A DNA stretch of 64,000 nt from a virus: the IMG/VR virus record IMGVR_UViG_3300000228_000002, positions 1 to 64,000 of that record; one strand, written 5' to 3'. Position 1 is the stretch's first letter. Every line of letters starts with the position of its first letter. Below the pieces are notes generated by a model. The model saw only the letters and a program-made list of their open reading frames with translations. It ran no database searches and was not told the DNA's origin. Positions 1-64,000 of this stretch are shown here, in pieces. Position numbers and translations under genes: made by a program.

Positions 1-45
1 ATAAGGATCGTGTGATGGACCTACTGTATATCTGGACGATTTGAT

Positions 46-2016
46 TTATGAAGGAAGCTTGGATCTGCTAGCTTTGGTCCACCCTTCTGCTACGTCCTCC
101 CAATCATGGTTTTCCACAGTCTTGGTGAACCATTTGTCACTTTCTATCTTGTCTTTAAGTTCTGCACCTTCTTTTGTCTTCAAGTCGATGTATTTACCAT
201 GTTCATCTTGAATAGAAAGGACACTCATGTCTGAGAAGAACCATGTGTTTTGACCACGGTTCCCGTCTGCATCTGCACCGTAGCCATGCTCAAAATCAAA
301 GCACTGTTCAACCTCAACTTCATAGATTTGAGGCTCGCCATTGGCATCCTCAATCTCAACATCGGAAAAGGAGTGAGTTAAACACTTATCCGATGCTACA
401 GTCTTTTTTCCAGAGATAGCCTCGTCAATTTTTGGTTGCTTAGCATAATCTTCTAGACCTTTCTGAATAAAGAGAAGGGTATCCCCTTTATCTTCGAAAG
501 TCACACCGTTATTACTGGCAAAATCAAGACAAAGCTTCTCAAGAGATTGCTCAAGAGCTTCTTGGCCATATAGCTTGTGGTAATCATTAAGATTCTTAGT
601 AAGGTTCTTAAGGAAGTTAGCCTTTAGGTTCTTTCCAGTGGCATCTTCGTTAGTTAAAAGAGTAAATTTCTTGTTGACATCAGCATTGCAAGAGTTAAAA
701 TCTTCCATTTCCTCATTTGCTTCAACAGTCTCATGTTCTACCATGTTTGAGTAGGCATCAGGCTTATACGATTTCTCAAGTGCAGCTCTCATTTGAGCCA
801 TTTTGGATTCATCTACATTCTGTTCGAAACCAACCAAGAAATCTTCAAGTGAGTAGTCAGCATTTTCGCTTAAAGGTTCAAATCCTTTATCGTGTGCAAT
901 ACACGGTATCTCAAGAGGTAAATCACCGTCTTGAATTGCACACTCTACCTGTTTGCTTGTTCCATAAACCCAAACCTCAGGTAGAATTTCTTCCCAAGAC
1001 ACTGTCTCAGAAGCTTGGACTTTAGCCAAACTACGAGAATCTTCCACGTGAAGAATGATTTTCTTATCCAGTTCTTCAATACTTGTGATAAGGAACTCAC
1101 CTTGGGCCACTGGATTATCGATAAGAACTACGATTTCAGAAGAATCGTTAAAGTGTCCGAGTGTTTGTAGGAATCCCAAATAATCGTATGCATCTTTAGG
1201 TACACAGTTATTAGCAATAATCGTAGTATAGCCATTGATAGTTTTGACTTTACAGACCGGGTAAGAATCGCCAGTACCATCATTCTGAATGATCATTGCA
1301 CAGTCGTCATCATTGGTACCAAGACCATCTGTTAAATCCTTAACAGTCATGACTGGTGTTGCAGCTTTGGCAATTTCTTCTGCCTCAACCAAGTTCCCTT
1401 CTACGTAAACAGCTGAATTGTAGCTCTCTTCAAGAGTTTCTCTCATAGCTTGGAGTCGATCTTCATCCGATTCGGCCAAGTCTGCAAAATTTGCAAGCTC
1501 GAAGTTCGGTTCATCACTTCCACCATTGTACCCTACTCCACCGTAAATCATTGGGAGTTGGCAGATAACACCGTCCGAAATGTGTGCCCAGACATCAACT
1601 TGTTCTTGTGTTCCGTAGATTTCATTTCCTTGATCATCAGCATGCCACATTGGGGTAGAGGCAGTAGCTTCCTGACCCTTCACCAGTTCGTTAGTGGCAT
1701 TCTTTACCATATCTTTAAATTGCTCGGACCCGAGGAAATCCTCGAAAGTGTGGTAATTGCAACCACCAAGAAAATCCTCGCCAAAACCATGTTCCAGATT
1801 TTCTTCATCACCCTTATTGCACACCTTTACGTGAGCAGTAAACCAGGCAGCTTTATTTCCAGAGAAGAACTTCAATTGTATCTCATCGGAAACACTCTCT
1901 TCCATATAAGAGTCACTCAAAGTAGAAGGATCAACATCGTCCTCCACAGCTTTGAAGATTACTGAAAGTTCAGGATTCTCAGGGTGAGGTAGAATTTTTT
2001 CCAAGTATGTTTTCAT
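46..2016 (-). CDS. Acidic modular polyprotein (putative virion-packaged, protease-processed)
   Basis: 656 aa, very D/E-rich. Modules are separated by EATA|S, AKA|A, VQA|S, VEA|N and TVA|S. One module is internally duplicated (YGTxxQV...MRxxLExSY twice). Confidence 0.7.
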   Translation of the reverse strand: MKTYLEKILPHPENPELSVIFKAVEDDVDPSTLSDSYMEESVSDEIQLKFFSGNKAAWFTAHVKVCNKGDEENLEHGFGEDFLGGCNYHTFEDFLGSEQFKDMVKNATNELVKGQEATASTPMWHADDQGNEIYGTQEQVDVWAHISDGVICQLPMIYGGVGYNGGSDEPNFELANFADLAESDEDRLQAMRETLEESYNSAVYVEGNLVEAEEIAKAATPVMTVKDLTDGLGTNDDDCAMIIQNDGTGDSYPVCKVKTINGYTTIIANNCVPKDAYDYLGFLQTLGHFNDSSEIVVLIDNPVAQGEFLITSIEELDKKIILHVEDSRSLAKVQASETVSWEEILPEVWVYGTSKQVECAIQDGDLPLEIPCIAHDKGFEPLSENADYSLEDFLVGFEQNVDESKMAQMRAALEKSYKPDAYSNMVEHETVEANEEMEDFNSCNADVNKKFTLLTNEDATGKNLKANFLKNLTKNLNDYHKLYGQEALEQSLEKLCLDFASNNGVTFEDKGDTLLFIQKGLEDYAKQPKIDEAISGKKTVASDKCLTHSFSDVEIEDANGEPQIYEVEVEQCFDFEHGYGADADGNRGQNTWFFSDMSVLSIQDEHGKYIDLKTKEGAELKDKIESDKWFTKTVENHDWEDVAEGWTKASRSKLPS

Positions 2017-4490
2017 TATTTAACTCCATAGAACTTGAGAATTTCTTCACAAGCCTTCTCAATTTTGTCGTTTTCGTAAATTTTGTTTGTCATTTCGTTG
2101 AGTGGCTCTAGAGCATCCTCATAATCCTCATCAGGAGTTGAGTCATTACTTTGAGCCATGAATTCTACGTAGTCTTTGATAGCATCAGAACCATCACGAA
2201 GAATAGCCAGAATCTCCTTACAAGCCAGTCCACCAACGTCTGCAAGAGCCGATCTTGGGATAGCATCACCATAGTGATCAAGATATTGATTGAGACCACC
2301 ATTATACACTTCTGCAAAGAAGTCTGCGATCTTATCAAGTGAGTGCCACTTCTTGAGGAACTCTGGTGCTACTTCAAGACGATCTTGACCCTTGCACTTT
2401 TCAAGTTCATCAATGAAGATATCATAGTTGGACGATTCTGAGGCAGTTGATACATCTGCAGAAGGATTGTGACTTTCGATAAACTTCTCAAATCTGAGTT
2501 TATCCAAAGCACCTTCGCCAATTGTTTCCTTTATGGCTTTAGAAACTGAATCCAGGTTTCCACCCTCCATTGACTTGTTGGAAACCATGTCACCCAGATA
2601 GCTACCAGCTTGTGAGTCCAGGAAGTCACGGATGACATTTTCCGTATAACCAGTCTTATTGGAAATATAATGAACTGTTAGTGTGAAAGCATTGCTAGCA
2701 TCGTCATCAGATAAGCTAAACGGAGCACCGTTCAAAGAACCGCGGAATCCCCATCCTACATTCTTAGACTTGGCATCCTCATCAGATGAAGAAGTAGCCA
2801 CAGTAGTAAGGTCGGACTCAAGAACCAACACTTTAGGGTTGTTCTTGTTGTAGTCTGCCTCTTTAGGGTAAACCATTATCTCGAACTGATCTGTCTCTTT
2901 GTTGTAGTGAACGATGGAATAGAAAGCATTCTTGAACTTTTTAAGCTCTGGAATTGAACCTGCATCCTTCTCAAATTCTTGGATAGTGAATTCTTCTTCC
3001 TCATTAGAATACTTGTTCTCAAGGAAGTCTTCAGCTTTCGCAACATCACCTTCAGAGTGGAATGAGTCCATAGACTCTTGGTAGTTTGCAAATAATTCAT
3101 CTGCTAGACCACTCAATTTATGTTCTTTTTCGTATCTGACTGCCAATCTCTCAGCCCCAGACATGTCCATATTTTTTGTTTCTTTAAGGTATTTTTCAGT
3201 TAGTTCAGTGATAAGCTCTTTAACTTTACCAGCCTCAGAAGTAGTAGCCTCTAGGTCAGTAGCTTCATCATTTTCGTTGATACGGAATTTAACTACTTTA
3301 CCTTTGAATTCTTTTCCTAATTCTTGATCTTTCAGGTGGAAGAATGCACTACCGTCCTTAACGAAATAACTAGCACTGTCGCTCATTCCTTCCTTGCGGT
3401 AAACCACTTTGCCAATTTTCTTATCATCAGATGCAGTAGACTGTCCGAGACATCCAAGAAGGAATTCGTTTGTTTTTTCTTTACTTTGTATCATTTCTGG
3501 AGTTAATCCGTTAATGAATTTATCTGCAGCAATGAGAGCTCTGTCATACGATACACTGTCTAGTGGGTGGGATAAGGTGAAACCAGGACAAGTTACCCCA
3601 ATCTCTTGGATAGATTCTTTGATAACATCAATTATCACTTCCTCATCGCCAACTTCGATTGAAGTCTGCTTATTCGTGCTGCTACCCATATTCTCCCATT
3701 CGTAGTCAACTGAGGCGGTAGATGTACCAATTATTTTTTCAACTATTTTGACTGCATCAGCATCGACCTGTCTGAAACTGTCGATTCTGTCAAGCCATTT
3801 TTTGAGATAACTCTTAACAAGTGGTCTAGCATCTTCACCTGCTTTGAGGTCGAAAATGTCGTCGAATAAGCTATCATCTCCGATTATTTCGTATGCATCT
3901 GGCAATTCTAAATAATCACCTTTTTCGTTTTTCACTACTAACCAAGGCTTGCTCATTAGCTCTTTCAGTTTAAGAGCATTTTCTTTGCTACTGAAAGGAG
4001 ATGACCACATACCTGCTGCAGCCTCATCTGGTTTGATTTCTTCCGCTTTCTTATAGAAAATCTTGGCTACACCACCAAGTTCAAGGACCTCTGCAGCCTT
4101 AGCTCTACGAATACATTTCTCATAGCTGTTAGCATTTTTGAAAGTGTTAGCCATATTTTGGGCTAATTTATGCATCTTGATTTCGTCGCCATCGGCTTTA
4201 TCACGAAGATCCTCGATTCTTTTGATATCCTTGTCACCAGGTTCTAGTCCTTTGACATCCCCATAACCTGATTCGGATTTAGAAAGAAAATCTTCTGCTG
4301 TTTGCTTAATCTTCTCAGCTTCAGATTGATCTTCAGTGTATACAATTATGTACCCATCGTCTTCCAATGAAATGTCGACCTCTGTAGTGTCGTAAATTGC
4401 TTGGAATAACTCCAATGTGGCATCACTTCTTGATGGTAGAGTAATTTTAAAGGTATCTTTTCCGAATTCTTCCATTCTCAACTTAGACAT
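2016..4490 (-). CDS. Acidic modular polyprotein with C-terminal DMP19/DUF4375-like module
   Basis: Likely start MSKLRM at 4490 (GGAG RBS, just after the upstream stop) rather than 4580. Linkers STA|S x3, SEA|G, AAA|G. C-terminal motif FFAEVYNGGLNQY. Confidence 0.7.
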   Translation of the reverse strand: MSKLRMEEFGKDTFKITLPSRSDATLELFQAIYDTTEVDISLEDDGYIIVYTEDQSEAEKIKQTAEDFLSKSESGYGDVKGLEPGDKDIKRIEDLRDKADGDEIKMHKLAQNMANTFKNANSYEKCIRRAKAAEVLELGGVAKIFYKKAEEIKPDEAAAGMWSSPFSSKENALKLKELMSKPWLVVKNEKGDYLELPDAYEIIGDDSLFDDIFDLKAGEDARPLVKSYLKKWLDRIDSFRQVDADAVKIVEKIIGTSTASVDYEWENMGSSTNKQTSIEVGDEEVIIDVIKESIQEIGVTCPGFTLSHPLDSVSYDRALIAADKFINGLTPEMIQSKEKTNEFLLGCLGQSTASDDKKIGKVVYRKEGMSDSASYFVKDGSAFFHLKDQELGKEFKGKVVKFRINENDEATDLEATTSEAGKVKELITELTEKYLKETKNMDMSGAERLAVRYEKEHKLSGLADELFANYQESMDSFHSEGDVAKAEDFLENKYSNEEEEFTIQEFEKDAGSIPELKKFKNAFYSIVHYNKETDQFEIMVYPKEADYNKNNPKVLVLESDLTTVATSSSDEDAKSKNVGWGFRGSLNGAPFSLSDDDASNAFTLTVHYISNKTGYTENVIRDFLDSQAGSYLGDMVSNKSMEGGNLDSVSKAIKETIGEGALDKLRFEKFIESHNPSADVSTASESSNYDIFIDELEKCKGQDRLEVAPEFLKKWHSLDKIADFFAEVYNGGLNQYLDHYGDAIPRSALADVGGLACKEILAILRDGSDAIKDYVEFMAQSNDSTPDEDYEDALEPLNEMTNKIYENDKIEKACEEILKFYGVK

Positions 4491-4491
4491 A

Positions 4492-5079
4492 TTAACTCCG
4501 TGCGGATTTTGATAAATAAATCTTATAGAACAGTTTTGATGCATCATAGAAATCACTAGGTGCAATCGTTTCCTGTCCAAGAATTACTCTCAATTTAAAT
4601 GGGCTCTGCCCTAGTACAAATTTGAAAGCATGATAAATTATCTCAGAACAATAAAATTTGTCAATGTTCGAGGTATTAATCGAGAAGTCGTATGGCTTAC
4701 CTATTTGTCTACTGCAAAAGTCCACTGCCAACCATTTCTGTTCATCCGTCATAAAGTTAGGACGAGAAACAGCACAATAGTCTTTACCAAATAGAAACCA
4801 AGCTAAGCTGGTCTCTACTACTCCGTGGGTTGTTGCTTCAATTACTTTACCATTTCCGTCATATATGGCAACATGACCCCAGAATCCAGGAATGAAAAGG
4901 TTCGAAAGTTCTCCACGTGTTCTAGTGGATATTACATCCCCAACTTTGAGAACTGTAAGCATATGCTCATAGTCTGCCTGTTCTATTCTCTTTCTGCTGA
5001 ATGGCATATAAACTTTTGCAATTCTTTGCGAAAAGAAAGATGTCACTTTAAGTAGATTTCTCTGAATCCATGATTTCAT
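4492..5079 (-). CDS. YiiX/YebB-like permuted papain-like (NlpC/P60) amidase
   Basis: Motifs GDVI, WGHVAIY, VIEAT, GKPYDF and FYCSEII, with His before Cys (permuted order). Confidence 0.85.
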   Translation of the reverse strand: MKSWIQRNLLKVTSFFSQRIAKVYMPFSRKRIEQADYEHMLTVLKVGDVISTRTRGELSNLFIPGFWGHVAIYDGNGKVIEATTHGVVETSLAWFLFGKDYCAVSRPNFMTDEQKWLAVDFCSRQIGKPYDFSINTSNIDKFYCSEIIYHAFKFVLGQSPFKLRVILGQETIAPSDFYDASKLFYKIYLSKSARS

Positions 5080-7424
5080 TTAATTACTGCCTTGTCTATG
5101 GTAGGTTTGCTAACCTTGTCCGAATGTGGGTATACTGCTTTGGCTCTATAGCCGTAAGTTTCAAAGTCTTCTAATTCCTTGCCTTCAATAACCTTGATTG
5201 GGATAGACATATTCAATACTATAGCAGTGTTGATTCTATGTTGTCCGTCCAATGCATACAGAGAATTTTTCCACTTGACCACCATTGGTTCAAGGGTTGC
5301 TTTAATAATTTTCTCTGCCTCTTCGTGGGAGACGGGTTCTCTGTCTGAGTGATCAAAAAACGTTTCATCGTGATTGGTGTGGATCTTTTTCAATTGTTCA
5401 GGAGTCATAATAACAATATCTGCACTGTCTATTAGATCGTTCAAAAAATCTTGGCCAACGTTGAAATCGGTTCTTCTCTCTAGGTGGTTGAAGCCATCCT
5501 TATGAGTAGTATCTTCTGAGGCAGTGGCCTCAAATTTCTTGTCCATTTTCATTTTGTCCATTACGATAGAATTGACCCTTACTTTGGATTTTGGTTTGAG
5601 TCTGATTTCACACTCTCCATTTCCTCTAGGGTGAATCCAGTGTTCAATAGTCTCTGCCCAGTCAACGTTTGATTCCTCTGCAAGTCCTTCCAGTACGACT
5701 AATTTTTGACTCTTGTCACCCCAGTAGGTAGACACTTTGTCTTTATCCCAAGTCCAGTATATACCAATATCTTTCTTGTTGATCTTGTTCTCATCATTAA
5801 TTCGGATGCCTCTGTATATAGGCTTACCGATAATATTTTCCAAGTCACTTCTCAGTTCGGATTCATTCTTGATCGGATCGATGAAATTGGAATAGACACC
5901 GTTTTTGTAATCTTCTTGTACCTTCTGTAATGCCTTCTCAAACGAAGAGCTAGCATAGGCAAGCTTCGGATCTGTCTCTTTGAAAGTGTTGTCGTTGATG
6001 TCTTTATACCTGACCTTGTCGAATTCCTTGGCTTTATCCAGGAAATCCTTAGCTTTCAGATTGACCTTAATACAACTAACATCTTTCTTTTCATCGAGGT
6101 TAAGGTTTGCCAGCCACTTGTGGTGACCATCCAATATGTAATTGTCACTAGACACCAGTAGGGGCTTCTTCAGCTTCTCTTTATCGGGACCCATCAACTG
6201 AACTTTGCCCATGTTGAATTCGTTCTGAGTAGGCTTCAGTTTGAGTGGAGATATTTTGACTTCCTTAACTTCAACCCCTTCCTCTTTAAGGAACTCTATG
6301 AATTTCTCAAAGTGCTTCTTCTTGATCTGAGGCATGTTACGTCTTGGAATACCAAGGTTCTTATCCTTATTTGGTATTTCTAGTGCAACAGTGGTGGGTC
6401 TATTTGTGATGAAGGCTTTATCTACGAAAACGTCAACGGTGCTATCCAGTTCCAAATACCCACTAAGGTAGGCTTTGATCTCTTTGTAAGCTTTCTCATT
6501 GGCTTCTTTAACGTGGACTTCAAGTATAGACTTTCCTGGTTCATTGTACTTGTACACACGACCTATGTTGACCATATCCATATTGGATAAATCTTCCAAC
6601 ATGTCGATCATGGCCTTTCGTTGTCCAGGTTCAGTAGAGAGCTTGAACTTGAACTCTCTTTTTGATGTAGAGGCAAATGAATTTGTCCCCACGTCGAAGT
6701 CACTTGAATAATTTTGAAGACCTTTATCGATCTCGGAAGAATGATTACCAAATAAATATCGGTACGAATCCTGGACATCAAATATGTTGCTTTCGCCTTT
6801 CTCTCTTTCGATGTGTCTGTCCAAGAAACCCTGTTGCTCACGTTCAGTTAGCATCTTAGTTAGAATACGATAGAAATAGTCTTTGTCAATAGAATTGTAG
6901 TATTTGTTTCTAATGTACTCTAGGTTTCCAGATTCTGTTAGTGTTGGTTTCTTGTCAAACTCTTCCAACTGCTCACGACTGAATTCACCTGCTCCATACT
7001 CGATCAGATTGTACAAGGAAACAGAGGCTGCAGTAGGATAGGCATCGATCCATTTGCTTCTAGTCAGACCTTTTGGATAACGGATCATGCGACTCATAAA
7101 TCTGAAGTCTTTATTTCGACTTCTGTTCTCCAGGAATCCAAATTCTTTGTACCATTTGATAAGTTTGTTTGTTTTGATTTCAGATGGGCTAAGTACAATG
7201 ATTTTCCCGTTGTCGTCGGCCCACTTGATGAGCTTATTCATTAAGGCAGTTCCGTAGCCCTTTCCTCTGTATTCTTTTGCAATTTCTACTAGCTTGAGTT
7301 CTATAGCATTTCTACCGGGGTAATCGAAGATGTCCAAATATGGATAGCCTTTTGGTCCTTTCTCCAAGTATTCGTGAAATTCCTTTCTCAAATCATCCTC
7401 AATGAAAGCATGAACTGTACTCAT
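5076..7424 (-). CDS. Modular polyprotein: GNAT + two ParB/Srx-like + ADP-ribosyltransferase-like modules
   Basis: GNAT: EYRGKGYGTALM...WYKEFGF. ParB-like: LKPTQ...ILDGHHKW and ALDGQHR. ART-like: IYRGI...GIYWT...ECEIRL. Modules are bounded by x-x-A|S linkers. Confidence 0.75.
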   Translation of the reverse strand: MSTVHAFIEDDLRKEFHEYLEKGPKGYPYLDIFDYPGRNAIELKLVEIAKEYRGKGYGTALMNKLIKWADDNGKIIVLSPSEIKTNKLIKWYKEFGFLENRSRNKDFRFMSRMIRYPKGLTRSKWIDAYPTAASVSLYNLIEYGAGEFSREQLEEFDKKPTLTESGNLEYIRNKYYNSIDKDYFYRILTKMLTEREQQGFLDRHIEREKGESNIFDVQDSYRYLFGNHSSEIDKGLQNYSSDFDVGTNSFASTSKREFKFKLSTEPGQRKAMIDMLEDLSNMDMVNIGRVYKYNEPGKSILEVHVKEANEKAYKEIKAYLSGYLELDSTVDVFVDKAFITNRPTTVALEIPNKDKNLGIPRRNMPQIKKKHFEKFIEFLKEEGVEVKEVKISPLKLKPTQNEFNMGKVQLMGPDKEKLKKPLLVSSDNYILDGHHKWLANLNLDEKKDVSCIKVNLKAKDFLDKAKEFDKVRYKDINDNTFKETDPKLAYASSSFEKALQKVQEDYKNGVYSNFIDPIKNESELRSDLENIIGKPIYRGIRINDENKINKKDIGIYWTWDKDKVSTYWGDKSQKLVVLEGLAEESNVDWAETIEHWIHPRGNGECEIRLKPKSKVRVNSIVMDKMKMDKKFEATASEDTTHKDGFNHLERRTDFNVGQDFLNDLIDSADIVIMTPEQLKKIHTNHDETFFDHSDREPVSHEEAEKIIKATLEPMVVKWKNSLYALDGQHRINTAIVLNMSIPIKVIEGKELEDFETYGYRAKAVYPHSDKVSKPTIDKAVIK

Positions 7425-7591
7425 TCTATAACCTCAATATTATCTAAATCTTCGGATGTAACGTGGTAAGACTTATCGGTATTCTTCTCGATATTCTTCT
7501 CGGAGATTATGGTATGATTTTCAGTGGATAAAACAACCACCCCAAATACACCACCATACTTAACAGAGGAGCCAACAGGTATTAAACACAT
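7421..7591 (-). CDS. Small hypothetical protein (56 aa; below the ORF-track cutoff)
   Basis: MCLIPVGSSVKYGGVFGVVV...; its stop overlaps the ATG of the next gene (ATGA). Confidence 0.55.
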   Translation of the reverse strand: MCLIPVGSSVKYGGVFGVVVLSTENHTIISEKNIEKNTDKSYHVTSEDLDNIEVIE

Positions 7592-7624
7592 ATTACTAAA
7601 AAATAAGGTTCATAAAATGGGAGA

Positions 7625-7894
7625 ATGAAATCGGAAGAAGATTACAAGTGGTATGATGAGAGAAATCAGGAAGGTCGTCGTCCTTCTATAAATCACCGTG
7701 GTTTAATGCCTAAATGTTTTAACTGTAATGGAACATATCAGAGTGGGAAGTCAGATAGAGAAGGACAGGTTCTAGTAACACATCCCAGAAACTCCTGTCC
7801 TTTCAAGAAGAGTATTTACGGAAAAGATGAGTTGGAGTGTATAGCACAGATAAGGGAGTCAAACGAGGCTATGCTCAAGAAGAGGACTACTTAG
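7625..7894 (+). CDS. Hypothetical protein with CxxC motif
   Basis: GGAG RBS; CFNC...HP..SC. Confidence 0.55.
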   Translation: MKSEEDYKWYDERNQEGRRPSINHRGLMPKCFNCNGTYQSGKSDREGQVLVTHPRNSCPFKKSIYGKDELECIAQIRESNEAMLKKRTT

Positions 7895-8063
7895 TAAGAA
7901 CAGCCCCACAATTTTTGGCTTTGTTCTTTGCATTTTCTGCATCTGCCACTAGGCATTTGAGGTCTGCCTCCTCATATTGGTCAAGTTCCTTCTGAAACTT
8001 TACCCACGACGGATCAACCGAGCCACATCCAGCCAGATACACAACAAAGATGAGGAACTTCAT
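7887..8063 (-). CDS. Small lipoprotein (58 aa)
   Basis: MKFLIFVVYLAGC lipobox; not in the ORF track. Confidence 0.6.
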   Translation of the reverse strand: MKFLIFVVYLAGCGSVDPSWVKFQKELDQYEEADLKCLVADAENAKNKAKNCGAVLTK

Positions 8064-8092
8064 AAACCGCCCTTAGTTTAAATTTTTCCAGA

Positions 8093-8680
8093 ATGAAGCT
8101 AGTCAAACCAGGCAATTTACAAAATATTCTAACAGTAGTAACCTCGAACGTTGGGGAACGAAAGTTCAACCTGACCGAGATTCAATGTCCAGTGATCAGT
8201 GGGTTCAAATACTGTAAGTGGTGTGCCAAAAATCCAGTCTATGGTCAGAAACAGTATTGCAGTGAAGATTGCAAATTCTCTATCTATTGTTTCTGCTACC
8301 CTCAGACGTTCCCTGCTACCAGAGTATTACTGGAAAGACAAGGTTTCTCCTGCTCCACTTGTAACTATAGCTACATTGATGCCATTGAGAAAGCTATAGT
8401 AGATTGTAAGAAGCTCGAACCAAATCTAGAGTGGGATGTAAATGCCGAGTGGATAGTTAGCACAGCCAAGAAGTATATCCCAGATGAGAGAAGAATAGAA
8501 ACCGATCACATCATAGCTATTAGCAATGGTGGTGATAGCTTCGGTCTATCAAATGTTGAGATAAAGTGTAATAGTTGTCACAAGAGCAAGAGTAGTGACG
8601 AGTCCCGTATACGAAATAAAGAACAGAATATGTATAGCGGGACTCGTAGCACTTATAAGAAAGTTCGGGATATGAATTAG
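8093..8680 (+). CDS. HNH endonuclease with zinc ribbons
   Basis: CKWC...YCSEDC, CSTC, ETDHIIAISNGG...NVEIKCNSCH. Confidence 0.85.
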   Translation: MKLVKPGNLQNILTVVTSNVGERKFNLTEIQCPVISGFKYCKWCAKNPVYGQKQYCSEDCKFSIYCFCYPQTFPATRVLLERQGFSCSTCNYSYIDAIEKAIVDCKKLEPNLEWDVNAEWIVSTAKKYIPDERRIETDHIIAISNGGDSFGLSNVEIKCNSCHKSKSSDESRIRNKEQNMYSGTRSTYKKVRDMN

Positions 8681-8955
8681 TAGCCTAGGGCCTTTTTAAC
8701 AGGACCCTCTTCAGACGGAGTGTCTTTAGTCATTACGACAGAACTAGCTGCTGCATCTTGAGGTTTTTCAAATTTTTCTGCGTCTTCTGGATTTTGACCG
8801 TGCTCGAGGTTGGTAGCCTCGTCCTTCATGTTTTCAAGAGCTACTTTAGCTCTATCTAGGTCTGCTTTGGCGATTTTTCCGCCTTTAACCCAGATACCGC
8901 ACTTGACTAAGAAGTCAATTACTTCGTTCTTCGACATTTCACTAGCTGATTTCAC
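8677..8955 (-). CDS. Hypothetical protein (possible head-associated; KSA|S and AAA|S motifs)
   Basis: GTG start coupled to the upstream stop; GGAGG RBS. Confidence 0.55.
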   Translation of the reverse strand: MKSASEMSKNEVIDFLVKCGIWVKGGKIAKADLDRAKVALENMKDEATNLEHGQNPEDAEKFEKPQDAAASSVVMTKDTPSEEGPVKKALGY

Positions 8956-9140
8956 TAAGCCTCCAATTCAGCCTTCAGGGCATCGATGGCCGCTTGAAGA
9001 GCTGTTTCTGCAGATTCAATAGCAGTTACACTAGTTAACTGTAAAGATGCTGCTTCAATCTTAGCACTATGCAACAACGTCATTGATGATTTCAATTGAA
9101 CCATAATTTGTCGTTTTTTGTATTGTTCTAAAGTTTCCAT
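8955..9140 (-). CDS. Small helical hypothetical protein
   Basis: 61 aa, coupled in an operon, amphipathic helices. Confidence 0.55.
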   Translation of the reverse strand: METLEQYKKRQIMVQLKSSMTLLHSAKIEAASLQLTSVTAIESAETALQAAIDALKAELEA

Positions 9141-9147
9141 ATGACCC

Positions 9148-9567
9148 CTATTTATTTAGCTTCAAGTTAAGTATCTCGTTCAGAGCTTCTTGATAAGATA
9201 TCTCACCCTTACTTAAACGACCAAAAATAAGACCTTCCAACTCTGCAGTTCCGATGCTCTTATGCTGAGGCCACAAATTTTGTTCCTCGTTGGAGCCACC
9301 CATGAATAGTGGGACCAGATGGTCTATAGTGTAGTTCCCCCTATCACCTTCAGGTATCTGGTACTTGTTGTAAATCTTATTACGAGTGGCGCTGGACACG
9401 TTTCTATTGCATACTGCCACTTTGTTCGCATATCTAATCTCTCTTAATTCAGAGGACTTTTCGGTACAAAAATGTGGATAGTTGAAACGGGAATCTGGCT
9501 TTACGGGATAGGCAAAAGAAAGATTCAGTGTTAGTAATGAAGTGGTTAGTATTAATAACAATTTCAT
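9148..9567 (-). CDS. Secreted HNH-family nuclease
   Basis: N-terminal signal peptide (MKLLLILTTSLLTLNLSFA); IDHLVPLFMGGSNEEQNLWPQ. Confidence 0.75.
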   Translation of the reverse strand: MKLLLILTTSLLTLNLSFAYPVKPDSRFNYPHFCTEKSSELREIRYANKVAVCNRNVSSATRNKIYNKYQIPEGDRGNYTIDHLVPLFMGGSNEEQNLWPQHKSIGTAELEGLIFGRLSKGEISYQEALNEILNLKLNK

Positions 9568-9608
9568 ATATCTCCTAGATTAGTTTTAAGAAAATTAAGA
9601 GGTTCCTT

Positions 9609-9764
9609 ATGAAACTTAAAGACAACTCCATTGTAAGACATCCGAAATTCGGAAATGGTAAAGTCAAGCATTTCTCTTCAGAGAAAGTCATCGTAGACTT
9701 TGGCAAATTCGACATCACTTTTGAACCGAGTCAGGCTAATTCAGAACTTGAAGTTATCGGTTAA
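9609..9764 (+). CDS. Stand-alone Tudor-like mini-protein (51 aa)
   Basis: VRHPKFGNGKV...VIVDF resembles the PcrA/UvrD C-terminal Tudor domain; AGAGG RBS; not in the ORF track. Confidence 0.6.
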   Translation: MKLKDNSIVRHPKFGNGKVKHFSSEKVIVDFGKFDITFEPSQANSELEVIG

Positions 9765-9765
9765 T

Positions 9766-9957
9766 ATGGCTAAAAGAATGAATCTTAAGCGACTTCGGGC
9801 AATGAAAGATTCACACAGTGGTGAACAGCAAGACTATCGTTTTGAGAAACCGCAATATCAAGACCCTCTCACTAGAGATTTAATTAACGCTAATAAAGCC
9901 GCCGCCAAAATGAAGAGAATGCACAAGAAATTGGGTAGAAAGTTTAGTAAAAAATGA
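9766..9957 (+). CDS. Small basic hypothetical protein
   Basis: MAKRMNLKR...; start lies 1 nt after the previous stop. Confidence 0.55.
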   Translation: MAKRMNLKRLRAMKDSHSGEQQDYRFEKPQYQDPLTRDLINANKAAAKMKRMHKKLGRKFSKK

Positions 9958-9983
9958 GGAACGCTTATTACAGCCGTTCCTCA
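9955..9983. terminator. Hairpin between convergent genes
   Basis: TGAGGAACG...CGTTCCTCA, 9-bp inverted repeat. Confidence 0.55.
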
Positions 9984-10008
9984 GACCTCTGCGTACGACC
10001 TGGTACAA

Positions 10009-10722
10009 TTAGTTAAGGATTTCTCCGTTTTTCTTCATTTCTAGGTAAACTTCGGAACAGATCGTACCAACAGCATATGGAACAGAGGCGTAAGATTTGG
10101 CAGACGCATGGCCATACCCAATTTTGTGCATGTGTTCATGACAGATAGTACCAACTATACCCGAGTCCTGACGTGTATCAAAATTCTTGTAGTTAAACCA
10201 AATTGTTTTCACTGTTTTGAAAGTCCAACCAAGCACTTTACCGGAATTAGAGTCCCACTGATACTGGAGCTCAACCTTATAATTGTTACACTTGTTGAAA
10301 ACCTCTGAGGATGCTCTGATCTTCTGATATACGGTTTCGTTAGCATCCTTGGTATCTGCAAATTGTGCCTTTCCTTTATACCAAGCACCCAATACTCTGG
10401 CTTTAAATTCCTCACTGTTCATGACTATCATTGAATAGTTGGCTAACTTCTTTACCCTTGCCATCCTAACTTCTGTAGTGTGTTGATTTGGAACGAATTG
10501 GATATCGTAGTCAATGTGCCCTGGATCCGAAATGTCACAAACGGATTCTACTGGCGTTGGTACTGGTACAGTTGGTACTGGGGGTGTAGGGACTGGTGCC
10601 TCAGTTGTTGGTACCGGAGTGGTTGGGACTGGTTTCGGTGTCGGTTTAGGTCTCCAAGATCCCATTGATAATGCAGTATTAGATAGCAAGAGTGTAACGA
10701 TTATGGTCGATAGAATTTTCAT
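10009..10722 (-). CDS. Secreted zinc metalloprotease-like protein with Pro/Thr linker
   Basis: Signal peptide, PTPKPVPTT repeats, HEHMHKIGYGH (HExxHxxGxxH), SVPYAVG. Confidence 0.75.
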   Translation of the reverse strand: MKILSTIIVTLLLSNTALSMGSWRPKPTPKPVPTTPVPTTEAPVPTPPVPTVPVPTPVESVCDISDPGHIDYDIQFVPNQHTTEVRMARVKKLANYSMIVMNSEEFKARVLGAWYKGKAQFADTKDANETVYQKIRASSEVFNKCNNYKVELQYQWDSNSGKVLGWTFKTVKTIWFNYKNFDTRQDSGIVGTICHEHMHKIGYGHASAKSYASVPYAVGTICSEVYLEMKKNGEILN

Positions 10723-10745
10723 AATTTCTCCTTGTGTGTTACTCT

Positions 10746-10780
10746 AATTTAACTCCTGAGGAGTCGAATAGTGTTAATTT
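10746..10780. promoter_or_regulatory. Divergent putative late promoters (GTTAAWTT) flanking palindrome ACTCCT-G-AGGAGT
   Basis: Motif on - strand at 10746-10753 and on + strand at 10773-10780; palindrome at 10752-10764. Confidence 0.4.
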
Positions 10781-10799
10781 GTGAGTTAGGGGAAAAGCA

Positions 10800-11513
10800 A
10801 TGACTACTGTTTACTTTCAACAACCGTTAAACTTCGTAAACTTTGATGTGGACGGAAGTGACAACTTGAGAAGAAGTAATCTTTTCAATAAGAATACCAA
10901 AGTGGTCGTTATCGACCCTACGGTTTTTTCTCCTGCTAGTATTTATTCTGAGGCTCAGGTAATAGCACAGCAATCAGTATTTAGTACACACTATCTATAC
11001 CCTGCTGTTAAACAGTTGGATACTGCATGGGCCAATGATGGATGGAACCTTACCAGTGATGCAACATTTAAGGCTCAGTTGAAAACATGGGCTGATAATA
11101 ATCTTGTACTAGGGTCTTTGATAGCTCCAATGGGGTATAATCTTAAATTGTCTCGTAGCATTGAGTATCAGCCAGAACCTGAATTCACGTTTGATAACAG
11201 TGGTTTCTACACATATACTTATAATAATGGTACTGGTGTAGTTACATATGAAGTTGGAGCTGATCTTTCAGGAGTTTCAATTGGGAATGCTTTCAGAGAT
11301 TCCAATGGTGTTTTCTATGATGTCATTGCAGTTAGTGTGATCAATGGAACTGTAACCATCAGAACTATACCTGGGAACACAATACCAGTCTCAATAGGTA
11401 CAGAGAACAACTCGAATCTCGATGGTTCTATATTTACTCTGGTTTTCTCGGAAAACCCTACTTTCTACACGATGGCTTTTTTCTATCCAGGAAACCAGGG
11501 TACTCCCCTTTAA
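10800..11513 (+). CDS. Virion structural protein sharing a domain with the large tail/fibre proteins
   Basis: YTYNNGTGVVTY...DLSGV..GNAFRD matches segments of the ORFs at 29655 and 34583. Confidence 0.6.
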   Translation: MTTVYFQQPLNFVNFDVDGSDNLRRSNLFNKNTKVVVIDPTVFSPASIYSEAQVIAQQSVFSTHYLYPAVKQLDTAWANDGWNLTSDATFKAQLKTWADNNLVLGSLIAPMGYNLKLSRSIEYQPEPEFTFDNSGFYTYTYNNGTGVVTYEVGADLSGVSIGNAFRDSNGVFYDVIAVSVINGTVTIRTIPGNTIPVSIGTENNSNLDGSIFTLVFSENPTFYTMAFFYPGNQGTPL

Positions 11514-11824
11514 CGTCCTGATCTAACTGATCCACCAGCTTCGATTGAACCGCCGACATCGTCGCAGTTGACTGATCCACCTGCTCTAACGGAACCTTTA
11601 ACGTCGTCGCAGTTGATTGATCCGCCAGCATTTATGTCACCTTCAACCGTTCCATTGACGTTGACCGACATGTCAGTGTCGATTTTCCCCACGTTTCCAT
11701 TGATGGTGATTTGGCCAGCATTAGCTAAAGATATCTCATTACCATCAACTATGACCTTCCCATTTCTGATAGTGACACTACCCGAAGAAGTTATAGTCTG
11801 ACCATTTATCGTGACTGTATTCAT
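11510..11824 (-). CDS. Beta-helix repeat protein (bactofilin/DUF4097-like)
   Basis: Repeats of G(D/S)(I/V)xAGGS(I/V)NCDDV. Confidence 0.65.
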   Translation of the reverse strand: MNTVTINGQTITSSGSVTIRNGKVIVDGNEISLANAGQITINGNVGKIDTDMSVNVNGTVEGDINAGGSINCDDVKGSVRAGGSVNCDDVGGSIEAGGSVRSGR

Positions 11825-11851
11825 TTTACCCCCTGAATAGGTTTAGGATGT

Positions 11852-12055
11852 TCATATTTCTTTACTGCTCAACAGGCCACTGTAATACTCTTCCCAATCA
11901 CCGAGATGCTCGAAATCCTGATTCAGGTCCATTTGCTGAACTCTCTCAGGCCCAGTCGGATAGTGAACCACCACTCTAGTGTCATTAACTCTCTCAACCT
12001 TGAGAACTTCGTTGGACTCCTTGTGGAGATATGCTCTTTCACTCTTCCTTGCCAT
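11852..12055 (-). CDS. Small SH3-like hypothetical protein
   Basis: GGGAG RBS; 67 aa. Confidence 0.55.
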   Translation of the reverse strand: MARKSERAYLHKESNEVLKVERVNDTRVVVHYPTGPERVQQMDLNQDFEHLGDWEEYYSGLLSSKEI

Positions 12056-12143
12056 CTTGGCTCCCTTTAGAAACTTTTATTAAAGTCGTTGACTAGTTTA
12101 GCTATGAGTATATCGGTTTACGAGATGGAACACCACGGTTTTA

Positions 12144-12986
12144 TTACTTTGACTCTTGGTAGTTTAGAGTCTGGACGAAATTGATTTCGCTGTTCAGATC
12201 CCTGTTGTTTGATACCAAATTCTTTCGATATTGATCTTTCTCATCTTCAGGTACGTAATGGTACTTGAGGATTCCATCTTCCAGAAGCTCTGGTAGTCTT
12301 GCTGAGGCAAACCCATAGATTGCTTGTCTTTCCTGATTTAACAGACTAGTAAGCTTTGCAACGGCCTCGGAACCCAATTCTTGGGCTAGTTTCTTGGAAA
12401 TGAATGTGATTCTAGATATAACCATGTGGTTAGAAATCTCGACTTCGATTTTCTTCTTCATTTCTTCATCTAGTTCAGTGTAACCAGCTACTTCATATGC
12501 TAGAATTGCGTGAGGTAGAGGCATAGTTGCACCAGCACTAACATGATCGATAAAGTTTTCTTCCTGGATCAATGGGATTTCGTTGTACAGGTGAACTGTT
12601 TTTGACTTTTCCTTTACTACGTAGCAGAAACCACCAGCATATGAATAAGTCAGGGGGAGAATTGTGTCAGTTTCCAACTCTTTAATACGAAGTTTAGTAT
12701 GGTCAGAATTGATATAGCTTTCAACGTGTTCATTTGAACGGAAGATGAATGGGAATTCCCACACTTTGAGCCAGGATTTTTCAGTCAGAGCCAACAATTG
12801 GGAGCTTGGGACCTGATAGATGTCCAGATCACCATTATCAATTTCTTGGAGAGGATTTTTCGGATCTTGATCTACAATGATTAGTTCAACTTCATACCCA
12901 GAATTAGCAAGATATTCATTGAACTCTTTTGCAATTCTCTTGTATTCTACTAGAGTATTTAGGACTGCCCATTTGATCTTCTTCAT
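12144..12986 (-). CDS. TRAP DctP-like solute-binding-fold protein lacking a signal peptide
   Basis: GDLDIYQ...LKVWEFPFIFRSNEHV...PLTYSYAGGF resembles the DctP family. Confidence 0.55.
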   Translation of the reverse strand: MKKIKWAVLNTLVEYKRIAKEFNEYLANSGYEVELIIVDQDPKNPLQEIDNGDLDIYQVPSSQLLALTEKSWLKVWEFPFIFRSNEHVESYINSDHTKLRIKELETDTILPLTYSYAGGFCYVVKEKSKTVHLYNEIPLIQEENFIDHVSAGATMPLPHAILAYEVAGYTELDEEMKKKIEVEISNHMVISRITFISKKLAQELGSEAVAKLTSLLNQERQAIYGFASARLPELLEDGILKYHYVPEDEKDQYRKNLVSNNRDLNSEINFVQTLNYQESK

Positions 12987-13067
12987 CCGTTATCTCCTAA
13001 AGCAAGGTCCATTAACCGGACCCAGGTACTGTTTCTACACATGGCAGATCAGTTATATAAACTTTTA

Positions 13068-13283
13068 TTATTCCATCAACTTTTTTGCAACATCTTCTAG
13101 GTCCGCATCTTCTGGCTTGTACACCACAAGATAATTACCGTCTAGAACATCGTGTTCCTCAGGGAACATTGTGACACCTTCGCCACCCAATTCTTGGGCT
13201 TTCTTATCAAGTAAGGCATCTTGCATTTCGATTTCATCGTCATCGGCATAATCAGAAAAGCTTCTTGCTCCAAAGGATTTCAA
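13068..13283 (-). CDS. C-terminal module of the upstream polyprotein, in the +1 frame
   Basis: Overlaps the end of ORF 13252-15693 at CTT TTC TGA T; the joined module resembles the last module of ORF 55328. Confidence 0.5.
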   Translation of the reverse strand: MKSFGARSFSDYADDDEIEMQDALLDKKAQELGGEGVTMFPEEHDVLDGNYLVVYKPEDADLEDVAKKLME

Positions 13284-15693
13284 CTGTGCTTGCCTTAACT
13301 TCGTATTCTTTCTTAAGAGCTTTAAGTTCTTTTTCGTCTTCTTTCTCTTGTTTTTTGATCAGCTTCTCTTGATCTTTCAGAGCTTTCTCGCCAGCTTCAA
13401 GAAGTTCACCTTCCTCTAGCTTACGGTTAGTGTACTCTTCAGAGAAGTGAGTGAATGGGAAGAATTCTTTACCATCTACTGAGTATTCAGCTGACATAAG
13501 CTTTCCACAGATTTCGTCTGTCTCACATTCAGTATTGCCTGCAATGCCAAGTTTCACTTTAAGTGATTTGTCTTTGAGGAAAACGTACATGTCGATAAGA
13601 GAGATAGAGTCGTTACCATTCGAGTATGTAGACTCAAAGTCCAAGTCTGCTGACTCTGAGAATTTCATCTCAAGTTCTTTCTCCCAATCGCCAGAAACAC
13701 TGCCAATCTTGGAGTTAATCAACTCGGCTTTCTTAATAACGTCGTTCATGGCTATAACCTTTGTTGAAGCAAAAGATTTGTTAAAAGTGTGTGGTGCCAC
13801 TACCAACTTAAGGGTTTCGAATTTCATTTCTGACCCATCAGCCATTTTAATCATATCATCTTTAAATTTTTCGGCATCTTTCTTAGTCTTAAAAAAGATT
13901 GCATCTTTAATGTCATTTGTTGTTTTGATGTAGTTGTTCTTAAAGGACTCTACATACTCAGATTTTGTTCCAACAGTTTGCTCAATAGTCCAATATTTCA
14001 CACTTACTGGTCTTGAGGCGGTAGTATTGTGAGTGAGCTTCTTAACTCTATACTCACTAGGAGTATGCTTCCTACCATATTCATCCCCTAACGTCTCCAG
14101 TTGAGTGTAGCAGTGGGATGCAATTTCTTCCACCTCTTCATCGGTAGCATCAGTGGTAAGTTCAATTGTGATAAGGTAGTCATTCATTGGTAGTGATGCC
14201 TTAGTCGAGGCATTGACAATGGTTTCATAATGAGAGTAGTTTGGTCTATCATTAATAACATCCACAACCCAAATATAGAGAGTTCCATTCTTATCGACGC
14301 ATGAAAGTTCACGATTTCCATAAGTGACGGATAAATCGCCCACATAGGTTTCGGTAGGCTCACCCTCTTTCATTACATCTTCAATACTGATTTCTTTTGA
14401 GATTTGCTCCAAGTATCCTGGGGCCAATTCATCCTCAGTCGAGGCATTGACATGTTTGAAGAATTGAACTCTCTTCTCAGTCTTACTCACTCTTTCTTCG
14501 CTTGGCTTTTGTGTACCATACCACTCCAGAACCTTAGAACCATCACTTGATACAAAAGCCCATTCCTTGCGGTCGGTATTTTTGTTATGTTTTTGTACCA
14601 ATTTGGCAATGGATTCTTTGTTATTTATGACGATATATTGACTATTTTTGGAATCATAATATCCAGAATCATTGTGACTATTTTGTCTGTCTACTTGCTG
14701 TCCCTCAGCCACAGAGTCCATTTTCTTTTGGAACTTAGAGAATGCCGGGTTTCTTTCCCCGTCGTAGATATCGAAGTTGTTGTATACCATGACATTCAAA
14801 CATCTTGCAGCATCCTCTCCTAGATCAGCTGCAATGTTGGCTGCTTCTTGGATTTTTTGAGCCTGAAGCTTATCAAACTCTTGTGCATTATTTGAGCGTA
14901 GCACAGGTAGATTGTCTACATTTTCCTCATAGATTTCCATATCGTCTTCGATATCAACCATGTGATCATGTGCTGCATAGTAGAATAGGTATGAAGCTAG
15001 ATATTGCCCTGCCTCTGGGTTCAGATGAGAGAAGGCATCCGATATTTTCTGAAGTTTTGGAAGGTCGGCATCGATACTTGCAGTTGATTTGGCTTGAGAT
15101 TCATGATACTCTTTGACTTTATTGAAGTATTCACCCAATTTTTTGATTAACGATTCAGGGCTCATTTTGTTAGAAGGAAATTTCACACCCCTTACACCGG
15201 TAAGGAGTTTTGCCTTTACTGATTTTGCATCTTCAATGTGATTTTCTTGGTAGTCGTCATCCCAGCCTTCGATGCGGAAAATGGTGTGAAGTGGATCGTT
15301 GTGGATAATTCCGTGCTCCCACTCATCTTTATTCTTGCCTAGTGCAAAGTGAACGTAGACATCTTTAGATCCAAGAGGCCCACTAGCTTGTACACCAACA
15401 TAAGAATTAGGGAAAATGCTTGTGATAACTTCACGTACTTTATCTGCCATATCTTGGTTAAGGATAGCAGCAGCTTTATCTAGGTCTTTAACCATGAAGC
15501 CCTCTACGAACTCCCAGAACACTCTGTCATCATTGAACATTTTCTTTTGATCTTGGTGTTCGAAATTGCCATCGTAGAAGCAGTATTTAGAGAAAGCTTC
15601 GTCAATCATTTTCTCGTTTTCTGCATAGTAGCGTTCTACCTCTGCATCAATATCTGAATCTTTAGAAATGTTTGAAGAATTAGCTTTGGACAT
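13252..15693 (-). CDS. Acidic modular polyprotein with ~10 x-x-A|S linkers
   Basis: KSTA|S, HVNA|S, IVNA|STKA|S, TTA|S, SFA|S, EVKA|S; contains an EKRVQFFKH module. Confidence 0.75.
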   Translation of the reverse strand: MSKANSSNISKDSDIDAEVERYYAENEKMIDEAFSKYCFYDGNFEHQDQKKMFNDDRVFWEFVEGFMVKDLDKAAAILNQDMADKVREVITSIFPNSYVGVQASGPLGSKDVYVHFALGKNKDEWEHGIIHNDPLHTIFRIEGWDDDYQENHIEDAKSVKAKLLTGVRGVKFPSNKMSPESLIKKLGEYFNKVKEYHESQAKSTASIDADLPKLQKISDAFSHLNPEAGQYLASYLFYYAAHDHMVDIEDDMEIYEENVDNLPVLRSNNAQEFDKLQAQKIQEAANIAADLGEDAARCLNVMVYNNFDIYDGERNPAFSKFQKKMDSVAEGQQVDRQNSHNDSGYYDSKNSQYIVINNKESIAKLVQKHNKNTDRKEWAFVSSDGSKVLEWYGTQKPSEERVSKTEKRVQFFKHVNASTEDELAPGYLEQISKEISIEDVMKEGEPTETYVGDLSVTYGNRELSCVDKNGTLYIWVVDVINDRPNYSHYETIVNASTKASLPMNDYLITIELTTDATDEEVEEIASHCYTQLETLGDEYGRKHTPSEYRVKKLTHNTTASRPVSVKYWTIEQTVGTKSEYVESFKNNYIKTTNDIKDAIFFKTKKDAEKFKDDMIKMADGSEMKFETLKLVVAPHTFNKSFASTKVIAMNDVIKKAELINSKIGSVSGDWEKELEMKFSESADLDFESTYSNGNDSISLIDMYVFLKDKSLKVKLGIAGNTECETDEICGKLMSAEYSVDGKEFFPFTHFSEEYTNRKLEEGELLEAGEKALKDQEKLIKKQEKEDEKELKALKKEYEVKASTVEILWSKKLF
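14203..14452. repeat. 16-bp direct repeat AGTCGAGGCATTGACA (14203-14218 and 14437-14452)
   Basis: Exact match. Both copies encode VNAST linkers, 234 nt (78 codons) apart. Confidence 0.85.
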
Positions 15694-15729
15694 GTTTGTA
15701 CCTTTAAATAGTTTTATTTAAAGATAACC

Positions 15730-16038
15730 CTACTCGAAATAGTCCCCTGTGTCTTGCCAGGGATCACGACCATTGCCTGAAGGGTATTTCTTTATTTTCT
15801 CTACTTTACCATTCTTGAGGGTCTTTGTGCTACAGTCATTGCATATAAGGGTGTCACCTTTTTTGATGACACTCGTACTTTTGCATTGTGGGCATTTCAG
15901 GGGTGGGATTTTGACCAATAGCATACAGGCACAACCACCTTGTGGGCACCCGTATGCTTTCCATAACTCGTCGTCATAACCATACTTACACAAATCGCAA
16001 CGGTTGTCTTCTTCGGTCATACTAGTCCTGGAGTTCAA
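15730..16038 (-). CDS. Cys-rich zinc-ribbon protein
   Basis: CDLC, CPQGGCAC, CPQC, CNDC. Confidence 0.6.
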   Translation of the reverse strand: MNSRTSMTEEDNRCDLCKYGYDDELWKAYGCPQGGCACMLLVKIPPLKCPQCKSTSVIKKGDTLICNDCSTKTLKNGKVEKIKKYPSGNGRDPWQDTGDYFE

Positions 16039-16220
16039 TCCTTGGACAGTTTCTTTTTACTTGAGTGGTAGCCTTCACTGTACTTGATGTTATCATGAAT
16101 GATGTAGATGGCACCAAAAGTGATCAAGACTGTTAGAATAATACCAATAAAGGAGCTTCTCCACTGTCCTTTAGTGTGAATCTCGTAGAACATAACTACA
16201 CTGATGATCATACGATTCAT
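16035..16220 (-). CDS. Small membrane protein
   Basis: Hydrophobic segment FIGIILTVLITFGAIYII; AGGAG RBS. Confidence 0.55.
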   Translation of the reverse strand: MNRMIISVVMFYEIHTKGQWRSSFIGIILTVLITFGAIYIIHDNIKYSEGYHSSKKKLSKD

Positions 16221-16249
16221 CTCCTTTAAATTCTTTAAAAGGATATTTT

Positions 16250-16452
16250 ATGAAAGGAAAGCATTGTAGTAAATGTCCGACTTGTTCGGGCCAATTAGCC
16301 TCTAATAAGCACACACCCGGCCATATGGTGCCAAGGGTACTAATCCGTATTGTGGAAGGTGCGATCGAGATTATGTATACGACGTATCAAAGACATCCGA
16401 GAGAATGAAGTCTAAAGAACAAATTAGGAAAGAGCTTGAAGATTCTGAGTAA
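16250..16452 (+). pseudogene. Frameshifted small Cys-rich gene
   Basis: MKGKHCSKCPTC in frame 0; RPYG...YCGRCDR...KEQIRKELEDSE in the -1 frame, with the junction near ACACACCC at ~16311-16318. Confidence 0.35.
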
Positions 16453-16567
16453 AATTATATGTAGAGCACTAGGTCACAATATGATACTAGTGGAGCTAGG
16501 TTGGCCATTTTCCAAATGGGTATGTACCAGATGCTATAAGAAGGAAGTCAAGGACTTAAGAAACTAA
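16436..16567 (+). CDS. DUF1660-like small zinc-finger protein (43 aa)
   Basis: ICRALGH...VCTRC. Confidence 0.5.
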   Translation: MKILSKIICRALGHNMILVELGWPFSKWVCTRCYKKEVKDLRN

Positions 16568-16686
16568 CGAGTGTCACATTTCCGTGATGGATAAAAATCC
16601 TTAGAAGGCAGATCATAGACACCGTTACAAACGTTAGAGTAAATAGCAGAGCAAGCATAAACATTCGATACCCTTAATTATGTTCA

Positions 16687-17724
16687 TTAGTCCCTTGTGC
16701 TAAATTGTCCGTCGAATTCGCTTGTTAGCTGGGTGATATCATTAGCTATGGACTTCATTTTAACACAGTGAGATTCTACCTGTCCAGATCTCTTAAGATC
16801 TTTAACGTGCTTACTACATCCATTGCATATCTGAAACATAGGACAAGTGAAGCATTCGCTCTTCAATGCTCTAAGGTTTGGATCTTTTTGGAGTGGGGTC
16901 TGCACCTTTCCTTTCTCCAGGACTTCACTATTGAAATCGACTTCATATTCGAGATCGTCTGCAAAGGCTCCACAGGTGAAATATTTCCCATCAGGGTGGA
17001 GTACCCTTATATGCTCATCACACTTGGATAGTAAAGGGCAAGAAGTGGGGATTGCATTGAGCCTATTCAACATTTGTTTCGTGTTGAACTCCCATTGTGC
17101 GAGACCTTCTCTAGCTATTTCGATATACTTCTCATATATCAAGCTTAAAGGAAATGGTTTCCCTTGTCTTCCAGATGCATTGGCATAGTTGACCTTAGCC
17201 TCGACATCCAAGTATTTTGCCAGTCTTACGGTATCAACCACTCTGTGAATGTTGTCCTCGTCGATGACCGCTAGGAAGTCTGGACGATACCCAATGTCGG
17301 CTAGGAACTTGTCCGAAATGGCTATGAAGTCTTTCTCCTCAAACACCCGATTGCGGTGGATTTTTCTCTTATTGCCATATTGGAAGGATGTAGCTATGGA
17401 CACACGGCTATGCTTGAACAACTCCAGCCACTTACTAGGTCTTAACCAGTAATCCCATAGATTAGTAGTCATTGAAATGTTGGCTGGGTAATTATTGTAT
17501 TCCAGATGTTTGATGAGTTCCCAATACCACTCAGGTTCGGTACACAAAGGGTCACCGCCATTGATGATGATAGTGGTAGTTTGCGGATATCTTTTGAGAT
17601 ATTGATATACTCTATCCAGTGATAGCTCATCATTGAAGTCCTCAGATAAACTCGGAGAACTACAAAAGGTACATGCAAAATTGCACTTGGATGTTACTTT
17701 TAATATTAACGAATTCGGTACCAT
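16687..17724 (-). CDS. Radical SAM/SPASM protein
   Basis: CNFACTFC (CX3CX2C), GGDP, SPASM cysteines CPLLSKC...TCG...CFTCPMFQICNGC...HC. Confidence 0.92.
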   Translation of the reverse strand: MVPNSLILKVTSKCNFACTFCSSPSLSEDFNDELSLDRVYQYLKRYPQTTTIIINGGDPLCTEPEWYWELIKHLEYNNYPANISMTTNLWDYWLRPSKWLELFKHSRVSIATSFQYGNKRKIHRNRVFEEKDFIAISDKFLADIGYRPDFLAVIDEDNIHRVVDTVRLAKYLDVEAKVNYANASGRQGKPFPLSLIYEKYIEIAREGLAQWEFNTKQMLNRLNAIPTSCPLLSKCDEHIRVLHPDGKYFTCGAFADDLEYEVDFNSEVLEKGKVQTPLQKDPNLRALKSECFTCPMFQICNGCSKHVKDLKRSGQVESHCVKMKSIANDITQLTSEFDGQFSTRD

Positions 17725-18000
17725 ATGAACCTAGTATGTCATCACTAACACACAATAAACATGAATAGCTACGTTGGTTTTACAACTAGAGTCAAGATAA
17801 TGCAAATATTTCATGAGCATGCCAGATCTGACACTTTACTCGGGAACGACATGAGAAGGTTTGGGCGGAAAACTTTGTTATTTCCGTGATTTTTTGTGGG
17901 TTAGACACTGTGGGCATAATGGAAGTTGACCTACGTGTGCCACAACGCCAACCAACATCAACCGTACAGGCCTTACTGCAGAATGTTTGACCAAATGCTG
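17725..18000 (-). pseudogene. Decayed gene remnant between the radical SAM genes
   Basis: Zinc-finger-like fragments FCSKAC and LCPQC in different frames, with stops. Confidence 0.3.
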
Positions 18001-19041
18001 TCAAGCAAGAAGTAGTTTCGTAAACTCGTTCTCAATTACCTCTTGCTTTCCATTCAAGACGTACTTCCAAATAGACTTGGGAGCCTGGCAATAGTCGCCC
18101 TGCCATTCAAGTTTGGTGCAGTCGCCATTGCAAATAGCAAAAGCTTCGCATTCATAGCAACGTGGATCTCTCTGGGTTTCACAGAAAATAGCTTTCTTTC
18201 TCTCTTTCGAATTGAAAAGGTCTTCTATCGACTGGTTGATGTTTCCCCAGAAATCCATTGGTGCTGTATTCGGGCATCCTGCTATGGTTCCATCGGCATT
18301 GATAGTCATGAGACTAGATTCACAATTTCTGCATCGGTTCCCTGAGTGTATGCCCTGAGTTACTGCCTCTGCTATTTCATTGAGAAACATGTTGCCAATT
18401 TTTTCGTAATATCTGTTCTCGATAGTAACATCAAGCATTTTGTGGAGCCAAAAGTCTTGTTCTGCATTGTCGGGCTTGATTTCTGGATTTGATTTGGCAT
18501 GACCATCGTTAGTAATTCTCTCGAAGAGAATGTACTTATAACCTAGAGACATAGCATACTCAATGATGATTCTCGGGTCTGTGTTAACCACTTTCTTATC
18601 CATTGTGACAAACAAGGTCATAGGTATGGTTTCGTTGAGGACCCTGGAGTTTCTCTCCCAAAGATCGAGCTGTGAACGATTCTCAAACCTAAGATTGTCC
18701 CAAGACGAACCCATCCCCTCTTTCATCCATGTATTGAAAAAATTGAGCTTTTTGTCGGTTAGTGGGTACACCAAGTTTGTCGATACAGAAAGCTCTGTTC
18801 CACCTTTCCACTGAGGCATGTTCCTACATATATCCTCAAGCTGATCAATAGGAGCTAGCATAGGTTCACCGCCATGAAAGACAATCTTCATAGATGTGTC
18901 TGGCACATAGCGGTGCAAGCGATGTAGAAATGCTAAGGTTTTTGAGGTATCTGCATACTGTCTTGGGGCTTCACTTCCGGAAGTATAACAATGGGAGCAG
19001 TTCAGTTGGCAGTGAGCTACCGGTTTATAATAGATCAGCAT
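18001..19041 (-). CDS. Radical SAM/SPASM protein
   Basis: Likely start MLIYYKP at 19041; CQLNCSHC, FHGGEP, SPASM CRNC...GCP...CYECEAFAICNGDC...C. Confidence 0.92.
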   Translation of the reverse strand: MLIYYKPVAHCQLNCSHCYTSGSEAPRQYADTSKTLAFLHRLHRYVPDTSMKIVFHGGEPMLAPIDQLEDICRNMPQWKGGTELSVSTNLVYPLTDKKLNFFNTWMKEGMGSSWDNLRFENRSQLDLWERNSRVLNETIPMTLFVTMDKKVVNTDPRIIIEYAMSLGYKYILFERITNDGHAKSNPEIKPDNAEQDFWLHKMLDVTIENRYYEKIGNMFLNEIAEAVTQGIHSGNRCRNCESSLMTINADGTIAGCPNTAPMDFWGNINQSIEDLFNSKERKKAIFCETQRDPRCYECEAFAICNGDCTKLEWQGDYCQAPKSIWKYVLNGKQEVIENEFTKLLLA

Positions 19042-19297
19042 TGAGTATCTCTTTGCATTGGCAGTAAAGATCAAACGAACTTACCGTATCGGTAATGTCC
19101 ATGTCCATTTTGTTCGTATGCTCTTCGATATACCTGGAACATAGAGATTTTTATCCCTCTGAATGTGTAAGTGGCCCTTCCATTATCTGACGGGGTAAAA
19201 ACCAATTATTCTTTATGACTTAATATCTCCGTCAAGATGCTTTCATGTAACCCAGTCATTTGTTATCGACATGGTTATGCAACGCTACGTACAACAT
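19025..19297 (-). pseudogene. Decayed gene upstream of the radical SAM pair
   Basis: ATG after a G-rich RBS, four in-frame stops, and an intact tail ...FDLYCQCKEILNADLL* overlapping the radical SAM start. Confidence 0.4.
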
Positions 19298-19403
19298 ATA
19301 TTAACCCCCGTATAAAAATGTATAGAAACATTCTTGTGTTAAAGCCTTACTATCAGTAAATCTTAACACGTGCAACTTAAGCTTTCCTTAAGAAAGGGTG
19401 ATC

Positions 19404-19937
19404 ATGTACTACGACCATACACCGACTTTTCTGTCTAAAGATGATATCAGTGGGCTACTATCCGACTCCCACTTCTATCTGAGTGGTCTCATTTACACCC
19501 TAGACAAAGTCAAAAACGGGTACGACTTGGACATCACCAACCAACCGGTGGTCAAGTATCAAGAAGAAGTTCAGAGGTCGTTCAAGGACGGGAAGACCCT
19601 AGTCATAAAAGGTCTGGAGAACTATAATGAGAGTATTTCAAAGTATGCTAGGGAATTGGGAGTCGGTACGGATGTCCACATGTACCTCGTACCCAAGAAT
19701 GGTGATCATGCTTTTGGTTTCCACACGGACGATAGAGAAGTGTTGATCCATGGGGTGTATGGGGAAAAAGACTTTGAAATTATACGTGAAGGCATCACTA
19801 TACCCTATTCCACTAAATTCAACTGTGGTGTGGTGATCAAATGTGGGGAGAAGCATAGAGGAATCCCTAAGGGTGAAAGTGCTATCTTGAGCTTTGGCAT
19901 TCCGATGAGCTATAAACTTAGAAAGTTCCAAATTTAA
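19404..19937 (+). CDS. JmjC/cupin (ribosomal-oxygenase-like) protein
   Basis: GKTLVIKGLE...DVHMYLVP...FGFHTDDREVLIHGVYGEK...KHRG (HxD...H). Confidence 0.75.
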   Translation: MYYDHTPTFLSKDDISGLLSDSHFYLSGLIYTLDKVKNGYDLDITNQPVVKYQEEVQRSFKDGKTLVIKGLENYNESISKYARELGVGTDVHMYLVPKNGDHAFGFHTDDREVLIHGVYGEKDFEIIREGITIPYSTKFNCGVVIKCGEKHRGIPKGESAILSFGIPMSYKLRKFQI

Positions 19938-19946
19938 GGAGTAAAC

Positions 19947-20132
19947 ATGAAAGGCGAAATCTGGATATATCTAGAATCTGGTAAATCTTACCTAGTGATG
20001 TTCGAAGGCAAAATGAAAATGGAAAATGCCATCGAATGGGCAAATAGTGTGACTTACCACTGTCCTGAAACAGGTCTATACTTCACAAGAGATAAAGAGA
20101 CTTTCTTGCAGAGATTTGCTAAAGAGACTTAA
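19947..20132 (+). CDS. DUF1653-like small protein
   Basis: GKSYLV...VTY...YFTRDKETFLQRF; AGGAG RBS. Confidence 0.6.
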   Translation: MKGEIWIYLESGKSYLVMFEGKMKMENAIEWANSVTYHCPETGLYFTRDKETFLQRFAKET

Positions 20133-20468
20133 TACTTTGAGCCTTTACTCAAGTTGTCCTCTTTCGGTTGGAGATTGGTGTAGTGAATTGCTTCTAGTTG
20201 TTGGGTGACATCAGATAAGTCAAATGACGACAACGGTTTTATGTGATCTAGATGCCATTCTGGCCCATAGCTATCCCACGACATTGTCTCGCCGTATCCT
20301 CCCTCTTATTTGGTATTTGTAGTTCCTAAGTCTAGTTTTCTTACCGCCAGTACCCGGTACTGTGCCTGCTGTTTCTCTGTCGTAGTTTTTCCAGTTACAT
20401 AAGCATCGGTAAACCTCATCTTCTGGGTCTAATATCAATAAGTGATTGATGGTTAGGCGTTTCTTCAC
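20129..20468 (-). pseudogene. Degenerate HNH homing endonuclease
   Basis: Frame 20129-20284 encodes MSWDSYGPEWHLDHIKPLSSFDLSD...HYTNLQP-KEDNLSKG (the usual LWA is missing). The N-terminal part is in a different frame. Confidence 0.75.
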
Positions 20469-20469
20469 G

Positions 20470-20892
20470 CTATTTTTTAGTGATCTTTTTGGGTTCTAAC
20501 ATGAATGCCCCTCTTTGTAAGGCAGCAACAACATGTTTACAAGCATGACTGACTAGTCTCGGGTTAGTTACTTTAGGAAGCTTACCATTGGAATAAATGA
20601 CATCAGTAGAACCTCTCTTGGAGAGAGCAGTCTCCACATGAAAGAGCCAATATGGGCATTCGCAACTGGCCCAAACCTTTGCGGTGGGTCCTTTACCAGT
20701 GAAATACATCAAAAGTCTATAATTACCATCCCCATCTTGAGATGCCGCCATAGCCTCCACTTTCTTCATCTTGATTCCGTTCTCTTCAACGTACTCCACT
20801 TTACCAAAATGTAAAGCTACACCTCTAGCCTTGGCTATGATGCTTTTTCTGTGTAACATGGTCCAATAGAGAATTTGTTTGACTGAAATCAT
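20470..20892 (-). CDS. SWIM-type zinc-finger protein
   Basis: SCECPYW...TNP...ACKHVVAAL. Confidence 0.7.
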   Translation of the reverse strand: MISVKQILYWTMLHRKSIIAKARGVALHFGKVEYVEENGIKMKKVEAMAASQDGDGNYRLLMYFTGKGPTAKVWASCECPYWLFHVETALSKRGSTDVIYSNGKLPKVTNPRLVSHACKHVVAALQRGAFMLEPKKITKK

Positions 20893-20976
20893 GCTTTAAA
20901 TTAACAGAGAGTGTCTTTAACTATTCATTGCATAGGTCTTCACTTAAGTTGAAAGTGGACATTCAAGGAGAATTCT

Positions 20977-21210
20977 ATGGATAAATTTATGGAAGTAATA
21001 TCATTTATAGCATCTAACTACGACATGATTCTAAGCTCTGTGGCTGTGATTCTAGGTGGATTAGGTGTGGTAGTAGAGGGGTTAACTCGTATAATTCCTA
21101 GCTCTGGCGATGAATCAGCTTTGACAAAAGTTGGTAAGTTTCTAGTTAAAGCTGGTGAGTTTGTTAAGAAAATTATGAACTTCCTTAAGCTACCTAACGT
21201 CAAAAAATAA
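20977..21210 (+). CDS. Holin-like small membrane protein
   Basis: 77 aa, one strong TM helix plus an amphipathic helix, basic C-terminus; AAGGAG RBS. Confidence 0.5.
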   Translation: MDKFMEVISFIASNYDMILSSVAVILGGLGVVVEGLTRIIPSSGDESALTKVGKFLVKAGEFVKKIMNFLKLPNVKK

Positions 21211-21380
21211 AAACCGCCGGTGCCGGAATCTTCGTCGGTAGGTACAGTAAGGAAAATGAGAGAATGTCCTCTCCACTGTGATTCTGGATTTCTGATCATG
21301 AAATCGGCAATTGCATGCCCACCTTGAACAGCTTTTTGCGGTGTAGAGAGTGTCTGGGATACTATCACATAAAGTTTCAT
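21211..21380 (-). pseudogene. Pth2-like peptidyl-tRNA hydrolase, apparently truncated
   Basis: MKLYVIVSQTLSTPQKAVQGGHAIADF...W...LIFLTV is Pth2-like. After ~55 aa the frame runs antisense into the holin-like gene, with no EPD/TA motifs. Confidence 0.55.
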
Positions 21381-21754
21381 AGAAACCTCTTGATCATACC
21401 ATAGAAAGACCAGAATGCAGTTCGATTTTCCTTCATCTCTTTATCTGCTTCTGCTTGGACGACCACTTTTTCTGGTGGAGCTACTTCTGGGTTTAATAGC
21501 CTAGTGTACATTTCGGTATAACGGTTGACCAGAAATTTCGAATGCTTAAAGGCAGGACTACATTCAATCTTTTCTATTGGTGTCCCTCTCATCAGACAGT
21601 AAGCAATGTGCCTGTGCCTCATCTCTATCTGCAATTCAGACAGTCCAGGAACATAGCCATTAGAGTGTGACTTTCTTTGGGACTTTAGGTCACGGATTTT
21701 TTGGTTGATTTTTTTGTGAGTAGCTTTGATCTGTTTTTTTACTTCAAATTTCAT
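21377..21754 (-). CDS. Basic phage protein with RHxHIAYCLxRG motif
   Basis: Start MKFEVKK at 21754 (AAGGA RBS); RHRHIAYCLMRGTPIEKIE; ATGA-coupled to the Pth2-like gene. Confidence 0.7.
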   Translation of the reverse strand: MKFEVKKQIKATHKKINQKIRDLKSQRKSHSNGYVPGLSELQIEMRHRHIAYCLMRGTPIEKIECSPAFKHSKFLVNRYTEMYTRLLNPEVAPPEKVVVQAEADKEMKENRTAFWSFYGMIKRFL

Positions 21755-21806
21755 TTGTTCATTCCTTGTTGTTAAGTATTGAAAACTTTGTTCAAACAAG
21801 AAATGC

Positions 21807-21833
21807 TTACGGTGGTTTAGCTATCTATTTCAT
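21807..21833 (-). promoter_or_regulatory. Minigene leader ATG AAA TAG ATA GCT AAA CCA CCG TAA
   Basis: Strong RBS AAAGGGAGGA close to the ATG; M-K-amber followed in frame by I-A-K-P-P-ochre. Confidence 0.55.
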
Positions 21834-21868
21834 AATATCCTCCCTTTCGACCAATTTAACTATGAGTG

Positions 21869-21921
21869 GCTCAGGACTCCAAAGGTTCACTCTTTGCAGA
21901 GCCTAGGTCAGTTACCTGAGC
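21869..21921 (-). other. Extended RNA hairpin with GCAA tetraloop
   Basis: GCTCAGG...CTCT-GCAA-AGAG...CCTGAGC, immediately 3' of ORF 21922. Confidence 0.5.
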
Positions 21922-22317
21922 TTAATCCTCAATTGGTACTATAACGCTTGTGTATTTGTCATTAAAGATTTTGCGAGTGTTAGCCGATAAAATCCATGGT
22001 TCTTTCGGTTGATTTTTAGGATAAAGGAAAGCAGTCTTTCCATGCTCAATAATTGAATAGAAGTTTGGAAGCAATTTCTTGATCTTCTCTACTTCGATTT
22101 TGTGCATAGGTCTGACTAGAAATGCTCCTCTATTCTTATTGGAGCCAATTTCTTTCTCAATTTCACAAAGCCAGAACTCGTCGTCGTTCACCTGGCCTTG
22201 GTATTGATTCTCGATCAATGCAAGTTTGCCCATGGTTCTTGAGATAAGTTTCACGTTACCGTTCGGGTCCTTGGATAAGAAGAACTTTAATACTACTTTA
22301 ATACCTTTAGTATTCAT
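21922..22317 (-). CDS. Hypothetical protein
   Basis: 131 aa; GGAG RBS. Confidence 0.65.
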   Translation of the reverse strand: MNTKGIKVVLKFFLSKDPNGNVKLISRTMGKLALIENQYQGQVNDDEFWLCEIEKEIGSNKNRGAFLVRPMHKIEVEKIKKLLPNFYSIIEHGKTAFLYPKNQPKEPWILSANTRKIFNDKYTSVIVPIED

Positions 22318-22339
22318 CTAGACTGGCTCCATTAATAGA

Positions 22340-23239
22340 CTAAATAGGCAGATTGTATTGCGACAATCCAATTCCCTGAATTTTTACCATACGTGTATAC
22401 GAAAGATTCACAATCATTTGTAAGTATATGATGTCGTTAGGATTCTGCGTAGCTTGCGTTGGTACACTCAAAGAATACAAGAAGAAGTCTGCCTGGGCAT
22501 CAAGAGGGATAACTGTAATGTCCACAAGGTCTCCCAGACTATCGATCAGCTTGAATTCTACCGTTGCTCCAAGATCGACCTGCATTTTTGCCTGAAAAAG
22601 AGCAAAAGGTGTAGACCCGACTTTGAAAGGGAACGTGAATACTGCATTAGCTAGAGAAGGTGAATTTACGTTGTTCTGGAGCTTAAGTGAATATTTGTTG
22701 TTTAAGGTATCCCAGAAATCAGTAACAGTAACTGCACTACCTGAAGTAGCAGTAACAATAAAGCCATTTCCTTTAAGTGGGATAATCCAATCAGCGTTTT
22801 GTCTGTTTGGTGTGAAGTTTCTTAAGTTCTGCTCCGGTTCTTGCTCAAAGAATGCAGTAGACATGGGGACTGCACTTCCTGGGTATCTCACGTAACCAAG
22901 GACTACACCATTGATGTCACTAGGATTCAATATACCGTTACCCAATCTCAGGATTGCTGGCTCTCCACCAGAAATATCTTGATCTAGGTGTTCATAGTAT
23001 ACAGTATAATCTTGAGGATTAGAAGTCACTGGGATGTCTAATTCCAAGGACTCATCCTCGATGATCATTGTTCCTTCGTGTGTCACAGCAGTACCTGGAA
23101 AGATTCTCATCTTTGAAGTACCAGCTACACCAAATCTAAACCCTTGTAGCACTGATGAACGTGCAAGGGCATATAGCATCTGCTTAAGATCGGAGGCTTC
23201 GGCTAACGTACCATAATCTTTAATTCTTCGCTGTGTCAT
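22340..23239 (-). CDS. Tail/baseplate structural protein
   Basis: N-terminus resembles the N-termini of ORFs 29655 and 34583; located in the structural operon. Confidence 0.55.
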   Translation of the reverse strand: MTQRRIKDYGTLAEASDLKQMLYALARSSVLQGFRFGVAGTSKMRIFPGTAVTHEGTMIIEDESLELDIPVTSNPQDYTVYYEHLDQDISGGEPAILRLGNGILNPSDINGVVLGYVRYPGSAVPMSTAFFEQEPEQNLRNFTPNRQNADWIIPLKGNGFIVTATSGSAVTVTDFWDTLNNKYSLKLQNNVNSPSLANAVFTFPFKVGSTPFALFQAKMQVDLGATVEFKLIDSLGDLVDITVIPLDAQADFFLYSLSVPTQATQNPNDIIYLQMIVNLSYTRMVKIQGIGLSQYNLPI

Positions 23240-25767
23240 TAGATAACCTCATATAGACTGAATCCATCAAACTTACCAAAAACTTGTACTTGTATTTTAG
23301 TAATATTCGATGCACTTGATACTGTGAACATAGGGCCAGTAAGTGTAGCTACTTGCCAAGGACTCCAGTCAACTTTTTCATTAGACATTCTATATCTCAA
23401 CTGAACCTTATCATATGGAGCCTTAACACCATGAAGGAGGACCTGAAGAGTTTGTTTCAACTTGATAGGTATAGCTCTACTCATGTATCTGTTTCTGATG
23501 TATGAAACATCGTAGACAGAAGGTGATGGAATAACAGAATTCAATTCGTCAGAGTGGTGAGGGATAACTACTTCACCAAAAGCATCGTAACCACCAACTG
23601 CACTACCTTCCACTGCAATTGCACCGGTGATAGTAGTAGTCGAAGTAACGGTAGTGTTTCCTGCATTTCCGATCAGGTTTCTTGTGAGCTTCATTCTATT
23701 TGAAGCTGTATCTGCAGTGGCAGTGAATCCCGAATCAAAAGCAATGTTATTGATAGTAGAGATAATGTCATCTCTAGACTGAGATGCATTTCCTCTTTGG
23801 AATTCCCCTAACGGTCTGTTTGGAGAGCCAGCTACTGCCGTAAGTATTTTTGAGTTACCTAAGTCAAGAGTGTCACCATTCGATACATCGTCGGAGAAGC
23901 TAACGAAAGTCGAAGCAGCCGTTCCATCTTGGTCAGCCGGAACTACTTCATTATAACGAGGGGAAGCATATTCCTCTGTCAATAGGAAGTTGTATGAGCC
24001 TATTAGTTGAAGGGATGCTGCACCTTCATATTTTGTAGTATATCCGGGGTAGTAAGTTCTGATGTATCTCCCATCACGAACGTTTCCAAGAGATAAACCA
24101 TCCCAGTCAACACTGGCTACTAGTGCTAGGTCATTCAATCTAGCTGCTGTACCAGATTCTACTTCTGCGTAAATGATGATCTTAGATGCTGCACCGTCGG
24201 AAGTTCTCTCGATAACTTGGAAACCAGTGATAGTGTTGAACACGTTCTCGGTTTTCAGGATATTTTGTAGGTTTTCCACGTTTGGAAGAATAGTGTTTAT
24301 CCATGTGCTATCAAAAGTGAGGTCCTCACTGATAACGACATCTGAGGTATTGGTACCAAATACACGAATTGTGACTTTAAGGTTAGCCGATGAAACTGCG
24401 TCTGCCAATGCTATACTAAGCTGAGCAGGCCCAAACTGGTTCACTTCTAGACTTACATAATCACCACCGATTGAATCCAATAGGAGAGTGTTCTGTAGAA
24501 TCTGTGGGAACTTGATCAGATCGCCAGTATCATTGAGATAAACTTTGAACTTACGGGCAATAGGGCCAGTACCCTCGAACTCAACCGTAGTGTTTGGTAG
24601 GGTTCCGTAGCTCAAACCACCAGCAACGATAAATTCATTTTCAACATTGGCTTGACCAAAAGTGATCTTGTTACCATTGATGAATTGTGGAATCTCAAGA
24701 GCATTCACTCTGTTGTAATAGATTGTAGAAGTTGAATAAGTTGTAGAGCTAGTATCGGTAATTTCTGTTGGCTGAAGTACGATAATTTTCGTACCTTTAA
24801 TCCAATCAAATGCAATTGATCTTGATTTGTGATCAGCAACATGCATAGAAGAGACTGATGTCGGGTAATTGGCAAGTAGGAAGTACTTGGCTCCCATTCC
24901 ACCAAATCTAGATTCACCAGTTATAGTCCCATCAGGGTCAGTCTGGTATCGGCTAATGTCAATCTGTTCAACACAAGCATAGCCGGCTCTACCTTTCAGG
25001 TCTATATCTTTGGCTAGGATAGAACCTACACCTGAGATTTGAGAATAGAAAGGAATTTCACCAGTGGATAGATCGTTGAAAGTCGTTCCGTGTGGGTTTC
25101 TTGCCGTAATAAGACCCGAACCTTTGGAATTTCTGTGTTCAACATCTACAATGGAGAACCATGGTCTGTTAAACGGATAAATGTTGTTAGTATAGTCAAT
25201 AAGAAGTTCTGTACCAGAAAGGCCAGAAACTACCTTAACGATAGCAATAACAACGATGTTTTGTTTTCTAGTTAGTGAGAATAACGATGAGTTGTTGTAA
25301 TCTGTAAGAAGTGCAGAACGTAGAAGCTCCGTACTTTGAGTGTATCGAGTCTTAGCTGCTACTTGATATTTAGAAAGTCTTGACTCTCCACCTGCTACGA
25401 TTTCATTCTCCAGGAAAACCACCAGAACATCGTCGATATTGGTTCTGGCTAATTGGAAATCGGTAACTTGACTAGTGAGGTTACAAATAGTACCGTTAGG
25501 GCAAATTACAACACCTGGGTTTACAGTGATTCTCAGGATGTCAACCTCAGATATACGAACCAAAAGTGGTCTAGTAACGTCCGTATCAACCAGGTCTTTA
25601 GGATCTAGCTGATCTACGATACCATAACGGGCTTCAATTCCTGTGTATTCACCAAATCCGAGTTTGGATCTCTCAAGTAGATCGTTTTCTCTCGAATCAG
25701 ACTCGAACTTGAAGTCATCAATATTCAGTTTTGTGTCGTAGTTAATGCCCTGTAAATTCTTGCTCAT
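23239..25767 (-). CDS. Large virion structural protein (tail/baseplate-associated)
   Basis: 842 aa, beta-rich, RNPHG motif, structural context. Confidence 0.55.
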   Translation of the reverse strand: MSKNLQGINYDTKLNIDDFKFESDSRENDLLERSKLGFGEYTGIEARYGIVDQLDPKDLVDTDVTRPLLVRISEVDILRITVNPGVVICPNGTICNLTSQVTDFQLARTNIDDVLVVFLENEIVAGGESRLSKYQVAAKTRYTQSTELLRSALLTDYNNSSLFSLTRKQNIVVIAIVKVVSGLSGTELLIDYTNNIYPFNRPWFSIVDVEHRNSKGSGLITARNPHGTTFNDLSTGEIPFYSQISGVGSILAKDIDLKGRAGYACVEQIDISRYQTDPDGTITGESRFGGMGAKYFLLANYPTSVSSMHVADHKSRSIAFDWIKGTKIIVLQPTEITDTSSTTYSTSTIYYNRVNALEIPQFINGNKITFGQANVENEFIVAGGLSYGTLPNTTVEFEGTGPIARKFKVYLNDTGDLIKFPQILQNTLLLDSIGGDYVSLEVNQFGPAQLSIALADAVSSANLKVTIRVFGTNTSDVVISEDLTFDSTWINTILPNVENLQNILKTENVFNTITGFQVIERTSDGAASKIIIYAEVESGTAARLNDLALVASVDWDGLSLGNVRDGRYIRTYYPGYTTKYEGAASLQLIGSYNFLLTEEYASPRYNEVVPADQDGTAASTFVSFSDDVSNGDTLDLGNSKILTAVAGSPNRPLGEFQRGNASQSRDDIISTINNIAFDSGFTATADTASNRMKLTRNLIGNAGNTTVTSTTTITGAIAVEGSAVGGYDAFGEVVIPHHSDELNSVIPSPSVYDVSYIRNRYMSRAIPIKLKQTLQVLLHGVKAPYDKVQLRYRMSNEKVDWSPWQVATLTGPMFTVSSASNITKIQVQVFGKFDGFSLYEVI

Positions 25768-25783
25768 CTATGACTGCCTTGGA

Positions 25784-26080
25784 TCATTTGTGGTAAATTG
25801 GTTTAAATGACTTGTGGCAAAGATGTTGGGGGATCAGAACATCGTCCGTCCACCTGTGGCTCTCTTTTGCTGCCTCTGGAACAACTCTCATATATTCCTT
25901 CAAGTCAATTACATAGTATTTCTCTTTAAAATTAGTACCGTCGAGCCATGTAGCCTCAGCCTCAATCGCGTCGGGGTATCCGTCCTTCAGAAAGAATTCT
26001 CTATCAACTAGCGAATATCCACGTGTTGGGTGTGGATCGTCGATGATAGCTATGGTGATCTTAATAGGATTTGCTGCCAT
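25784..26080 (-). CDS. Hypothetical protein
   Basis: 98 aa, coupled to the upstream gene. Confidence 0.55.
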   Translation of the reverse strand: MAANPIKITIAIIDDPHPTRGYSLVDREFFLKDGYPDAIEAEATWLDGTNFKEKYYVIDLKEYMRVVPEAAKESHRWTDDVLIPQHLCHKSFKPIYHK

Positions 26081-26081
26081 A

Positions 26082-26369
26082 CTAGATAGCTACTTCTTGT
26101 CCTGCTAGACGGACATAATACCAAGTAGAATCGCCCTTGTTTTCAACTTTCTCGGAAATCTTCTTAAGGATTTCGACATCCTGGATTCCGTTGGCCAGAT
26201 ACTGTGATCCACCCATGTTGCTCATAGATTTGACGATATAAAGATCGTTTACTCTGTGTTCAACTTCACCATGTACGTCAAGGTTGGCAACCAATTTCTT
26301 GAGGTCTTCTACTGAACTTAGTGTGATATTGTCCGAACCTTCTGAACCGTCGAAATAAACTCTTTTCAT
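26082..26369 (-). CDS. Hypothetical protein
   Basis: Likely start MKRVYF at 26369 (AGGAG RBS). Confidence 0.6.
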   Translation of the reverse strand: MKRVYFDGSEGSDNITLSSVEDLKKLVANLDVHGEVEHRVNDLYIVKSMSNMGGSQYLANGIQDVEILKKISEKVENKGDSTWYYVRLAGQEVAI

Positions 26370-26579
26370 GATTTCTCCTATGATTGATGATATTTGAGAA
26401 CTTAATACTGGGAATATCCTCTCGGTGGTTTCCCGAAAAATTAACCGGGTGCCAACTTGGGGAGGCGGTCTTAAGGTGGTCTTAAGACACCCTTGGGAGG
26501 GATTGACAGGGTATTCCAAAAATATACGATATCGTGATATAATGTGTTATAAGGCAAGATTGCCTAGGAGGATACCAAA

Positions 26580-27731
26580 ATGAAAACAGCAGTACGTTTA
26601 TTGAATTTAGGTCTGGTTCTTGGTCTCGTTTCTTGTACAGGTGGAGGCGGTGGTAGCTCAAGTGGAGGCTCTAGCTATGGTGCACTCGTCAATGGTCGTT
26701 TCATTGACGCCCCCGTACAAGGTCTCCAATACTACCGATCATCCGAAACTTCTGATGGTTTGGCAGCTGATGATGTTCGCACAACTGGTGTCAATGGTGA
26801 GTTCATTTGTTCTACAGGTGAAACAGTGACATTCTCTCTTAATGCCATCAATGGTGTTGACCTTGGTCGCATCACTTGTGGTGCTGAAGAGGTTTTCCCT
26901 AGCAATCTTAACACCGTTAATGGTGATGATCGTAAAGCACAGATGGTTGCCCTTATGCTTCACCATATGAGTGATGATTTTGATGGTACCAATCTTATCT
27001 CTGCCAATAGCACGATCATCATTTCTTCAACTGCTATTGCCTTCATGTCTAGTTACGATATCGACCTTGGTAATGAAGAGGACATTATTGTTGCTATTAG
27101 TGATCTTCGTGCAAACCGAGGCTTGGGAGCACTAGATAGATCGAATAATGATCAACAGTTCGAGAATCTGCTTGCTGCCGCTCAAGCTCACTTAGATGAG
27201 TCAGTTCAGATTGTAGAACAGACTGTTATTCCAGTAGCTACTGTGGCTCAAATTCGCCAGAACATTTTAACTGATGCCTCTAAAGTTACTGACTCTGCTC
27301 TGATCAACGATGTTCTTATCAGTGCAATGAATAGAGATTTCTATGGTCTTCAGCAAGGTGACTTTAGTCTTAATTTCAAGACATGTAAGACTTTTGCCCC
27401 TGCTGGTATCCGTACTCTTATTAAAGATGGTGTGACTTACGTAAGTTCTGACAATGATCCTACTATCGATTTCTGCGTTTCTTTGATCAGTCAGGCTCTT
27501 GCTGAAGGCTACATTCTTTCAGGCAGTGCTTTCCCTAGCTTGAACGATGTTTACTCTTTCGATGGTAACTTGAACCCAGTTCTCTCTTCAGGTGAAGTGC
27601 TTAACGAAGGTAAGTTTTTTGTGATTGATGGAGAAGTTGAGTGGTTCCGTTCTTGTGATGGTGCTTCAATCTCGGTTGCCTCACAAAATAGCCCTTGCTT
27701 AACTCCTGAGAACTTTAACCCTATCAACTAG
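26580..27731 (+). CDS. Host-like outer-membrane lipoprotein (moron)
   Basis: Lipobox LVSC, Gly/Ser linker, GRFIDAPVQGLQY motif. Has its own TATAAT/TGTGTTATAA promoter elements, an AGGAGG RBS and a terminator, and is oriented opposite to the structural operon. Confidence 0.75.
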   Translation: MKTAVRLLNLGLVLGLVSCTGGGGGSSSGGSSYGALVNGRFIDAPVQGLQYYRSSETSDGLAADDVRTTGVNGEFICSTGETVTFSLNAINGVDLGRITCGAEEVFPSNLNTVNGDDRKAQMVALMLHHMSDDFDGTNLISANSTIIISSTAIAFMSSYDIDLGNEEDIIVAISDLRANRGLGALDRSNNDQQFENLLAAAQAHLDESVQIVEQTVIPVATVAQIRQNILTDASKVTDSALINDVLISAMNRDFYGLQQGDFSLNFKTCKTFAPAGIRTLIKDGVTYVSSDNDPTIDFCVSLISQALAEGYILSGSAFPSLNDVYSFDGNLNPVLSSGEVLNEGKFFVIDGEVEWFRSCDGASISVASQNSPCLTPENFNPIN

Positions 27732-27764
27732 ATTTCGGAAGTAAATAGCTGAACGTATCCTCAA

Positions 27765-27781
27765 GGGGCCGTGATGGCCCC
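27765..27781. terminator. Hairpin between convergent genes
   Basis: GGGGCC-GTGAT-GGCCCC. Confidence 0.6.
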
Positions 27782-27790
27782 ACTTCCATT

Positions 27791-29167
27791 TTAAAAATAC
27801 ACGAACCCACTATCATAGCTATCCCCCCCATCATAACGTCCAGAAAGTATTTCCTGAGTTAGGAAGTAAGGCTTTAAGCACAACCCTGTGGACTGCCATG
27901 TTCCTCTACCTGTAGACTCTGCCACAATAGAACATTCAACGAACTCGATTTGGGGTCCGACTTGTGTCCAATCGGTCATAGTCAATCTACCACTTGGAGT
28001 GTCAGTAGCTAGTATGATATCCATTTGCTTTCTAAGGCCAGCAGGTATCACGATTTCATGGGACTGATTTCCTGCCACGATATCTACTATCCACTCGAAA
28101 CCTGGTTCAAGATATACGATCAACTTACCACTAGTGTTTGAAGTGGTGGAAAACCTGTAACTCTGACCATTGAAATCTAGATTGGGAACTAGCTTATTTG
28201 TGACTCTGAATTGACTACCATCCACATCAAAAACGACTCTGTTCGGTGTAACCCTAGCGTCGCCCTTAGAACTGCCAAATAGCTGGAAAGCTTTAGAGCT
28301 GATCGGTCTGTTCAGAACGGGGTGATTCTTGTTTACTGTCTCATATCCGAACTGGTCGCCAAACTGGTAGTTATTGGAACGATCTCTGAGTTTGATAGCA
28401 AAAGTCTCTTTTGGAGCAAAACCTTCGATAAGTCTTCCCGAGAAGTGATCCACAAGAAATGGACCCATCTCGTTGGAGCTATTGAATAAATTTGGGACTC
28501 TGATAGAATTTGAGAAGTATGCAGGGTAAGCCCTGAAGTATACTAGCTCTTCCACTGGGATATCTCTATTCACTGGTTTGTCAAGTTCTAGTACGTAAAC
28601 CGTGTTGAAAACTGGATCTATCGAAGTACCACCAATCAAAGCCTTTTTCACTTTGACTTCTGTTGATGATTGCAATAATCCTGCAGTAGCTAGGAATACG
28701 AAAACGTCACCATTAGCCAGAGGATATCTGGATTGGACTTGTATGGTAGTGTCGCCTTCAGAAATAGGACCATTCAGTTTGAGAGGAGACGCATATATCA
28801 GTATTTCACGACTAGTGTCATATGAGAATCTTAAAGTATCTCTTAGAACTACTCTCTTATCCAGGACATCGTCAATCACAGAAAGCTCTTTACCAGGTCC
28901 AATAGATACAATCGAGTCAATATTTAGCCACGATGGTGCCTCAGTAACCGGAATTTGGTTTGTTCCTAGGTTTACCGCTTCTGATAACTGGAAAGTGTTC
29001 TCAGTGTTGAAAACAGCAGAAGAGTTACCAGTCCTTTTGGCAAATCGAACTTTTCCTCTCAACAGTTGATCGATGAAATACGGAATTCCACGTGGAACTA
29101 CCTTCACATGAAGAGAATCCAACTGAGAGTTTACGGTTTTTTCGATTCTAGTTAATCTTCCGGCCAC
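27791..29167 (-). CDS. Virion structural protein
   Basis: 458 aa, beta-rich, C-terminal YDGGDSYDSG; structural operon. Confidence 0.5.
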   Translation of the reverse strand: MAGRLTRIEKTVNSQLDSLHVKVVPRGIPYFIDQLLRGKVRFAKRTGNSSAVFNTENTFQLSEAVNLGTNQIPVTEAPSWLNIDSIVSIGPGKELSVIDDVLDKRVVLRDTLRFSYDTSREILIYASPLKLNGPISEGDTTIQVQSRYPLANGDVFVFLATAGLLQSSTEVKVKKALIGGTSIDPVFNTVYVLELDKPVNRDIPVEELVYFRAYPAYFSNSIRVPNLFNSSNEMGPFLVDHFSGRLIEGFAPKETFAIKLRDRSNNYQFGDQFGYETVNKNHPVLNRPISSKAFQLFGSSKGDARVTPNRVVFDVDGSQFRVTNKLVPNLDFNGQSYRFSTTSNTSGKLIVYLEPGFEWIVDIVAGNQSHEIVIPAGLRKQMDIILATDTPSGRLTMTDWTQVGPQIEFVECSIVAESTGRGTWQSTGLCLKPYFLTQEILSGRYDGGDSYDSGFVYF

Positions 29168-29177
29168 TTTGACTCCC

Positions 29178-29639
29178 CTAGAATTGAGTCAAAATTCTGA
29201 AAACGAATACGTTTTGCAAATTTTTGGTTAGAATTGGAAAGTGAGCTATAGCAAATAAGAACTGTGTTCCGACTTCTGATGGAACGTCGGACATTAGGAC
29301 CTCTCCCCAAATACCAACCTCACCAATAGCACCAATGTTCGACGGATCTGAGTGATCCAATCTGCAGTTGAGAACTATCGTCTTAGGATGCGGTCTCTCG
29401 ATACTAACGAATGGCTCAATACCAGTCGTTGCATCTGGGAAATACTTCACATCGAGGATAGTATTGGCAGGTACCACTGGTTGTACCTTTACTGGGTTTG
29501 CATCAACATACCCTGCATGACCAACGTCAAAACCTATGAGTTTGAATGATACTTCTCCAAAAAGTGAACGTGCAAGATATGTCCTACCACCCTCAGTGAG
29601 TCGTGCTATGGAAGAATCTGGTGTGTCCGTATAAGCCAT
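29178..29639 (-). CDS. Tail-collar/fibre-attachment-like protein (paralogue of 39113)
   Basis: ARLTEGGRTYLA...F...GEVGI...LFAIAHFP. Confidence 0.65.
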   Translation of the reverse strand: MAYTDTPDSSIARLTEGGRTYLARSLFGEVSFKLIGFDVGHAGYVDANPVKVQPVVPANTILDVKYFPDATTGIEPFVSIERPHPKTIVLNCRLDHSDPSNIGAIGEVGIWGEVLMSDVPSEVGTQFLFAIAHFPILTKNLQNVFVFRILTQF

Positions 29640-29654
29640 ATTCTCTTTTACCTA

Positions 29655-32600
29655 TTAATTGTTAATCTTCACATAGTAATCAGCTGCTACTGGCAACACA
29701 CTAGTTCCAGTCAATGCATGCAGGTCGGAGCCTGATATGTTAGCTCCGTTGGCAGCTACCCACTTGTTACTGCGAAGACCTTGGAATTGTGCCAAGTTCA
29801 ACATAGGTGAATAAACGAAGTCACCAAGTCTACCACTACCATATTCTGCAGATAGAATATCGAGATCCACCTCAGTAGGCCCGTTGATCTTGATAACCTG
29901 TATATCGAAGTCACTAGCAGAATAGTCTGCATCAAGCTCGATCATGCTAGATGTGATTTCTTTATAGTATGCCTGATTTGTTGAACCAGTCACGAATCTA
30001 GGAAGGAACTTACCATCCACAAGTACAAGAAGTTCACCAAAAGGATAGCCTGGGTTAGCCCCCGGAATGTAGTTGTATGATAATTGTATTCTAGTCAGAC
30101 CAGATGTAGAGTCTACACTACATCCAATAGGAGTAACTGAACCATCAAATTTGGCAAATGCAGATTTGACTTCTTTTGCCGTTTCGATTGGGAAAGCGGA
30201 CTCTCCGATGAGATCAGCATAATTAGATGCAAATTCTCTTACATCGGCTACTGGTGTGTAATGACCCTTAGATACATCGTATGTGTTACGAAGTTTACCA
30301 CCTACTGACAATTCGAAGAATCCGAAGATTCCAACCTTGTAACCAGAACTTGCAACAGCATTAGTTCTTGGGTTGTTCTGTTCGATAGTTATAGTATGGC
30401 TTCCGTAACTAAGACCAGTAAGAGAAACAATTCTCATCCCAGTATCAGCAGCACCGTATGTATCGAGAGTGGCTCCTGCTAGAAGAGTTTGACCTTCGAT
30501 AGTCAGACCAAGTGTATTTACGTTGAACCCGTCGATTTTAACTGTGGCTTGACCACCATCAGTTCTACGGAAATATGCAATCTCGATACCTGTACCGAAG
30601 AATATGTGGGAAAGTATATCCCCAGCATTCTGAGTTTCTACATATCTACCTAGGAACTCTGTCTGATCTTGGACGACTGTCCATGAAGTATCAACTCCTG
30701 GCCCTTTAGTAAAGATTGAGTATTTGAAAGCATCATAGAAAGCTTTACCGTGTGAGTATCTGTATCTATTAGCAGCAACAGTTGGCTTACTCAACTCCTG
30801 GATGTAAGGAGAAACGTTGTCTTGAGTAGACAACATCGGTTGAGTACGATCTACACCTCTTTCGAGACTGTAGATAGTAGCATGAGTTACTTGGAACTCC
30901 TGAAGAGAAGTTATGTGGGTCTCATGGAACGTATGACGAGAACGGTTGAATATTGTTTTTCTAGTTACACCAGCTGGAACAGCTATGTCGTATTCTGCAG
31001 ATCCATCAATCGATACTCTCAGTGTAACTGCAGTGACATTGTTGAACTCAAGATCAAGTCTCGGTCCACATGTACCAATTGTGAATTTACCAGTAGATGC
31101 TGGAACCACCATCGATCTTCTATCAGTTGACAGAGACGCATTGTTAGCAGCCAGGATAGTTTGACCATCCTTATGTACCACGTATCGTTTGGCTTTAGGG
31201 GCCGAGTTCTTAACAGAGAAATCTGTAGTAGAATAGTCGATAAACCCAGTAACGATCTCATAACGTGCTGCGAATTCCTCGCCAAGCTCATCTGGTGCAT
31301 CGTCACCAAGAGATGCTATCAGTCGGAATTGCTTATTCTCAAGAGCACCAGTTAGTGCAGGATATACAGTGATGGAAGGGTTTGCATAGTTGGTAATTCT
31401 TACTATTTGTGTTTGTGTAGATCCGATTGCCTCAACCACATCCCCAATCTTGAAAGCAGATAAGTATTTACCAGTCTCAGTACCAGTTGTAGGTGAAAGG
31501 GTAGTGGCATTGGTCATGCCCATTATCGTATAGTTAGGATCAAAATCCAGATTCGATTGTGGTGTATTGATGATGCTAATGATAGGTGTACCATCAACAA
31601 TATCTCTATTAAGAACCGATGTATAGTTTGCACCTGTGCTGTTAGAAGTAGGGAACACCGGTTGAATTCTTCTAGTAGTCTTAGAATTGACTCTAGTGTT
31701 CTCGAAACCAATGCCCGACTCAACGAACAATCTGATATCTACATCAGAAAAGCTATTGAGTACAGTAGCTACCACTGGATCAGCATCAGAGTTAATAAGT
31801 AAGTTGTTGGTGACAGTGATAGGAAGTGCAAGAGCATTATTGTAAAGTATTACAATGTCACCACCATACACAGTCTCAAGAGCTGCTACACCCTCGGTGT
31901 TGAGGGTCCAGTAAGTAGCACCATTCATCGTGCCGAATTGTACATAAACTCTGGCATTTTGATTGAGGCTTTCTCTCGTAGCAGTCTGGGCAACTCCATT
32001 GAACACATAGATAGAGTTAGTCTGAACATCTACTTGGTTCTTAACCAAAATACGATCACCATTGGCGAGGACAACCCCATCAATGTTGGCTGGCATTGAG
32101 TTCACATCAATGTTGGCTGTAGTAGCTACTTTGACCTTTGCAGTATAGTTGTTGTTCAACTGAACATATGCATTAGTAAGACCAGGCAGAGTTCTTATAG
32201 CAGTCTGAATCTGTGATAGCGTAGCATTGTATGCTATGTTGGCAGTAGAGTTGGCATTGTATGTGATCTGGAAAGTTCCAGAAATGGCTTCACTGTCAAA
32301 TGCTATTGCTGCTGTCTTGGGTGGTATAGTCAGAACTTCGAGGCCAGCAATAATTAGAGAATCAGCAGAAGCTCCTGCAATTCTCATATTGATCGTAGTT
32401 ACTTGGGTTGAATCCAACCCACCAACGATTTTGACTCTCTGAAATCTTTCACCAGAAATATAGGCAATGTTTGAGGAAGCAGTACCAGCCTGACTAACAC
32501 TTATAGTGCTTACCGACTGTTCATTGTTGAGTGAAATAGCAAGATCTGGGGACCCTGGTGTAACCTTACACCATAGATACAATTCAGTGATGAAGTCCGT

Positions 32601-34523
32601 TATTTGGATATCACCAGTGGAAGTGAGGAATACTACCTCAACTTCGCCTGTGTCGGAGTGTGCTCTTCTTACACACGAACCATAGAGAATTACTCTAGGG
32701 TCGATTCTCTTTCCACCTTGAGATATACCAAAAGCTGGTCTACCCTCTGGTCTAGAGAACTCTTTTAATCGGAACAGATCATCAATCTTGATAACTTCAT
32801 GTGCATGAGCTTTAAGCTCACTCATCAGAAGGTTTCTTGGATTGTTGTTAACTCTTGTAGATCCACCAGGAAGAATGTTGTCGTTAATTTGCGACGGTCT
32901 CAAACCGGTGTCGATGTTGACTATTGATATAGAGTTTGCTGTTCTTGCAGTTACTCGATATTCGATGCCAAGACCATCAATGAAAATGTTCCCCACTTTA
33001 ACTAGGGTAGTAAGATCAGGGGCTCCAACATACGTTACTGTGCCTGTAGCTGCACTATAAGTGTACACATATGCATTGTTTTCGAAAGTGTACGTTAGTG
33101 GTACATCAATGTTCTTATCAAAAATTGGCCCAAGCTTAACGTCGTTCTGGAAATAATCATAATCTTCGTTAGTAGCTACGATAGTAGTGTTCTGGTTAGA
33201 ACCCAAGTAGCTAATCAAATCGTCGATGTCTTCTCTTAGTTCTTTGTTTGACTCGTCAGGATTCAGATAAGTATCAAAAGGTTTACCTTTGATGTTCTGA
33301 ATATGTTGAATTGCTTCACCCGATACGAAATCTGATGCAGGACCCTTCTTAGTATCAAACCCTTTGTCTATCGTTCCAAGAATTTTCTTAGCAGAGTACG
33401 ATACTCTTAATGAGGTGTCGATTGGTTGATCTGTGGTGATATAAAGGTTTCCACTGTAGAAACCGTCAGCATCAGCATCAATAGATGGATTAAGGATTTG
33501 GGTTTGAGCCGAGTCCTTATAGATTTGTACAAATCGTGGCCATTTGCCTGCCGAATTGTTGACATAACCTCTATCATAATTCAGGTCGAGAAGAGCAAAA
33601 TACGTAACTGCAGTACCTACTCCACCCTTACCTATATAAACTGGGTGAAGGAGACCAGTCAATTCAATACGACCACCACCAGCAAGGATGAGTAGTTGTG
33701 GTTCGGCTAACGGGTATTCTGTAGTTACAAACGGGTTCAATGCAGACGGTGTACCGTGTGAACCCTGGAGAGCATCCTTTTCATTTCCGTCAAGAAGTCT
33801 GGCTGTGTCTTGTTGAGTGACATATCTGTTAATAATACTAGGTGCACCTACCGAACCGATAGCAGCATCTTTCTGATCATCAGTTAAATGCTTCTCATCA
33901 ACATATAAATTGTTACGGTGCGATGACACTTCATTTTGAAGAGCCAGTGTGTTGGTAAGATTCAACCAAGTGACACCATTCCATGCATAAATCTCAACTA
34001 GACCACCAGCACCACCAATAATAAAGTGATCACCATCGCGATTGTGTTGAGCAGGAAGTTCCGCACTTGTTTGAAGATAGCCTCTGAAAGGGCTTCTTCC
34101 AAGTCTATCGAATGTGTCACGAATATCGTAAGTAATATTTGCAGAAGTGATGGCTAAATCGCCAATACCCAATGTAATGGTACCGAATACAACGTGATCG
34201 CCCTTGTCCAGGAGTGCATTAAAAGCACTGACCTCGTAAGTTCTGTACTCGATAATAGGCTGATCAGCCTGTATCCATTTTGCATATATAGTGAGAACTG
34301 TCGTCTGGTTCAGTGGGATAGCCTGAAACACGTGAGTCTGGGTGTCTTGAACTAGCAAACCTTCATCGGTCATTGCCGTGAAAGGCGTGACAGCTACATC
34401 TAGACCATTTGGTACTAGGAGTGCACCCTGAGTGATACCTTTCTTGAAAGTTACTGCAAATCTCTGGTTAAGGTCAGCTGTGGAATCGTTATTTAACCAT
34501 TTGAAAATCACATTTAATGCCAT
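29655..34523 (-). CDS. Long tail fibre/spike-like structural protein
   Basis: 1622 aa; paralogous to 34583; contains a VKVATTANI...IDGVVLANGDRILVKNQ fibre domain and a GTFQITY...IAYNA domain. Confidence 0.75.
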   Translation of the reverse strand: MALNVIFKWLNNDSTADLNQRFAVTFKKGITQGALLVPNGLDVAVTPFTAMTDEGLLVQDTQTHVFQAIPLNQTTVLTIYAKWIQADQPIIEYRTYEVSAFNALLDKGDHVVFGTITLGIGDLAITSANITYDIRDTFDRLGRSPFRGYLQTSAELPAQHNRDGDHFIIGGAGGLVEIYAWNGVTWLNLTNTLALQNEVSSHRNNLYVDEKHLTDDQKDAAIGSVGAPSIINRYVTQQDTARLLDGNEKDALQGSHGTPSALNPFVTTEYPLAEPQLLILAGGGRIELTGLLHPVYIGKGGVGTAVTYFALLDLNYDRGYVNNSAGKWPRFVQIYKDSAQTQILNPSIDADADGFYSGNLYITTDQPIDTSLRVSYSAKKILGTIDKGFDTKKGPASDFVSGEAIQHIQNIKGKPFDTYLNPDESNKELREDIDDLISYLGSNQNTTIVATNEDYDYFQNDVKLGPIFDKNIDVPLTYTFENNAYVYTYSAATGTVTYVGAPDLTTLVKVGNIFIDGLGIEYRVTARTANSISIVNIDTGLRPSQINDNILPGGSTRVNNNPRNLLMSELKAHAHEVIKIDDLFRLKEFSRPEGRPAFGISQGGKRIDPRVILYGSCVRRAHSDTGEVEVVFLTSTGDIQITDFITELYLWCKVTPGSPDLAISLNNEQSVSTISVSQAGTASSNIAYISGERFQRVKIVGGLDSTQVTTINMRIAGASADSLIIAGLEVLTIPPKTAAIAFDSEAISGTFQITYNANSTANIAYNATLSQIQTAIRTLPGLTNAYVQLNNNYTAKVKVATTANIDVNSMPANIDGVVLANGDRILVKNQVDVQTNSIYVFNGVAQTATRESLNQNARVYVQFGTMNGATYWTLNTEGVAALETVYGGDIVILYNNALALPITVTNNLLINSDADPVVATVLNSFSDVDIRLFVESGIGFENTRVNSKTTRRIQPVFPTSNSTGANYTSVLNRDIVDGTPIISIINTPQSNLDFDPNYTIMGMTNATTLSPTTGTETGKYLSAFKIGDVVEAIGSTQTQIVRITNYANPSITVYPALTGALENKQFRLIASLGDDAPDELGEEFAARYEIVTGFIDYSTTDFSVKNSAPKAKRYVVHKDGQTILAANNASLSTDRRSMVVPASTGKFTIGTCGPRLDLEFNNVTAVTLRVSIDGSAEYDIAVPAGVTRKTIFNRSRHTFHETHITSLQEFQVTHATIYSLERGVDRTQPMLSTQDNVSPYIQELSKPTVAANRYRYSHGKAFYDAFKYSIFTKGPGVDTSWTVVQDQTEFLGRYVETQNAGDILSHIFFGTGIEIAYFRRTDGGQATVKIDGFNVNTLGLTIEGQTLLAGATLDTYGAADTGMRIVSLTGLSYGSHTITIEQNNPRTNAVASSGYKVGIFGFFELSVGGKLRNTYDVSKGHYTPVADVREFASNYADLIGESAFPIETAKEVKSAFAKFDGSVTPIGCSVDSTSGLTRIQLSYNYIPGANPGYPFGELLVLVDGKFLPRFVTGSTNQAYYKEITSSMIELDADYSASDFDIQVIKINGPTEVDLDILSAEYGSGRLGDFVYSPMLNLAQFQGLRSNKWVAANGANISGSDLHALTGTSVLPVAADYYVKINN

Positions 34524-34582
34524 ATACTGATAACCTTATTTAGTAAATTTGGATTAAAGTTAACGTAGGTGGTTTTGTGCTA

Positions 34583-37500
34583 TTAAACAAAACTACCGCC
34601 ATCAATAATATTTGAGTCACCCTGGCCCTCATCAACTAGATCGAACACGTCTCCAACGGTGGAGATCAAGTCATCTAGAGACTTAGTTCCGTTACCAAAA
34701 TTTCTTCTATCATATTGATTTGAGTAACCGAGGTAGTATCTTGTACTACGGGCCAACTCGTTAGCATAACCAAAATATCCATACGAATTTGTAAAGAATA
34801 TTTGGTTCACGTTAATGTAGAAATCACTAGAGTTAGAGTTATTAGCCATTGGAGATGGAATTTGAACTCTGATAGTGTATTTACCATAGTCTGGAAATTC
34901 AACCTCGATACGTTTACGAGCCGGTACTGCAGCATACATATCAACGATACCGCCAGCGTTACCACCACCAATGATGTCATTTCTGATTATACCACCAGCA
35001 AAGACTGCTCCAGGGAAGTTCTCTTCTTTAACAATTCGGAACGATAAGTCGTTATTGAATTTTGCCTGTACTAATGCATACCCAGAATCATCTGTGGCAG
35101 TGTATTCGAAGGCAAGAGTACGACCGTAGAAAGTCCACTCAAAGTAGGAACCTTCAGCATTTGATCTGTTGTACCTTCCGTAGAGTTTAGTCCAGTCAAT
35201 ACTTGAAGACCAAGGAAGTCCTAGACCATCAATAAATCTTACGAGTGATGTGTAAGCATCGAAGCCCACAGAGCCAAGTGGCAAGTTAGCACCGGGAAGA
35301 TTGCCTGTATTCGGATTGTTAAGGGAAACACGGTAAGCTGCCAAATATTTGATTTGACTAATATCAAGACCAGCTGGTTTATTGACTGCCTCTGGTTCTT
35401 TGAAAATGAACCCCACAATATTCATGTTTTGTGCATTGTAGATTTCCACTTCATATGCTTGGAATCTACCATTAGCAAACAATTGAATTCTTGTGTAGCC
35501 TTCAATGCCTGTTGATTTAGAGATTGCAGGAGAGCCATTTATAGTGTAACTGAATGCAATGTTTGATGAGTTAGCTACAATGATGTCCATTGAAGAACAC
35601 ACGGCACATATCTTGAGTCTCGAAGTTGGGTTAGGGAACACCAGAGCTCTCTCATAACCTTCCACGTTCAGTTCTGTGAAAGATATCTCTTTAGAAATGA
35701 ATTTTGTCGATCCATCCTCAAGGATTGAAACCCTGTCAACCACGATTGGTGGAAGTTGTAGGAATTCACCGAATGTAGCCAAACCGCAGAATTCGGCAAT
35801 AATGCGTCTAGCTTCCACTTCTTTATCATAGGATTCTGAAATTGTAGAACAGATGTGAATTAGTGCACCCGAACCAGCCATGTTGAAGTTTGAATCAAAA
35901 GTTACAACAGGGCCAACGATGTTGGTAATTATTTTAGTTTCCTCGTTAGTGGCAGTGACAACTTTGACTATATCGCCAATTCGGAAGAAATTAGCTAGTT
36001 TAACCGTTCCTGTACCAACCGTAATTTGGTTACTTCCTACGAAAACACTACCCACTGGGGTTAAGCTGTTTCCATCGAAATCAGTCATAGGACTGAAATG
36101 GCTCTGAATTTGGAGCTCTCTATTGTAAAGGATTGATGTCACTGCTCCACGACGGAGAGTACCAACTTCATTCAAAGGAATTACTTCCACTTGATCTTGG
36201 TAAACAGCATCACCCTGAACAAAAGCTCTTCCTGGAAGAAGATTTGCTTGGTCAAATTCCCTACGAATCAAATCAAACCCGTAGAACACGAATTCTGGGG
36301 TTGCATCTGGGATGATAATTTCCACCGTGTGGGTTACACCGTCTTGGAGATTTGATACGATCGGATAGTTCTTAGTCTTGATGTCGGATAGAGTATCGAA
36401 AGACACTGCCAATCCACCATAGCTCAAATCGAAGTTTGGATATGTCACCCCATCAACGATTACTCCAATAGAGGGAGAGCTTGCGTTGGTATCGGAGATA
36501 AGTTCTAGATCAGTGAAGTGTCCAGTGATGGTGTATCTAGCACTATTTACAGAGAACACCTGTGTTTTTGGTCCACCATTAGGTCCAGCTAGTGGATTAG
36601 TGACTGTTCTAGTCTGAATGTTTCCGTAGGCTCTCAGTCTATTCTCTTTATGGATTACAGACTTCAGAGGCTCTTGAATTTCGAATGCTAGTTGACCAGT
36701 TACAGGATGATACTCATTCTCAACTGAAATCATTTTGGAAGCCACAATCCTCTCACGGTGCTGAGCAAGCTGCATTGTAGAAAGATTGATCCTACGAGGA
36801 TTGTCATCTACTTTAACAGACCCGTGTAGAACCTTGCTAATTGTGGTATTGATATTGATAGGAACTTGTGATTTTCTGTTTCTGATTGTAACTGTAGTAG
36901 GAGTTAACCCTACAATTACAAATTCATTATCACCACCATCAACGAAGACGTTTCCACCCACAACAGAACCCAAGTTGGGGGAACCGACATAAGTCACTAC
37001 ACCTGTAATGTTGTTATATGTGAACGTGATCCCAGTTGAATTTTCGAATGTGTAGTTGATTAATCCTACGTTGTTCTCGTATAGCCCTGTATATTCAGGG
37101 ATAGAGTTCATTTTGTCGAAGTCACTTACTACCATGTCAGTAGTAGTGTTGGAGTTAGCATATTGCTTAATATCTCCGACTTCTTCGTAGAGCTCAATGT
37201 TGGAAGCTTTCTCTGGTAGAACAGAATCGTAAGTTATGCCTGATACTTCTTCAAACTTCTTGATCACGTCACGGTTGGTCTGAGCAACTTTCGGTTGGTT
37301 ATCAAATAGAAGATCAATTTTGTAACTACCAAGTGTATTTCTTATTCCGTGAACTAAACGGTATGCCAGATCAGGAACTACGTTGAATTTCAGGTATAGA
37401 GGGCCAGCAATGTAGAAACCGTACTGGTCAATGTCAACTAAAGGTTCTGAACCTGGATCCGAAATCAATTGAGTAAGGCCTGCATCTTTATATATAGCAA

Positions 37501-38491
37501 CAACGTCAACTTCCGTACTATCCGAGTTTAGATATTCTCTATTCTCTGTAGCATGGAACATTTTGAAGTATTGAAGGTGTGAACCGAGACCACCACGGCC
37601 TAAGTATATAGCACCACTGACAACCAGAGGATCTGCCGGAGTGTTGACAGTAGTTATTGTTGGTTGTGCAAATTCTAGACCTTGAGTAACATACTTATTG
37701 GTGCTAGAAGGTGTCCCGTGAGAGCCTACTAGAGCGTCATTCTCACCTTGGGTAGGAATCCTTGGGTCTGTGTCAGTTACGAATTTGTTGGTATTCGATG
37801 GGGCACCAAAAGTTCCCTCAACAGCCAGTTTTTCTGCATCCGTTAAATGCTTCTCGTTGGCAAACAGGTTCTGTCTATGTTGTGTAAGTTGGGTCTGAAG
37901 GGCAATAACGTTGGTCATGTTGATCCAAGTAAAGCCGTTCCAACCGAACATGTTTACTGGGCCACCAATTCCATCAGTGACTTTATATGTATCGCCAATG
38001 AGATTGTCAGTAGCTGGTAACAGAGACTCTGAACTCAGAGTTCCTCTGTCTTGTCTACGACCAATTGGGTCGATAACCATTCTAGGCTTGAGATCAATGT
38101 ACGAAACTAGAACTTCTGTAGCAGTAAGGGGTATTATTACGTGGCCAAATACTATGTACTCATCTTTATTGATTAAACCATCAAAAACACCAGATTCCAC
38201 CACTTCGAAAACCACTGTCGGATCCGAAGTCTGGTTGTACACTACTCTGAGAGCTAGTACATTGGTCTGACCTACTGTTACGTCAACAGTCAAGACATCT
38301 GATGTCTCCTCGGCAACCATACCTTGCTTATTGAACACTTTCCATGGAGATATGTTCACCTTCAATTGAGAAGGGACAACAGTGATATTACCACCACTGA
38401 TAAGTCCAGGTTGAACCAATCCAACAAACCTTTCGTTGATGTCACGGGTAAGGTCTAGGTTACGATATTTTAAGAGGTACTTTCTTGACAT
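34583..38491 (-). CDS. Long tail fibre/spike-like structural protein
   Basis: 1302 aa; shares HRxNL...EKHLTD...GSHGTPS..N..VT repeats with 29655. Confidence 0.75.
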   Translation of the reverse strand: MSRKYLLKYRNLDLTRDINERFVGLVQPGLISGGNITVVPSQLKVNISPWKVFNKQGMVAEETSDVLTVDVTVGQTNVLALRVVYNQTSDPTVVFEVVESGVFDGLINKDEYIVFGHVIIPLTATEVLVSYIDLKPRMVIDPIGRRQDRGTLSSESLLPATDNLIGDTYKVTDGIGGPVNMFGWNGFTWINMTNVIALQTQLTQHRQNLFANEKHLTDAEKLAVEGTFGAPSNTNKFVTDTDPRIPTQGENDALVGSHGTPSSTNKYVTQGLEFAQPTITTVNTPADPLVVSGAIYLGRGGLGSHLQYFKMFHATENREYLNSDSTEVDVVAIYKDAGLTQLISDPGSEPLVDIDQYGFYIAGPLYLKFNVVPDLAYRLVHGIRNTLGSYKIDLLFDNQPKVAQTNRDVIKKFEEVSGITYDSVLPEKASNIELYEEVGDIKQYANSNTTTDMVVSDFDKMNSIPEYTGLYENNVGLINYTFENSTGITFTYNNITGVVTYVGSPNLGSVVGGNVFVDGGDNEFVIVGLTPTTVTIRNRKSQVPININTTISKVLHGSVKVDDNPRRINLSTMQLAQHRERIVASKMISVENEYHPVTGQLAFEIQEPLKSVIHKENRLRAYGNIQTRTVTNPLAGPNGGPKTQVFSVNSARYTITGHFTDLELISDTNASSPSIGVIVDGVTYPNFDLSYGGLAVSFDTLSDIKTKNYPIVSNLQDGVTHTVEIIIPDATPEFVFYGFDLIRREFDQANLLPGRAFVQGDAVYQDQVEVIPLNEVGTLRRGAVTSILYNRELQIQSHFSPMTDFDGNSLTPVGSVFVGSNQITVGTGTVKLANFFRIGDIVKVVTATNEETKIITNIVGPVVTFDSNFNMAGSGALIHICSTISESYDKEVEARRIIAEFCGLATFGEFLQLPPIVVDRVSILEDGSTKFISKEISFTELNVEGYERALVFPNPTSRLKICAVCSSMDIIVANSSNIAFSYTINGSPAISKSTGIEGYTRIQLFANGRFQAYEVEIYNAQNMNIVGFIFKEPEAVNKPAGLDISQIKYLAAYRVSLNNPNTGNLPGANLPLGSVGFDAYTSLVRFIDGLGLPWSSSIDWTKLYGRYNRSNAEGSYFEWTFYGRTLAFEYTATDDSGYALVQAKFNNDLSFRIVKEENFPGAVFAGGIIRNDIIGGGNAGGIVDMYAAVPARKRIEVEFPDYGKYTIRVQIPSPMANNSNSSDFYINVNQIFFTNSYGYFGYANELARSTRYYLGYSNQYDRRNFGNGTKSLDDLISTVGDVFDLVDEGQGDSNIIDGGSFV

Positions 38492-38554
38492 CTATGACTC
38501 CAGAGGGTGTTGTATACCTTTGAAATTTAACTTCGGGCTCAACCCCGAGGTGTC

Positions 38555-38583
38555 TTGACAGGTACAAGGTATTGTGTTATAGC
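38555..38583 (+). promoter_or_regulatory. Sigma70-type promoter (leaderless transcript likely)
   Basis: TTGACA-17 nt-TATAGC with a TG extension; ATG at 38590. Confidence 0.65.
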
Positions 38584-38589
38584 TATTAA

Positions 38590-38871
38590 ATGTCAGAAAT
38601 CACCTGTACGAAAATCAAGATGTGTAATATTTGCCCCTTCAAAGATTCGGACTTCTAGAAGTCAGAGACTATGCAGGAGGACTATCACAGGGTGGCTATG
38701 CTATCCATGGCCCACGAAGGGGAAGAGGTGTGGACATGCCTGCACCACCTCAACTACGAGAAGTCCGACATAAGGTTTCAGTGCCATAAGGGTGCCAAGG
38801 AACTGGTCAAAGCCAAGAGACATGTCCACGTTATTGACTACGTGCCATGCCACGATATACTTACCCTATAA
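38590..38871 (+). pseudogene. Cys/His-rich gene interrupted by an in-frame TAG
   Basis: MSEITCTKIKMCNICPFKDSDF*KSETMQEDY... in a single frame; TAG at 38656-38658. Confidence 0.55.
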
Positions 38872-38888
38872 CAATCCAAGGGGTAGTT

Positions 38889-39077
38889 ATGTCAAGACCA
38901 GCTTCAAAATTAGAAGACCTGAAAGTAGGCAAGACATATAGATGTTGTAACCACGACATCGTATTCGGACAAGAGTGGTTAACACCAGTTGAAATTGATC
39001 TTAAGGAACGCAAGATGATTTACGAGAATGCTGCTCGTAACAGACAGACCGTCAAGTTCAAAGAAAGAATTGGTTAG
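38889..39077 (+). CDS. Small hypothetical protein
   Basis: Likely start MSRPASK after an AAGGGG RBS. Confidence 0.5.
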   Translation: MSRPASKLEDLKVGKTYRCCNHDIVFGQEWLTPVEIDLKERKMIYENAARNRQTVKFKERIG

Positions 39078-39112
39078 TCTGGTTGGTTCTCATTTAACAA
39101 CACTCACCCAGC

Positions 39113-39550
39113 TTAAATCTCAACCTGAATAGCAATAGTTCTCTGCTCAGCATCAGTTTTCACTACAAGTGGTGAGTTACCTACTGCAAAGAGGAATGTC
39201 GTGCCAACGATAGGATCGGCAGGGATTGGAGAATACGTGTACGTGGCAATAAGGCCAATGTTTGATAGGTTCCCTACTGCCTCAAGAAAGTCCAACTCAC
39301 AAGTGTATTCCACACAGTAAGCAGTGACCAATGTCTTATTGGCAATGGCTTTAGGTCCAAATGTCTGACCCGGCAATGTGATCAATGCTGGTTCTGGGGT
39401 AAGAGCCACGTTTGGATCACCAACATCATGCCCACCACCGCCTGTAACGAAATGAGTGATAGTGAATGCCACACCTGATTGGAGAAGATCAGCTAGTGCT
39501 GAACGACCTTTATCGGTTACTGATGCAATGATTGAAAAACTTGATGCCAT
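39113..39550 (-). CDS. Tail-collar/fibre-attachment-like protein
   Basis: Start MASSFS (GGAG RBS); VTDKGRSALA...LSNIGL...LFAVGN. Confidence 0.65.
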   Translation of the reverse strand: MASSFSIIASVTDKGRSALADLLQSGVAFTITHFVTGGGGHDVGDPNVALTPEPALITLPGQTFGPKAIANKTLVTAYCVEYTCELDFLEAVGNLSNIGLIATYTYSPIPADPIVGTTFLFAVGNSPLVVKTDAEQRTIAIQVEI

Positions 39551-39578
39551 TGTAGCTCCATTTATTACAAAATATAAC

Positions 39579-40889
39579 TTAGATTTCTCCACCAGTAATG
39601 GCTAGTTCTATGGCTAGGTCCACATCGTTTCTTGTGGTATTTAAGCTCTGAGTGAAGTAACTATAATAAGGCCAAGGATTTGCATAGTTTGGTGGTGAAT
39701 GTACTATGAAGGTGTCAAGCCCTAGTTGATCGTTCTCATACTGCTCAAATCTTCCAGACAGTGACCATCCTATCCAACCATCCGACCATGGATCGACATC
39801 GTCCGAGTCAAACGGTAGGTTGCTATCAAACGGTTCTTCTATATCAAAAGATTGTCTAGCATTACCAATTGGGTTCTCAAGGACTAGATCGAATGTATAG
39901 CTTGCGCCTTTCATTCTCCACTCCATATAAGAACTGATAGTCATACTAACTCGAATGTTGTTGAAACACTCGGTTCTAGCCAACTGCTGAAGGAAATCCG
40001 CCCCATATCTGTCTAAGTCGAAGGCATGCGTTCTAAGTTTGCCTTGGAAGTAGTATCTGATTTGTTGCTCATTAATATCAACTATTTCATACAAGCTAGG
40101 GTTAGCTGCCAAATACTTGATCAGAGTCACAAACTTGGTGATTCCATAGTTCGGAATCCATGCATGAGCTTCAGTCCCATAGAACTGTGACGCTAGGTTC
40201 GTCCAAGGGTCACCCTCTGGATCGAATTCAAAAGTGTCCTTATCCATCTGATTGTAGACGGGATTGGCAAGAGTCAAGGACTTGATGATATCGTTAACAC
40301 CTTCGTTGGTACCTGGAGAATGGAGAATCCCGCTAACCGCTAATCTGGTAGCAAGTGTCCTTAGAGACTGTATCTCTGGTAACAGGTCTTGTATCGGTAG
40401 AAAAGGTTCCACCAATCTTGTAGCATAAAGGGAGTTGACAGCCTGTTTCTGGACATCAACTTTCCTTATAACGTTGGTATAGAAATCCCTTAGGAATGAC
40501 AACCAGATAGTTAATATGTCGTTTACTGTGATGTAGAAAAAGAAGCTTTCATATACACCATTAGTGGTTTCGATAAGTATCTTGTTCTTACCGAGGCCCA
40601 GTTGTACGGAAATTGTAGATTCAGTAGATGTAGGTATTACATCAAATTCGTCGACGACAGTTCTATCATCTACACCAGCATCGTTGCTTTGAGACCTTTC
40701 AACAAATATCTTAAGAGATTCGTTGAGGCGGTCAGTGGTTAGCCTAAGTACTGTTGGTCTAGGAAGATATGGAATAGTATCCTTGGTAATCTCGTAGAAC
40801 TTGCCCCGAGGAGCACCATAAGGTTGACTATCCCAAATGAGATCAAAGTACGGCTTGTATATCGAATGTTCAATCTCAAGGGTTAACAC
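39579..40889 (-). CDS. Baseplate wedge-like protein
   Basis: Lies directly after the baseplate-J-like gene; HSPGT..GV motif. Confidence 0.5.
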   Translation of the reverse strand: MLTLEIEHSIYKPYFDLIWDSQPYGAPRGKFYEITKDTIPYLPRPTVLRLTTDRLNESLKIFVERSQSNDAGVDDRTVVDEFDVIPTSTESTISVQLGLGKNKILIETTNGVYESFFFYITVNDILTIWLSFLRDFYTNVIRKVDVQKQAVNSLYATRLVEPFLPIQDLLPEIQSLRTLATRLAVSGILHSPGTNEGVNDIIKSLTLANPVYNQMDKDTFEFDPEGDPWTNLASQFYGTEAHAWIPNYGITKFVTLIKYLAANPSLYEIVDINEQQIRYYFQGKLRTHAFDLDRYGADFLQQLARTECFNNIRVSMTISSYMEWRMKGASYTFDLVLENPIGNARQSFDIEEPFDSNLPFDSDDVDPWSDGWIGWSLSGRFEQYENDQLGLDTFIVHSPPNYANPWPYYSYFTQSLNTTRNDVDLAIELAITGGEI

Positions 40890-42286
40890 TATCTAACCGC
40901 CTTGATATCTACATTGTCCTCTACGTACTGAGTGAGTTCATTCAACCCAAGAACAATTGTCTCAAGGTTGGTGATAGAACCTGTGTCTCTTCTAAATCGA
41001 GTAATTCTTAGAGTCTGAATCCCTGCTACGTTTTCGTTGATCAAGTTTCTGATTTCTGCAGGAGAAATTCTATCTCTATTTATAGCCAAGTCCAGGAACT
41101 CTTGAATCTGAGTCCTGACTGCTAGTGCCACTTCTTCGAAGGAATAAGAAGCTAGCACTTTCAATTCTATTGTGATAAGTGGTGATACGAAATTGAACTC
41201 TCTAATTAGATAGTTCGTTTGGAATAGCGATTCTGAAGAATCAGAAAACACTAAATCATCTACATCACTCAACACTTTATTGTAAGAGTAGATGTAGTCC
41301 ACTGTGTCGCCCAGAGCGATAGGTGTATCGAGCAGTATAGTATCAATGGCTTCTTTCGAATTTCCAGTGTCCGAACTAGTGTCTTTAACCAACTCGAAGC
41401 CAACACTCATAGAATTGTTAATCACCACACTGGTGACACTCATAACTGGTTGGTTTTCTGGAACAATTTGGGTTTGACCTGCAGTAGCCACGATAGACTC
41501 ATTTGCCACTTGCTCTTCAGTACCCAGTACATAAATGTCGATTGATGGTCTTAATTGAACTCTTTTGAATTCTGGGTCTGCTGGTGTAACAACCTGAACC
41601 AGTTGTACAAGGCTTGGCAATGTGTCGCTGATTCTTTTCCCTATCCCACTTTGAGTGTTAAGGTTAAGACCAGTCATTGTGTTTTTAAGTCTTTCTGCTT
41701 GTTGAGTTACGGTTTCCGTAGGCAAACCTTGGCTCGACTTGACTCTATTCTCGGTAGCATCGACCCCTGCTACAGTGGTAACGATCCTCTGAACTCTGAA
41801 AGCTGGGAGTGCATATTCCGGCCCTACACCATCAGCTTCCACTCTCACAGCTATTTCATAAGCTCTTCGACCAGCGTTGTAGTATGAGTCTGCTTGAGAT
41901 ACAAGCATTGTTACTGCTTGAGTAGTTCTGTACAGTAGAGTACCAGTAGAGTTACCTACCAGAGTTCCTTGAGGTATTACTACGTTTTCTCTCGGTCTTG
42001 TGAATCTAAGGAAGTATTGGGTATGTGATGATCTAGTACCCTCTCCTGGTCTAGATCCGAAGTTATTAAGTGCTCTTCTAACCTCATCTTCAGTGATTGT
42101 CTCATCGAAGTTCAGGGAGAACAGTTTTCTGAGATTTTCGGCTTCTTCTTCCGTAACGGCAGTAATACCAGACAGTGGAACAGTGAAGAGGTCCTTAATA
42201 GGCCCCTGTACCGTGTCCCAAGAAGGGTCTGATGTCTCTATACTTAAAGCATAGTCTTTTTCTATCTGTTCCGGGGAGCGAGCCAT
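40889..42286 (-). CDS. Baseplate J/gp6-like wedge protein
   Basis: IPQGTLV...YRTT...VEADGVG...N...G...ET...ERL...IDIYV pattern. Confidence 0.8.
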   Translation of the reverse strand: MARSPEQIEKDYALSIETSDPSWDTVQGPIKDLFTVPLSGITAVTEEEAENLRKLFSLNFDETITEDEVRRALNNFGSRPGEGTRSSHTQYFLRFTRPRENVVIPQGTLVGNSTGTLLYRTTQAVTMLVSQADSYYNAGRRAYEIAVRVEADGVGPEYALPAFRVQRIVTTVAGVDATENRVKSSQGLPTETVTQQAERLKNTMTGLNLNTQSGIGKRISDTLPSLVQLVQVVTPADPEFKRVQLRPSIDIYVLGTEEQVANESIVATAGQTQIVPENQPVMSVTSVVINNSMSVGFELVKDTSSDTGNSKEAIDTILLDTPIALGDTVDYIYSYNKVLSDVDDLVFSDSSESLFQTNYLIREFNFVSPLITIELKVLASYSFEEVALAVRTQIQEFLDLAINRDRISPAEIRNLINENVAGIQTLRITRFRRDTGSITNLETIVLGLNELTQYVEDNVDIKAVR

Positions 42287-42325
42287 ATTAATTCCTTCAA
42301 TTGTTTCCTATTTAAGGTACAATTG

Positions 42326-42760
42326 TTAACGTGCATAAACCTTATCTATTTCAAGCAAATGGTTGAGTTGGGTTTCATTTAAGTCTCCCACGGTGGTAGC
42401 AAATTCTGCTGTTTCACCTGAACTATGTAGAACCTCTGCTAGGAACACAACCGTAGTCATATCTATTCTCTGAGTAAGAATTTTTTCGATCCTTACAATT
42501 CTATCTCTTTGAGAAGCTGCCACTTGTTTGGAAATAGTTCTGAAGAGTGCATCATAAATAGCTCTCTCAATTGCTACCTCGGCAACATCCGACGATATGT
42601 TCAGTTCGTTGAGGGTACTTCCAGTGTCGAAGAAGTTGCTATAATCTGTCAGAATTGAGTTGGCAACATCTTGAGAAGCCTTTTGAGCTCCGTCAACTAC
42701 TTCCAACACTCCATTCTCATCTCTTGACAATTTGCCATTCGATATTTTTAATGTTTTCAT
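42326..42760 (-). CDS. gp25-like baseplate/sheath initiator
   Basis: G.L..V.G..KA.QDV...ILT...G; sits upstream of baseplate J. Confidence 0.65.
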   Translation of the reverse strand: MKTLKISNGKLSRDENGVLEVVDGAQKASQDVANSILTDYSNFFDTGSTLNELNISSDVAEVAIERAIYDALFRTISKQVAASQRDRIVRIEKILTQRIDMTTVVFLAEVLHSSGETAEFATTVGDLNETQLNHLLEIDKVYAR

Positions 42761-42762
42761 CT

Positions 42763-43314
42763 TTATCTACCTTGGTAAGCTGATACTACTTTTTGCCACA
42801 CTTCGAACTCTTTCTTAGTATCGGCATCGGACTTAGATGCTTCCAACCTATCCGAGATAAGAATATTAACGTTGCTATCCTGGAATGCCTGATCTCTCAT
42901 AAATGAAAGTTCTTCTATTGGCTTTCTTATGACAGTCATCAATCGGTTTAATTCTCTTAATGAGTCAAATCTTCTATCTTCCCCTATGATTTCATCTCTA
43001 AATTGCTCATAGTTCTGAGTCTCTTTATCTAGTTCTGCAATCTTTTTGTCGGTATTGGTGGTGATGTTTGCAGCCAAAATTTTGAGTAGTGCATCCCTGT
43101 CTGTGGTATCGTTATTGATCTTAATATTCTGGCGAAGTCTCTGCAGAATCTTCTGTTTGGTTGCCTGTTGTTGTAGAATAAGGTATGCTTCAAAATGGTC
43201 TGATATAATGTTGGTCTGATCAGTCTGCGAATCATAGTACTCTGGCTTCTCGGAAGAGACTTTCTTATTATCATCTACAATCTTCAATTCGTCGTTTGTT
43301 AGATTAATGGCCAT
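42763..43314 (-). CDS. Helical structural/chaperone protein
   Basis: 183 aa, coiled-coil-like; structural operon. Confidence 0.5.
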   Translation of the reverse strand: MAINLTNDELKIVDDNKKVSSEKPEYYDSQTDQTNIISDHFEAYLILQQQATKQKILQRLRQNIKINNDTTDRDALLKILAANITTNTDKKIAELDKETQNYEQFRDEIIGEDRRFDSLRELNRLMTVIRKPIEELSFMRDQAFQDSNVNILISDRLEASKSDADTKKEFEVWQKVVSAYQGR

Positions 43315-43322
43315 TATACACC

Positions 43323-45485
43323 CTATACCGGAACTACAAATTTTCTAATGTTGACTAATGATCCTGACATCAGGGTGCTAGCAGTCTGACCCATACATGT
43401 AGCCCCATTTCTAAAGGTGTCAAGTCTATCAGGTGCAGTGTTGATTTCAGCTCTTAGACTGCCAAGACTACCGCTAAAGGCTGTGAATCCCGCACCTTGA
43501 GCACCGACAATGCTACGTATTTCCCGTAGATATTTGATTGCATCGTCCGTCAACAATTGCGGGGCCTTAATAGTGCAAAACGGTGGAATATAACTGTTAG
43601 CTGAGCCAATGAAACCGTCTATCATAGCTAAAGGCTTACACAAGAGTTCGTCTATGAGAGGAATTAACCGATTTAGAAGCAAAGCTACTAGCTGGTTGAT
43701 CTTCTCAGCTAGTGCTATAATCAAAATTTCCAGAGCTTCCAGGACGCCAGTGTTTAGACCGATGTTGAAGTCAACAGCACACTTGAATACAGATGAATCA
43801 AAGTTTCCTTGACCAATTAGGGTCAAGTACTTGGAAATAAATTCTGCTAATTTCCTCTTCAAAGGTGCAATCTGGGCCAGTAGCTTGTCTCTCAACTGGT
43901 TTACCATGCGAATGGCAGTTTGAGCAGCAGTGGCTATGGCTTTCATCACGTTCTCAATCACTACCCCGATAGTCCTATCGTATAATGCCTTGAGATCTTC
44001 CAAAATCTTGTCTAGTTCACCTATCTTTAGAGTGACATTAAAGTTCTTCATGTAATCAGTTCGTTGGAGTGCTATAAACCCTGGAGTGGTATAGCACGGG
44101 TACCCTTGAACTGGGGTAGCTGGGGGCAGAACTTCGATCAATACTCTACCAGTAAGGGTAGTCATAGTCAATATGAGCTGATCAAGAACTTGCGCTGTCA
44201 GTGTACCACTATTAATGTCTTGTGCAGTCAAAATGTCTGACAGACAAAACAAGATTATAGCATAATTTTGATCTCTCAAAGGTACTTGTGTATTCAACTT
44301 TCTGCTAGAAGGACCACTATCACCGGCTAACTGTGCCATAGTGGACATAAACAACTGCAGTAACTCGTCATCGGTTGCATCCAGGTCGATACCCAAGACG
44401 TATCTCTGGTTGAGTAGAAGATACTCTATCTGGGCATCAGTAAGCCTAGTACGTAGCTTTGCTAAAGTATCAAATTCCGTTACAACCGAGACCTCTGTCA
44501 GAAAGACCGAGATAAGTTGTTTAATTGACATTTCTATCTCTGTCAAAGATTGTTCAATTCGACTCTTCGTAGAGACTGGGTTAATGGAATTAAATCTAGA
44601 TTTGTAATACTCTAGAGATGTCAATAATTCACCACTGGGAGTTTTGACTTCCTGGAATAGTGGGGAGATCACACCCAAATTCGAAGATGGGTCCTCACCA
44701 TCCAGAATAGACGGAAGTTCCTCCTCAAACCCTTGACTGATCCACTTATTGATTACCGATGTTGTATTTTTTGCCGAACCCTTATGGAGTACCGTGCCAG
44801 TAATTTCTTTAATGTTAAACCCAAATCTCTGAGGTATTTCTGCATCAGTCAAATCTGGAACCAATAGTGGTTCCTTTTTGACTACAAGAACAGATCTATC
44901 TGGAAGTTCGACGTAGTCGGATCTGGTTATGGTGTTGTCATTAATACGAGTTCTTATGTCAGTTAGAGACAAACTCTGATTTCCCACATCCGGATCTAAG
45001 ATGTTGGAAGTTATCTGGAATCTGTAAGACACATCCGTTTGTCTGGTTATTTCAGCTTCCAGTTTCACAAGATCCCTACCAGTGGCATTGAATGCTCTTC
45101 TTAGGGTCTCAATATTATCAGGATGTACAGAATCTATGGTTGGCTTTTTGAAGTATATGCCATTACTTAGGACACATGCTGTATTGTCGAAGATGTAACG
45201 TTCGTCATCTTCTTGTGTATTAGGCCCGTCGATCCCAAATAGTGGTGGAAGTTGATCTACATACTGAATAGTAGAACCACCGCTATCACCAGCAGATAAC
45301 ATGTCTTGCAGACTCTCTTCGGCAGTGTCAATATCGGATTCAATGCCTTGATCAACGATTAATTGTTCAATACTGGCTATCGTGTCGTTGGCTTGTTCGA
45401 ATAGTTCTCCTAGCTCATCTGTGATAAGCTTCGAAAGGGTTTCTGTACTATCTATTGAACAATTGATTGGGGTTCTAGCTGCCAT
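43323..45485 (-). CDS. Large baseplate-associated protein
   Basis: 720 aa with a helical hydrophobic C-terminal half; first gene of the baseplate operon. Confidence 0.5.
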   Translation of the reverse strand: MAARTPINCSIDSTETLSKLITDELGELFEQANDTIASIEQLIVDQGIESDIDTAEESLQDMLSAGDSGGSTIQYVDQLPPLFGIDGPNTQEDDERYIFDNTACVLSNGIYFKKPTIDSVHPDNIETLRRAFNATGRDLVKLEAEITRQTDVSYRFQITSNILDPDVGNQSLSLTDIRTRINDNTITRSDYVELPDRSVLVVKKEPLLVPDLTDAEIPQRFGFNIKEITGTVLHKGSAKNTTSVINKWISQGFEEELPSILDGEDPSSNLGVISPLFQEVKTPSGELLTSLEYYKSRFNSINPVSTKSRIEQSLTEIEMSIKQLISVFLTEVSVVTEFDTLAKLRTRLTDAQIEYLLLNQRYVLGIDLDATDDELLQLFMSTMAQLAGDSGPSSRKLNTQVPLRDQNYAIILFCLSDILTAQDINSGTLTAQVLDQLILTMTTLTGRVLIEVLPPATPVQGYPCYTTPGFIALQRTDYMKNFNVTLKIGELDKILEDLKALYDRTIGVVIENVMKAIATAAQTAIRMVNQLRDKLLAQIAPLKRKLAEFISKYLTLIGQGNFDSSVFKCAVDFNIGLNTGVLEALEILIIALAEKINQLVALLLNRLIPLIDELLCKPLAMIDGFIGSANSYIPPFCTIKAPQLLTDDAIKYLREIRSIVGAQGAGFTAFSGSLGSLRAEINTAPDRLDTFRNGATCMGQTASTLMSGSLVNIRKFVVPV

Positions 45486-45533
45486 ATTCGTTAAGTTAAT
45501 TCTGCTTTCTCTTTATCAGGGTTAATTTCAAGT

Positions 45534-46406
45534 ATGATTTTCCACGATGTAGGGAGAGGGTCGGCATCGGCTTACTTCCAGAAAGTAAGCCAAGGTCTAA
45601 ACAAAATTCGATCCGAAGCAGAGGTTGAGAAACGCGACTTATCCTCAAGGGCTGCTCAACCTGGTTATCTGCCCAACCGTGTCCCATGGGTAATGAGTAC
45701 GACGGAGTGGCTAGAACAGGGCTGGGGAATCCAGTGGTGGTCGAATCCCTCCGACGTGACTTGGAATATTCGTCTGCGTCAATCCACCTCAAAAAATGCT
45801 AACTCTACTGTTACACACGTATGGGCTAATAATAATCGTGGTACACACTTTGATGAATTCGTACTGAACATGAATCTACAGTCTGGGAACTTGATTCCTT
45901 TTAATCGGAATAACCCGGTGGAGGCTTCTTCTAGAGAGAATGCCATCGCTCCAGGACTAGTAAATTTCTATGACTTTTTGAAGCTATTAGATGCCCCTAA
46001 GCTCACAGAAGATGGTAGAACAAACCACGTCATTATTAAGTATCATTCTAACATATTTCCATCTCTGACACTTATTGGCCAATTCGAAGCAGAAGGTGTT
46101 AGATTTAGTGATAATTCGAACGACCCAACCAACATTAGTGCTTGGTCTTGTTCGTTCATTGTGTACGATACTAATCCTAGAATATCCGATAACACACGTA
46201 ACACCATCAATAGCGATCTTCTTTCTACCACCTTGAGTAGAATGTATTATCCTGATCCTACAGGCGGTCTGCGTTTTGATACAGCTGAGGTTTACAATCC
46301 AAATAGTGGCGTTCCCGGTATCGATCCTCTAGGTCCTATTGAGCCTCAGCAGGCACCAGAGATTTCAGGTCTTTCATTTAATCCAATAACAGGGAAAAAG
46401 TTTTAA
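45534..46406 (+). CDS. Tail tube initiator/baseplate hub-like protein
   Basis: W..NPSDV.W...G.F...FSD......WS.SFIV pattern; divergent from the baseplate operon. Confidence 0.45.
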   Translation: MIFHDVGRGSASAYFQKVSQGLNKIRSEAEVEKRDLSSRAAQPGYLPNRVPWVMSTTEWLEQGWGIQWWSNPSDVTWNIRLRQSTSKNANSTVTHVWANNNRGTHFDEFVLNMNLQSGNLIPFNRNNPVEASSRENAIAPGLVNFYDFLKLLDAPKLTEDGRTNHVIIKYHSNIFPSLTLIGQFEAEGVRFSDNSNDPTNISAWSCSFIVYDTNPRISDNTRNTINSDLLSTTLSRMYYPDPTGGLRFDTAEVYNPNSGVPGIDPLGPIEPQQAPEISGLSFNPITGKKF

Positions 46407-46418
46407 TAGGGGAACAAT

Positions 46419-47204
46419 ATGGCTAATGTAGCTAATCAAATCACTTTCGTAGACAAACAACCAAATGGTTACTCATACGCAGACTTCATGGATGGGAAGT
46501 GTTTTCTTACTCTGAATCACCTAAATTCTTTGGAGTCTTTTGTTGCTATTAGCAGAAACGGGAACGAAGAGCCAACAATTTACTTCGTCTCAAAGAAATA
46601 CTTGGACGATGCTATAACTCTACTTGGGGTTAGTATGCCAGCTTCTACAGAAATCTCGGTTACTGATGATTTCTTATCAATGGCTATCTTCAAAGTTGTT
46701 GATCAGGTTTCAGGTAAAGTCGATGCAGGAAGAACCAATTCTAGCTATTTGACTGCTCGTATAGTCAATACTAAACAGTATAGTGCCGGGATATTAGTGG
46801 AAGGTTCACAATACAACCTTGCTGAGGTAGCCTCTACCACTAGAGGGTTTGTCTTGGCAAAAGATCACTTCGGGGTACTTAAGGGTTTAATTGATAGCCC
46901 ACCAGTTGAAGAACTCCAATTAGTTGAATTTGATGCCATCCCAGATGCTGGTGCATTTTCTTTAACTATTGGCGAAAGTTCAACAGCTCCAGTAGCCTTC
47001 AATGAAGGTGCAGCTGAGCTACAACTTGCAATTCAGGCGATTGCTGGATATGAGACAGCTTCAGTTATGGGCGACTATACTGCAGGTTTCACATTGAATC
47101 TTGGGTTTGGTAATACTGCTCAGGCTACTGTAAACACCAACACGTTGACAGCTGTTGCTGTACCTGTTGTGATTACGATTAGTACGACTCAAGAAGGCAA
47201 TTAA
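46419..47204 (+). CDS. Virion structural/decoration protein
   Basis: C-terminal EELQLV...GAFSLT...TAPVAFN..AAELQLAI domain, also seen in 29655. Confidence 0.6.
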   Translation: MANVANQITFVDKQPNGYSYADFMDGKCFLTLNHLNSLESFVAISRNGNEEPTIYFVSKKYLDDAITLLGVSMPASTEISVTDDFLSMAIFKVVDQVSGKVDAGRTNSSYLTARIVNTKQYSAGILVEGSQYNLAEVASTTRGFVLAKDHFGVLKGLIDSPPVEELQLVEFDAIPDAGAFSLTIGESSTAPVAFNEGAAELQLAIQAIAGYETASVMGDYTAGFTLNLGFGNTAQATVNTNTLTAVAVPVVITISTTQEGN

Positions 47205-47212
47205 ACAATCAA

Positions 47213-47230
47213 GGGTAGTGAAAGCTACCC
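47213..47230. terminator. Hairpin between convergent genes
   Basis: GGGTAG-TGAAAG-CTACCC. Confidence 0.6.
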
Positions 47231-47231
47231 C

Positions 47232-47498
47232 TTAAAGTTGTGCAAGTTGTGCTGCTCTGTCGGCTCGAATCTTATCCCAATACTTATCACTTATAATTCT
47301 ATCATTGGCCTCACCAAATGATGTCCAACTTCCACCTACACGCCAACTTGTTTTGTAGATTGAGCCACATCTGATAGCACTAGTCTTCTCGATCTCTGAT
47401 TTCTCCACACGTGATAGGCACTTATCATAGTAACTTGATGGTGTCTCAATCTCAACCACTAATTCTTCTTTAGCTTTCTTTGTAAATGGCCAAAACAT
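47232..47498 (-). CDS. Hypothetical protein
   Basis: Likely start MFWPFTKK (GAGG RBS). Confidence 0.6.
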   Translation of the reverse strand: MFWPFTKKAKEELVVEIETPSSYYDKCLSRVEKSEIEKTSAIRCGSIYKTSWRVGGSWTSFGEANDRIISDKYWDKIRADRAAQLAQL

Positions 47499-47520
47499 AT
47501 CTACCTCAGTAATAAGGAAA

Positions 47521-47701
47521 TGGGAGTAGGGCCAATAGAGGAACCAACATTTGAACAGGGCCTCTACTGAGAAACACCCGACAAGTGACAAGGGACAAAT
47601 CGGAAAATACCTCGACATTGCAACAAAAAATGCGTGAGGTTACACTTTCCAACCTGTTATTCATCCACTAGGGATGAAAAGTTCCTTCGATCCTACTCCC
47701 A
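47521..47701 (-). ncRNA. Putative multi-branched structured RNA
   Basis: A perfect 10-bp closing stem (TGGGAGTAGG/CCTACTCCCA) encloses four hairpins; the loops carry repeated UUGU/UGUU. Confidence 0.6.
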
Positions 47702-47706
47702 CCCAG

Positions 47707-48273
47707 TTACAACAGACGTTTAGTCTGAAGTAATTTCGTTTTCACTGCATCTAATTTGATTTTGTTGGTAAGGTTCTTCTCGGCAATTTTGTCTTCGATA
47801 GTCTCAATAAGTTTTCTCTTCCCATGAATCTCATCTTCCATCACATCCATGAATTTCTGGTCAAAGACGTTAACTGTGATGTTCGATTTCGTCCCATATA
47901 CACTAGGACTTTTCATGACATCCACAGCCATTTGGAGTTCATCTGCTAGTTCTTTATCGGTTGGAGCACCACCAGTGATGGAGCCATATTCACTGATTTC
48001 TTTTTCGATGAATACTTTCTCATTAAGAAGTGAGTTGATACCTGATGTTTCGTTTTTGGCTTCTATTTGACGACGGATGTCGTATCGAATTTCGATAAGT
48101 TTGACTCTATCGATTAATTCTTTAGCTTTTGCTTGACCAGCATCTGCAAGAACCTTTTTGGCTTCGTCCAGTGTGTCATTAGCCCGAATTTTGACAGTAG
48201 TATCGAATCCTTTATCCAAATGCTTTTGAATATTGGCTTCAAGTTTCCGTGCTTTCTTAAGACTCATTTCCAT
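47707..48273 (-). CDS. Coiled-coil protein (MSLKKARKL-type N-terminus)
   Basis: 188 aa, long helices, GGGAGG RBS; lies directly upstream of the structured RNA. Confidence 0.7.
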   Translation of the reverse strand: MEMSLKKARKLEANIQKHLDKGFDTTVKIRANDTLDEAKKVLADAGQAKAKELIDRVKLIEIRYDIRRQIEAKNETSGINSLLNEKVFIEKEISEYGSITGGAPTDKELADELQMAVDVMKSPSVYGTKSNITVNVFDQKFMDVMEDEIHGKRKLIETIEDKIAEKNLTNKIKLDAVKTKLLQTKRLL

Positions 48274-48314
48274 GCTGGCCTCCCTACTTTTGATTAAGTG
48301 AAGTCTTTTATGGA

Positions 48315-49283
48315 CTAAGTTATGGGCTTGATCTCACCTTCCTTCTTAAGCTGTTTTGCAAGAAGGATAATGTAAGGATTAATAAAGCCTTGCTCGATAT
48401 GGAATGACAGAGTGTTAAGATCGTTAGGGCCTAGGATGTCGTTCAGAATCTCCGTAGGTGTAGGAAATCTACCTTTCTTGGTGATGATCTTGTCGAACAT
48501 CTCGATTCGAACGTGGTGAGTGAATTTATCCCCCAAGCCCACGAACTTGTCGAAGCCATATTCTTTCTCTACGTAGTCAATAACTGTTGCAGATTTTCCA
48601 AGTTTTGGATCTACACACACTGGGTGAATGTCCTTGGCAAACCCTTCATCACTAAGTTTGAGCCAGTCTTGTTCAATAGCCAAAAGAGTCTTCTCAAGTT
48701 CGATCTTATACTCGTTGATCTCAATTGAGGCTGAGGCTTTGGCAATAACGGTCAGAGTCTTCTTCATAGAAGTATTGTACTTTTTGTCCCCCATGATATG
48801 ATCCCATATTTTCCACTCTATTCCTACCAATTCCATATCAACATTGAATGGTTCAACTTCTTCGACCAATGGAACTGTGTTGAAGTAGTTAGACGAGAAC
48901 TCTTCTAATGTGAGGAGTCTATTAGAGTCCAAAATGTAATTAGACGTGGTAAGGTACCAGTTCATACAAAAGGTGTTCTTAAACATACGGAACATCATTG
49001 TCATGAATTGCTGATCGCAGTCTGGGAAGACAGTCTTGATTAGTCTGGCAAGATACTCTTTGAACTCATCGTACCCTACGTAAATCACAATTCTCTCATC
49101 AAACTCCTCAGAATAGCTTACACACTCTTCCACCGTTTGGAGGTCGATAGGTCTTGCCAAATGAGTCTTGATCAGAGAGGTAGATATTTCGTATGAGTCG
49201 GTCTTGAGAACGTAGGAGTGATTCTTCTTAAGAAGTCCTAGCTCAAAGGGTCTCATGTATACGTTCGAAAATAGGTGAATCAT
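48315..49283 (-). CDS. Hypothetical protein, MIHL(F/Y)SNVY family paralogue 1
   Basis: N-terminus MIHLFSNVY; GIEW and NPY motifs shared with paralogue 2. Confidence 0.65.
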   Translation of the reverse strand: MIHLFSNVYMRPFELGLLKKNHSYVLKTDSYEISTSLIKTHLARPIDLQTVEECVSYSEEFDERIVIYVGYDEFKEYLARLIKTVFPDCDQQFMTMMFRMFKNTFCMNWYLTTSNYILDSNRLLTLEEFSSNYFNTVPLVEEVEPFNVDMELVGIEWKIWDHIMGDKKYNTSMKKTLTVIAKASASIEINEYKIELEKTLLAIEQDWLKLSDEGFAKDIHPVCVDPKLGKSATVIDYVEKEYGFDKFVGLGDKFTHHVRIEMFDKIITKKGRFPTPTEILNDILGPNDLNTLSFHIEQGFINPYIILLAKQLKKEGEIKPIT

Positions 49284-49284
49284 G

Positions 49285-50295
49285 TTACCACCTAGTAAAT
49301 GATAAGAGTTCAGGGTTCATAGTTTTTTTAACAAGAGCAGGTAGGAGCTGGTTATAACGAGCACCAGAATCGTAAAGTCTGGTCATGATCTCTAATTTGT
49401 CATCACCTATGATATCTGCATAGATTTCATCAACAGTGTAGTGACCAATTTCCTTAATACGTCTACAAATCGGGGATGAAACGTATCTTTTTCCTGTTAC
49501 TACTTCATCCACTTCCTTGGAAACTTCTACAAGATCGTAACCTAGCTGAGAGTTCTCGGATATCCTTCCCATGATTGGGTATTTTTGAACCATAAGTTCA
49601 TAGAAGTCTGATTTCATATCCCAATCGTTACAGTGAGAAAGTGCCCAAACCGTGTAGATCATACCAATGTGAACGGCTCGATCTTCGATCTTTTCATTAT
49701 ATAGAAATGGAATAAGTTCTTTAAGTCTCTTTTGGTAGTATTGATTACCCAAAATTGCATTCGATACTACGTGTTCATAACCTATTGATCTGTACAGTTC
49801 ATTAGGAAAAGTGAACTTCTTAATATCCATAGTTAGGAACTCTTCCTTTGGAATGTTCCAGTATGTGTCCACTAATGCTGTAGGATCGCATGAGGTGTTG
49901 TTGTCTCCGAAGACTTTAACTCGATCGAACTTGGTGAGCTCAAAGGATCTGTAGAACATGTAGATTTGGAAAAGTGTTTCTTTGCTAGCTTTATTGAACC
50001 CCGAGTACAGCCATCTGATTATGAACCTTCTAAAGTTTGGAGCATCCATGTAAAGGAGAGTTTTGATTTCTCCATTTTGGGATTCCTCATATAGCTTAAG
50101 GAAAGATGCTTCTTCCTGGACACCGTCATTACCAAACAGCTCTTCCATGGTGGTATATCGTCCACGCCACCGAGAATTTGTAGCTGAAATGAAGTTGTTC
50201 TTGCGATCCGGTGCACCGATGATAATGCCATCAGACCAATCGGGTTGCTGGGTTTCGAAATAAGTTAGATAGACGTTAGAATATAGATGAATCAT
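49285..50295 (-). CDS. Hypothetical protein, MIHL(F/Y)SNVY family paralogue 2
   Basis: Likely start MIHLYSNVY at 50295; GYEH and YNQL motifs. Confidence 0.65.
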   Translation of the reverse strand: MIHLYSNVYLTYFETQQPDWSDGIIIGAPDRKNNFISATNSRWRGRYTTMEELFGNDGVQEEASFLKLYEESQNGEIKTLLYMDAPNFRRFIIRWLYSGFNKASKETLFQIYMFYRSFELTKFDRVKVFGDNNTSCDPTALVDTYWNIPKEEFLTMDIKKFTFPNELYRSIGYEHVVSNAILGNQYYQKRLKELIPFLYNEKIEDRAVHIGMIYTVWALSHCNDWDMKSDFYELMVQKYPIMGRISENSQLGYDLVEVSKEVDEVVTGKRYVSSPICRRIKEIGHYTVDEIYADIIGDDKLEIMTRLYDSGARYNQLLPALVKKTMNPELLSFTRW

Positions 50296-50346
50296 ATAGT
50301 ATTTGTTCCTAGTTCTAAAACTAACTGTGATAATCCAAGGATTTTT

Positions 50347-50916
50347 ATGTTCAAGCATCTAACCAAAGATGGTATAGCGCAGTACGACAACCTTTTGAGT
50401 GCAGAAGAATGTCTTGAATTGATGACATTACAGAACAAGACTGGGCATCAGCATAATAGCTATGATAACACCCGAGAATACGATGTAGACGTTCCTCAAC
50501 ATTACACTGATCGCTTTACCAAAGTCTTTCGTGAGTACTTAAAGCACTACAACATCCTAGATATTTATCAGTACACCGGATCCAAGATGCAGTACACCAA
50601 CGGCGATATCCATGTACATTGCGACCTGGAACAGTACCACGATCAGCCACTACTTAGACATTTCTCGATCCTTATCTACCTGAATGGAGATGATATCGAA
50701 GGTGGTGAGTTAATCCTACCTAGACAAAAAGTCATAATTAAGCCGAAAACTGGCCAACTTATAATTTTTCCTATCGGTGTATTCTATCCACATATGGTTA
50801 ATGTCTGTTACACTGATGTCAAACGATGGGCCTTAAGACCATTTTGGTTGTTAGACCCTTACTCCCCACTATATTTGGATGCTCACTATAGATCATTCGT
50901 TGAGGAAGATAAATGA
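50347..50916 (+). CDS. 2OG-Fe(II) oxygenase (prolyl-4-hydroxylase-like)
   Basis: HCD...ILIYLN..DIEGGEL...KPKTGQLIIFP...YPH.V...R; likely start at 50347. Confidence 0.85.
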   Translation: MFKHLTKDGIAQYDNLLSAEECLELMTLQNKTGHQHNSYDNTREYDVDVPQHYTDRFTKVFREYLKHYNILDIYQYTGSKMQYTNGDIHVHCDLEQYHDQPLLRHFSILIYLNGDDIEGGELILPRQKVIIKPKTGQLIIFPIGVFYPHMVNVCYTDVKRWALRPFWLLDPYSPLYLDAHYRSFVEEDK

Positions 50917-51851
50917 AAAATTGCCAGGAACTATTCTCTAAAGGTTATGCAGAAGTTGATAGCCTAGAAGAGTGGGAAAATTCTGAAACGTATTGTTATG
51001 TATCATCGATATATAACAAACTGATCAAGAGAGACAAGACAAGCCCTAACTTTATCAATGTGTACGAGAGAAATGGCAAGCTTCTAATCGTGGATAACGT
51101 CTTCTATGATCGCTTCCCTTTACTGACTCCCATTGCATCTTATGTACCAGAGACTCTAGACTATGACACGGATAAGTGGGAGAAAGGCTCCCGTTTGCCT
51201 TTTGCTGTGACTCTGGATAAATACGGGTACTTCGTATCCTATCAGGATAGCGAATTCAAGGACGATCACCCTGATGAGATGTTCCACCTGGGGATCGACA
51301 AGAGACCTGGGGGCCGGGGCCAAAAGATCGGATACTCCCTGGACTACCTTATCGCTCGCAGCCCAGACTTCGAAAAATTTATACACCCGAGGGTCAACTC
51401 GATCCTCATGAAGGGGTATAATAACATGATCGAACTGGCTCACGATAACTTCTCCCTAACCAGATGTACCAACTTCAATCCTTCCTATCAGAAGATGGTT
51501 AAGGGTTATAGGATGGACAGGCACATTGATACCAATGCTGGGGATGCCTTCACTGTGACCTATATCAGTTACCAGATGGATCAGGCACAGAGGATCGAGG
51601 GTCGAGAGATCCTATTCGGCAAGAGATCTGAGAAAGATCTAAACCGTTGGATCGACGACCAAAACCGTAGTGACATCTTACCGGACGATGACATCTCAAG
51701 CCCTGAGATGTTCGAGGATTATGCATGGATCAAACCTAGACACGGTCTGACATTATACGTCAATAGCTGGAATCCAATCTTCTATCATGGAATTAACAAA
51801 TTGGAAAGCGACTCTAAGGTGTACACAGTAATCAACAACTTCAAGTGGTAA
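50913..51851 (+). CDS. 2OG-Fe(II) oxygenase-like protein
   Basis: MDRHID...EGREI...FYHGI (HxD...H). Confidence 0.65.
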   Translation: MKNCQELFSKGYAEVDSLEEWENSETYCYVSSIYNKLIKRDKTSPNFINVYERNGKLLIVDNVFYDRFPLLTPIASYVPETLDYDTDKWEKGSRLPFAVTLDKYGYFVSYQDSEFKDDHPDEMFHLGIDKRPGGRGQKIGYSLDYLIARSPDFEKFIHPRVNSILMKGYNNMIELAHDNFSLTRCTNFNPSYQKMVKGYRMDRHIDTNAGDAFTVTYISYQMDQAQRIEGREILFGKRSEKDLNRWIDDQNRSDILPDDDISSPEMFEDYAWIKPRHGLTLYVNSWNPIFYHGINKLESDSKVYTVINNFKW

Positions 51852-52353
51852 CTAGATCAGGTGTGTCTCTACTGCGATAGTGAACTCTGATGGGTAGTCT
51901 CTTGTGAGCTTTGCCTTACCATCGATCTTCGATTCCCATACTCCACAATTCTCTGGAAGAGCATAAATATGAAGTTCGGGTTTATCCATTAGGAAACAGT
52001 CGAGCTTCAACTCATAATTTCTGTAGCCATCAGTATACAAATCAATCCCGCCCAAGTTCCTAAATGCTCAAACTGCATGTTAGTGGGCTTTTTCGGTTCG
52101 AACCTTTTTCCAAGATTCGGACAAGAGATAATGTCGGTCCAACAAATGAAAGGGATTACCAATTTGGCAATATCTTGATTTCTTTCTCTTTTGAATTCGT
52201 ACTTCAGATTATGTAGATATTCTGCTGTGAAGCCAGTACCTGGAACTTTGAATTTACTAAGGCTATTGAAGAACATATCTCTGCAAAAATCATAGGCGAT
52301 TGTTTGCTCTTCAGAAATGCTTCCGAGATTGCTTCTCTCTGTACCTGATCCAT
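51852..52353 (-). pseudogene. Frameshifted gene, possibly a major-capsid-like paralogue fragment
   Basis: ORFs 52007-52276 and 51852-52055 join with a one-base shift at TTGGGCGGG, giving WTDII...FEP...HLGTW/GGIDLYTDGYR..LK...YALPENCG. Confidence 0.4.
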
Positions 52354-52355
52354 AT

Positions 52356-53819
52356 TTACTCCTCGACGATGATTATGTTTTCCTTTTTTACATTCTTGCC
52401 GGGAATTATAATAGATCCAACTTCAGTTGAGTTATATGCAAGACCAGTGGTAACCAATTCTTCTAACTCTCCCATCTTGCTATCTTCACCGAGTTCGTGC
52501 TTGATTTTAGCTAGCCTTTGGTGATTGTCTGCCAGGTACTTTGACACTATCCAAGCCCTGCCTTCGAATTCGAGCATTCTTAGCTTGCCTTCAAATTTAT
52601 CTGCAACACTTTTGTCAGATGTCCAGAATGAGTCATGGTTTTCTTCATCATGCTCAGATTTGCGATACACCGTACCTTGGTAATCTTCCAACATCCCTTC
52701 TGTCAGAAACCCCGTGAAGTTATCTGCCACAGCATATAAAAATGCCAAGTCTTTCTCTGTCACTCCGTAGCCCAACCACTTTGGTGGCCAGTCCGTGCCC
52801 TCGGCAGTAGCTAGTCTATCCTCTGTAAGTATGAAACCTCCACCTCTGGGCTCCCACCCCAAATCCTTGAACAATTTTCTCGAAATGTTGGTGATTGGTA
52901 CTGCTAGAAGGAACTCGTAGTCTTTATTTTTCGCTTTTTCTACCAGCATGTTTACTAGAGTCTTACCAATTCCTTTCTGATGATATTCTGGATCTACAAC
53001 GATTGATATCTCACCACCACCAGACTCACATGCTATCATGCCAATTGGTTTCCTACCATCAAGTGCAATAAACTCGTAATTCTGGTCGAACATTTCCATG
53101 TAGCTCTGTTCGATCAGGCTATCAAGATCATTAAGAATGTCCTCATCCCCTCTTTTCAGAGTTGATGCATCTTTGTAAGTTATCGTACTAGAAGCCACTA
53201 GATACCGATCAAAGTAGTCTTCCGGAGCTTCATCCATCATTTGTTCAAAGAGCTTAAGGTCCCGTTCGTCCTTCTTAGAAAGAAGTTCTATGATTCTTTC
53301 GTCCACCTCTTCAGGTTGATAATCTCTTTGAGCATCACGTGATCGATACTGATTCTCTTTAATCTCTAAGGCTTGCTTGAGATTTAACTTGCTCCCACCT
53401 TTAGATCCACTCTCCGATAATTCCTCTTTTGGTCGTCCAACTATAGCCCAAGCATCGTAAATGTTGTTCTCCAGGAGGCCAGAGGTTCTATGTGTTCCAT
53501 CCCAAACGTACCCCTTACCATCCTTCTCTATGATTACCAATGGGTCGTTTTTCTGGCTAAGTTCGTCGAGTGGGTACTCTTCCATGAAATACATGAGTCT
53601 TTCGTCGGCATCTTCTTCACCGAATTGACTAAGCCACGATTTGTATTCTGATTCAAGAAACTTGCGAAGATCCACTTTAAGATTTGGCAGGTCGTATTTT
53701 TCAAATGTGAAATCGTACTTGTCCACGTCTGCAGAGCTCTCATCAGTGGTCCATTGAGATTCGTATTCTCTGGCAATCTCTCTCATTTCATCTGAATTGT
53801 ATTGTGCTACTGACTTCAT
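52356..53819 (-). CDS. Modular polyprotein: ParB-like + GNAT + ART-like modules
   Basis: PLVII...VWDGTHR; VVDPEYHQKGIGKTL; TVYRKS...SFWTSDKSVA. Linkers SVA|Q, SSA|D, LVA|S and ATA|E. Confidence 0.75.
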   Translation of the reverse strand: MKSVAQYNSDEMREIAREYESQWTTDESSADVDKYDFTFEKYDLPNLKVDLRKFLESEYKSWLSQFGEEDADERLMYFMEEYPLDELSQKNDPLVIIEKDGKGYVWDGTHRTSGLLENNIYDAWAIVGRPKEELSESGSKGGSKLNLKQALEIKENQYRSRDAQRDYQPEEVDERIIELLSKKDERDLKLFEQMMDEAPEDYFDRYLVASSTITYKDASTLKRGDEDILNDLDSLIEQSYMEMFDQNYEFIALDGRKPIGMIACESGGGEISIVVDPEYHQKGIGKTLVNMLVEKAKNKDYEFLLAVPITNISRKLFKDLGWEPRGGGFILTEDRLATAEGTDWPPKWLGYGVTEKDLAFLYAVADNFTGFLTEGMLEDYQGTVYRKSEHDEENHDSFWTSDKSVADKFEGKLRMLEFEGRAWIVSKYLADNHQRLAKIKHELGEDSKMGELEELVTTGLAYNSTEVGSIIIPGKNVKKENIIIVEE

Positions 53820-53863
53820 CCCTAAACTCCCGTATTTACCAGAAAATTAATGGCAAATACGAA

Positions 53864-53899
53864 TTCGCCCCGTGAGAGGTTTAATTCCTACGGGGCGAA
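53864..53899 (-). terminator. Strong hairpin after ORF 53927
   Basis: TTCGCCCCGT...ACGGGGCGAA, 10-bp inverted repeat. Confidence 0.65.
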
Positions 53900-53926
53900 C
53901 TCTATCTTATAGTAAATGTATATATC

Positions 53927-54796
53927 TTATTTACCAGAAGCCATTTTTGCAATCATATCTGGGATCTTACTTCCCTGGTTTTGAACTGATGCTGCTTTAG
54001 CCATGCCACGGGCAAGTTCTGCCTGTTCTTCTGCTGATTCAGGATCGTCATCACCAAGATCGAAAGCCTCTTCTTTCTTAGTCTTTCTGCTAGCAAGAGA
54101 ACGAGCTAGTGCACTTGGTTTAGCAGTTACAGTAGCCGCTTTCTTACCTAAGTCACCTGATCTGTCGAAAAGCTTAGCCTCAACCCATTTCTGAGTATCG
54201 CCATCTTTCACCATACGCTTGATGAAGTGAAGATCAACTTCTGTGAATCCTTCACCATGACGCTTACACTCAGCAAGGAATTGCTTAGCAGTAGTTACAC
54301 CAGCATCAAGCTCATCGACTTTAGCTCTTACACGTGGAGAAATAGACTCAGAAGTAACAGCCTCTTCGATGTCAGCAGTTAAAGCTGCTGCAGATGAGAA
54401 TGTCTTCTTAGTGGCAGTTTCAAGAGAAACACCACGTGCTGCTGCAGAGTGCTGAGAAAGAACGATAGCATCATATTCTTCTTTAGCTTCTTCCGACTTA
54501 AGGAATTCTTCTGCTTGGTCAGAGTCAACAAGAGAGACAATTCTCTTTCTCAGAAGATCTTTGAAATCTGGTGAAGAAAGAAGGATATCTTCAGGGATTG
54601 AGTCTGTGATACAGAGTGGGATGAAAGTATCAGGAACTTCAAAGTGACGCTTACGTGAACCGTCGATGAAGTTGATGATAATAGTACCACGTGTACCAGA
54701 ATCAAAGAGTGAAGTATTCAATACGAAGACTGGTCGTCTTGAACGTACCATCTCTGAAAGTTTACTTGGTTCGTAGGTTTTCCACTTAATGCTCAT
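53927..54796 (-). CDS. Hypothetical protein (likely abundant)
   Basis: 289 aa; AGGAGG RBS; own terminator. Confidence 0.7.
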   Translation of the reverse strand: MSIKWKTYEPSKLSEMVRSRRPVFVLNTSLFDSGTRGTIIINFIDGSRKRHFEVPDTFIPLCITDSIPEDILLSSPDFKDLLRKRIVSLVDSDQAEEFLKSEEAKEEYDAIVLSQHSAAARGVSLETATKKTFSSAAALTADIEEAVTSESISPRVRAKVDELDAGVTTAKQFLAECKRHGEGFTEVDLHFIKRMVKDGDTQKWVEAKLFDRSGDLGKKAATVTAKPSALARSLASRKTKKEEAFDLGDDDPESAEEQAELARGMAKAASVQNQGSKIPDMIAKMASGK

Positions 54797-54935
54797 TTGA
54801 CCCTCCTAGGGTTCTGTTGACTAGACTGTTTCTCTAGACTGTTGTATGGAGAGATTAATAGGGTTTGGGTGAGTTATATTTTAGGTATTTTCCGACAATA
54901 TTAATTCTTCTAAAGACCTAAAATCGGGGATCAAC

Positions 54936-55109
54936 ATGGTGAAAGTAGGATATTATTACAAAGGCCCGATGTACTTGTACATGGTGGAAGAAATCATCAC
55001 ATTCAAGACAGTAGAACCTACTGTTATTGCAAGAATAGTTGGACAGTCCTCACTCTGGGAAGTAAAAATGAGTGAATTTATGAGTAACACATACTATCAC
55101 AATCCGTAA
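54936..55109 (+). CDS. DUF1653-like small protein (57 aa)
   Basis: MVKVGYYYKG..Y.V...PTVI...LWEVKMSEF; not in the ORF track. Confidence 0.5.
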   Translation: MVKVGYYYKGPMYLYMVEEIITFKTVEPTVIARIVGQSSLWEVKMSEFMSNTYYHNP

Positions 55110-55118
55110 GGAAAACAC

Positions 55119-55331
55119 ATGAGTTTCGAAGGTCGATATCAAAAAATTTGCGAGTATGGTCACTATACCGAAGAATGTGTCTACATGGAATCAGGAAAAT
55201 GTGAGATATGTGGTAGTAAGTGGATAAGAAAAAACCTCGTCGATGATACCAATGAACCTGGTGAAGGGTTTGATCATGGTATGAAAGACGAGGCTCGTAA
55301 GATTAAGAAAAAATCGGGTATCCTGACTTAA
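55119..55331 (+). CDS. Small zinc-finger protein
   Basis: MSFEGRYQKICEYGH...CEICG...NLVDDTN. Confidence 0.65.
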   Translation: MSFEGRYQKICEYGHYTEECVYMESGKCEICGSKWIRKNLVDDTNEPGEGFDHGMKDEARKIKKKSGILT

Positions 55332-55888
55332 GACTCGAAGTACTCTTCCACTTCTTTAAGAAGCTCTTCAGAAGTCACTTTGCCCTTGTACACCACCATA
55401 ATAGTCTCTTCCGAGTATACAACGGTAGAAATATGTGCTGTAGGATTTTTCTGTCCAAGTTCGAAAATCTTCTGCACTTCGTGATATTCAAGCTCTGAAC
55501 TAAGTGTTGCAGTGTAAAGGATCTCGAAGTCCGCAGAAGACTCAGATACATCGCCTCCCATATAAGAAACGATCTCATCAGCCACTTCATCCGTAAATTC
55601 TGGATTTTCGTATGCATGATAAGCTAGCAAATATGGTAAATCGCTCTTGTCTTTTGGATAATTTCCAACACCAGCTGGTCTTTCTGGCCCATAAGTGAAG
55701 AGTTTATGCTTGAGTGTAGATTCTTCCCAAGCAGCCCAGTCATCTTCGTCATCCTGACTTGGCTCTCCGATGTACATGAGGTCTTCTGCAAACTTGTTAT
55801 AGAAATGTTCGAAGGTTTTCCCGTCTAAAACACCTTCAGGTGCAAGGGTATCGTCTAGTAATTGTAGTAGGTCTTTGTCGTAGTCCAT
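55328..55888 (-). CDS. Two-module acidic protein (ESSA|D linker)
   Basis: Very acidic; the second module resembles the frameshifted tail at 13068-13283. Confidence 0.65.
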   Translation of the reverse strand: MDYDKDLLQLLDDTLAPEGVLDGKTFEHFYNKFAEDLMYIGEPSQDDEDDWAAWEESTLKHKLFTYGPERPAGVGNYPKDKSDLPYLLAYHAYENPEFTDEVADEIVSYMGGDVSESSADFEILYTATLSSELEYHEVQKIFELGQKNPTAHISTVVYSEETIMVVYKGKVTSEELLKEVEEYFES

Positions 55889-55891
55889 TAT

Positions 55892-56074
55892 TTATTCCTT
55901 TTCAGCTTCTTCTAGTAATAATCTAAGTGCCCCACCTAATTCATGATCCTTCACGTCATCGGGTTTCCTGAATCTGGTGTAGAATCCCCTAAATACCGGA
56001 ACATTCGACGGAGCACACTTATCGCATAGCCAATAAGAAAGTTCATACATTTTTCGAAGAATCCAGTATTTCAT
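55892..56074 (-). CDS. Small hypothetical protein
   Basis: Coupled ORF in an operon. Confidence 0.5.
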   Translation of the reverse strand: MKYWILRKMYELSYWLCDKCAPSNVPVFRGFYTRFRKPDDVKDHELGGALRLLLEEAEKE

Positions 56075-56331
56075 TTCTTATTTGCCTTGTTGATGTCTTC
56101 GCAGTACGAGGTAAAGACAGATGCCAAATCGTTGAGCATTTTGGCTTCCAGTTCCATATCCTTCACTCTCTTCTGAATGTCGGATAAAGTTTTCTCCTGT
56201 TCCTCTTTAGTGTGAAAGGATACCTTAATTCTCTTTTGAGCTATTTTGGCTAGTTCTTTGGTATGATCATTCAACGTGGATTGAACACCCTCCAAACCAA
56301 TAGTAGCTTTTGATACCGGATCGAATCCCAT
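56071..56331 (-). CDS. Small coiled-coil protein (paralogue of 56936)
   Basis: GLEGVQSTLN. Confidence 0.6.
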   Translation of the reverse strand: MGFDPVSKATIGLEGVQSTLNDHTKELAKIAQKRIKVSFHTKEEQEKTLSDIQKRVKDMELEAKMLNDLASVFTSYCEDINKANKK

Positions 56332-56333
56332 AA

Positions 56334-56579
56334 CTATTCCTTACCCTTTACTCTTTTCATTCTTTCTTCAAATTTTGCTTTGAATTCTGGTGTGTTAGCT
56401 GCATCTTTAAGTCTCTTATCCAGTTCTTCCACGTAGTTCTCGAACTCGTTGGCTCCTGCAATATGACCCAATTCTCGTTCAGCAATAGCCATTTTCTTGG
56501 CAGTTTTCTTTAATTGTGGTATTAGACTGGCAAAGACGCAAGCATCTCTTTCAGTGATTATCATTGTTGGGTCTTTCAT
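56334..56579 (-). CDS. Small helical protein
   Basis: AGGAG RBS. Confidence 0.6.
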   Translation of the reverse strand: MKDPTMIITERDACVFASLIPQLKKTAKKMAIAERELGHIAGANEFENYVEELDKRLKDAANTPEFKAKFEERMKRVKGKE

Positions 56580-56586
56580 GTTTCTC

Positions 56587-56925
56587 CTATTTAAGTGCTG
56601 TAAGATATTCGGCTAGTTTCAAATAGCTGTAAGCATGAACCATGTCTTCTGCCTTTGTGACTTGATCTTCAGTGACTATTTTTCTTACCTTCGTTTCAGA
56701 CCAGTCAACATTTAAGACTCTCTTTCTCCAACCGACCACAATGTGTCCGATTTCTGTGATAAATAGGTACCAAGGGGTTGAAACGTCGTATTTGGTAGGG
56801 CAATCACCCCAATATTGATTTACTAGTTCATAGACTTTGGTGTACTTTATGCCGCTGATCTTCATAGCAGATTCAATAGCTTCTCTTTCCTCTTTAACCA
56901 TCTTCTCTTTCTCATATCTGTCCAT
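56587..56925 (-). CDS. Phage hypothetical protein
   Basis: PW...T..G.I..GWRKRV..VDW motif. Confidence 0.65.
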   Translation of the reverse strand: MDRYEKEKMVKEEREAIESAMKISGIKYTKVYELVNQYWGDCPTKYDVSTPWYLFITEIGHIVVGWRKRVLNVDWSETKVRKIVTEDQVTKAEDMVHAYSYLKLAEYLTALK

Positions 56926-56935
56926 TTTTTTTCTC

Positions 56936-57235
56936 CTAGTTCATCCTGAAAGATGTTGATTTGTCGTAACCATCCCATATAGAATCAAGTACCATTACAT
57001 ATTCTTCGATCATCATACCAGCAGAAATCAGATCCGATTTGATAATAGCCATCTTGTCGATGAACTCCTGTCTACCCTGATGATCCATCGGTACAGTACA
57101 GTCTTCTATACTCCTCACCTTGTGCAGGATCCTGTTGAGTGCACTTTGAGTACCCTCAACTCCGACCATTGCCTTGATTCTCTCTTTTCTTCTTAGGCTC
57201 TCTATTTCAGCACCTACAATTGTCTCAGATAGCAT
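56936..57235 (-). CDS. Small coiled-coil protein (paralogue of 56071)
   Basis: GVEGTQSALN. Confidence 0.6.
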   Translation of the reverse strand: MLSETIVGAEIESLRRKERIKAMVGVEGTQSALNRILHKVRSIEDCTVPMDHQGRQEFIDKMAIIKSDLISAGMMIEEYVMVLDSIWDGYDKSTSFRMN

Positions 57236-57239
57236 AAAA

Positions 57240-58118
57240 TTACCCTTTACTCCAAATGTCCATCATAGTTTTGTACTTCAGAATTTCCTGGACTGACATC
57301 GTAGACAGTTTATTGGCTATGTCCTGGATGAGTGCTTCTTTTGAATCTTTATTCACAGTGAGCGACATCCTTTCGATTGCACGTACCATAGTCTGAACCT
57401 GGACACCGATAGAACCGGTGAAGTTCTGTAGATTCTTATTGATGTCCTCTTTGAACTCTTCGAACTCTTTTCTTATGTCTTCTTTGATTTCTTCTTTAAT
57501 GACTGGTGCCACTATTTCAGAAGTCTTGGTAGTTTTCCATTCATTCGGTAGAGCATGTCCCGCTTTAGACGATAGGTACAGATATTGAGACTCTGATAGA
57601 CCCAACACCCTCCACATACCACGCGATCCTTCACCCCTAACTTTATCTATAATAAGCTTTGATCCAAGCTTGGAATAGACTGCATTGGCATAGGCATCAG
57701 TAAGAGAAGGTACGTACTTGCGCATTTTCTCAGTAACGTCAGCCGATCTGAGCTTGCTCCCAATAGGGTAGAAGTGCATGATAAAGTATATGACCTGGTC
57801 TTCCATTGAGCTATAAGCATTGAGCTTTTCCCTCAGTGGCTTAACGAAGGCTTCTTCAAACTTCTCTTTTATTTCGGATGTTGAGTCGGATCTAGTTTCC
57901 AACCATGGTAGACCTTTGGCTTTGTAAACATCAATGATCTTGTTTCTGAATGGGTGACTGATTTGACTTGTGCAGATCAGAGCTCCGTTTGTGACTGGAA
58001 CTTCTCTGTTGGCCTCGGCATCTGGACGATGTGTGACCTTGAACCCGTAACTTAGAACAAAACGTGTGAACTGGTTGTCTGGCATATGCATACCAGCAAC
58101 GAGAATTTCATTAGTCAT
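57240..58118 (-). CDS. Hypothetical protein (possible receiver-like + winged-helix + coiled coil)
   Basis: AAGGAG RBS; preceded by a sigma70-like promoter. Confidence 0.6.
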   Translation of the reverse strand: MTNEILVAGMHMPDNQFTRFVLSYGFKVTHRPDAEANREVPVTNGALICTSQISHPFRNKIIDVYKAKGLPWLETRSDSTSEIKEKFEEAFVKPLREKLNAYSSMEDQVIYFIMHFYPIGSKLRSADVTEKMRKYVPSLTDAYANAVYSKLGSKLIIDKVRGEGSRGMWRVLGLSESQYLYLSSKAGHALPNEWKTTKTSEIVAPVIKEEIKEDIRKEFEEFKEDINKNLQNFTGSIGVQVQTMVRAIERMSLTVNKDSKEALIQDIANKLSTMSVQEILKYKTMMDIWSKG

Positions 58119-58149
58119 ATGACTCCTTATTTGCTATTTGAGTGGAGGC

Positions 58150-58217
58150 ACTTTACCACAACTAGGGGTTACTAGTCAATACTAGTCTTGCAAGAATGTG
58201 GTGGTTTGTGGTACAAT
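58150..58217. promoter_or_regulatory. Divergent sigma70-type promoters
   Basis: + strand: TTGCAA(58188)-18-TACAAT. - strand: TTGACT-18-TAAAGT. Both have a TGTGG extended -10. Confidence 0.55.
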
Positions 58218-58236
58218 GCATGAAAGGAGGTAAACC

Positions 58237-58326
58237 ATGAAAGATAAAGACACTTTTTTCTCGCAGACCAATTGCGATCGATGTGGGGAGCCTCTGAGTT
58301 CCAGACAAAGGTATAAATACTTCTGA
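58237..58326 (+). pseudogene. Truncated CxxC gene (MKDKDTFFSQTNCDRCG...)
   Basis: Perfect AAAGGAGGT RBS but only 29 codons; no second CxxC. Confidence 0.45.
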
Positions 58327-58368
58327 TTAAGGTTGTGGCTACATGCCTAAACGTGATAGCTAGGTCCC

Positions 58369-58563
58369 ATGAAGTATGTTTTCTTGGCTTCCCTTTGCCT
58401 CTCCTGTGGCAGAGAACAGACTGACCCCAAGGTAACAGAGACTCAGAGCCAAAGGCTCGTGGAGTATCAGAAAACCATTTCTGAGGTATGCAAAGATCAG
58501 GAATACCCTCAGACTATCAAGTTGGATGGTAAGGAATACCCCTGTGGGCATCCCGAGGAATAG
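58369..58563 (+). CDS. Small lipoprotein
   Basis: MKYVFLASLCLSC lipobox-like. Confidence 0.5.
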   Translation: MKYVFLASLCLSCGREQTDPKVTETQSQRLVEYQKTISEVCKDQEYPQTIKLDGKEYPCGHPEE

Positions 58564-58747
58564 GTATTGTGAAAATGTGGCTCCCCTTGGTATAATGTCT
58601 TATAACCAAGGGGACATTGAGCGTGACATTGGTAAATCTCTTCGCCTTAAGCAGGTGAATAAAGTGAAGATGCCTAAGTTCCTTGATGAATACGTTAACA
58701 TCAAGACAGTAGCATAACAATATTATTTCGAAAACAGAGAGGACTAA

Positions 58748-59038
58748 ATGAGTGAGATTAAAATTGAATCAATTGAAAATGATATTGAGATTCTTAATTA
58801 TTATGATCTCACCAGTGAAGAACAAAATGAGATCAAAGATAACTATGAGACTGTATCAGAGAGTAGTTTCTTCAGATATCGTGGCGGTCTTTACGACTTA
58901 AATGACTTTATGAAACTTGATAAACACTCTGAATTTATCGGCTGGAATGCCTACCATTCAGACAGTTTTTTTAGTGGTGTAATAATTAAACTTAATAATA
59001 GTGGTGAGACGTTAAACGCTGCTATGTACTTTAGTTAG
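58748..59038 (+). CDS. Phage hypothetical protein
   Basis: FFRYRG..YDL.DFM...GW....SDSFFSGV motif; GAGG RBS. Confidence 0.7.
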   Translation: MSEIKIESIENDIEILNYYDLTSEEQNEIKDNYETVSESSFFRYRGGLYDLNDFMKLDKHSEFIGWNAYHSDSFFSGVIIKLNNSGETLNAAMYFS

Positions 59039-59173
59039 GAGAGGACTAAAAATGGTTGTTCCATATATCGATCTACCAAGCTTCTTACTAGCGTCCCTTA
59101 AGGCAGTAGAAAGAGTGGTATTTTTTGTTCATTCAGATATAGTGAGGACAAGAGATTCGTATGGTAACGATCT

Positions 59174-60109
59174 CTAGTTCTTACTAGCCAACATTCCCAA
59201 ATAGGATTCAGTCACACTAGGGTATCTCAGTGATACCAGGTGCAAAAACCTCTGCTTCTGAGTGATCAGGAATATCAGTGAATTGGCTCTGTTAACTAGC
59301 ATATCCTGGTAGTTCTCTTTATTGAAGTAACCACCAAGAACAGTTGGATTATCACAGATTTGATCACATAGCATCCTGAGATAAGACTCATCAGTATTGA
59401 GAAGTTCCCAAGGGTTGGCAGTGCTTCCCTCTTTCGGATTGAAATACTCATGTATGATCGTTTGAGCGTTGGTGATGTTAACTGCCAGCTGCTGAATTGC
59501 TTGCGGATTCACCAGTCCAACCGATACTGCTTTAACAATATCTCTGGCATGCCCACCAGACGATAGGTATACTGAGATCATCATTTCTTCTGTGATTTCA
59601 GGATTCAAGAATTTCATCAGTGCAAAGGCTTCTGTCTCGGATAGAGTACGAACCTCAAGGGCTGTACATCTTGATCTGATGGTAGGGATAAGCTTCTGAA
59701 CATCAGTGGTACAGAAAATGAAGTAAATCCCTTCTTTCGGCTCCTCGATCACTTTAAGCAGACCCTCCTGGGCTTGCTTAGTCATTGAATGGAACTCATC
59801 GAGAATATAAACCTTGGCTGTACCAAAGCCTGCAAATAGTGTATCGTCTGCAATGGCTCGAACATCGTCGATACCATTGGTGTTAGCAGCATTGATTTCG
59901 TGAATGTCAGATGGGTTGCTGGCTAGAACGTTAGCAAGCATTCTGGCAAAAGTCGTCTTAGTACAACCATATGGACCATGAAATAGGAGTGCTTTAGGAA
60001 TATCAGTAGGATTGGACAACCATTTGTTGATAATTGGCTTCAGGTGTTCCTGGCCAAAAACCTCTGATAATTTCGATGGTCTAAATTCCTTACTCATCTG
60101 TAGCCCCAA
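59174..60109 (-). CDS. DNA polymerase III gamma/tau-like clamp loader subunit (AAA+)
   Basis: FRPSKLSEVFGQ, GPYGCTKTT, EINAA, ILDEFH, LLKVIEEP, TIRSRC. Confidence 0.88.
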   Translation of the reverse strand: MGLQMSKEFRPSKLSEVFGQEHLKPIINKWLSNPTDIPKALLFHGPYGCTKTTFARMLANVLASNPSDIHEINAANTNGIDDVRAIADDTLFAGFGTAKVYILDEFHSMTKQAQEGLLKVIEEPKEGIYFIFCTTDVQKLIPTIRSRCTALEVRTLSETEAFALMKFLNPEITEEMMISVYLSSGGHARDIVKAVSVGLVNPQAIQQLAVNITNAQTIIHEYFNPKEGSTANPWELLNTDESYLRMLCDQICDNPTVLGGYFNKENYQDMLVNRANSLIFLITQKQRFLHLVSLRYPSVTESYLGMLASKN

Positions 60110-60650
60110 CCTTTTTTAACTTATCAACGTTCGGATACCCATCGCCGGTCCATAACCAATCGGCAAAATGAACTCTATCAACATTGTAGTGATTTTGGAA
60201 ATTCTTCTTGAAGTCTTCCATGTCGGAATAAACTCTGGCAAATTTACCATCTGCTTGTTGGCTCTTTCTACCATTATAAACATGCTCATTATTGGCTTTA
60301 TTGATCTGGCCCTTGGTGTAGAAACCAAGCTTTTCTGCAATGATGTATGTTATCCTTGGAACAGCCAATCTAGTTTCAACTTCATGTGCAACACCGGCTG
60401 AGAAAACATTCTTGGAAATGTAGAAAACTGCCAAGTCAGCGTTTAATAAGGCAAAATCGTTGACTCTCATCAAGTAATTGATTCCGACTTCGTTGTTCCC
60501 AATATTCTTAGCGTTTGTCCATGCTTTATCTGGTCTGAATATCAGAGATTCCTTGAATGAATCGGATTCTTCAAAGATTCTTGTCATTTCATCGAAAGCA
60601 TTAAGACTGGATGCCAGGTCAATTGCTGCACCTAAATATACTGAACTCAT
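60090..60650 (-). CDS. Nucleoside 2-deoxyribosyltransferase-like protein
   Basis: VYLGAAID...F.P...ND..L..AD.AV...SAGVAHEV. Confidence 0.7.
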   Translation of the reverse strand: MSSVYLGAAIDLASSLNAFDEMTRIFEESDSFKESLIFRPDKAWTNAKNIGNNEVGINYLMRVNDFALLNADLAVFYISKNVFSAGVAHEVETRLAVPRITYIIAEKLGFYTKGQINKANNEHVYNGRKSQQADGKFARVYSDMEDFKKNFQNHYNVDRVHFADWLWTGDGYPNVDKLKKVGATDE

Positions 60651-60674
60651 GTAAACCTTCTTGTAGATTGTGTT

Positions 60675-61031
60675 TTACAGAGTGATGGCTCTGAAGTTGT
60701 CTTCGTATCTTTGCTTCAATTGGTCGAATTGCTCTTTCTTTTGTTTATACATTGGTTCGAAGTCGAACTTCACTTCATATTCTTTACCAAGCGGATGGCT
60801 CACACCGGATCCACTTTTCTTCGCAATCTTCAAATCTTCAAATACTGCATTTCCATCTTTATCTACACGTGTCCAAAATGCATTACCGCCTTGCCACCAT
60901 AGTTTATCACCAATTTGAATGTTGTGTTCTGGGTCTACATAAATAGCACAGTAATCTCTAACGTCCAGGGTGTTCACCCATTTGAGATCACCACGATCAT
61001 AGACTTGTACTACTTTACCACCCACGCTCAT
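60675..61031 (-). CDS. Hypothetical protein
   Basis: AAGGAG RBS; MSVGGKV...GDKLWWQG. Confidence 0.65.
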   Translation of the reverse strand: MSVGGKVVQVYDRGDLKWVNTLDVRDYCAIYVDPEHNIQIGDKLWWQGGNAFWTRVDKDGNAVFEDLKIAKKSGSGVSHPLGKEYEVKFDFEPMYKQKKEQFDQLKQRYEDNFRAITL

Positions 61032-61162
61032 ACATACTCCTTAATTGGCGGTAGGAGGATCCAAACCTTCAAGTCAAAGTTCACGACGACGTGCTTCAAC
61101 AGGTTGATCAACACCCGCATTTATCAATTTCGCCATCCCACCATTTCGGACATGTTTTATAA

Positions 61163-62023
61163 TTAAAAAGGATTGCAGTAATTAGGAAGTTGATTATTGA
61201 CTACGAAGTAATCGGTAACCCAATCTGGTTTACCAACATCCTTGTACTCTAGTGTGATCTCTCCGTTCATAGGGAGATTGGTAGTCTGCAGGAATTCCAT
61301 CTTCTTCGACTCACGAATTTCTTTTGCCCACACTTTATCATCTGGATTCCAATAGAACTTCTCTTTCTTGGCTATGCTCTTAATCTCCTCAAATCTTTGT
61401 TTCCGTTCGAAAAAATTCGGTTCTTTATTAGTAGGGAAAGGCCAGCTTGCTCTGATCTCGATACTGTTAGAATGACAGATGGTTAGTGCTTTGTACAGAT
61501 CGTAGTTCGAGGCCACTTTGAGCATGCTCATTACATCCGTCACTGCTCTGTGTGGGAAAGGGTTGATGAAACCGTGTGAATGTTCAAGTGATGCCAGTGC
61601 TTTTGATTTCATCTTTCTCGGATATTCAATATCCCAACATGAATCAACCCACACCTTGGGTTGGAAATATACACCATATCGGGCATAACACATCTTGAGC
61701 ATTTGATAATCATAATCTGTACCGTTGTGGGCCATGATGACATCAGCACTATTGATGAGCTCCGATAAGGTAGTAAGTTCTTTAGCTATTAGCTTCGAAC
61801 CCCACTTTGCTAACAGTTCATCTGTGATACCATTGATCTCAACTACTTCTTCATGGATTGGTAATCGACCTGGTTCATCAATGAGTTCTGAGTAGATTTT
61901 AACTGGAATACTTTCATCCCAATCCCATAGAACTGCACCAATTTCGGTGATTCTATCTTCAGGTTGAGGTCCCTTTGTGATGTCTACATTCATTCCCTCA
62001 AGATCCAAACCTAAAACGATCAT
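61163..62023 (-). CDS. DnaQ-like DEDDh 3'-5' exonuclease
   Basis: GLDLEG, EIGAV, AHNGTDYD, HRAVTDV. Confidence 0.85.
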   Translation of the reverse strand: MIVLGLDLEGMNVDITKGPQPEDRITEIGAVLWDWDESIPVKIYSELIDEPGRLPIHEEVVEINGITDELLAKWGSKLIAKELTTLSELINSADVIMAHNGTDYDYQMLKMCYARYGVYFQPKVWVDSCWDIEYPRKMKSKALASLEHSHGFINPFPHRAVTDVMSMLKVASNYDLYKALTICHSNSIEIRASWPFPTNKEPNFFERKQRFEEIKSIAKKEKFYWNPDDKVWAKEIRESKKMEFLQTTNLPMNGEITLEYKDVGKPDWVTDYFVVNNQLPNYCNPF

Positions 62024-62062
62024 CTAATTCTCCCAAATGTGTTGGGAAATTTTTAGCATCAG

Positions 62063-62316
62063 CTACTTTTGCTTTCTGTTGATTGTTTTCAAGTACGGGT
62101 CTCTGTTTTCCTTGTACTCGGCTATCTCAGGGTTCCCGAAGTAAATAATTGCCAGCCACTCTTTCTTACTGGCTTTAGGCGATGGAAATGCTGATAATCT
62201 TAACGTGGTTATCACTTTGTGGCCATTAGTTCCACAGGTGCCGGATCCTTGCCAGTTTTCAAGCAATGGAGGCATATCCACTTGTAGTGACAAGGTTTGT
62301 TTATATACTTTCTCAT
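62063..62316 (-). CDS. Hypothetical protein (start uncertain)
   Basis: Open frame downstream of the tRNAs; the 5' part of the ORF-track call overlaps the tRNA. Confidence 0.3.
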
Positions 62317-62332
62317 GACCACTTTTACAAAA

Positions 62333-62409
62333 TGGTGCTCGGAGCACGACTCGAACGTGCGGCCTCTTCCTTATCAGGGAAGTGCTCTAACCAACTGAGC
62401 TACACCCCC
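62333..62409 (-). tRNA. tRNA-Ile(GAT) with mismatched acceptor stem (chimeric/pseudo)
   Basis: D-arm GCTC/GAGC, anticodon arm CTTCC-CTGATAA-GGAAG, T-arm GCACG-TTCGAGT-CGTGC, encoded CCA. The 5' GGGGGTG does not pair with the 3' TCCGAGC. Confidence 0.8.
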
Positions 62410-62426
62410 ACATAAACAATACAAAA

Positions 62427-62515
62427 TGGGGTGACGTGTGAGAATTGAACTCACGACCTTCAGGCCCACAACCCGACGCTCTACGCCTTTCGGCTCCAAC
62501 TGAGCTAACGCCACC
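62427..62515 (-). tRNA. tRNA-His(GTG) with G-1 and a hairpin inserted in the D-loop
   Basis: G-GTGGCGT/ACGTCAC-C-CCA acceptor, TCGGG-TTGTGGG-CCTGA anticodon arm, GTGAG-TTCAATT-CTCAC T-arm. The D-loop contains GCC-GAAA-GGC. Confidence 0.9.
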
Positions 62516-62550
62516 ATTTAAAAACTTTCGAACTACCAGAAAGAATTATC

Positions 62551-63096
62551 ATGATCGATGGCGAATTCAACGGGTTGAACCCAAAGAAGGATGATCTACT
62601 CCAATTTGCTATGTTGAAAGCAGTCTTCGATAAAGAGAGTTTCCAGTATTTAGTGTCTCGCAACACTCTTAACATTTTCATTCACTCTGATGCACAACCA
62701 ACAAAGAATTTCCATAGAGAACATTTAACTGAGTGTTTTAAACAAGCTAATGCCAGTAAGATTGACCTTAAGAGAGCCAAGGAATTGGTGGACGAATATG
62801 TTGGTGACTGGTGGGGCACTGCATGGCCATGTGGTGATTGTGTAACTACGGATCTGGCTTTTGCATTCGAGAAAGGTTTATTCAAGAACAATGCCTACGA
62901 TGATAATGATGTGGAAGTCAAAGGTACAGTTGACTATAGAATTCTTGAAATGAAACCTCTTAAGGCTCTTGCAGAAACGTTTGGTTGGGAAAAGCCTAAA
63001 GATGTGCTACGTGAACACGATGCTAGAAATGATTGTTTCAATCAGATGTATGAATTGAACAACTGTCTGGCATTCTTCAAAAAGAAACTCGGTTAG
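62551..63096 (+). CDS. DEDD-family exonuclease (oligoribonuclease-like)
   Basis: IDGEFNGL...D..F...HDARNDC. Confidence 0.75.
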   Translation: MIDGEFNGLNPKKDDLLQFAMLKAVFDKESFQYLVSRNTLNIFIHSDAQPTKNFHREHLTECFKQANASKIDLKRAKELVDEYVGDWWGTAWPCGDCVTTDLAFAFEKGLFKNNAYDDNDVEVKGTVDYRILEMKPLKALAETFGWEKPKDVLREHDARNDCFNQMYELNNCLAFFKKKLG

Positions 63097-63373
63097 CCTT
63101 CAGTTCTATGAAGTGGGCTAGCATCTCGTCTAGCTCACTCATAAGCCTTTCGTCTACTGGCGATGGCTCGAAATACCAATCTCTGTAGTACAGGTTCCAA
63201 CTTATTCCACCAAACATTTTCTCATAACAAGTGCAGAAGACATGCTGATTGGTCTTCTTCACCAGTCTGTCTCGATGTTTTTCGTCACGAACATTCTTCC
63301 AAGTTCGACCTGCCCCGTCCATCATCGTTGGTGGAAATCCCTTCTTGCTACATAGACTGATTTCTCTTGGCAT
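63077..63373 (-). CDS. Hypothetical protein
   Basis: Likely start MPREISLC, coupled to the upstream stop. Confidence 0.55.
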   Translation of the reverse strand: MPREISLCSKKGFPPTMMDGAGRTWKNVRDEKHRDRLVKKTNQHVFCTCYEKMFGGISWNLYYRDWYFEPSPVDERLMSELDEMLAHFIELKANRVSF

Positions 63374-63714
63374 TATAGTTGTCCGATTAATACTTTCATT
63401 ACATAGAACAGTGCCACAGTAATAAGTACAGTGCAACACCCTTTGAAGTAGTATTCAGCAAGAGGAAACATACCCTTGGCATAGGCTTCTTCATATTCCC
63501 CTTTACTCTTAATTAGACCGAATACTTCTGCAACCCCCATAATAAATATTAGAAATAGCATCATTTTTTCGAAGGGTAGGTTGTTCAAGTTAGTCGGAAA
63601 CACTGGTTGTAGAAACCACGAAATTAGACACTGAACCTTATAGGCAAGTGCTGCCGTGACTGCAAATATTCCAATTACTGATATCCCGAATTTGCCAAAT
63701 GCTTGAAGTATCAT
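63373..63714 (-). CDS. Membrane protein (about 3 TM)
   Basis: Three hydrophobic segments; GAGGAG RBS. Confidence 0.6.
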   Translation of the reverse strand: MILQAFGKFGISVIGIFAVTAALAYKVQCLISWFLQPVFPTNLNNLPFEKMMLFLIFIMGVAEVFGLIKSKGEYEEAYAKGMFPLAEYYFKGCCTVLITVALFYVMKVLIGQL

Positions 63715-63926
63715 ATTTTCTCCTCAATTAGTACGATTTTAACTGATTTAATATCTTTGGATGAGACCATTGTTCCAGATTTCTTATCGTAGTACGTCGA
63801 ACCAGGTGTAAGAATTCCTCTAGCTGCTCTCTCAGCTACGTCTATAGCTTTGATGAACTCCGGTATGACGTATTCATATACACCGAAACTTGACAATTCT
63901 CGTAATCTCTCGTATTCCCCATGCAT
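63711..63926 (-). CDS. Hypothetical protein (5' end may extend beyond the window)
   Basis: ORF at the window edge, coupled to the next gene. Confidence 0.5.
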   Translation of the reverse strand: MHGEYERLRELSSFGVYEYVIPEFIKAIDVAERAARGILTPGSTYYDKKSGTMVSSKDIKSVKIVLIEEKI

Positions 63927-64000
63927 GAATGCAGTTCGAGTGCGACAATGGTGGATAGCTGATGAACCATAACTTTCAGACTCTAAAGACTCAGTATCAG

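Follow-up and report, generated by a model that had tools for sequence, protein, structure and literature searches.

Polyproteins of a jumbo phage built from shuffled cassettes with a recurrent Ala/Ser seam, and the possible cutting of their seams

Overview

The stretch of DNA analysed here, the window, comprises the first 64,000 nucleotides of a fragment of an uncultivated jumbo (giant) phage; the fragment measures 122 kb, ~49% of the genome. Six ORFs of its minus strand, A to F, had been described in an initial annotation as strings of modules joined by a recurring linker, and all six are present where it placed them. They are mosaics of modules of 60-200 aa, and the boundaries of each cassette are seams whose consensus is Ala, Ser, Thr, Val or Leu at P3, any residue at P2, Ala at P1 and, at P1', Ser more commonly than Gly, Asp, Glu or Thr. 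A slash marks the P1-P1' boundary below, and all gene and seam coordinates are on the minus strand. That these linkers are module boundaries under selection is well supported by mosaic homologues, starts at P1', AlphaFold coil and lineage-specific motifs. The best overall explanation appears to be one of cassettes with protease-cut seams, a judgement that we hold as evenly balanced. The earlier interpretation, capsid-packaged cartridges cut by the prohead protease into injected effectors, is partly supported.

The seam motif

The pattern [STAV].AS occurs at 19 sites in the six ORFs, compared with 4.17 ± 2.01 in residue shuffles, and 0/2000 shuffles matched this number. The remaining contig, with 58 sites in 34,685 aa, predicts 6.3 for the six ORFs (Poisson P = 3e-5), their density being 3.0-fold that of the remaining contig. 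Enrichment of the motif is thereby confirmed, although its presence in all six ORFs holds only for A-D, the four ORFs of 46-15693, where all 19 sites sit; E and F have zero under the strict pattern. In 17 relatives of the window lineage there are 56 motif sites against 13.1 ± 3.5 in shuffles (0/300 reach the count), these sequences being related and their sites non-independent.

Ala at P1 is the constant part of the A/S linker originally described, whereas Ser is the commonest P1' residue, shared with Gly, Asp, Glu and Thr. Glu occupies P1 in three window seams (C164 LTE/S, C211 KGE/S and E136 LSE/S), and Thr or Ser does so in a few relatives, which would imply either a loose specificity or that some seams are uncut. 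Since the seam codons are mixed (GCT, GCC and GCA for Ala; TCT, TCA, TCG, AGC and AGT for Ser), conservation is at the amino-acid level. The resemblance to the M and R sites of HCMV assemblin holds at the sequence level, and at that level only.

It could be argued that the motif simply reflects composition, or the choice of ORFs after viewing, given that several acid-rich dipeptide patterns are enriched over the remaining proteome as much as 'AS' and that the ORFs were picked after the motif was seen. However, the shuffles were made within proteins and control composition, and the same positions recur in independent relatives, at indel edges, in the free-standing proteins and in the AlphaFold models. 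This reading is close to refuted, and we accord it a negligible probability.

Rearrangements and structure at the seams

In relatives, modules are deleted, duplicated, inserted and re-ordered at seams. Seven clean large indels provide 14 edges, 10 of which fall within 3 aa of 'AS', the chance expectation being that 2.5-6.1% of positions lie <=2 aa from 'AS'. Of the remaining four, three adjoin TVA/L, RA/K or AAA/S and one is VFS/S, where the orthologue has VFA/S. Furthermore, small free-standing proteins start at the residue after the seam (P1'). The claim that the linkers fall at domain edges is borne out by AlphaFold, which puts seams in coil with folded blocks on either side: seams 159, 259, 353 and 683 of B show coil at 7/7 surrounding residues and dips in pLDDT, and seams 491 and 635 of C lie in linker or coil, whereas the non-motif 'AS' of B at 373 and 598 are in a strand and a helix, respectively. 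The modules had been called unrelated; their mosaic character stands, with the exception of A 133-215 and A 350-431, which are paralogous (E = 8e-8).

The operon of polyproteins C, B and A

The gene order is C-C92-B-A, with A last. Polyprotein C (5076..7424, 782 aa), with 12 mosaic relatives of the window lineage (P0006-P0017), is laid out as GNAT, short modules, ParB-like, ART-like and ParB-like modules and a conserved C-terminal tail. As first described, the GNAT (PF00583 at 37-97, E = 8.5e-9; phrog_10691 at 30-122) ends at TAA/S, the seam lying at 133/134 (C133, 7023..7034). Ten homology breakpoints cluster at 121-135, and relatives show VNA/S, ANA/S, ATA/N, ATA/W, TTA/S, ATA/G or HTA/E here, followed by other modules. 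Seam C164 LTE/S (6930..6941), missing from the initial list, has 4 breakpoints at 161-165 and corresponds to LTA/S in P0013 and TTE/S in P0009. A probable seam, C211 KGE/S (6789..6800), has 5 breakpoints at 203-213, and the DVQDSYRYL sub-module comes after AAA/D in P0012. At C251 SFA/S (6669..6680), relatives carry SFA/S, VFA/G, VFA/S or SVA/S, and P0010 carries an extra module of 154 aa at precisely this point.

The ParB-like module (phrog_2859 at 348-492, E = 7.6e-31; ParB/Srx fold, Foldseek E = 3.6e-4) is indeed located between TVA and AYA/S, the seams being C347 TVA/L (6381..6392) and C491 AYA/S (5949..5960). P0008 is devoid of this 144-aa module, the gap running exactly from TVA/ to AYA/, so that C491 is the right edge of the deletion; a low-pLDDT linker in the AlphaFold model (model residues 127-144) stops there. 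A free-standing homologue of C 333-481 bears, as annotation only, the name 'unknown structural protein [Dickeya virus Limestone]'. The ART-like module keeps its designation from language-model look-alikes only (ART clan, 0.93-0.82), with no Pfam match at E <= 1. C635 ATA/S (5517..5528) lies in coil at AlphaFold model residues 288-292 and is replaced in relatives by AIA/E, AVA/E, AIA/Y, AVA/L or AVA/Y; P0008 lacks the 124 aa directly after it.

A gene absent from the initial annotation, encoding a C92 (YaeF/YiiX) permuted papain-like peptidase (4492..5079, 195 aa, PF05708 E = 1.3e-20), lies between C and B with translational coupling through the junctions ATGA and TAA-T-ATG. Stretches resembling the conserved His and Cys regions of the family can be discerned by eye in its sequence. 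No C92 relative was found in phage records or within ~10 kb of the polyproteins at 26 other loci. Its product is a candidate, either as a rival processor or as an effector.

Polyprotein B (2016..4490, 824 aa) begins with the ATG at 4490, the TTG at 4580 given by the ORF lister being a longer alternative. It overlaps its neighbouring genes at start and stop, and contains at least 7 modules, ending in a DMP19-like domain (PF14300, residues 722-815, E = 1e-5). At the module level it has 87 relatives, and between B, P0030 and P0031 the module order is permuted, every joint being x-x-A/. After seam B159 AAA/G (4011..4022), 16/23 database matches to module 160-255 begin at query residue 160 and 17/23 at their own residue 2-3; among these free-standing homologues, P0035 and P0038 start MGMWSSPF and P0041 starts MGIWAHPF. 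They end at B259 STA/S (3711..3722), and P0037 begins at B 260-262. B353 STA/S (3429..3440) closes module 262-355 (P0037, P0033, P0032). B420 SEA/G (3228..3239) falls where coil passes into helix within a block of low pLDDT (AlphaFold), and the counterpart module closes with EATA/G in P0030 and SVTA/A in P0031. B486 AKA/E (3030..3041) precedes the DFLENKY module directly after a low-pLDDT linker (475-484, AlphaFold), relatives having TVA/S (P0030), VTA/A (P0031) or KTKA/D (P0034). At B565 TVA/T (2793..2804), AlphaFold pLDDT is <50 at residues 566-579, and matches to the next module begin at 568-571. B683 STA/S (2439..2450), with a pLDDT block of 35, precedes the DMP19-like module.

Pfam and PHROG searches of polyprotein A (46..2016, 656 aa, pI 4.3) gave no match; its mosaic relatives are P0026-P0028. 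Seam A119 ATA/S (1657..1668) is kept in these as TVA/S, TVA/S and THA/S, while at A335 VQA/S (1009..1020) they have a different upstream module, with junctions AVA/V, TTA/T and TVT/S. The module downstream of A445 CNA/D (679..690) is swapped in relatives (junctions AVA/G and ALA/G), and A541 TVA/S (391..402) corresponds to ALA/S, AKA/G or SKA/S with other modules upstream. A649 TKA/S (67..78) is followed by a 7-aa tail, and P0026 has an extra module past STA/SKKSTA/S at this site.

Polyproteins D, E and F

Polyprotein D (13252..15693, 813 aa, pI 5.0) has 8 strict motif sites, which at 9.8 per 1000 aa is the densest occurrence in the contig; its relatives are P0001, P0003 and P0004. The first seam is D76 AAA/I (15463..15474; KAAA/I), where P0004 parts D 12-76 from D 77-200 at KKAAA/S. 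It replaces D103 VQA/S, which had been listed as a linker and is rejected despite fitting the motif: D103 lies within a module, and reads IST/S in P0003 and ISKGS in P0004. D205 STA/S (15076..15087) is STA/N in P0003, with Asn at P1', and DTAE/S in P0004, followed by other modules. D417 VNA/S (14440..14451), upstream of which P0003 has a different module (KATA/S), is the left edge of a 78-aa tandem duplication in P0001. The right edge is the double seam D495 VNA/S and D499 TKA/S (14194..14217), where P0003 carries a 64-aa module inserted at KA/SL...RA/SA. A 15-nt direct repeat lies at the two VNAST seams on either side of the duplication; some rearrangements thus originate at the level of the DNA. 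D559 TTA/S (14014..14025) and D642 SFA/S (13765..13776) delimit on the left and right a module of 82-83 aa, missing from P0003 (ATA/S) and located elsewhere in P0004. Lastly, D801 VKA/S (13288..13299), followed by a 12-aa tail, is kept in P0003 as the C-terminal end VKA/SE.

Polyprotein E (52356..53819, 487 aa) consists of an N-terminal module, an LNLKQ module, a GNAT (PF00583, E = 2.2e-11) and a C-terminal module, and has modules in common with the C-family relatives, matching P0009-P0014 and P0017. From a DGTHR motif we read the N-terminal module as putatively ParB-like; Pfam gave no match at E <= 1 for residues 1-135. E136 LSE/S (53409..53420), with Glu at P1, has 4 breakpoints at 136-142, and the LNLKQ module comes after HTA/E in P0013 and TTE/S in P0009. 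This module ends at E209 LVA/S (53190..53201; 2 breakpoints at 207-216), and closes with AAA/S, AAA/K or AAA/D in P0009-P0012. E339 ATA/E (52800..52811; 3 breakpoints at 344-354) precedes the C-terminal module, which comes after SEA/S in P0017.

Protein F (55328..55888, 186 aa) has two modules, the first of which is also found as a cassette inside proteins related to A: F 6-106 matches P0028 231-327 (E = 4e-11) and F 6-88 matches P0027 257-334 (E = 9e-16). In P0027 and P0028 the cassette is flanked by ETEA/S and by TTA/T or TVT/S, and in both alignments the Met of F falls opposite the P1 Ala of the seam.

Proposed processing and its alternatives

It is proposed that each seam would be recognised by a maturation protease that is encoded by the phage, acts in trans and resembles assemblin or signal peptidase in specificity, with Ala at P1 and a small residue at P3; the polyproteins would thereby be split into their modules. 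The favoured cutter would be the prohead protease, working within the procapsid, and the pieces would be packaged and then ejected with the DNA, following the precedent of T4 IP/Alt and of the phiKZ/SPN3US ejection proteins. We consider that the seams are probably cleaved; the identity of the cutter as the prohead protease and the capsid location are suggested more tentatively, and the modules may be injected. As had been noted for the window, no prohead protease gene was found: searches of the 122-kb contig gave no S78, S77, S21, S49 or LonC peptidase. In this ~49% of the genome, the head protease and the major head protein of Dickeya phage AD1 likewise had no relative. The scaffold-like protein by the portal (105660-107765) is outside the 25 proteins with the largest composition-corrected 'AS' excess, and no common N-terminal capsid-targeting sequence was seen by eye among A-F.

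The seams could instead be uncut, as preferred inter-domain joints of intact polyvalent proteins, with shuffling tolerated only at flexible joints and the joints inherited with their cassettes. Their position in coil, like that of any linker, and the direct repeat at the P0001 duplication are in keeping with this, and passages of Iyer et al. (PMC5512222) describe several well-studied polyvalent proteins (N4 vRNAP, ArdC, TraC1) as transferred full-length. However, a generic linker leaves unexplained the near-invariant P1 Ala and small P3 across non-homologous modules; the varied seam codons, the free-standing homologues beginning exactly at P1' and the replacement of the seam by different fixed motifs beside the same GNAT module in other lineages also speak against uncut joints, which we regard as unlikely.

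A still less likely option is that C92, or another phage or host protease, cuts the seams in the cytoplasm once the polyproteins have been expressed in the ordinary way, with no capsid stage. The coupled position of the C92 gene and its His/Cys-like stretches favour it, and viral papain-like proteases often cleave after small residues. On the other hand, the C92/NlpC-P60 superfamily comprises mainly cell-wall or lipid amidases, so this gene may itself encode an effector. The polyprotein genes lie outside the head module, adjoining radical-SAM and HNH genes, with the portal-terminase block elsewhere at 100-108 kb, and a role of embedded peptidases in freeing the domains of polyvalent proteins is proposed in PMC5512222; but D, E and F have the same seams outside the operon, and C92 relatives are missing from the phage records and other loci searched.

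Comparison with known systems

Around the same GNAT module, marine giant-phage contigs have Glu at P1 in 12/12 distinct contexts; [LIVF]NE is found 37 times in these contigs against 7.6 ± 2.8, and A/S is not enriched. In P0015 and P0016 the seams are x-N-P (8 vs 2.6). The T4 motif is L/I-x-E, and the [LVF]-x-E/ seams of other lineages beside the GNAT resemble known head-protease sites. A passage of PMC10052503 reports that the SPN3US head protease cuts after Glu (AXE-), and T4 gp21 trims IPI-III and Alt within the prohead (PMC9958956). According to Iyer et al. 2017 (PMC5512222), GNAT, ART and DdrB-like ParB domains typify polyvalent proteins, for which packaging and injection are predicted and some of which carry C-terminal assemblin-like peptidases. 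The content of A-F (GNAT, ParB/Srx fold and an ART-like lead) matches the polyvalent proteins described there. In the explanation favoured here A-F would be of this kind, shuffled and concatenated cassettes of small anti-host or host-takeover proteins that include, besides those three, DMP19-like and many unknown modules.

Genomic context of the polyprotein genes

The window covers the opening 64 kb of a single linear IMG/VR viral record of 122,158 bp from an uncultivated phage. Completeness of the record is estimated at 49% (CheckV), implying that the whole genome is that of a jumbo phage of roughly 250 kb. A large terminase (100178-103078 of the contig) and a portal protein (103472-105547), the latter about 33% identical to its counterparts in Dickeya, Erwinia and Vibrio jumbo phages, are encoded in this contig, together with a helicase, a primase, a UvsX-like protein, SbcCD, a sigma-like factor and collagen-like fibres. 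Four radical-SAM paralogues are also present, arranged in two pairs (16687-17724 and 18001-19074 in the window; 71029-73073 in the whole record; phrog_1802, E = 1e-23 to 1e-48). Two very large ORFs of 1622 and 1302 aa (29655-34523 and 34583-38491, minus strand) presumably encode virion proteins, PHROG matches being found only in the former, in a short stretch common to tail-fibre and head-decoration families.

The six mosaic polyprotein ORFs, A (46-2016), B (2016-4490), C (5076-7424), D (13252-15693), E (52356-53819) and F (55328-55888), all on the minus strand, are present as the initial annotation described them. Between C and D lies a gene for a small protein with an HNH-like motif and, by reading, an apparent N-terminal signal peptide (9148-9567, minus strand). 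No upstream promoter word tying the polyprotein genes to structural genes was found. Among phage records there is no cultured phage with nucleotide similarity to positions 1-16000 and no match to B as a protein query; viral-contig scans returned no relatives of D, C or P0009 (itself a relative of C), and the metagenome scan returned one 3.3-kb contig. Relatives of these proteins reside on a near-identical 155-kb contig (about 99% identity) and on contigs of 40, 17, 377 and 324 kb.

The seam motif

The modules are joined by short seams of the form small-x-Ala↓Ser, in which the arrow marks the putative cut point between P1 and P1'; seams are numbered here by the protein residue at P1. The strict motif, [STAV]-x-A-S, is enriched: it occurs 19 times in the six ORFs, every one in A-D, compared with 4.17 +/- 2.01 sites in within-protein shuffles, where at least 19 were reached in 0/2000. 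The remaining contig proteome, with 58 strict sites in 34,685 aa, leads to an expectation of 6.3 in the six ORFs (P = 3e-5). Taking into account that the seam codons are heterogeneous, there is no conserved DNA word at the seams, and a DNA-level cause, such as a fixed hexamer left by a restriction site, was rejected.

Ala at P1 is the constant element; P3 is small or beta-branched, and P1' is mostly Ser, although Gly, Asp, Glu, Thr, Asn, Leu and Ile also appear. When seams are defined without the motif, P1 is again mostly Ala, the exceptions being Glu or Thr, and Glu occupies P1 in three window seams (C164, C211 and E136). Thus, the junctions show the aliphatic or small P3, Ala P1 and Ser P1' of assemblin-fold substrates. 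Two details of the original description have to be corrected. The VQA↓S site at D103 had been listed as a linker; it is unconserved and falls within a module, the actual seam being D76. The modules had also been taken as unrelated to each other, which is not so throughout, since A holds an internal paralogous repeat.

Seams as module borders

The relatives of D provide one line of evidence. In D, each of the two VNAST seams (14206-14220 and 14440-14454) is specified by the same 15-nt sequence, GTCAATGCCTCGACT, as a direct repeat. In P0001, a near-identical relative, precisely the 78-aa module that these two VNA↓S sites enclose is duplicated exactly in tandem. P0003 lacks the 82-83-aa module that D has between TTA↓S and SFA↓S, with ATA↓S remaining; it also has 64 extra residues, bounded by KA↓S and RA↓S, and at the position of HVNA↓S in D it has a different module, ending in KATA↓S. 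In P0004, the modules of D appear in a different order.

The relatives of C, A and B are likewise mosaics of the same cassettes. P0008 is without the ParB-like module of C, the deletion running exactly from TVA↓ to AYA↓, and in P0010, another C relative, an additional module of 154 aa interrupts the sequence at VF[A/S]↓S...SVA↓S. B and its relatives P0030 and P0031 have common modules in different orders, with joints that are always x-x-A followed by S, G or A. Seven clean large indels could be delimited with a clean-indel filter, which replaced a global alignment giving spurious small indels in replaced modules. Ten of their 14 edges lie at most three residues from an 'AS', the chance level being 2.5-6.1% of positions at most two residues from one; of the other four, one is at VFS↓S, where the orthologue reads VFA↓S, and three adjoin TVA↓L, RA↓K or AAA↓S. 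Since conservation is poor at the ends of modules, automatic clustering of homology breakpoints gave noisy results, and only multi-hit clusters were used.

Free-standing proteins mark the same borders. For the module B 160-255, the alignment starts at query residue 160, which is P1' of the AAA↓G seam, in 16 of 23 database matches, and 17 of the 23 begin at their own residue 2-3, most being proteins of about 90-110 aa. Although some of these homologues are encoded on contigs only about 1 kb long, finding one start in 17 clusters speaks for its being real. P0035 and P0038 start with MGMWSSPF and P0041 with MGIWAHPF, and all three end where B reads TSTA↓S. The first module of F is in turn found as an internal cassette in the A relatives P0027 (E = 9e-16) and P0028 (E = 4e-11), the Met of F aligning in both with the P1 Ala of the cassette seam.

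Structural models agree with the earlier statement that the linkers fall at domain edges. In the AlphaFold model of B (60-row alignment, mean pLDDT 69.7), seams 159, 259, 353 and 683 are in coil at 7/7 surrounding residues and coincide with pLDDT dips, and the non-motif 'AS' pairs at 373 and 598 lie in a strand and a helix, respectively. For C 348-782 (model with mean pLDDT 77.9), AYA↓S marks the end of a low-confidence linker, and ATA↓S falls in a coil region. These four independent lines (the D relatives, the C, A and B relatives, the free-standing proteins and AlphaFold) all point to the seam sites being module borders.

Content of the modules

A-E contain 3-8 modules each, most of them without a known family. 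GNAT domains are recognised by Pfam in C and E, and a DMP19-like domain closes B. The ParB-like module in C corresponds to phrog_2859 (E = 7.6e-31), and Foldseek aligns the C model with ParB N-domain structures and with those of sulfiredoxin (best E = 3.6e-4). As to the ART-like module proposed for C, residues 492-635 resemble ART-clan clusters in language-model features only (look-alikes DUF4765/EspN, DRAT, NarE and Mod, scores 0.93-0.82), while Pfam is silent. When ten modules were searched singly against Pfam at E <= 1, nothing beyond a weak ParBc_2 match (E = 0.028) emerged, and the B model retrieved nothing from the PDB at E <= 0.001 (Foldseek).

In Ackermannviridae, a free-standing 149-aa protein homologous to the ParB-like module is labelled, by annotation only, 'unknown structural protein [Dickeya virus Limestone]', and this label is the only hint of delivery into the recipient cell with the DNA. 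C terminates in a tail, A[VM]YP.S....PT[IV]D..V.. (window 5079-5150, residues about 760-782), with low pLDDT in the model; the same tail ends P0006-P0008, P0011, P0013 and P0014 whatever the preceding modules, and may act as a signal for packaging or targeting.

Seams in other phage lineages

A profile of the GNAT module identified 24 further IMG/VR loci, and polyproteins with this module and other seam motifs were found at L008-L026 and L031 as well as in P0015 and P0016. In marine giant-phage fragments (2-30% complete, CheckV), x-x-Glu precedes the GNAT in 12/12 distinct contexts, as LDE, VTE, VGE, LNE, FNE or VNE, and NE[SRG][VI]NE usually follows it. The marine ORFs contain 37 [LIVF]NE against 7.6 +/- 2.8 expected and show no enrichment of [STAV].AS (5 against 8.2), whereas the lineage of the window has 56 A↓S against 13.1 +/- 3.5 and 14 [LIVF]NE against 16.1; z-scores for such counts overstate the independence of sites, because related sequences share inherited ones. 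P0015 and P0016 have x-N-P seams (8 against 2.6 expected, reached in 1/300 shuffles). Less clear are the GC-rich giant ORFs of 2000-3100 aa at L010, L028 and L030, where 9 K[TQ]A are counted against 4.3, and whose seam may be K-[TQ]-A↓. A seam fixed within each lineage and differing between lineages around the same domain is what would be expected of a co-evolving trans-acting recogniser.

Candidate proteases

The obvious rival to a prohead protease as processor of the polyproteins is C92, a permuted papain-like peptidase (4492-5079, minus strand; PF05708, E = 1.3e-20) encoded between C and B. Translational coupling joins C, C92, B and A into a single operon, whose junctions read ATGA, TAA-T-ATG and TAATG. 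However, D, E and F lie outside that operon, a protein search of phage records gave no relative of C92, and none is found beside the polyproteins of the other lineages. A zincin-like metallopeptidase between C and D (10009-10722, minus strand) has a HEHMH motif, a Pro/Thr-rich linker, an apparent signal peptide (by reading) and a weak SprT-like match (E = 0.0027); it was rejected as a processor of the polyproteins since it appears to be exported.

As for a capsid protease, neither S78, S77, S21, S49 or LonC peptidases nor relatives of two Dickeya phage AD1 proteins, the 'head maturation protease' and the 'major head protein', were found in the 122-kb contig; this says little, since half of the genome is missing. 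The AD1-type search thus recognised no major capsid protein, several large ORFs of the contig being without assignment. Next to the portal, a 701-aa protein (105660-107765 of the whole record; L003:5660-7765) combines zinc-ribbon-like Cys-rich motifs with a long acidic stretch rich in Pro, Glu and Ala, and its C-terminal domain is conserved. The homologue in AD1, gp140, labelled 'ATPase', sits between the AD1 head maturation protease and major head protein, and for this reason the 701-aa protein is probably a scaffold-like or internal head protein. It contains four strict sites, yet it is outside the top 25 for 'AS' excess over composition.

In the other lineages, most of whose records are 2-31% complete, an S77 search of 24 records gave one match, in a record with a free-standing GNAT; among five records, none had S78 and one had an ordinary-looking ClpP. 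In AD1 itself, gp141 (L033 6510-7637), next to the head maturation protease, has a KMPT-N domain (E = 8.8e-30) with a HELAH motif, and is a candidate for a second, metallopeptidase-type enzyme of virion maturation in the jumbo-phage group of AD1.

Interpretation and significance

The seam observation is real, and stronger than could be known when it was first made. The seams are very probably selected module borders, and it is reasonable to favour their being cleavage sites as well. That a prohead protease cuts them inside the capsid is possible, if somewhat doubtful. It is proposed only tentatively that the early anti-host arsenal of giant phages would consist of 'cartridges', small proteins of the free-standing type joined by a seam that would act as the address code of the capsid protease of each lineage and would co-evolve with it. 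The seam would then be A↓S for the phage of the window, [LVF]-x-E↓ for a marine lineage and x-N-P for another; if so, genome sequence alone could suffice to infer protease specificity and to delimit hundreds of unknown effectors.

If the seams are cut, a phage maturation protease with Ala-type specificity is predicted, and many separate effectors would be deliverable by one gene. There would also be a simple rule to divide phage 'dark matter' polyproteins into functional units, each testable for an anti-defence or host-takeover role, and the seam switch around the same GNAT module would offer a tractable case of protease-substrate co-evolution. Even without cutting, an exon-shuffling-like exchange of cassettes between polyproteins and free-standing genes is documented.

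Comparison with known systems

Herpesvirus assemblin cuts at V/L/I-x-A↓S, and birnavirus VP4 at (S/T)-x-A↓(S/A), dividing its polyprotein at several such sites; signal peptidase I recognises A-x-A, and T4 gp21 recognises L/I-x-E. The seams of the window share the P3-P1-P1' logic of the assemblin and VP4 sites, with a small or beta-branched P3, Ala at P1 and Ser at P1'. However, this likeness is confined to the site, the hosts and virus groups being unrelated and the contig containing no S21 or LonC-type peptidase. In the phage literature searched, only Glu-type motifs were found for maturation proteases, and none of the Ala type; neither a recurrent Ala-type seam dividing phage polyproteins into units of free-standing size nor a lineage-dependent seam motif was found in the main texts searched.

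In architecture and content, and in predicted packaging and putative release by peptidases, A-F resemble polyvalent proteins, as portrayed in the available part of PMC5512222 (Iyer, Burroughs, Anand, de Souza and Aravind, 2017; also PMC7824862). These proteins of phages and conjugative elements are described there as having 2-15 conflict-related domains per polypeptide, including GNAT, ART and DdrB-like ParB, with extensive mosaicism; delivery together with the DNA is predicted for them, and for some, release by peptidases, including C-terminal assemblin-like ones. Correspondingly, A-E are multi-module and encoded on a contig with terminase and portal genes, and their conflict repertoire comprises GNAT, a ParB/Srx fold and, as an Atlas look-alike only, ART. 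The differences are also clear. In that part of the source, release occurs through embedded peptidase domains and not at a recurrent short seam motif such as that of A-F; the zincin MPTase, the commonest polyvalent hub domain, was not found inside A-F, the only zincin nearby being that at 10009-10722, with its apparent signal peptide; the modules of A-F are mostly small (60-150 aa) and equal to free-standing proteins; and 'DMP19' is absent from the text of that paper, whereas B has a DMP19-like domain.

The second comparison is with proteins carried in phage heads. In the sections available of PMC9958956 and PMC10052503, T4 IPI-III and Alt are trimmed by the gp21 head protease (PMC9958956), and the SPN3US/phiKZ ejection proteins gp245/gp175 are processed by the head protease, whose motif in SPN3US is AXE-, with cutting after Glu (PMC10052503). 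According to the same sections of both, such anti-host proteins, an ART among them, are carried in the capsid, cut at a short consensus and ejected into the host, and some of their propeptides have several cut sites. The T4 and SPN3US motifs end in Glu, whereas the window seams have Ala at P1; there, N-terminal propeptides are trimmed off single proteins that are capsid-borne and cut by the prohead protease, whereas from A-F whole functional modules would leave one precursor. By analogy, A-F would work like the T4 internal proteins and Alt and the SPN3US ejection proteins.
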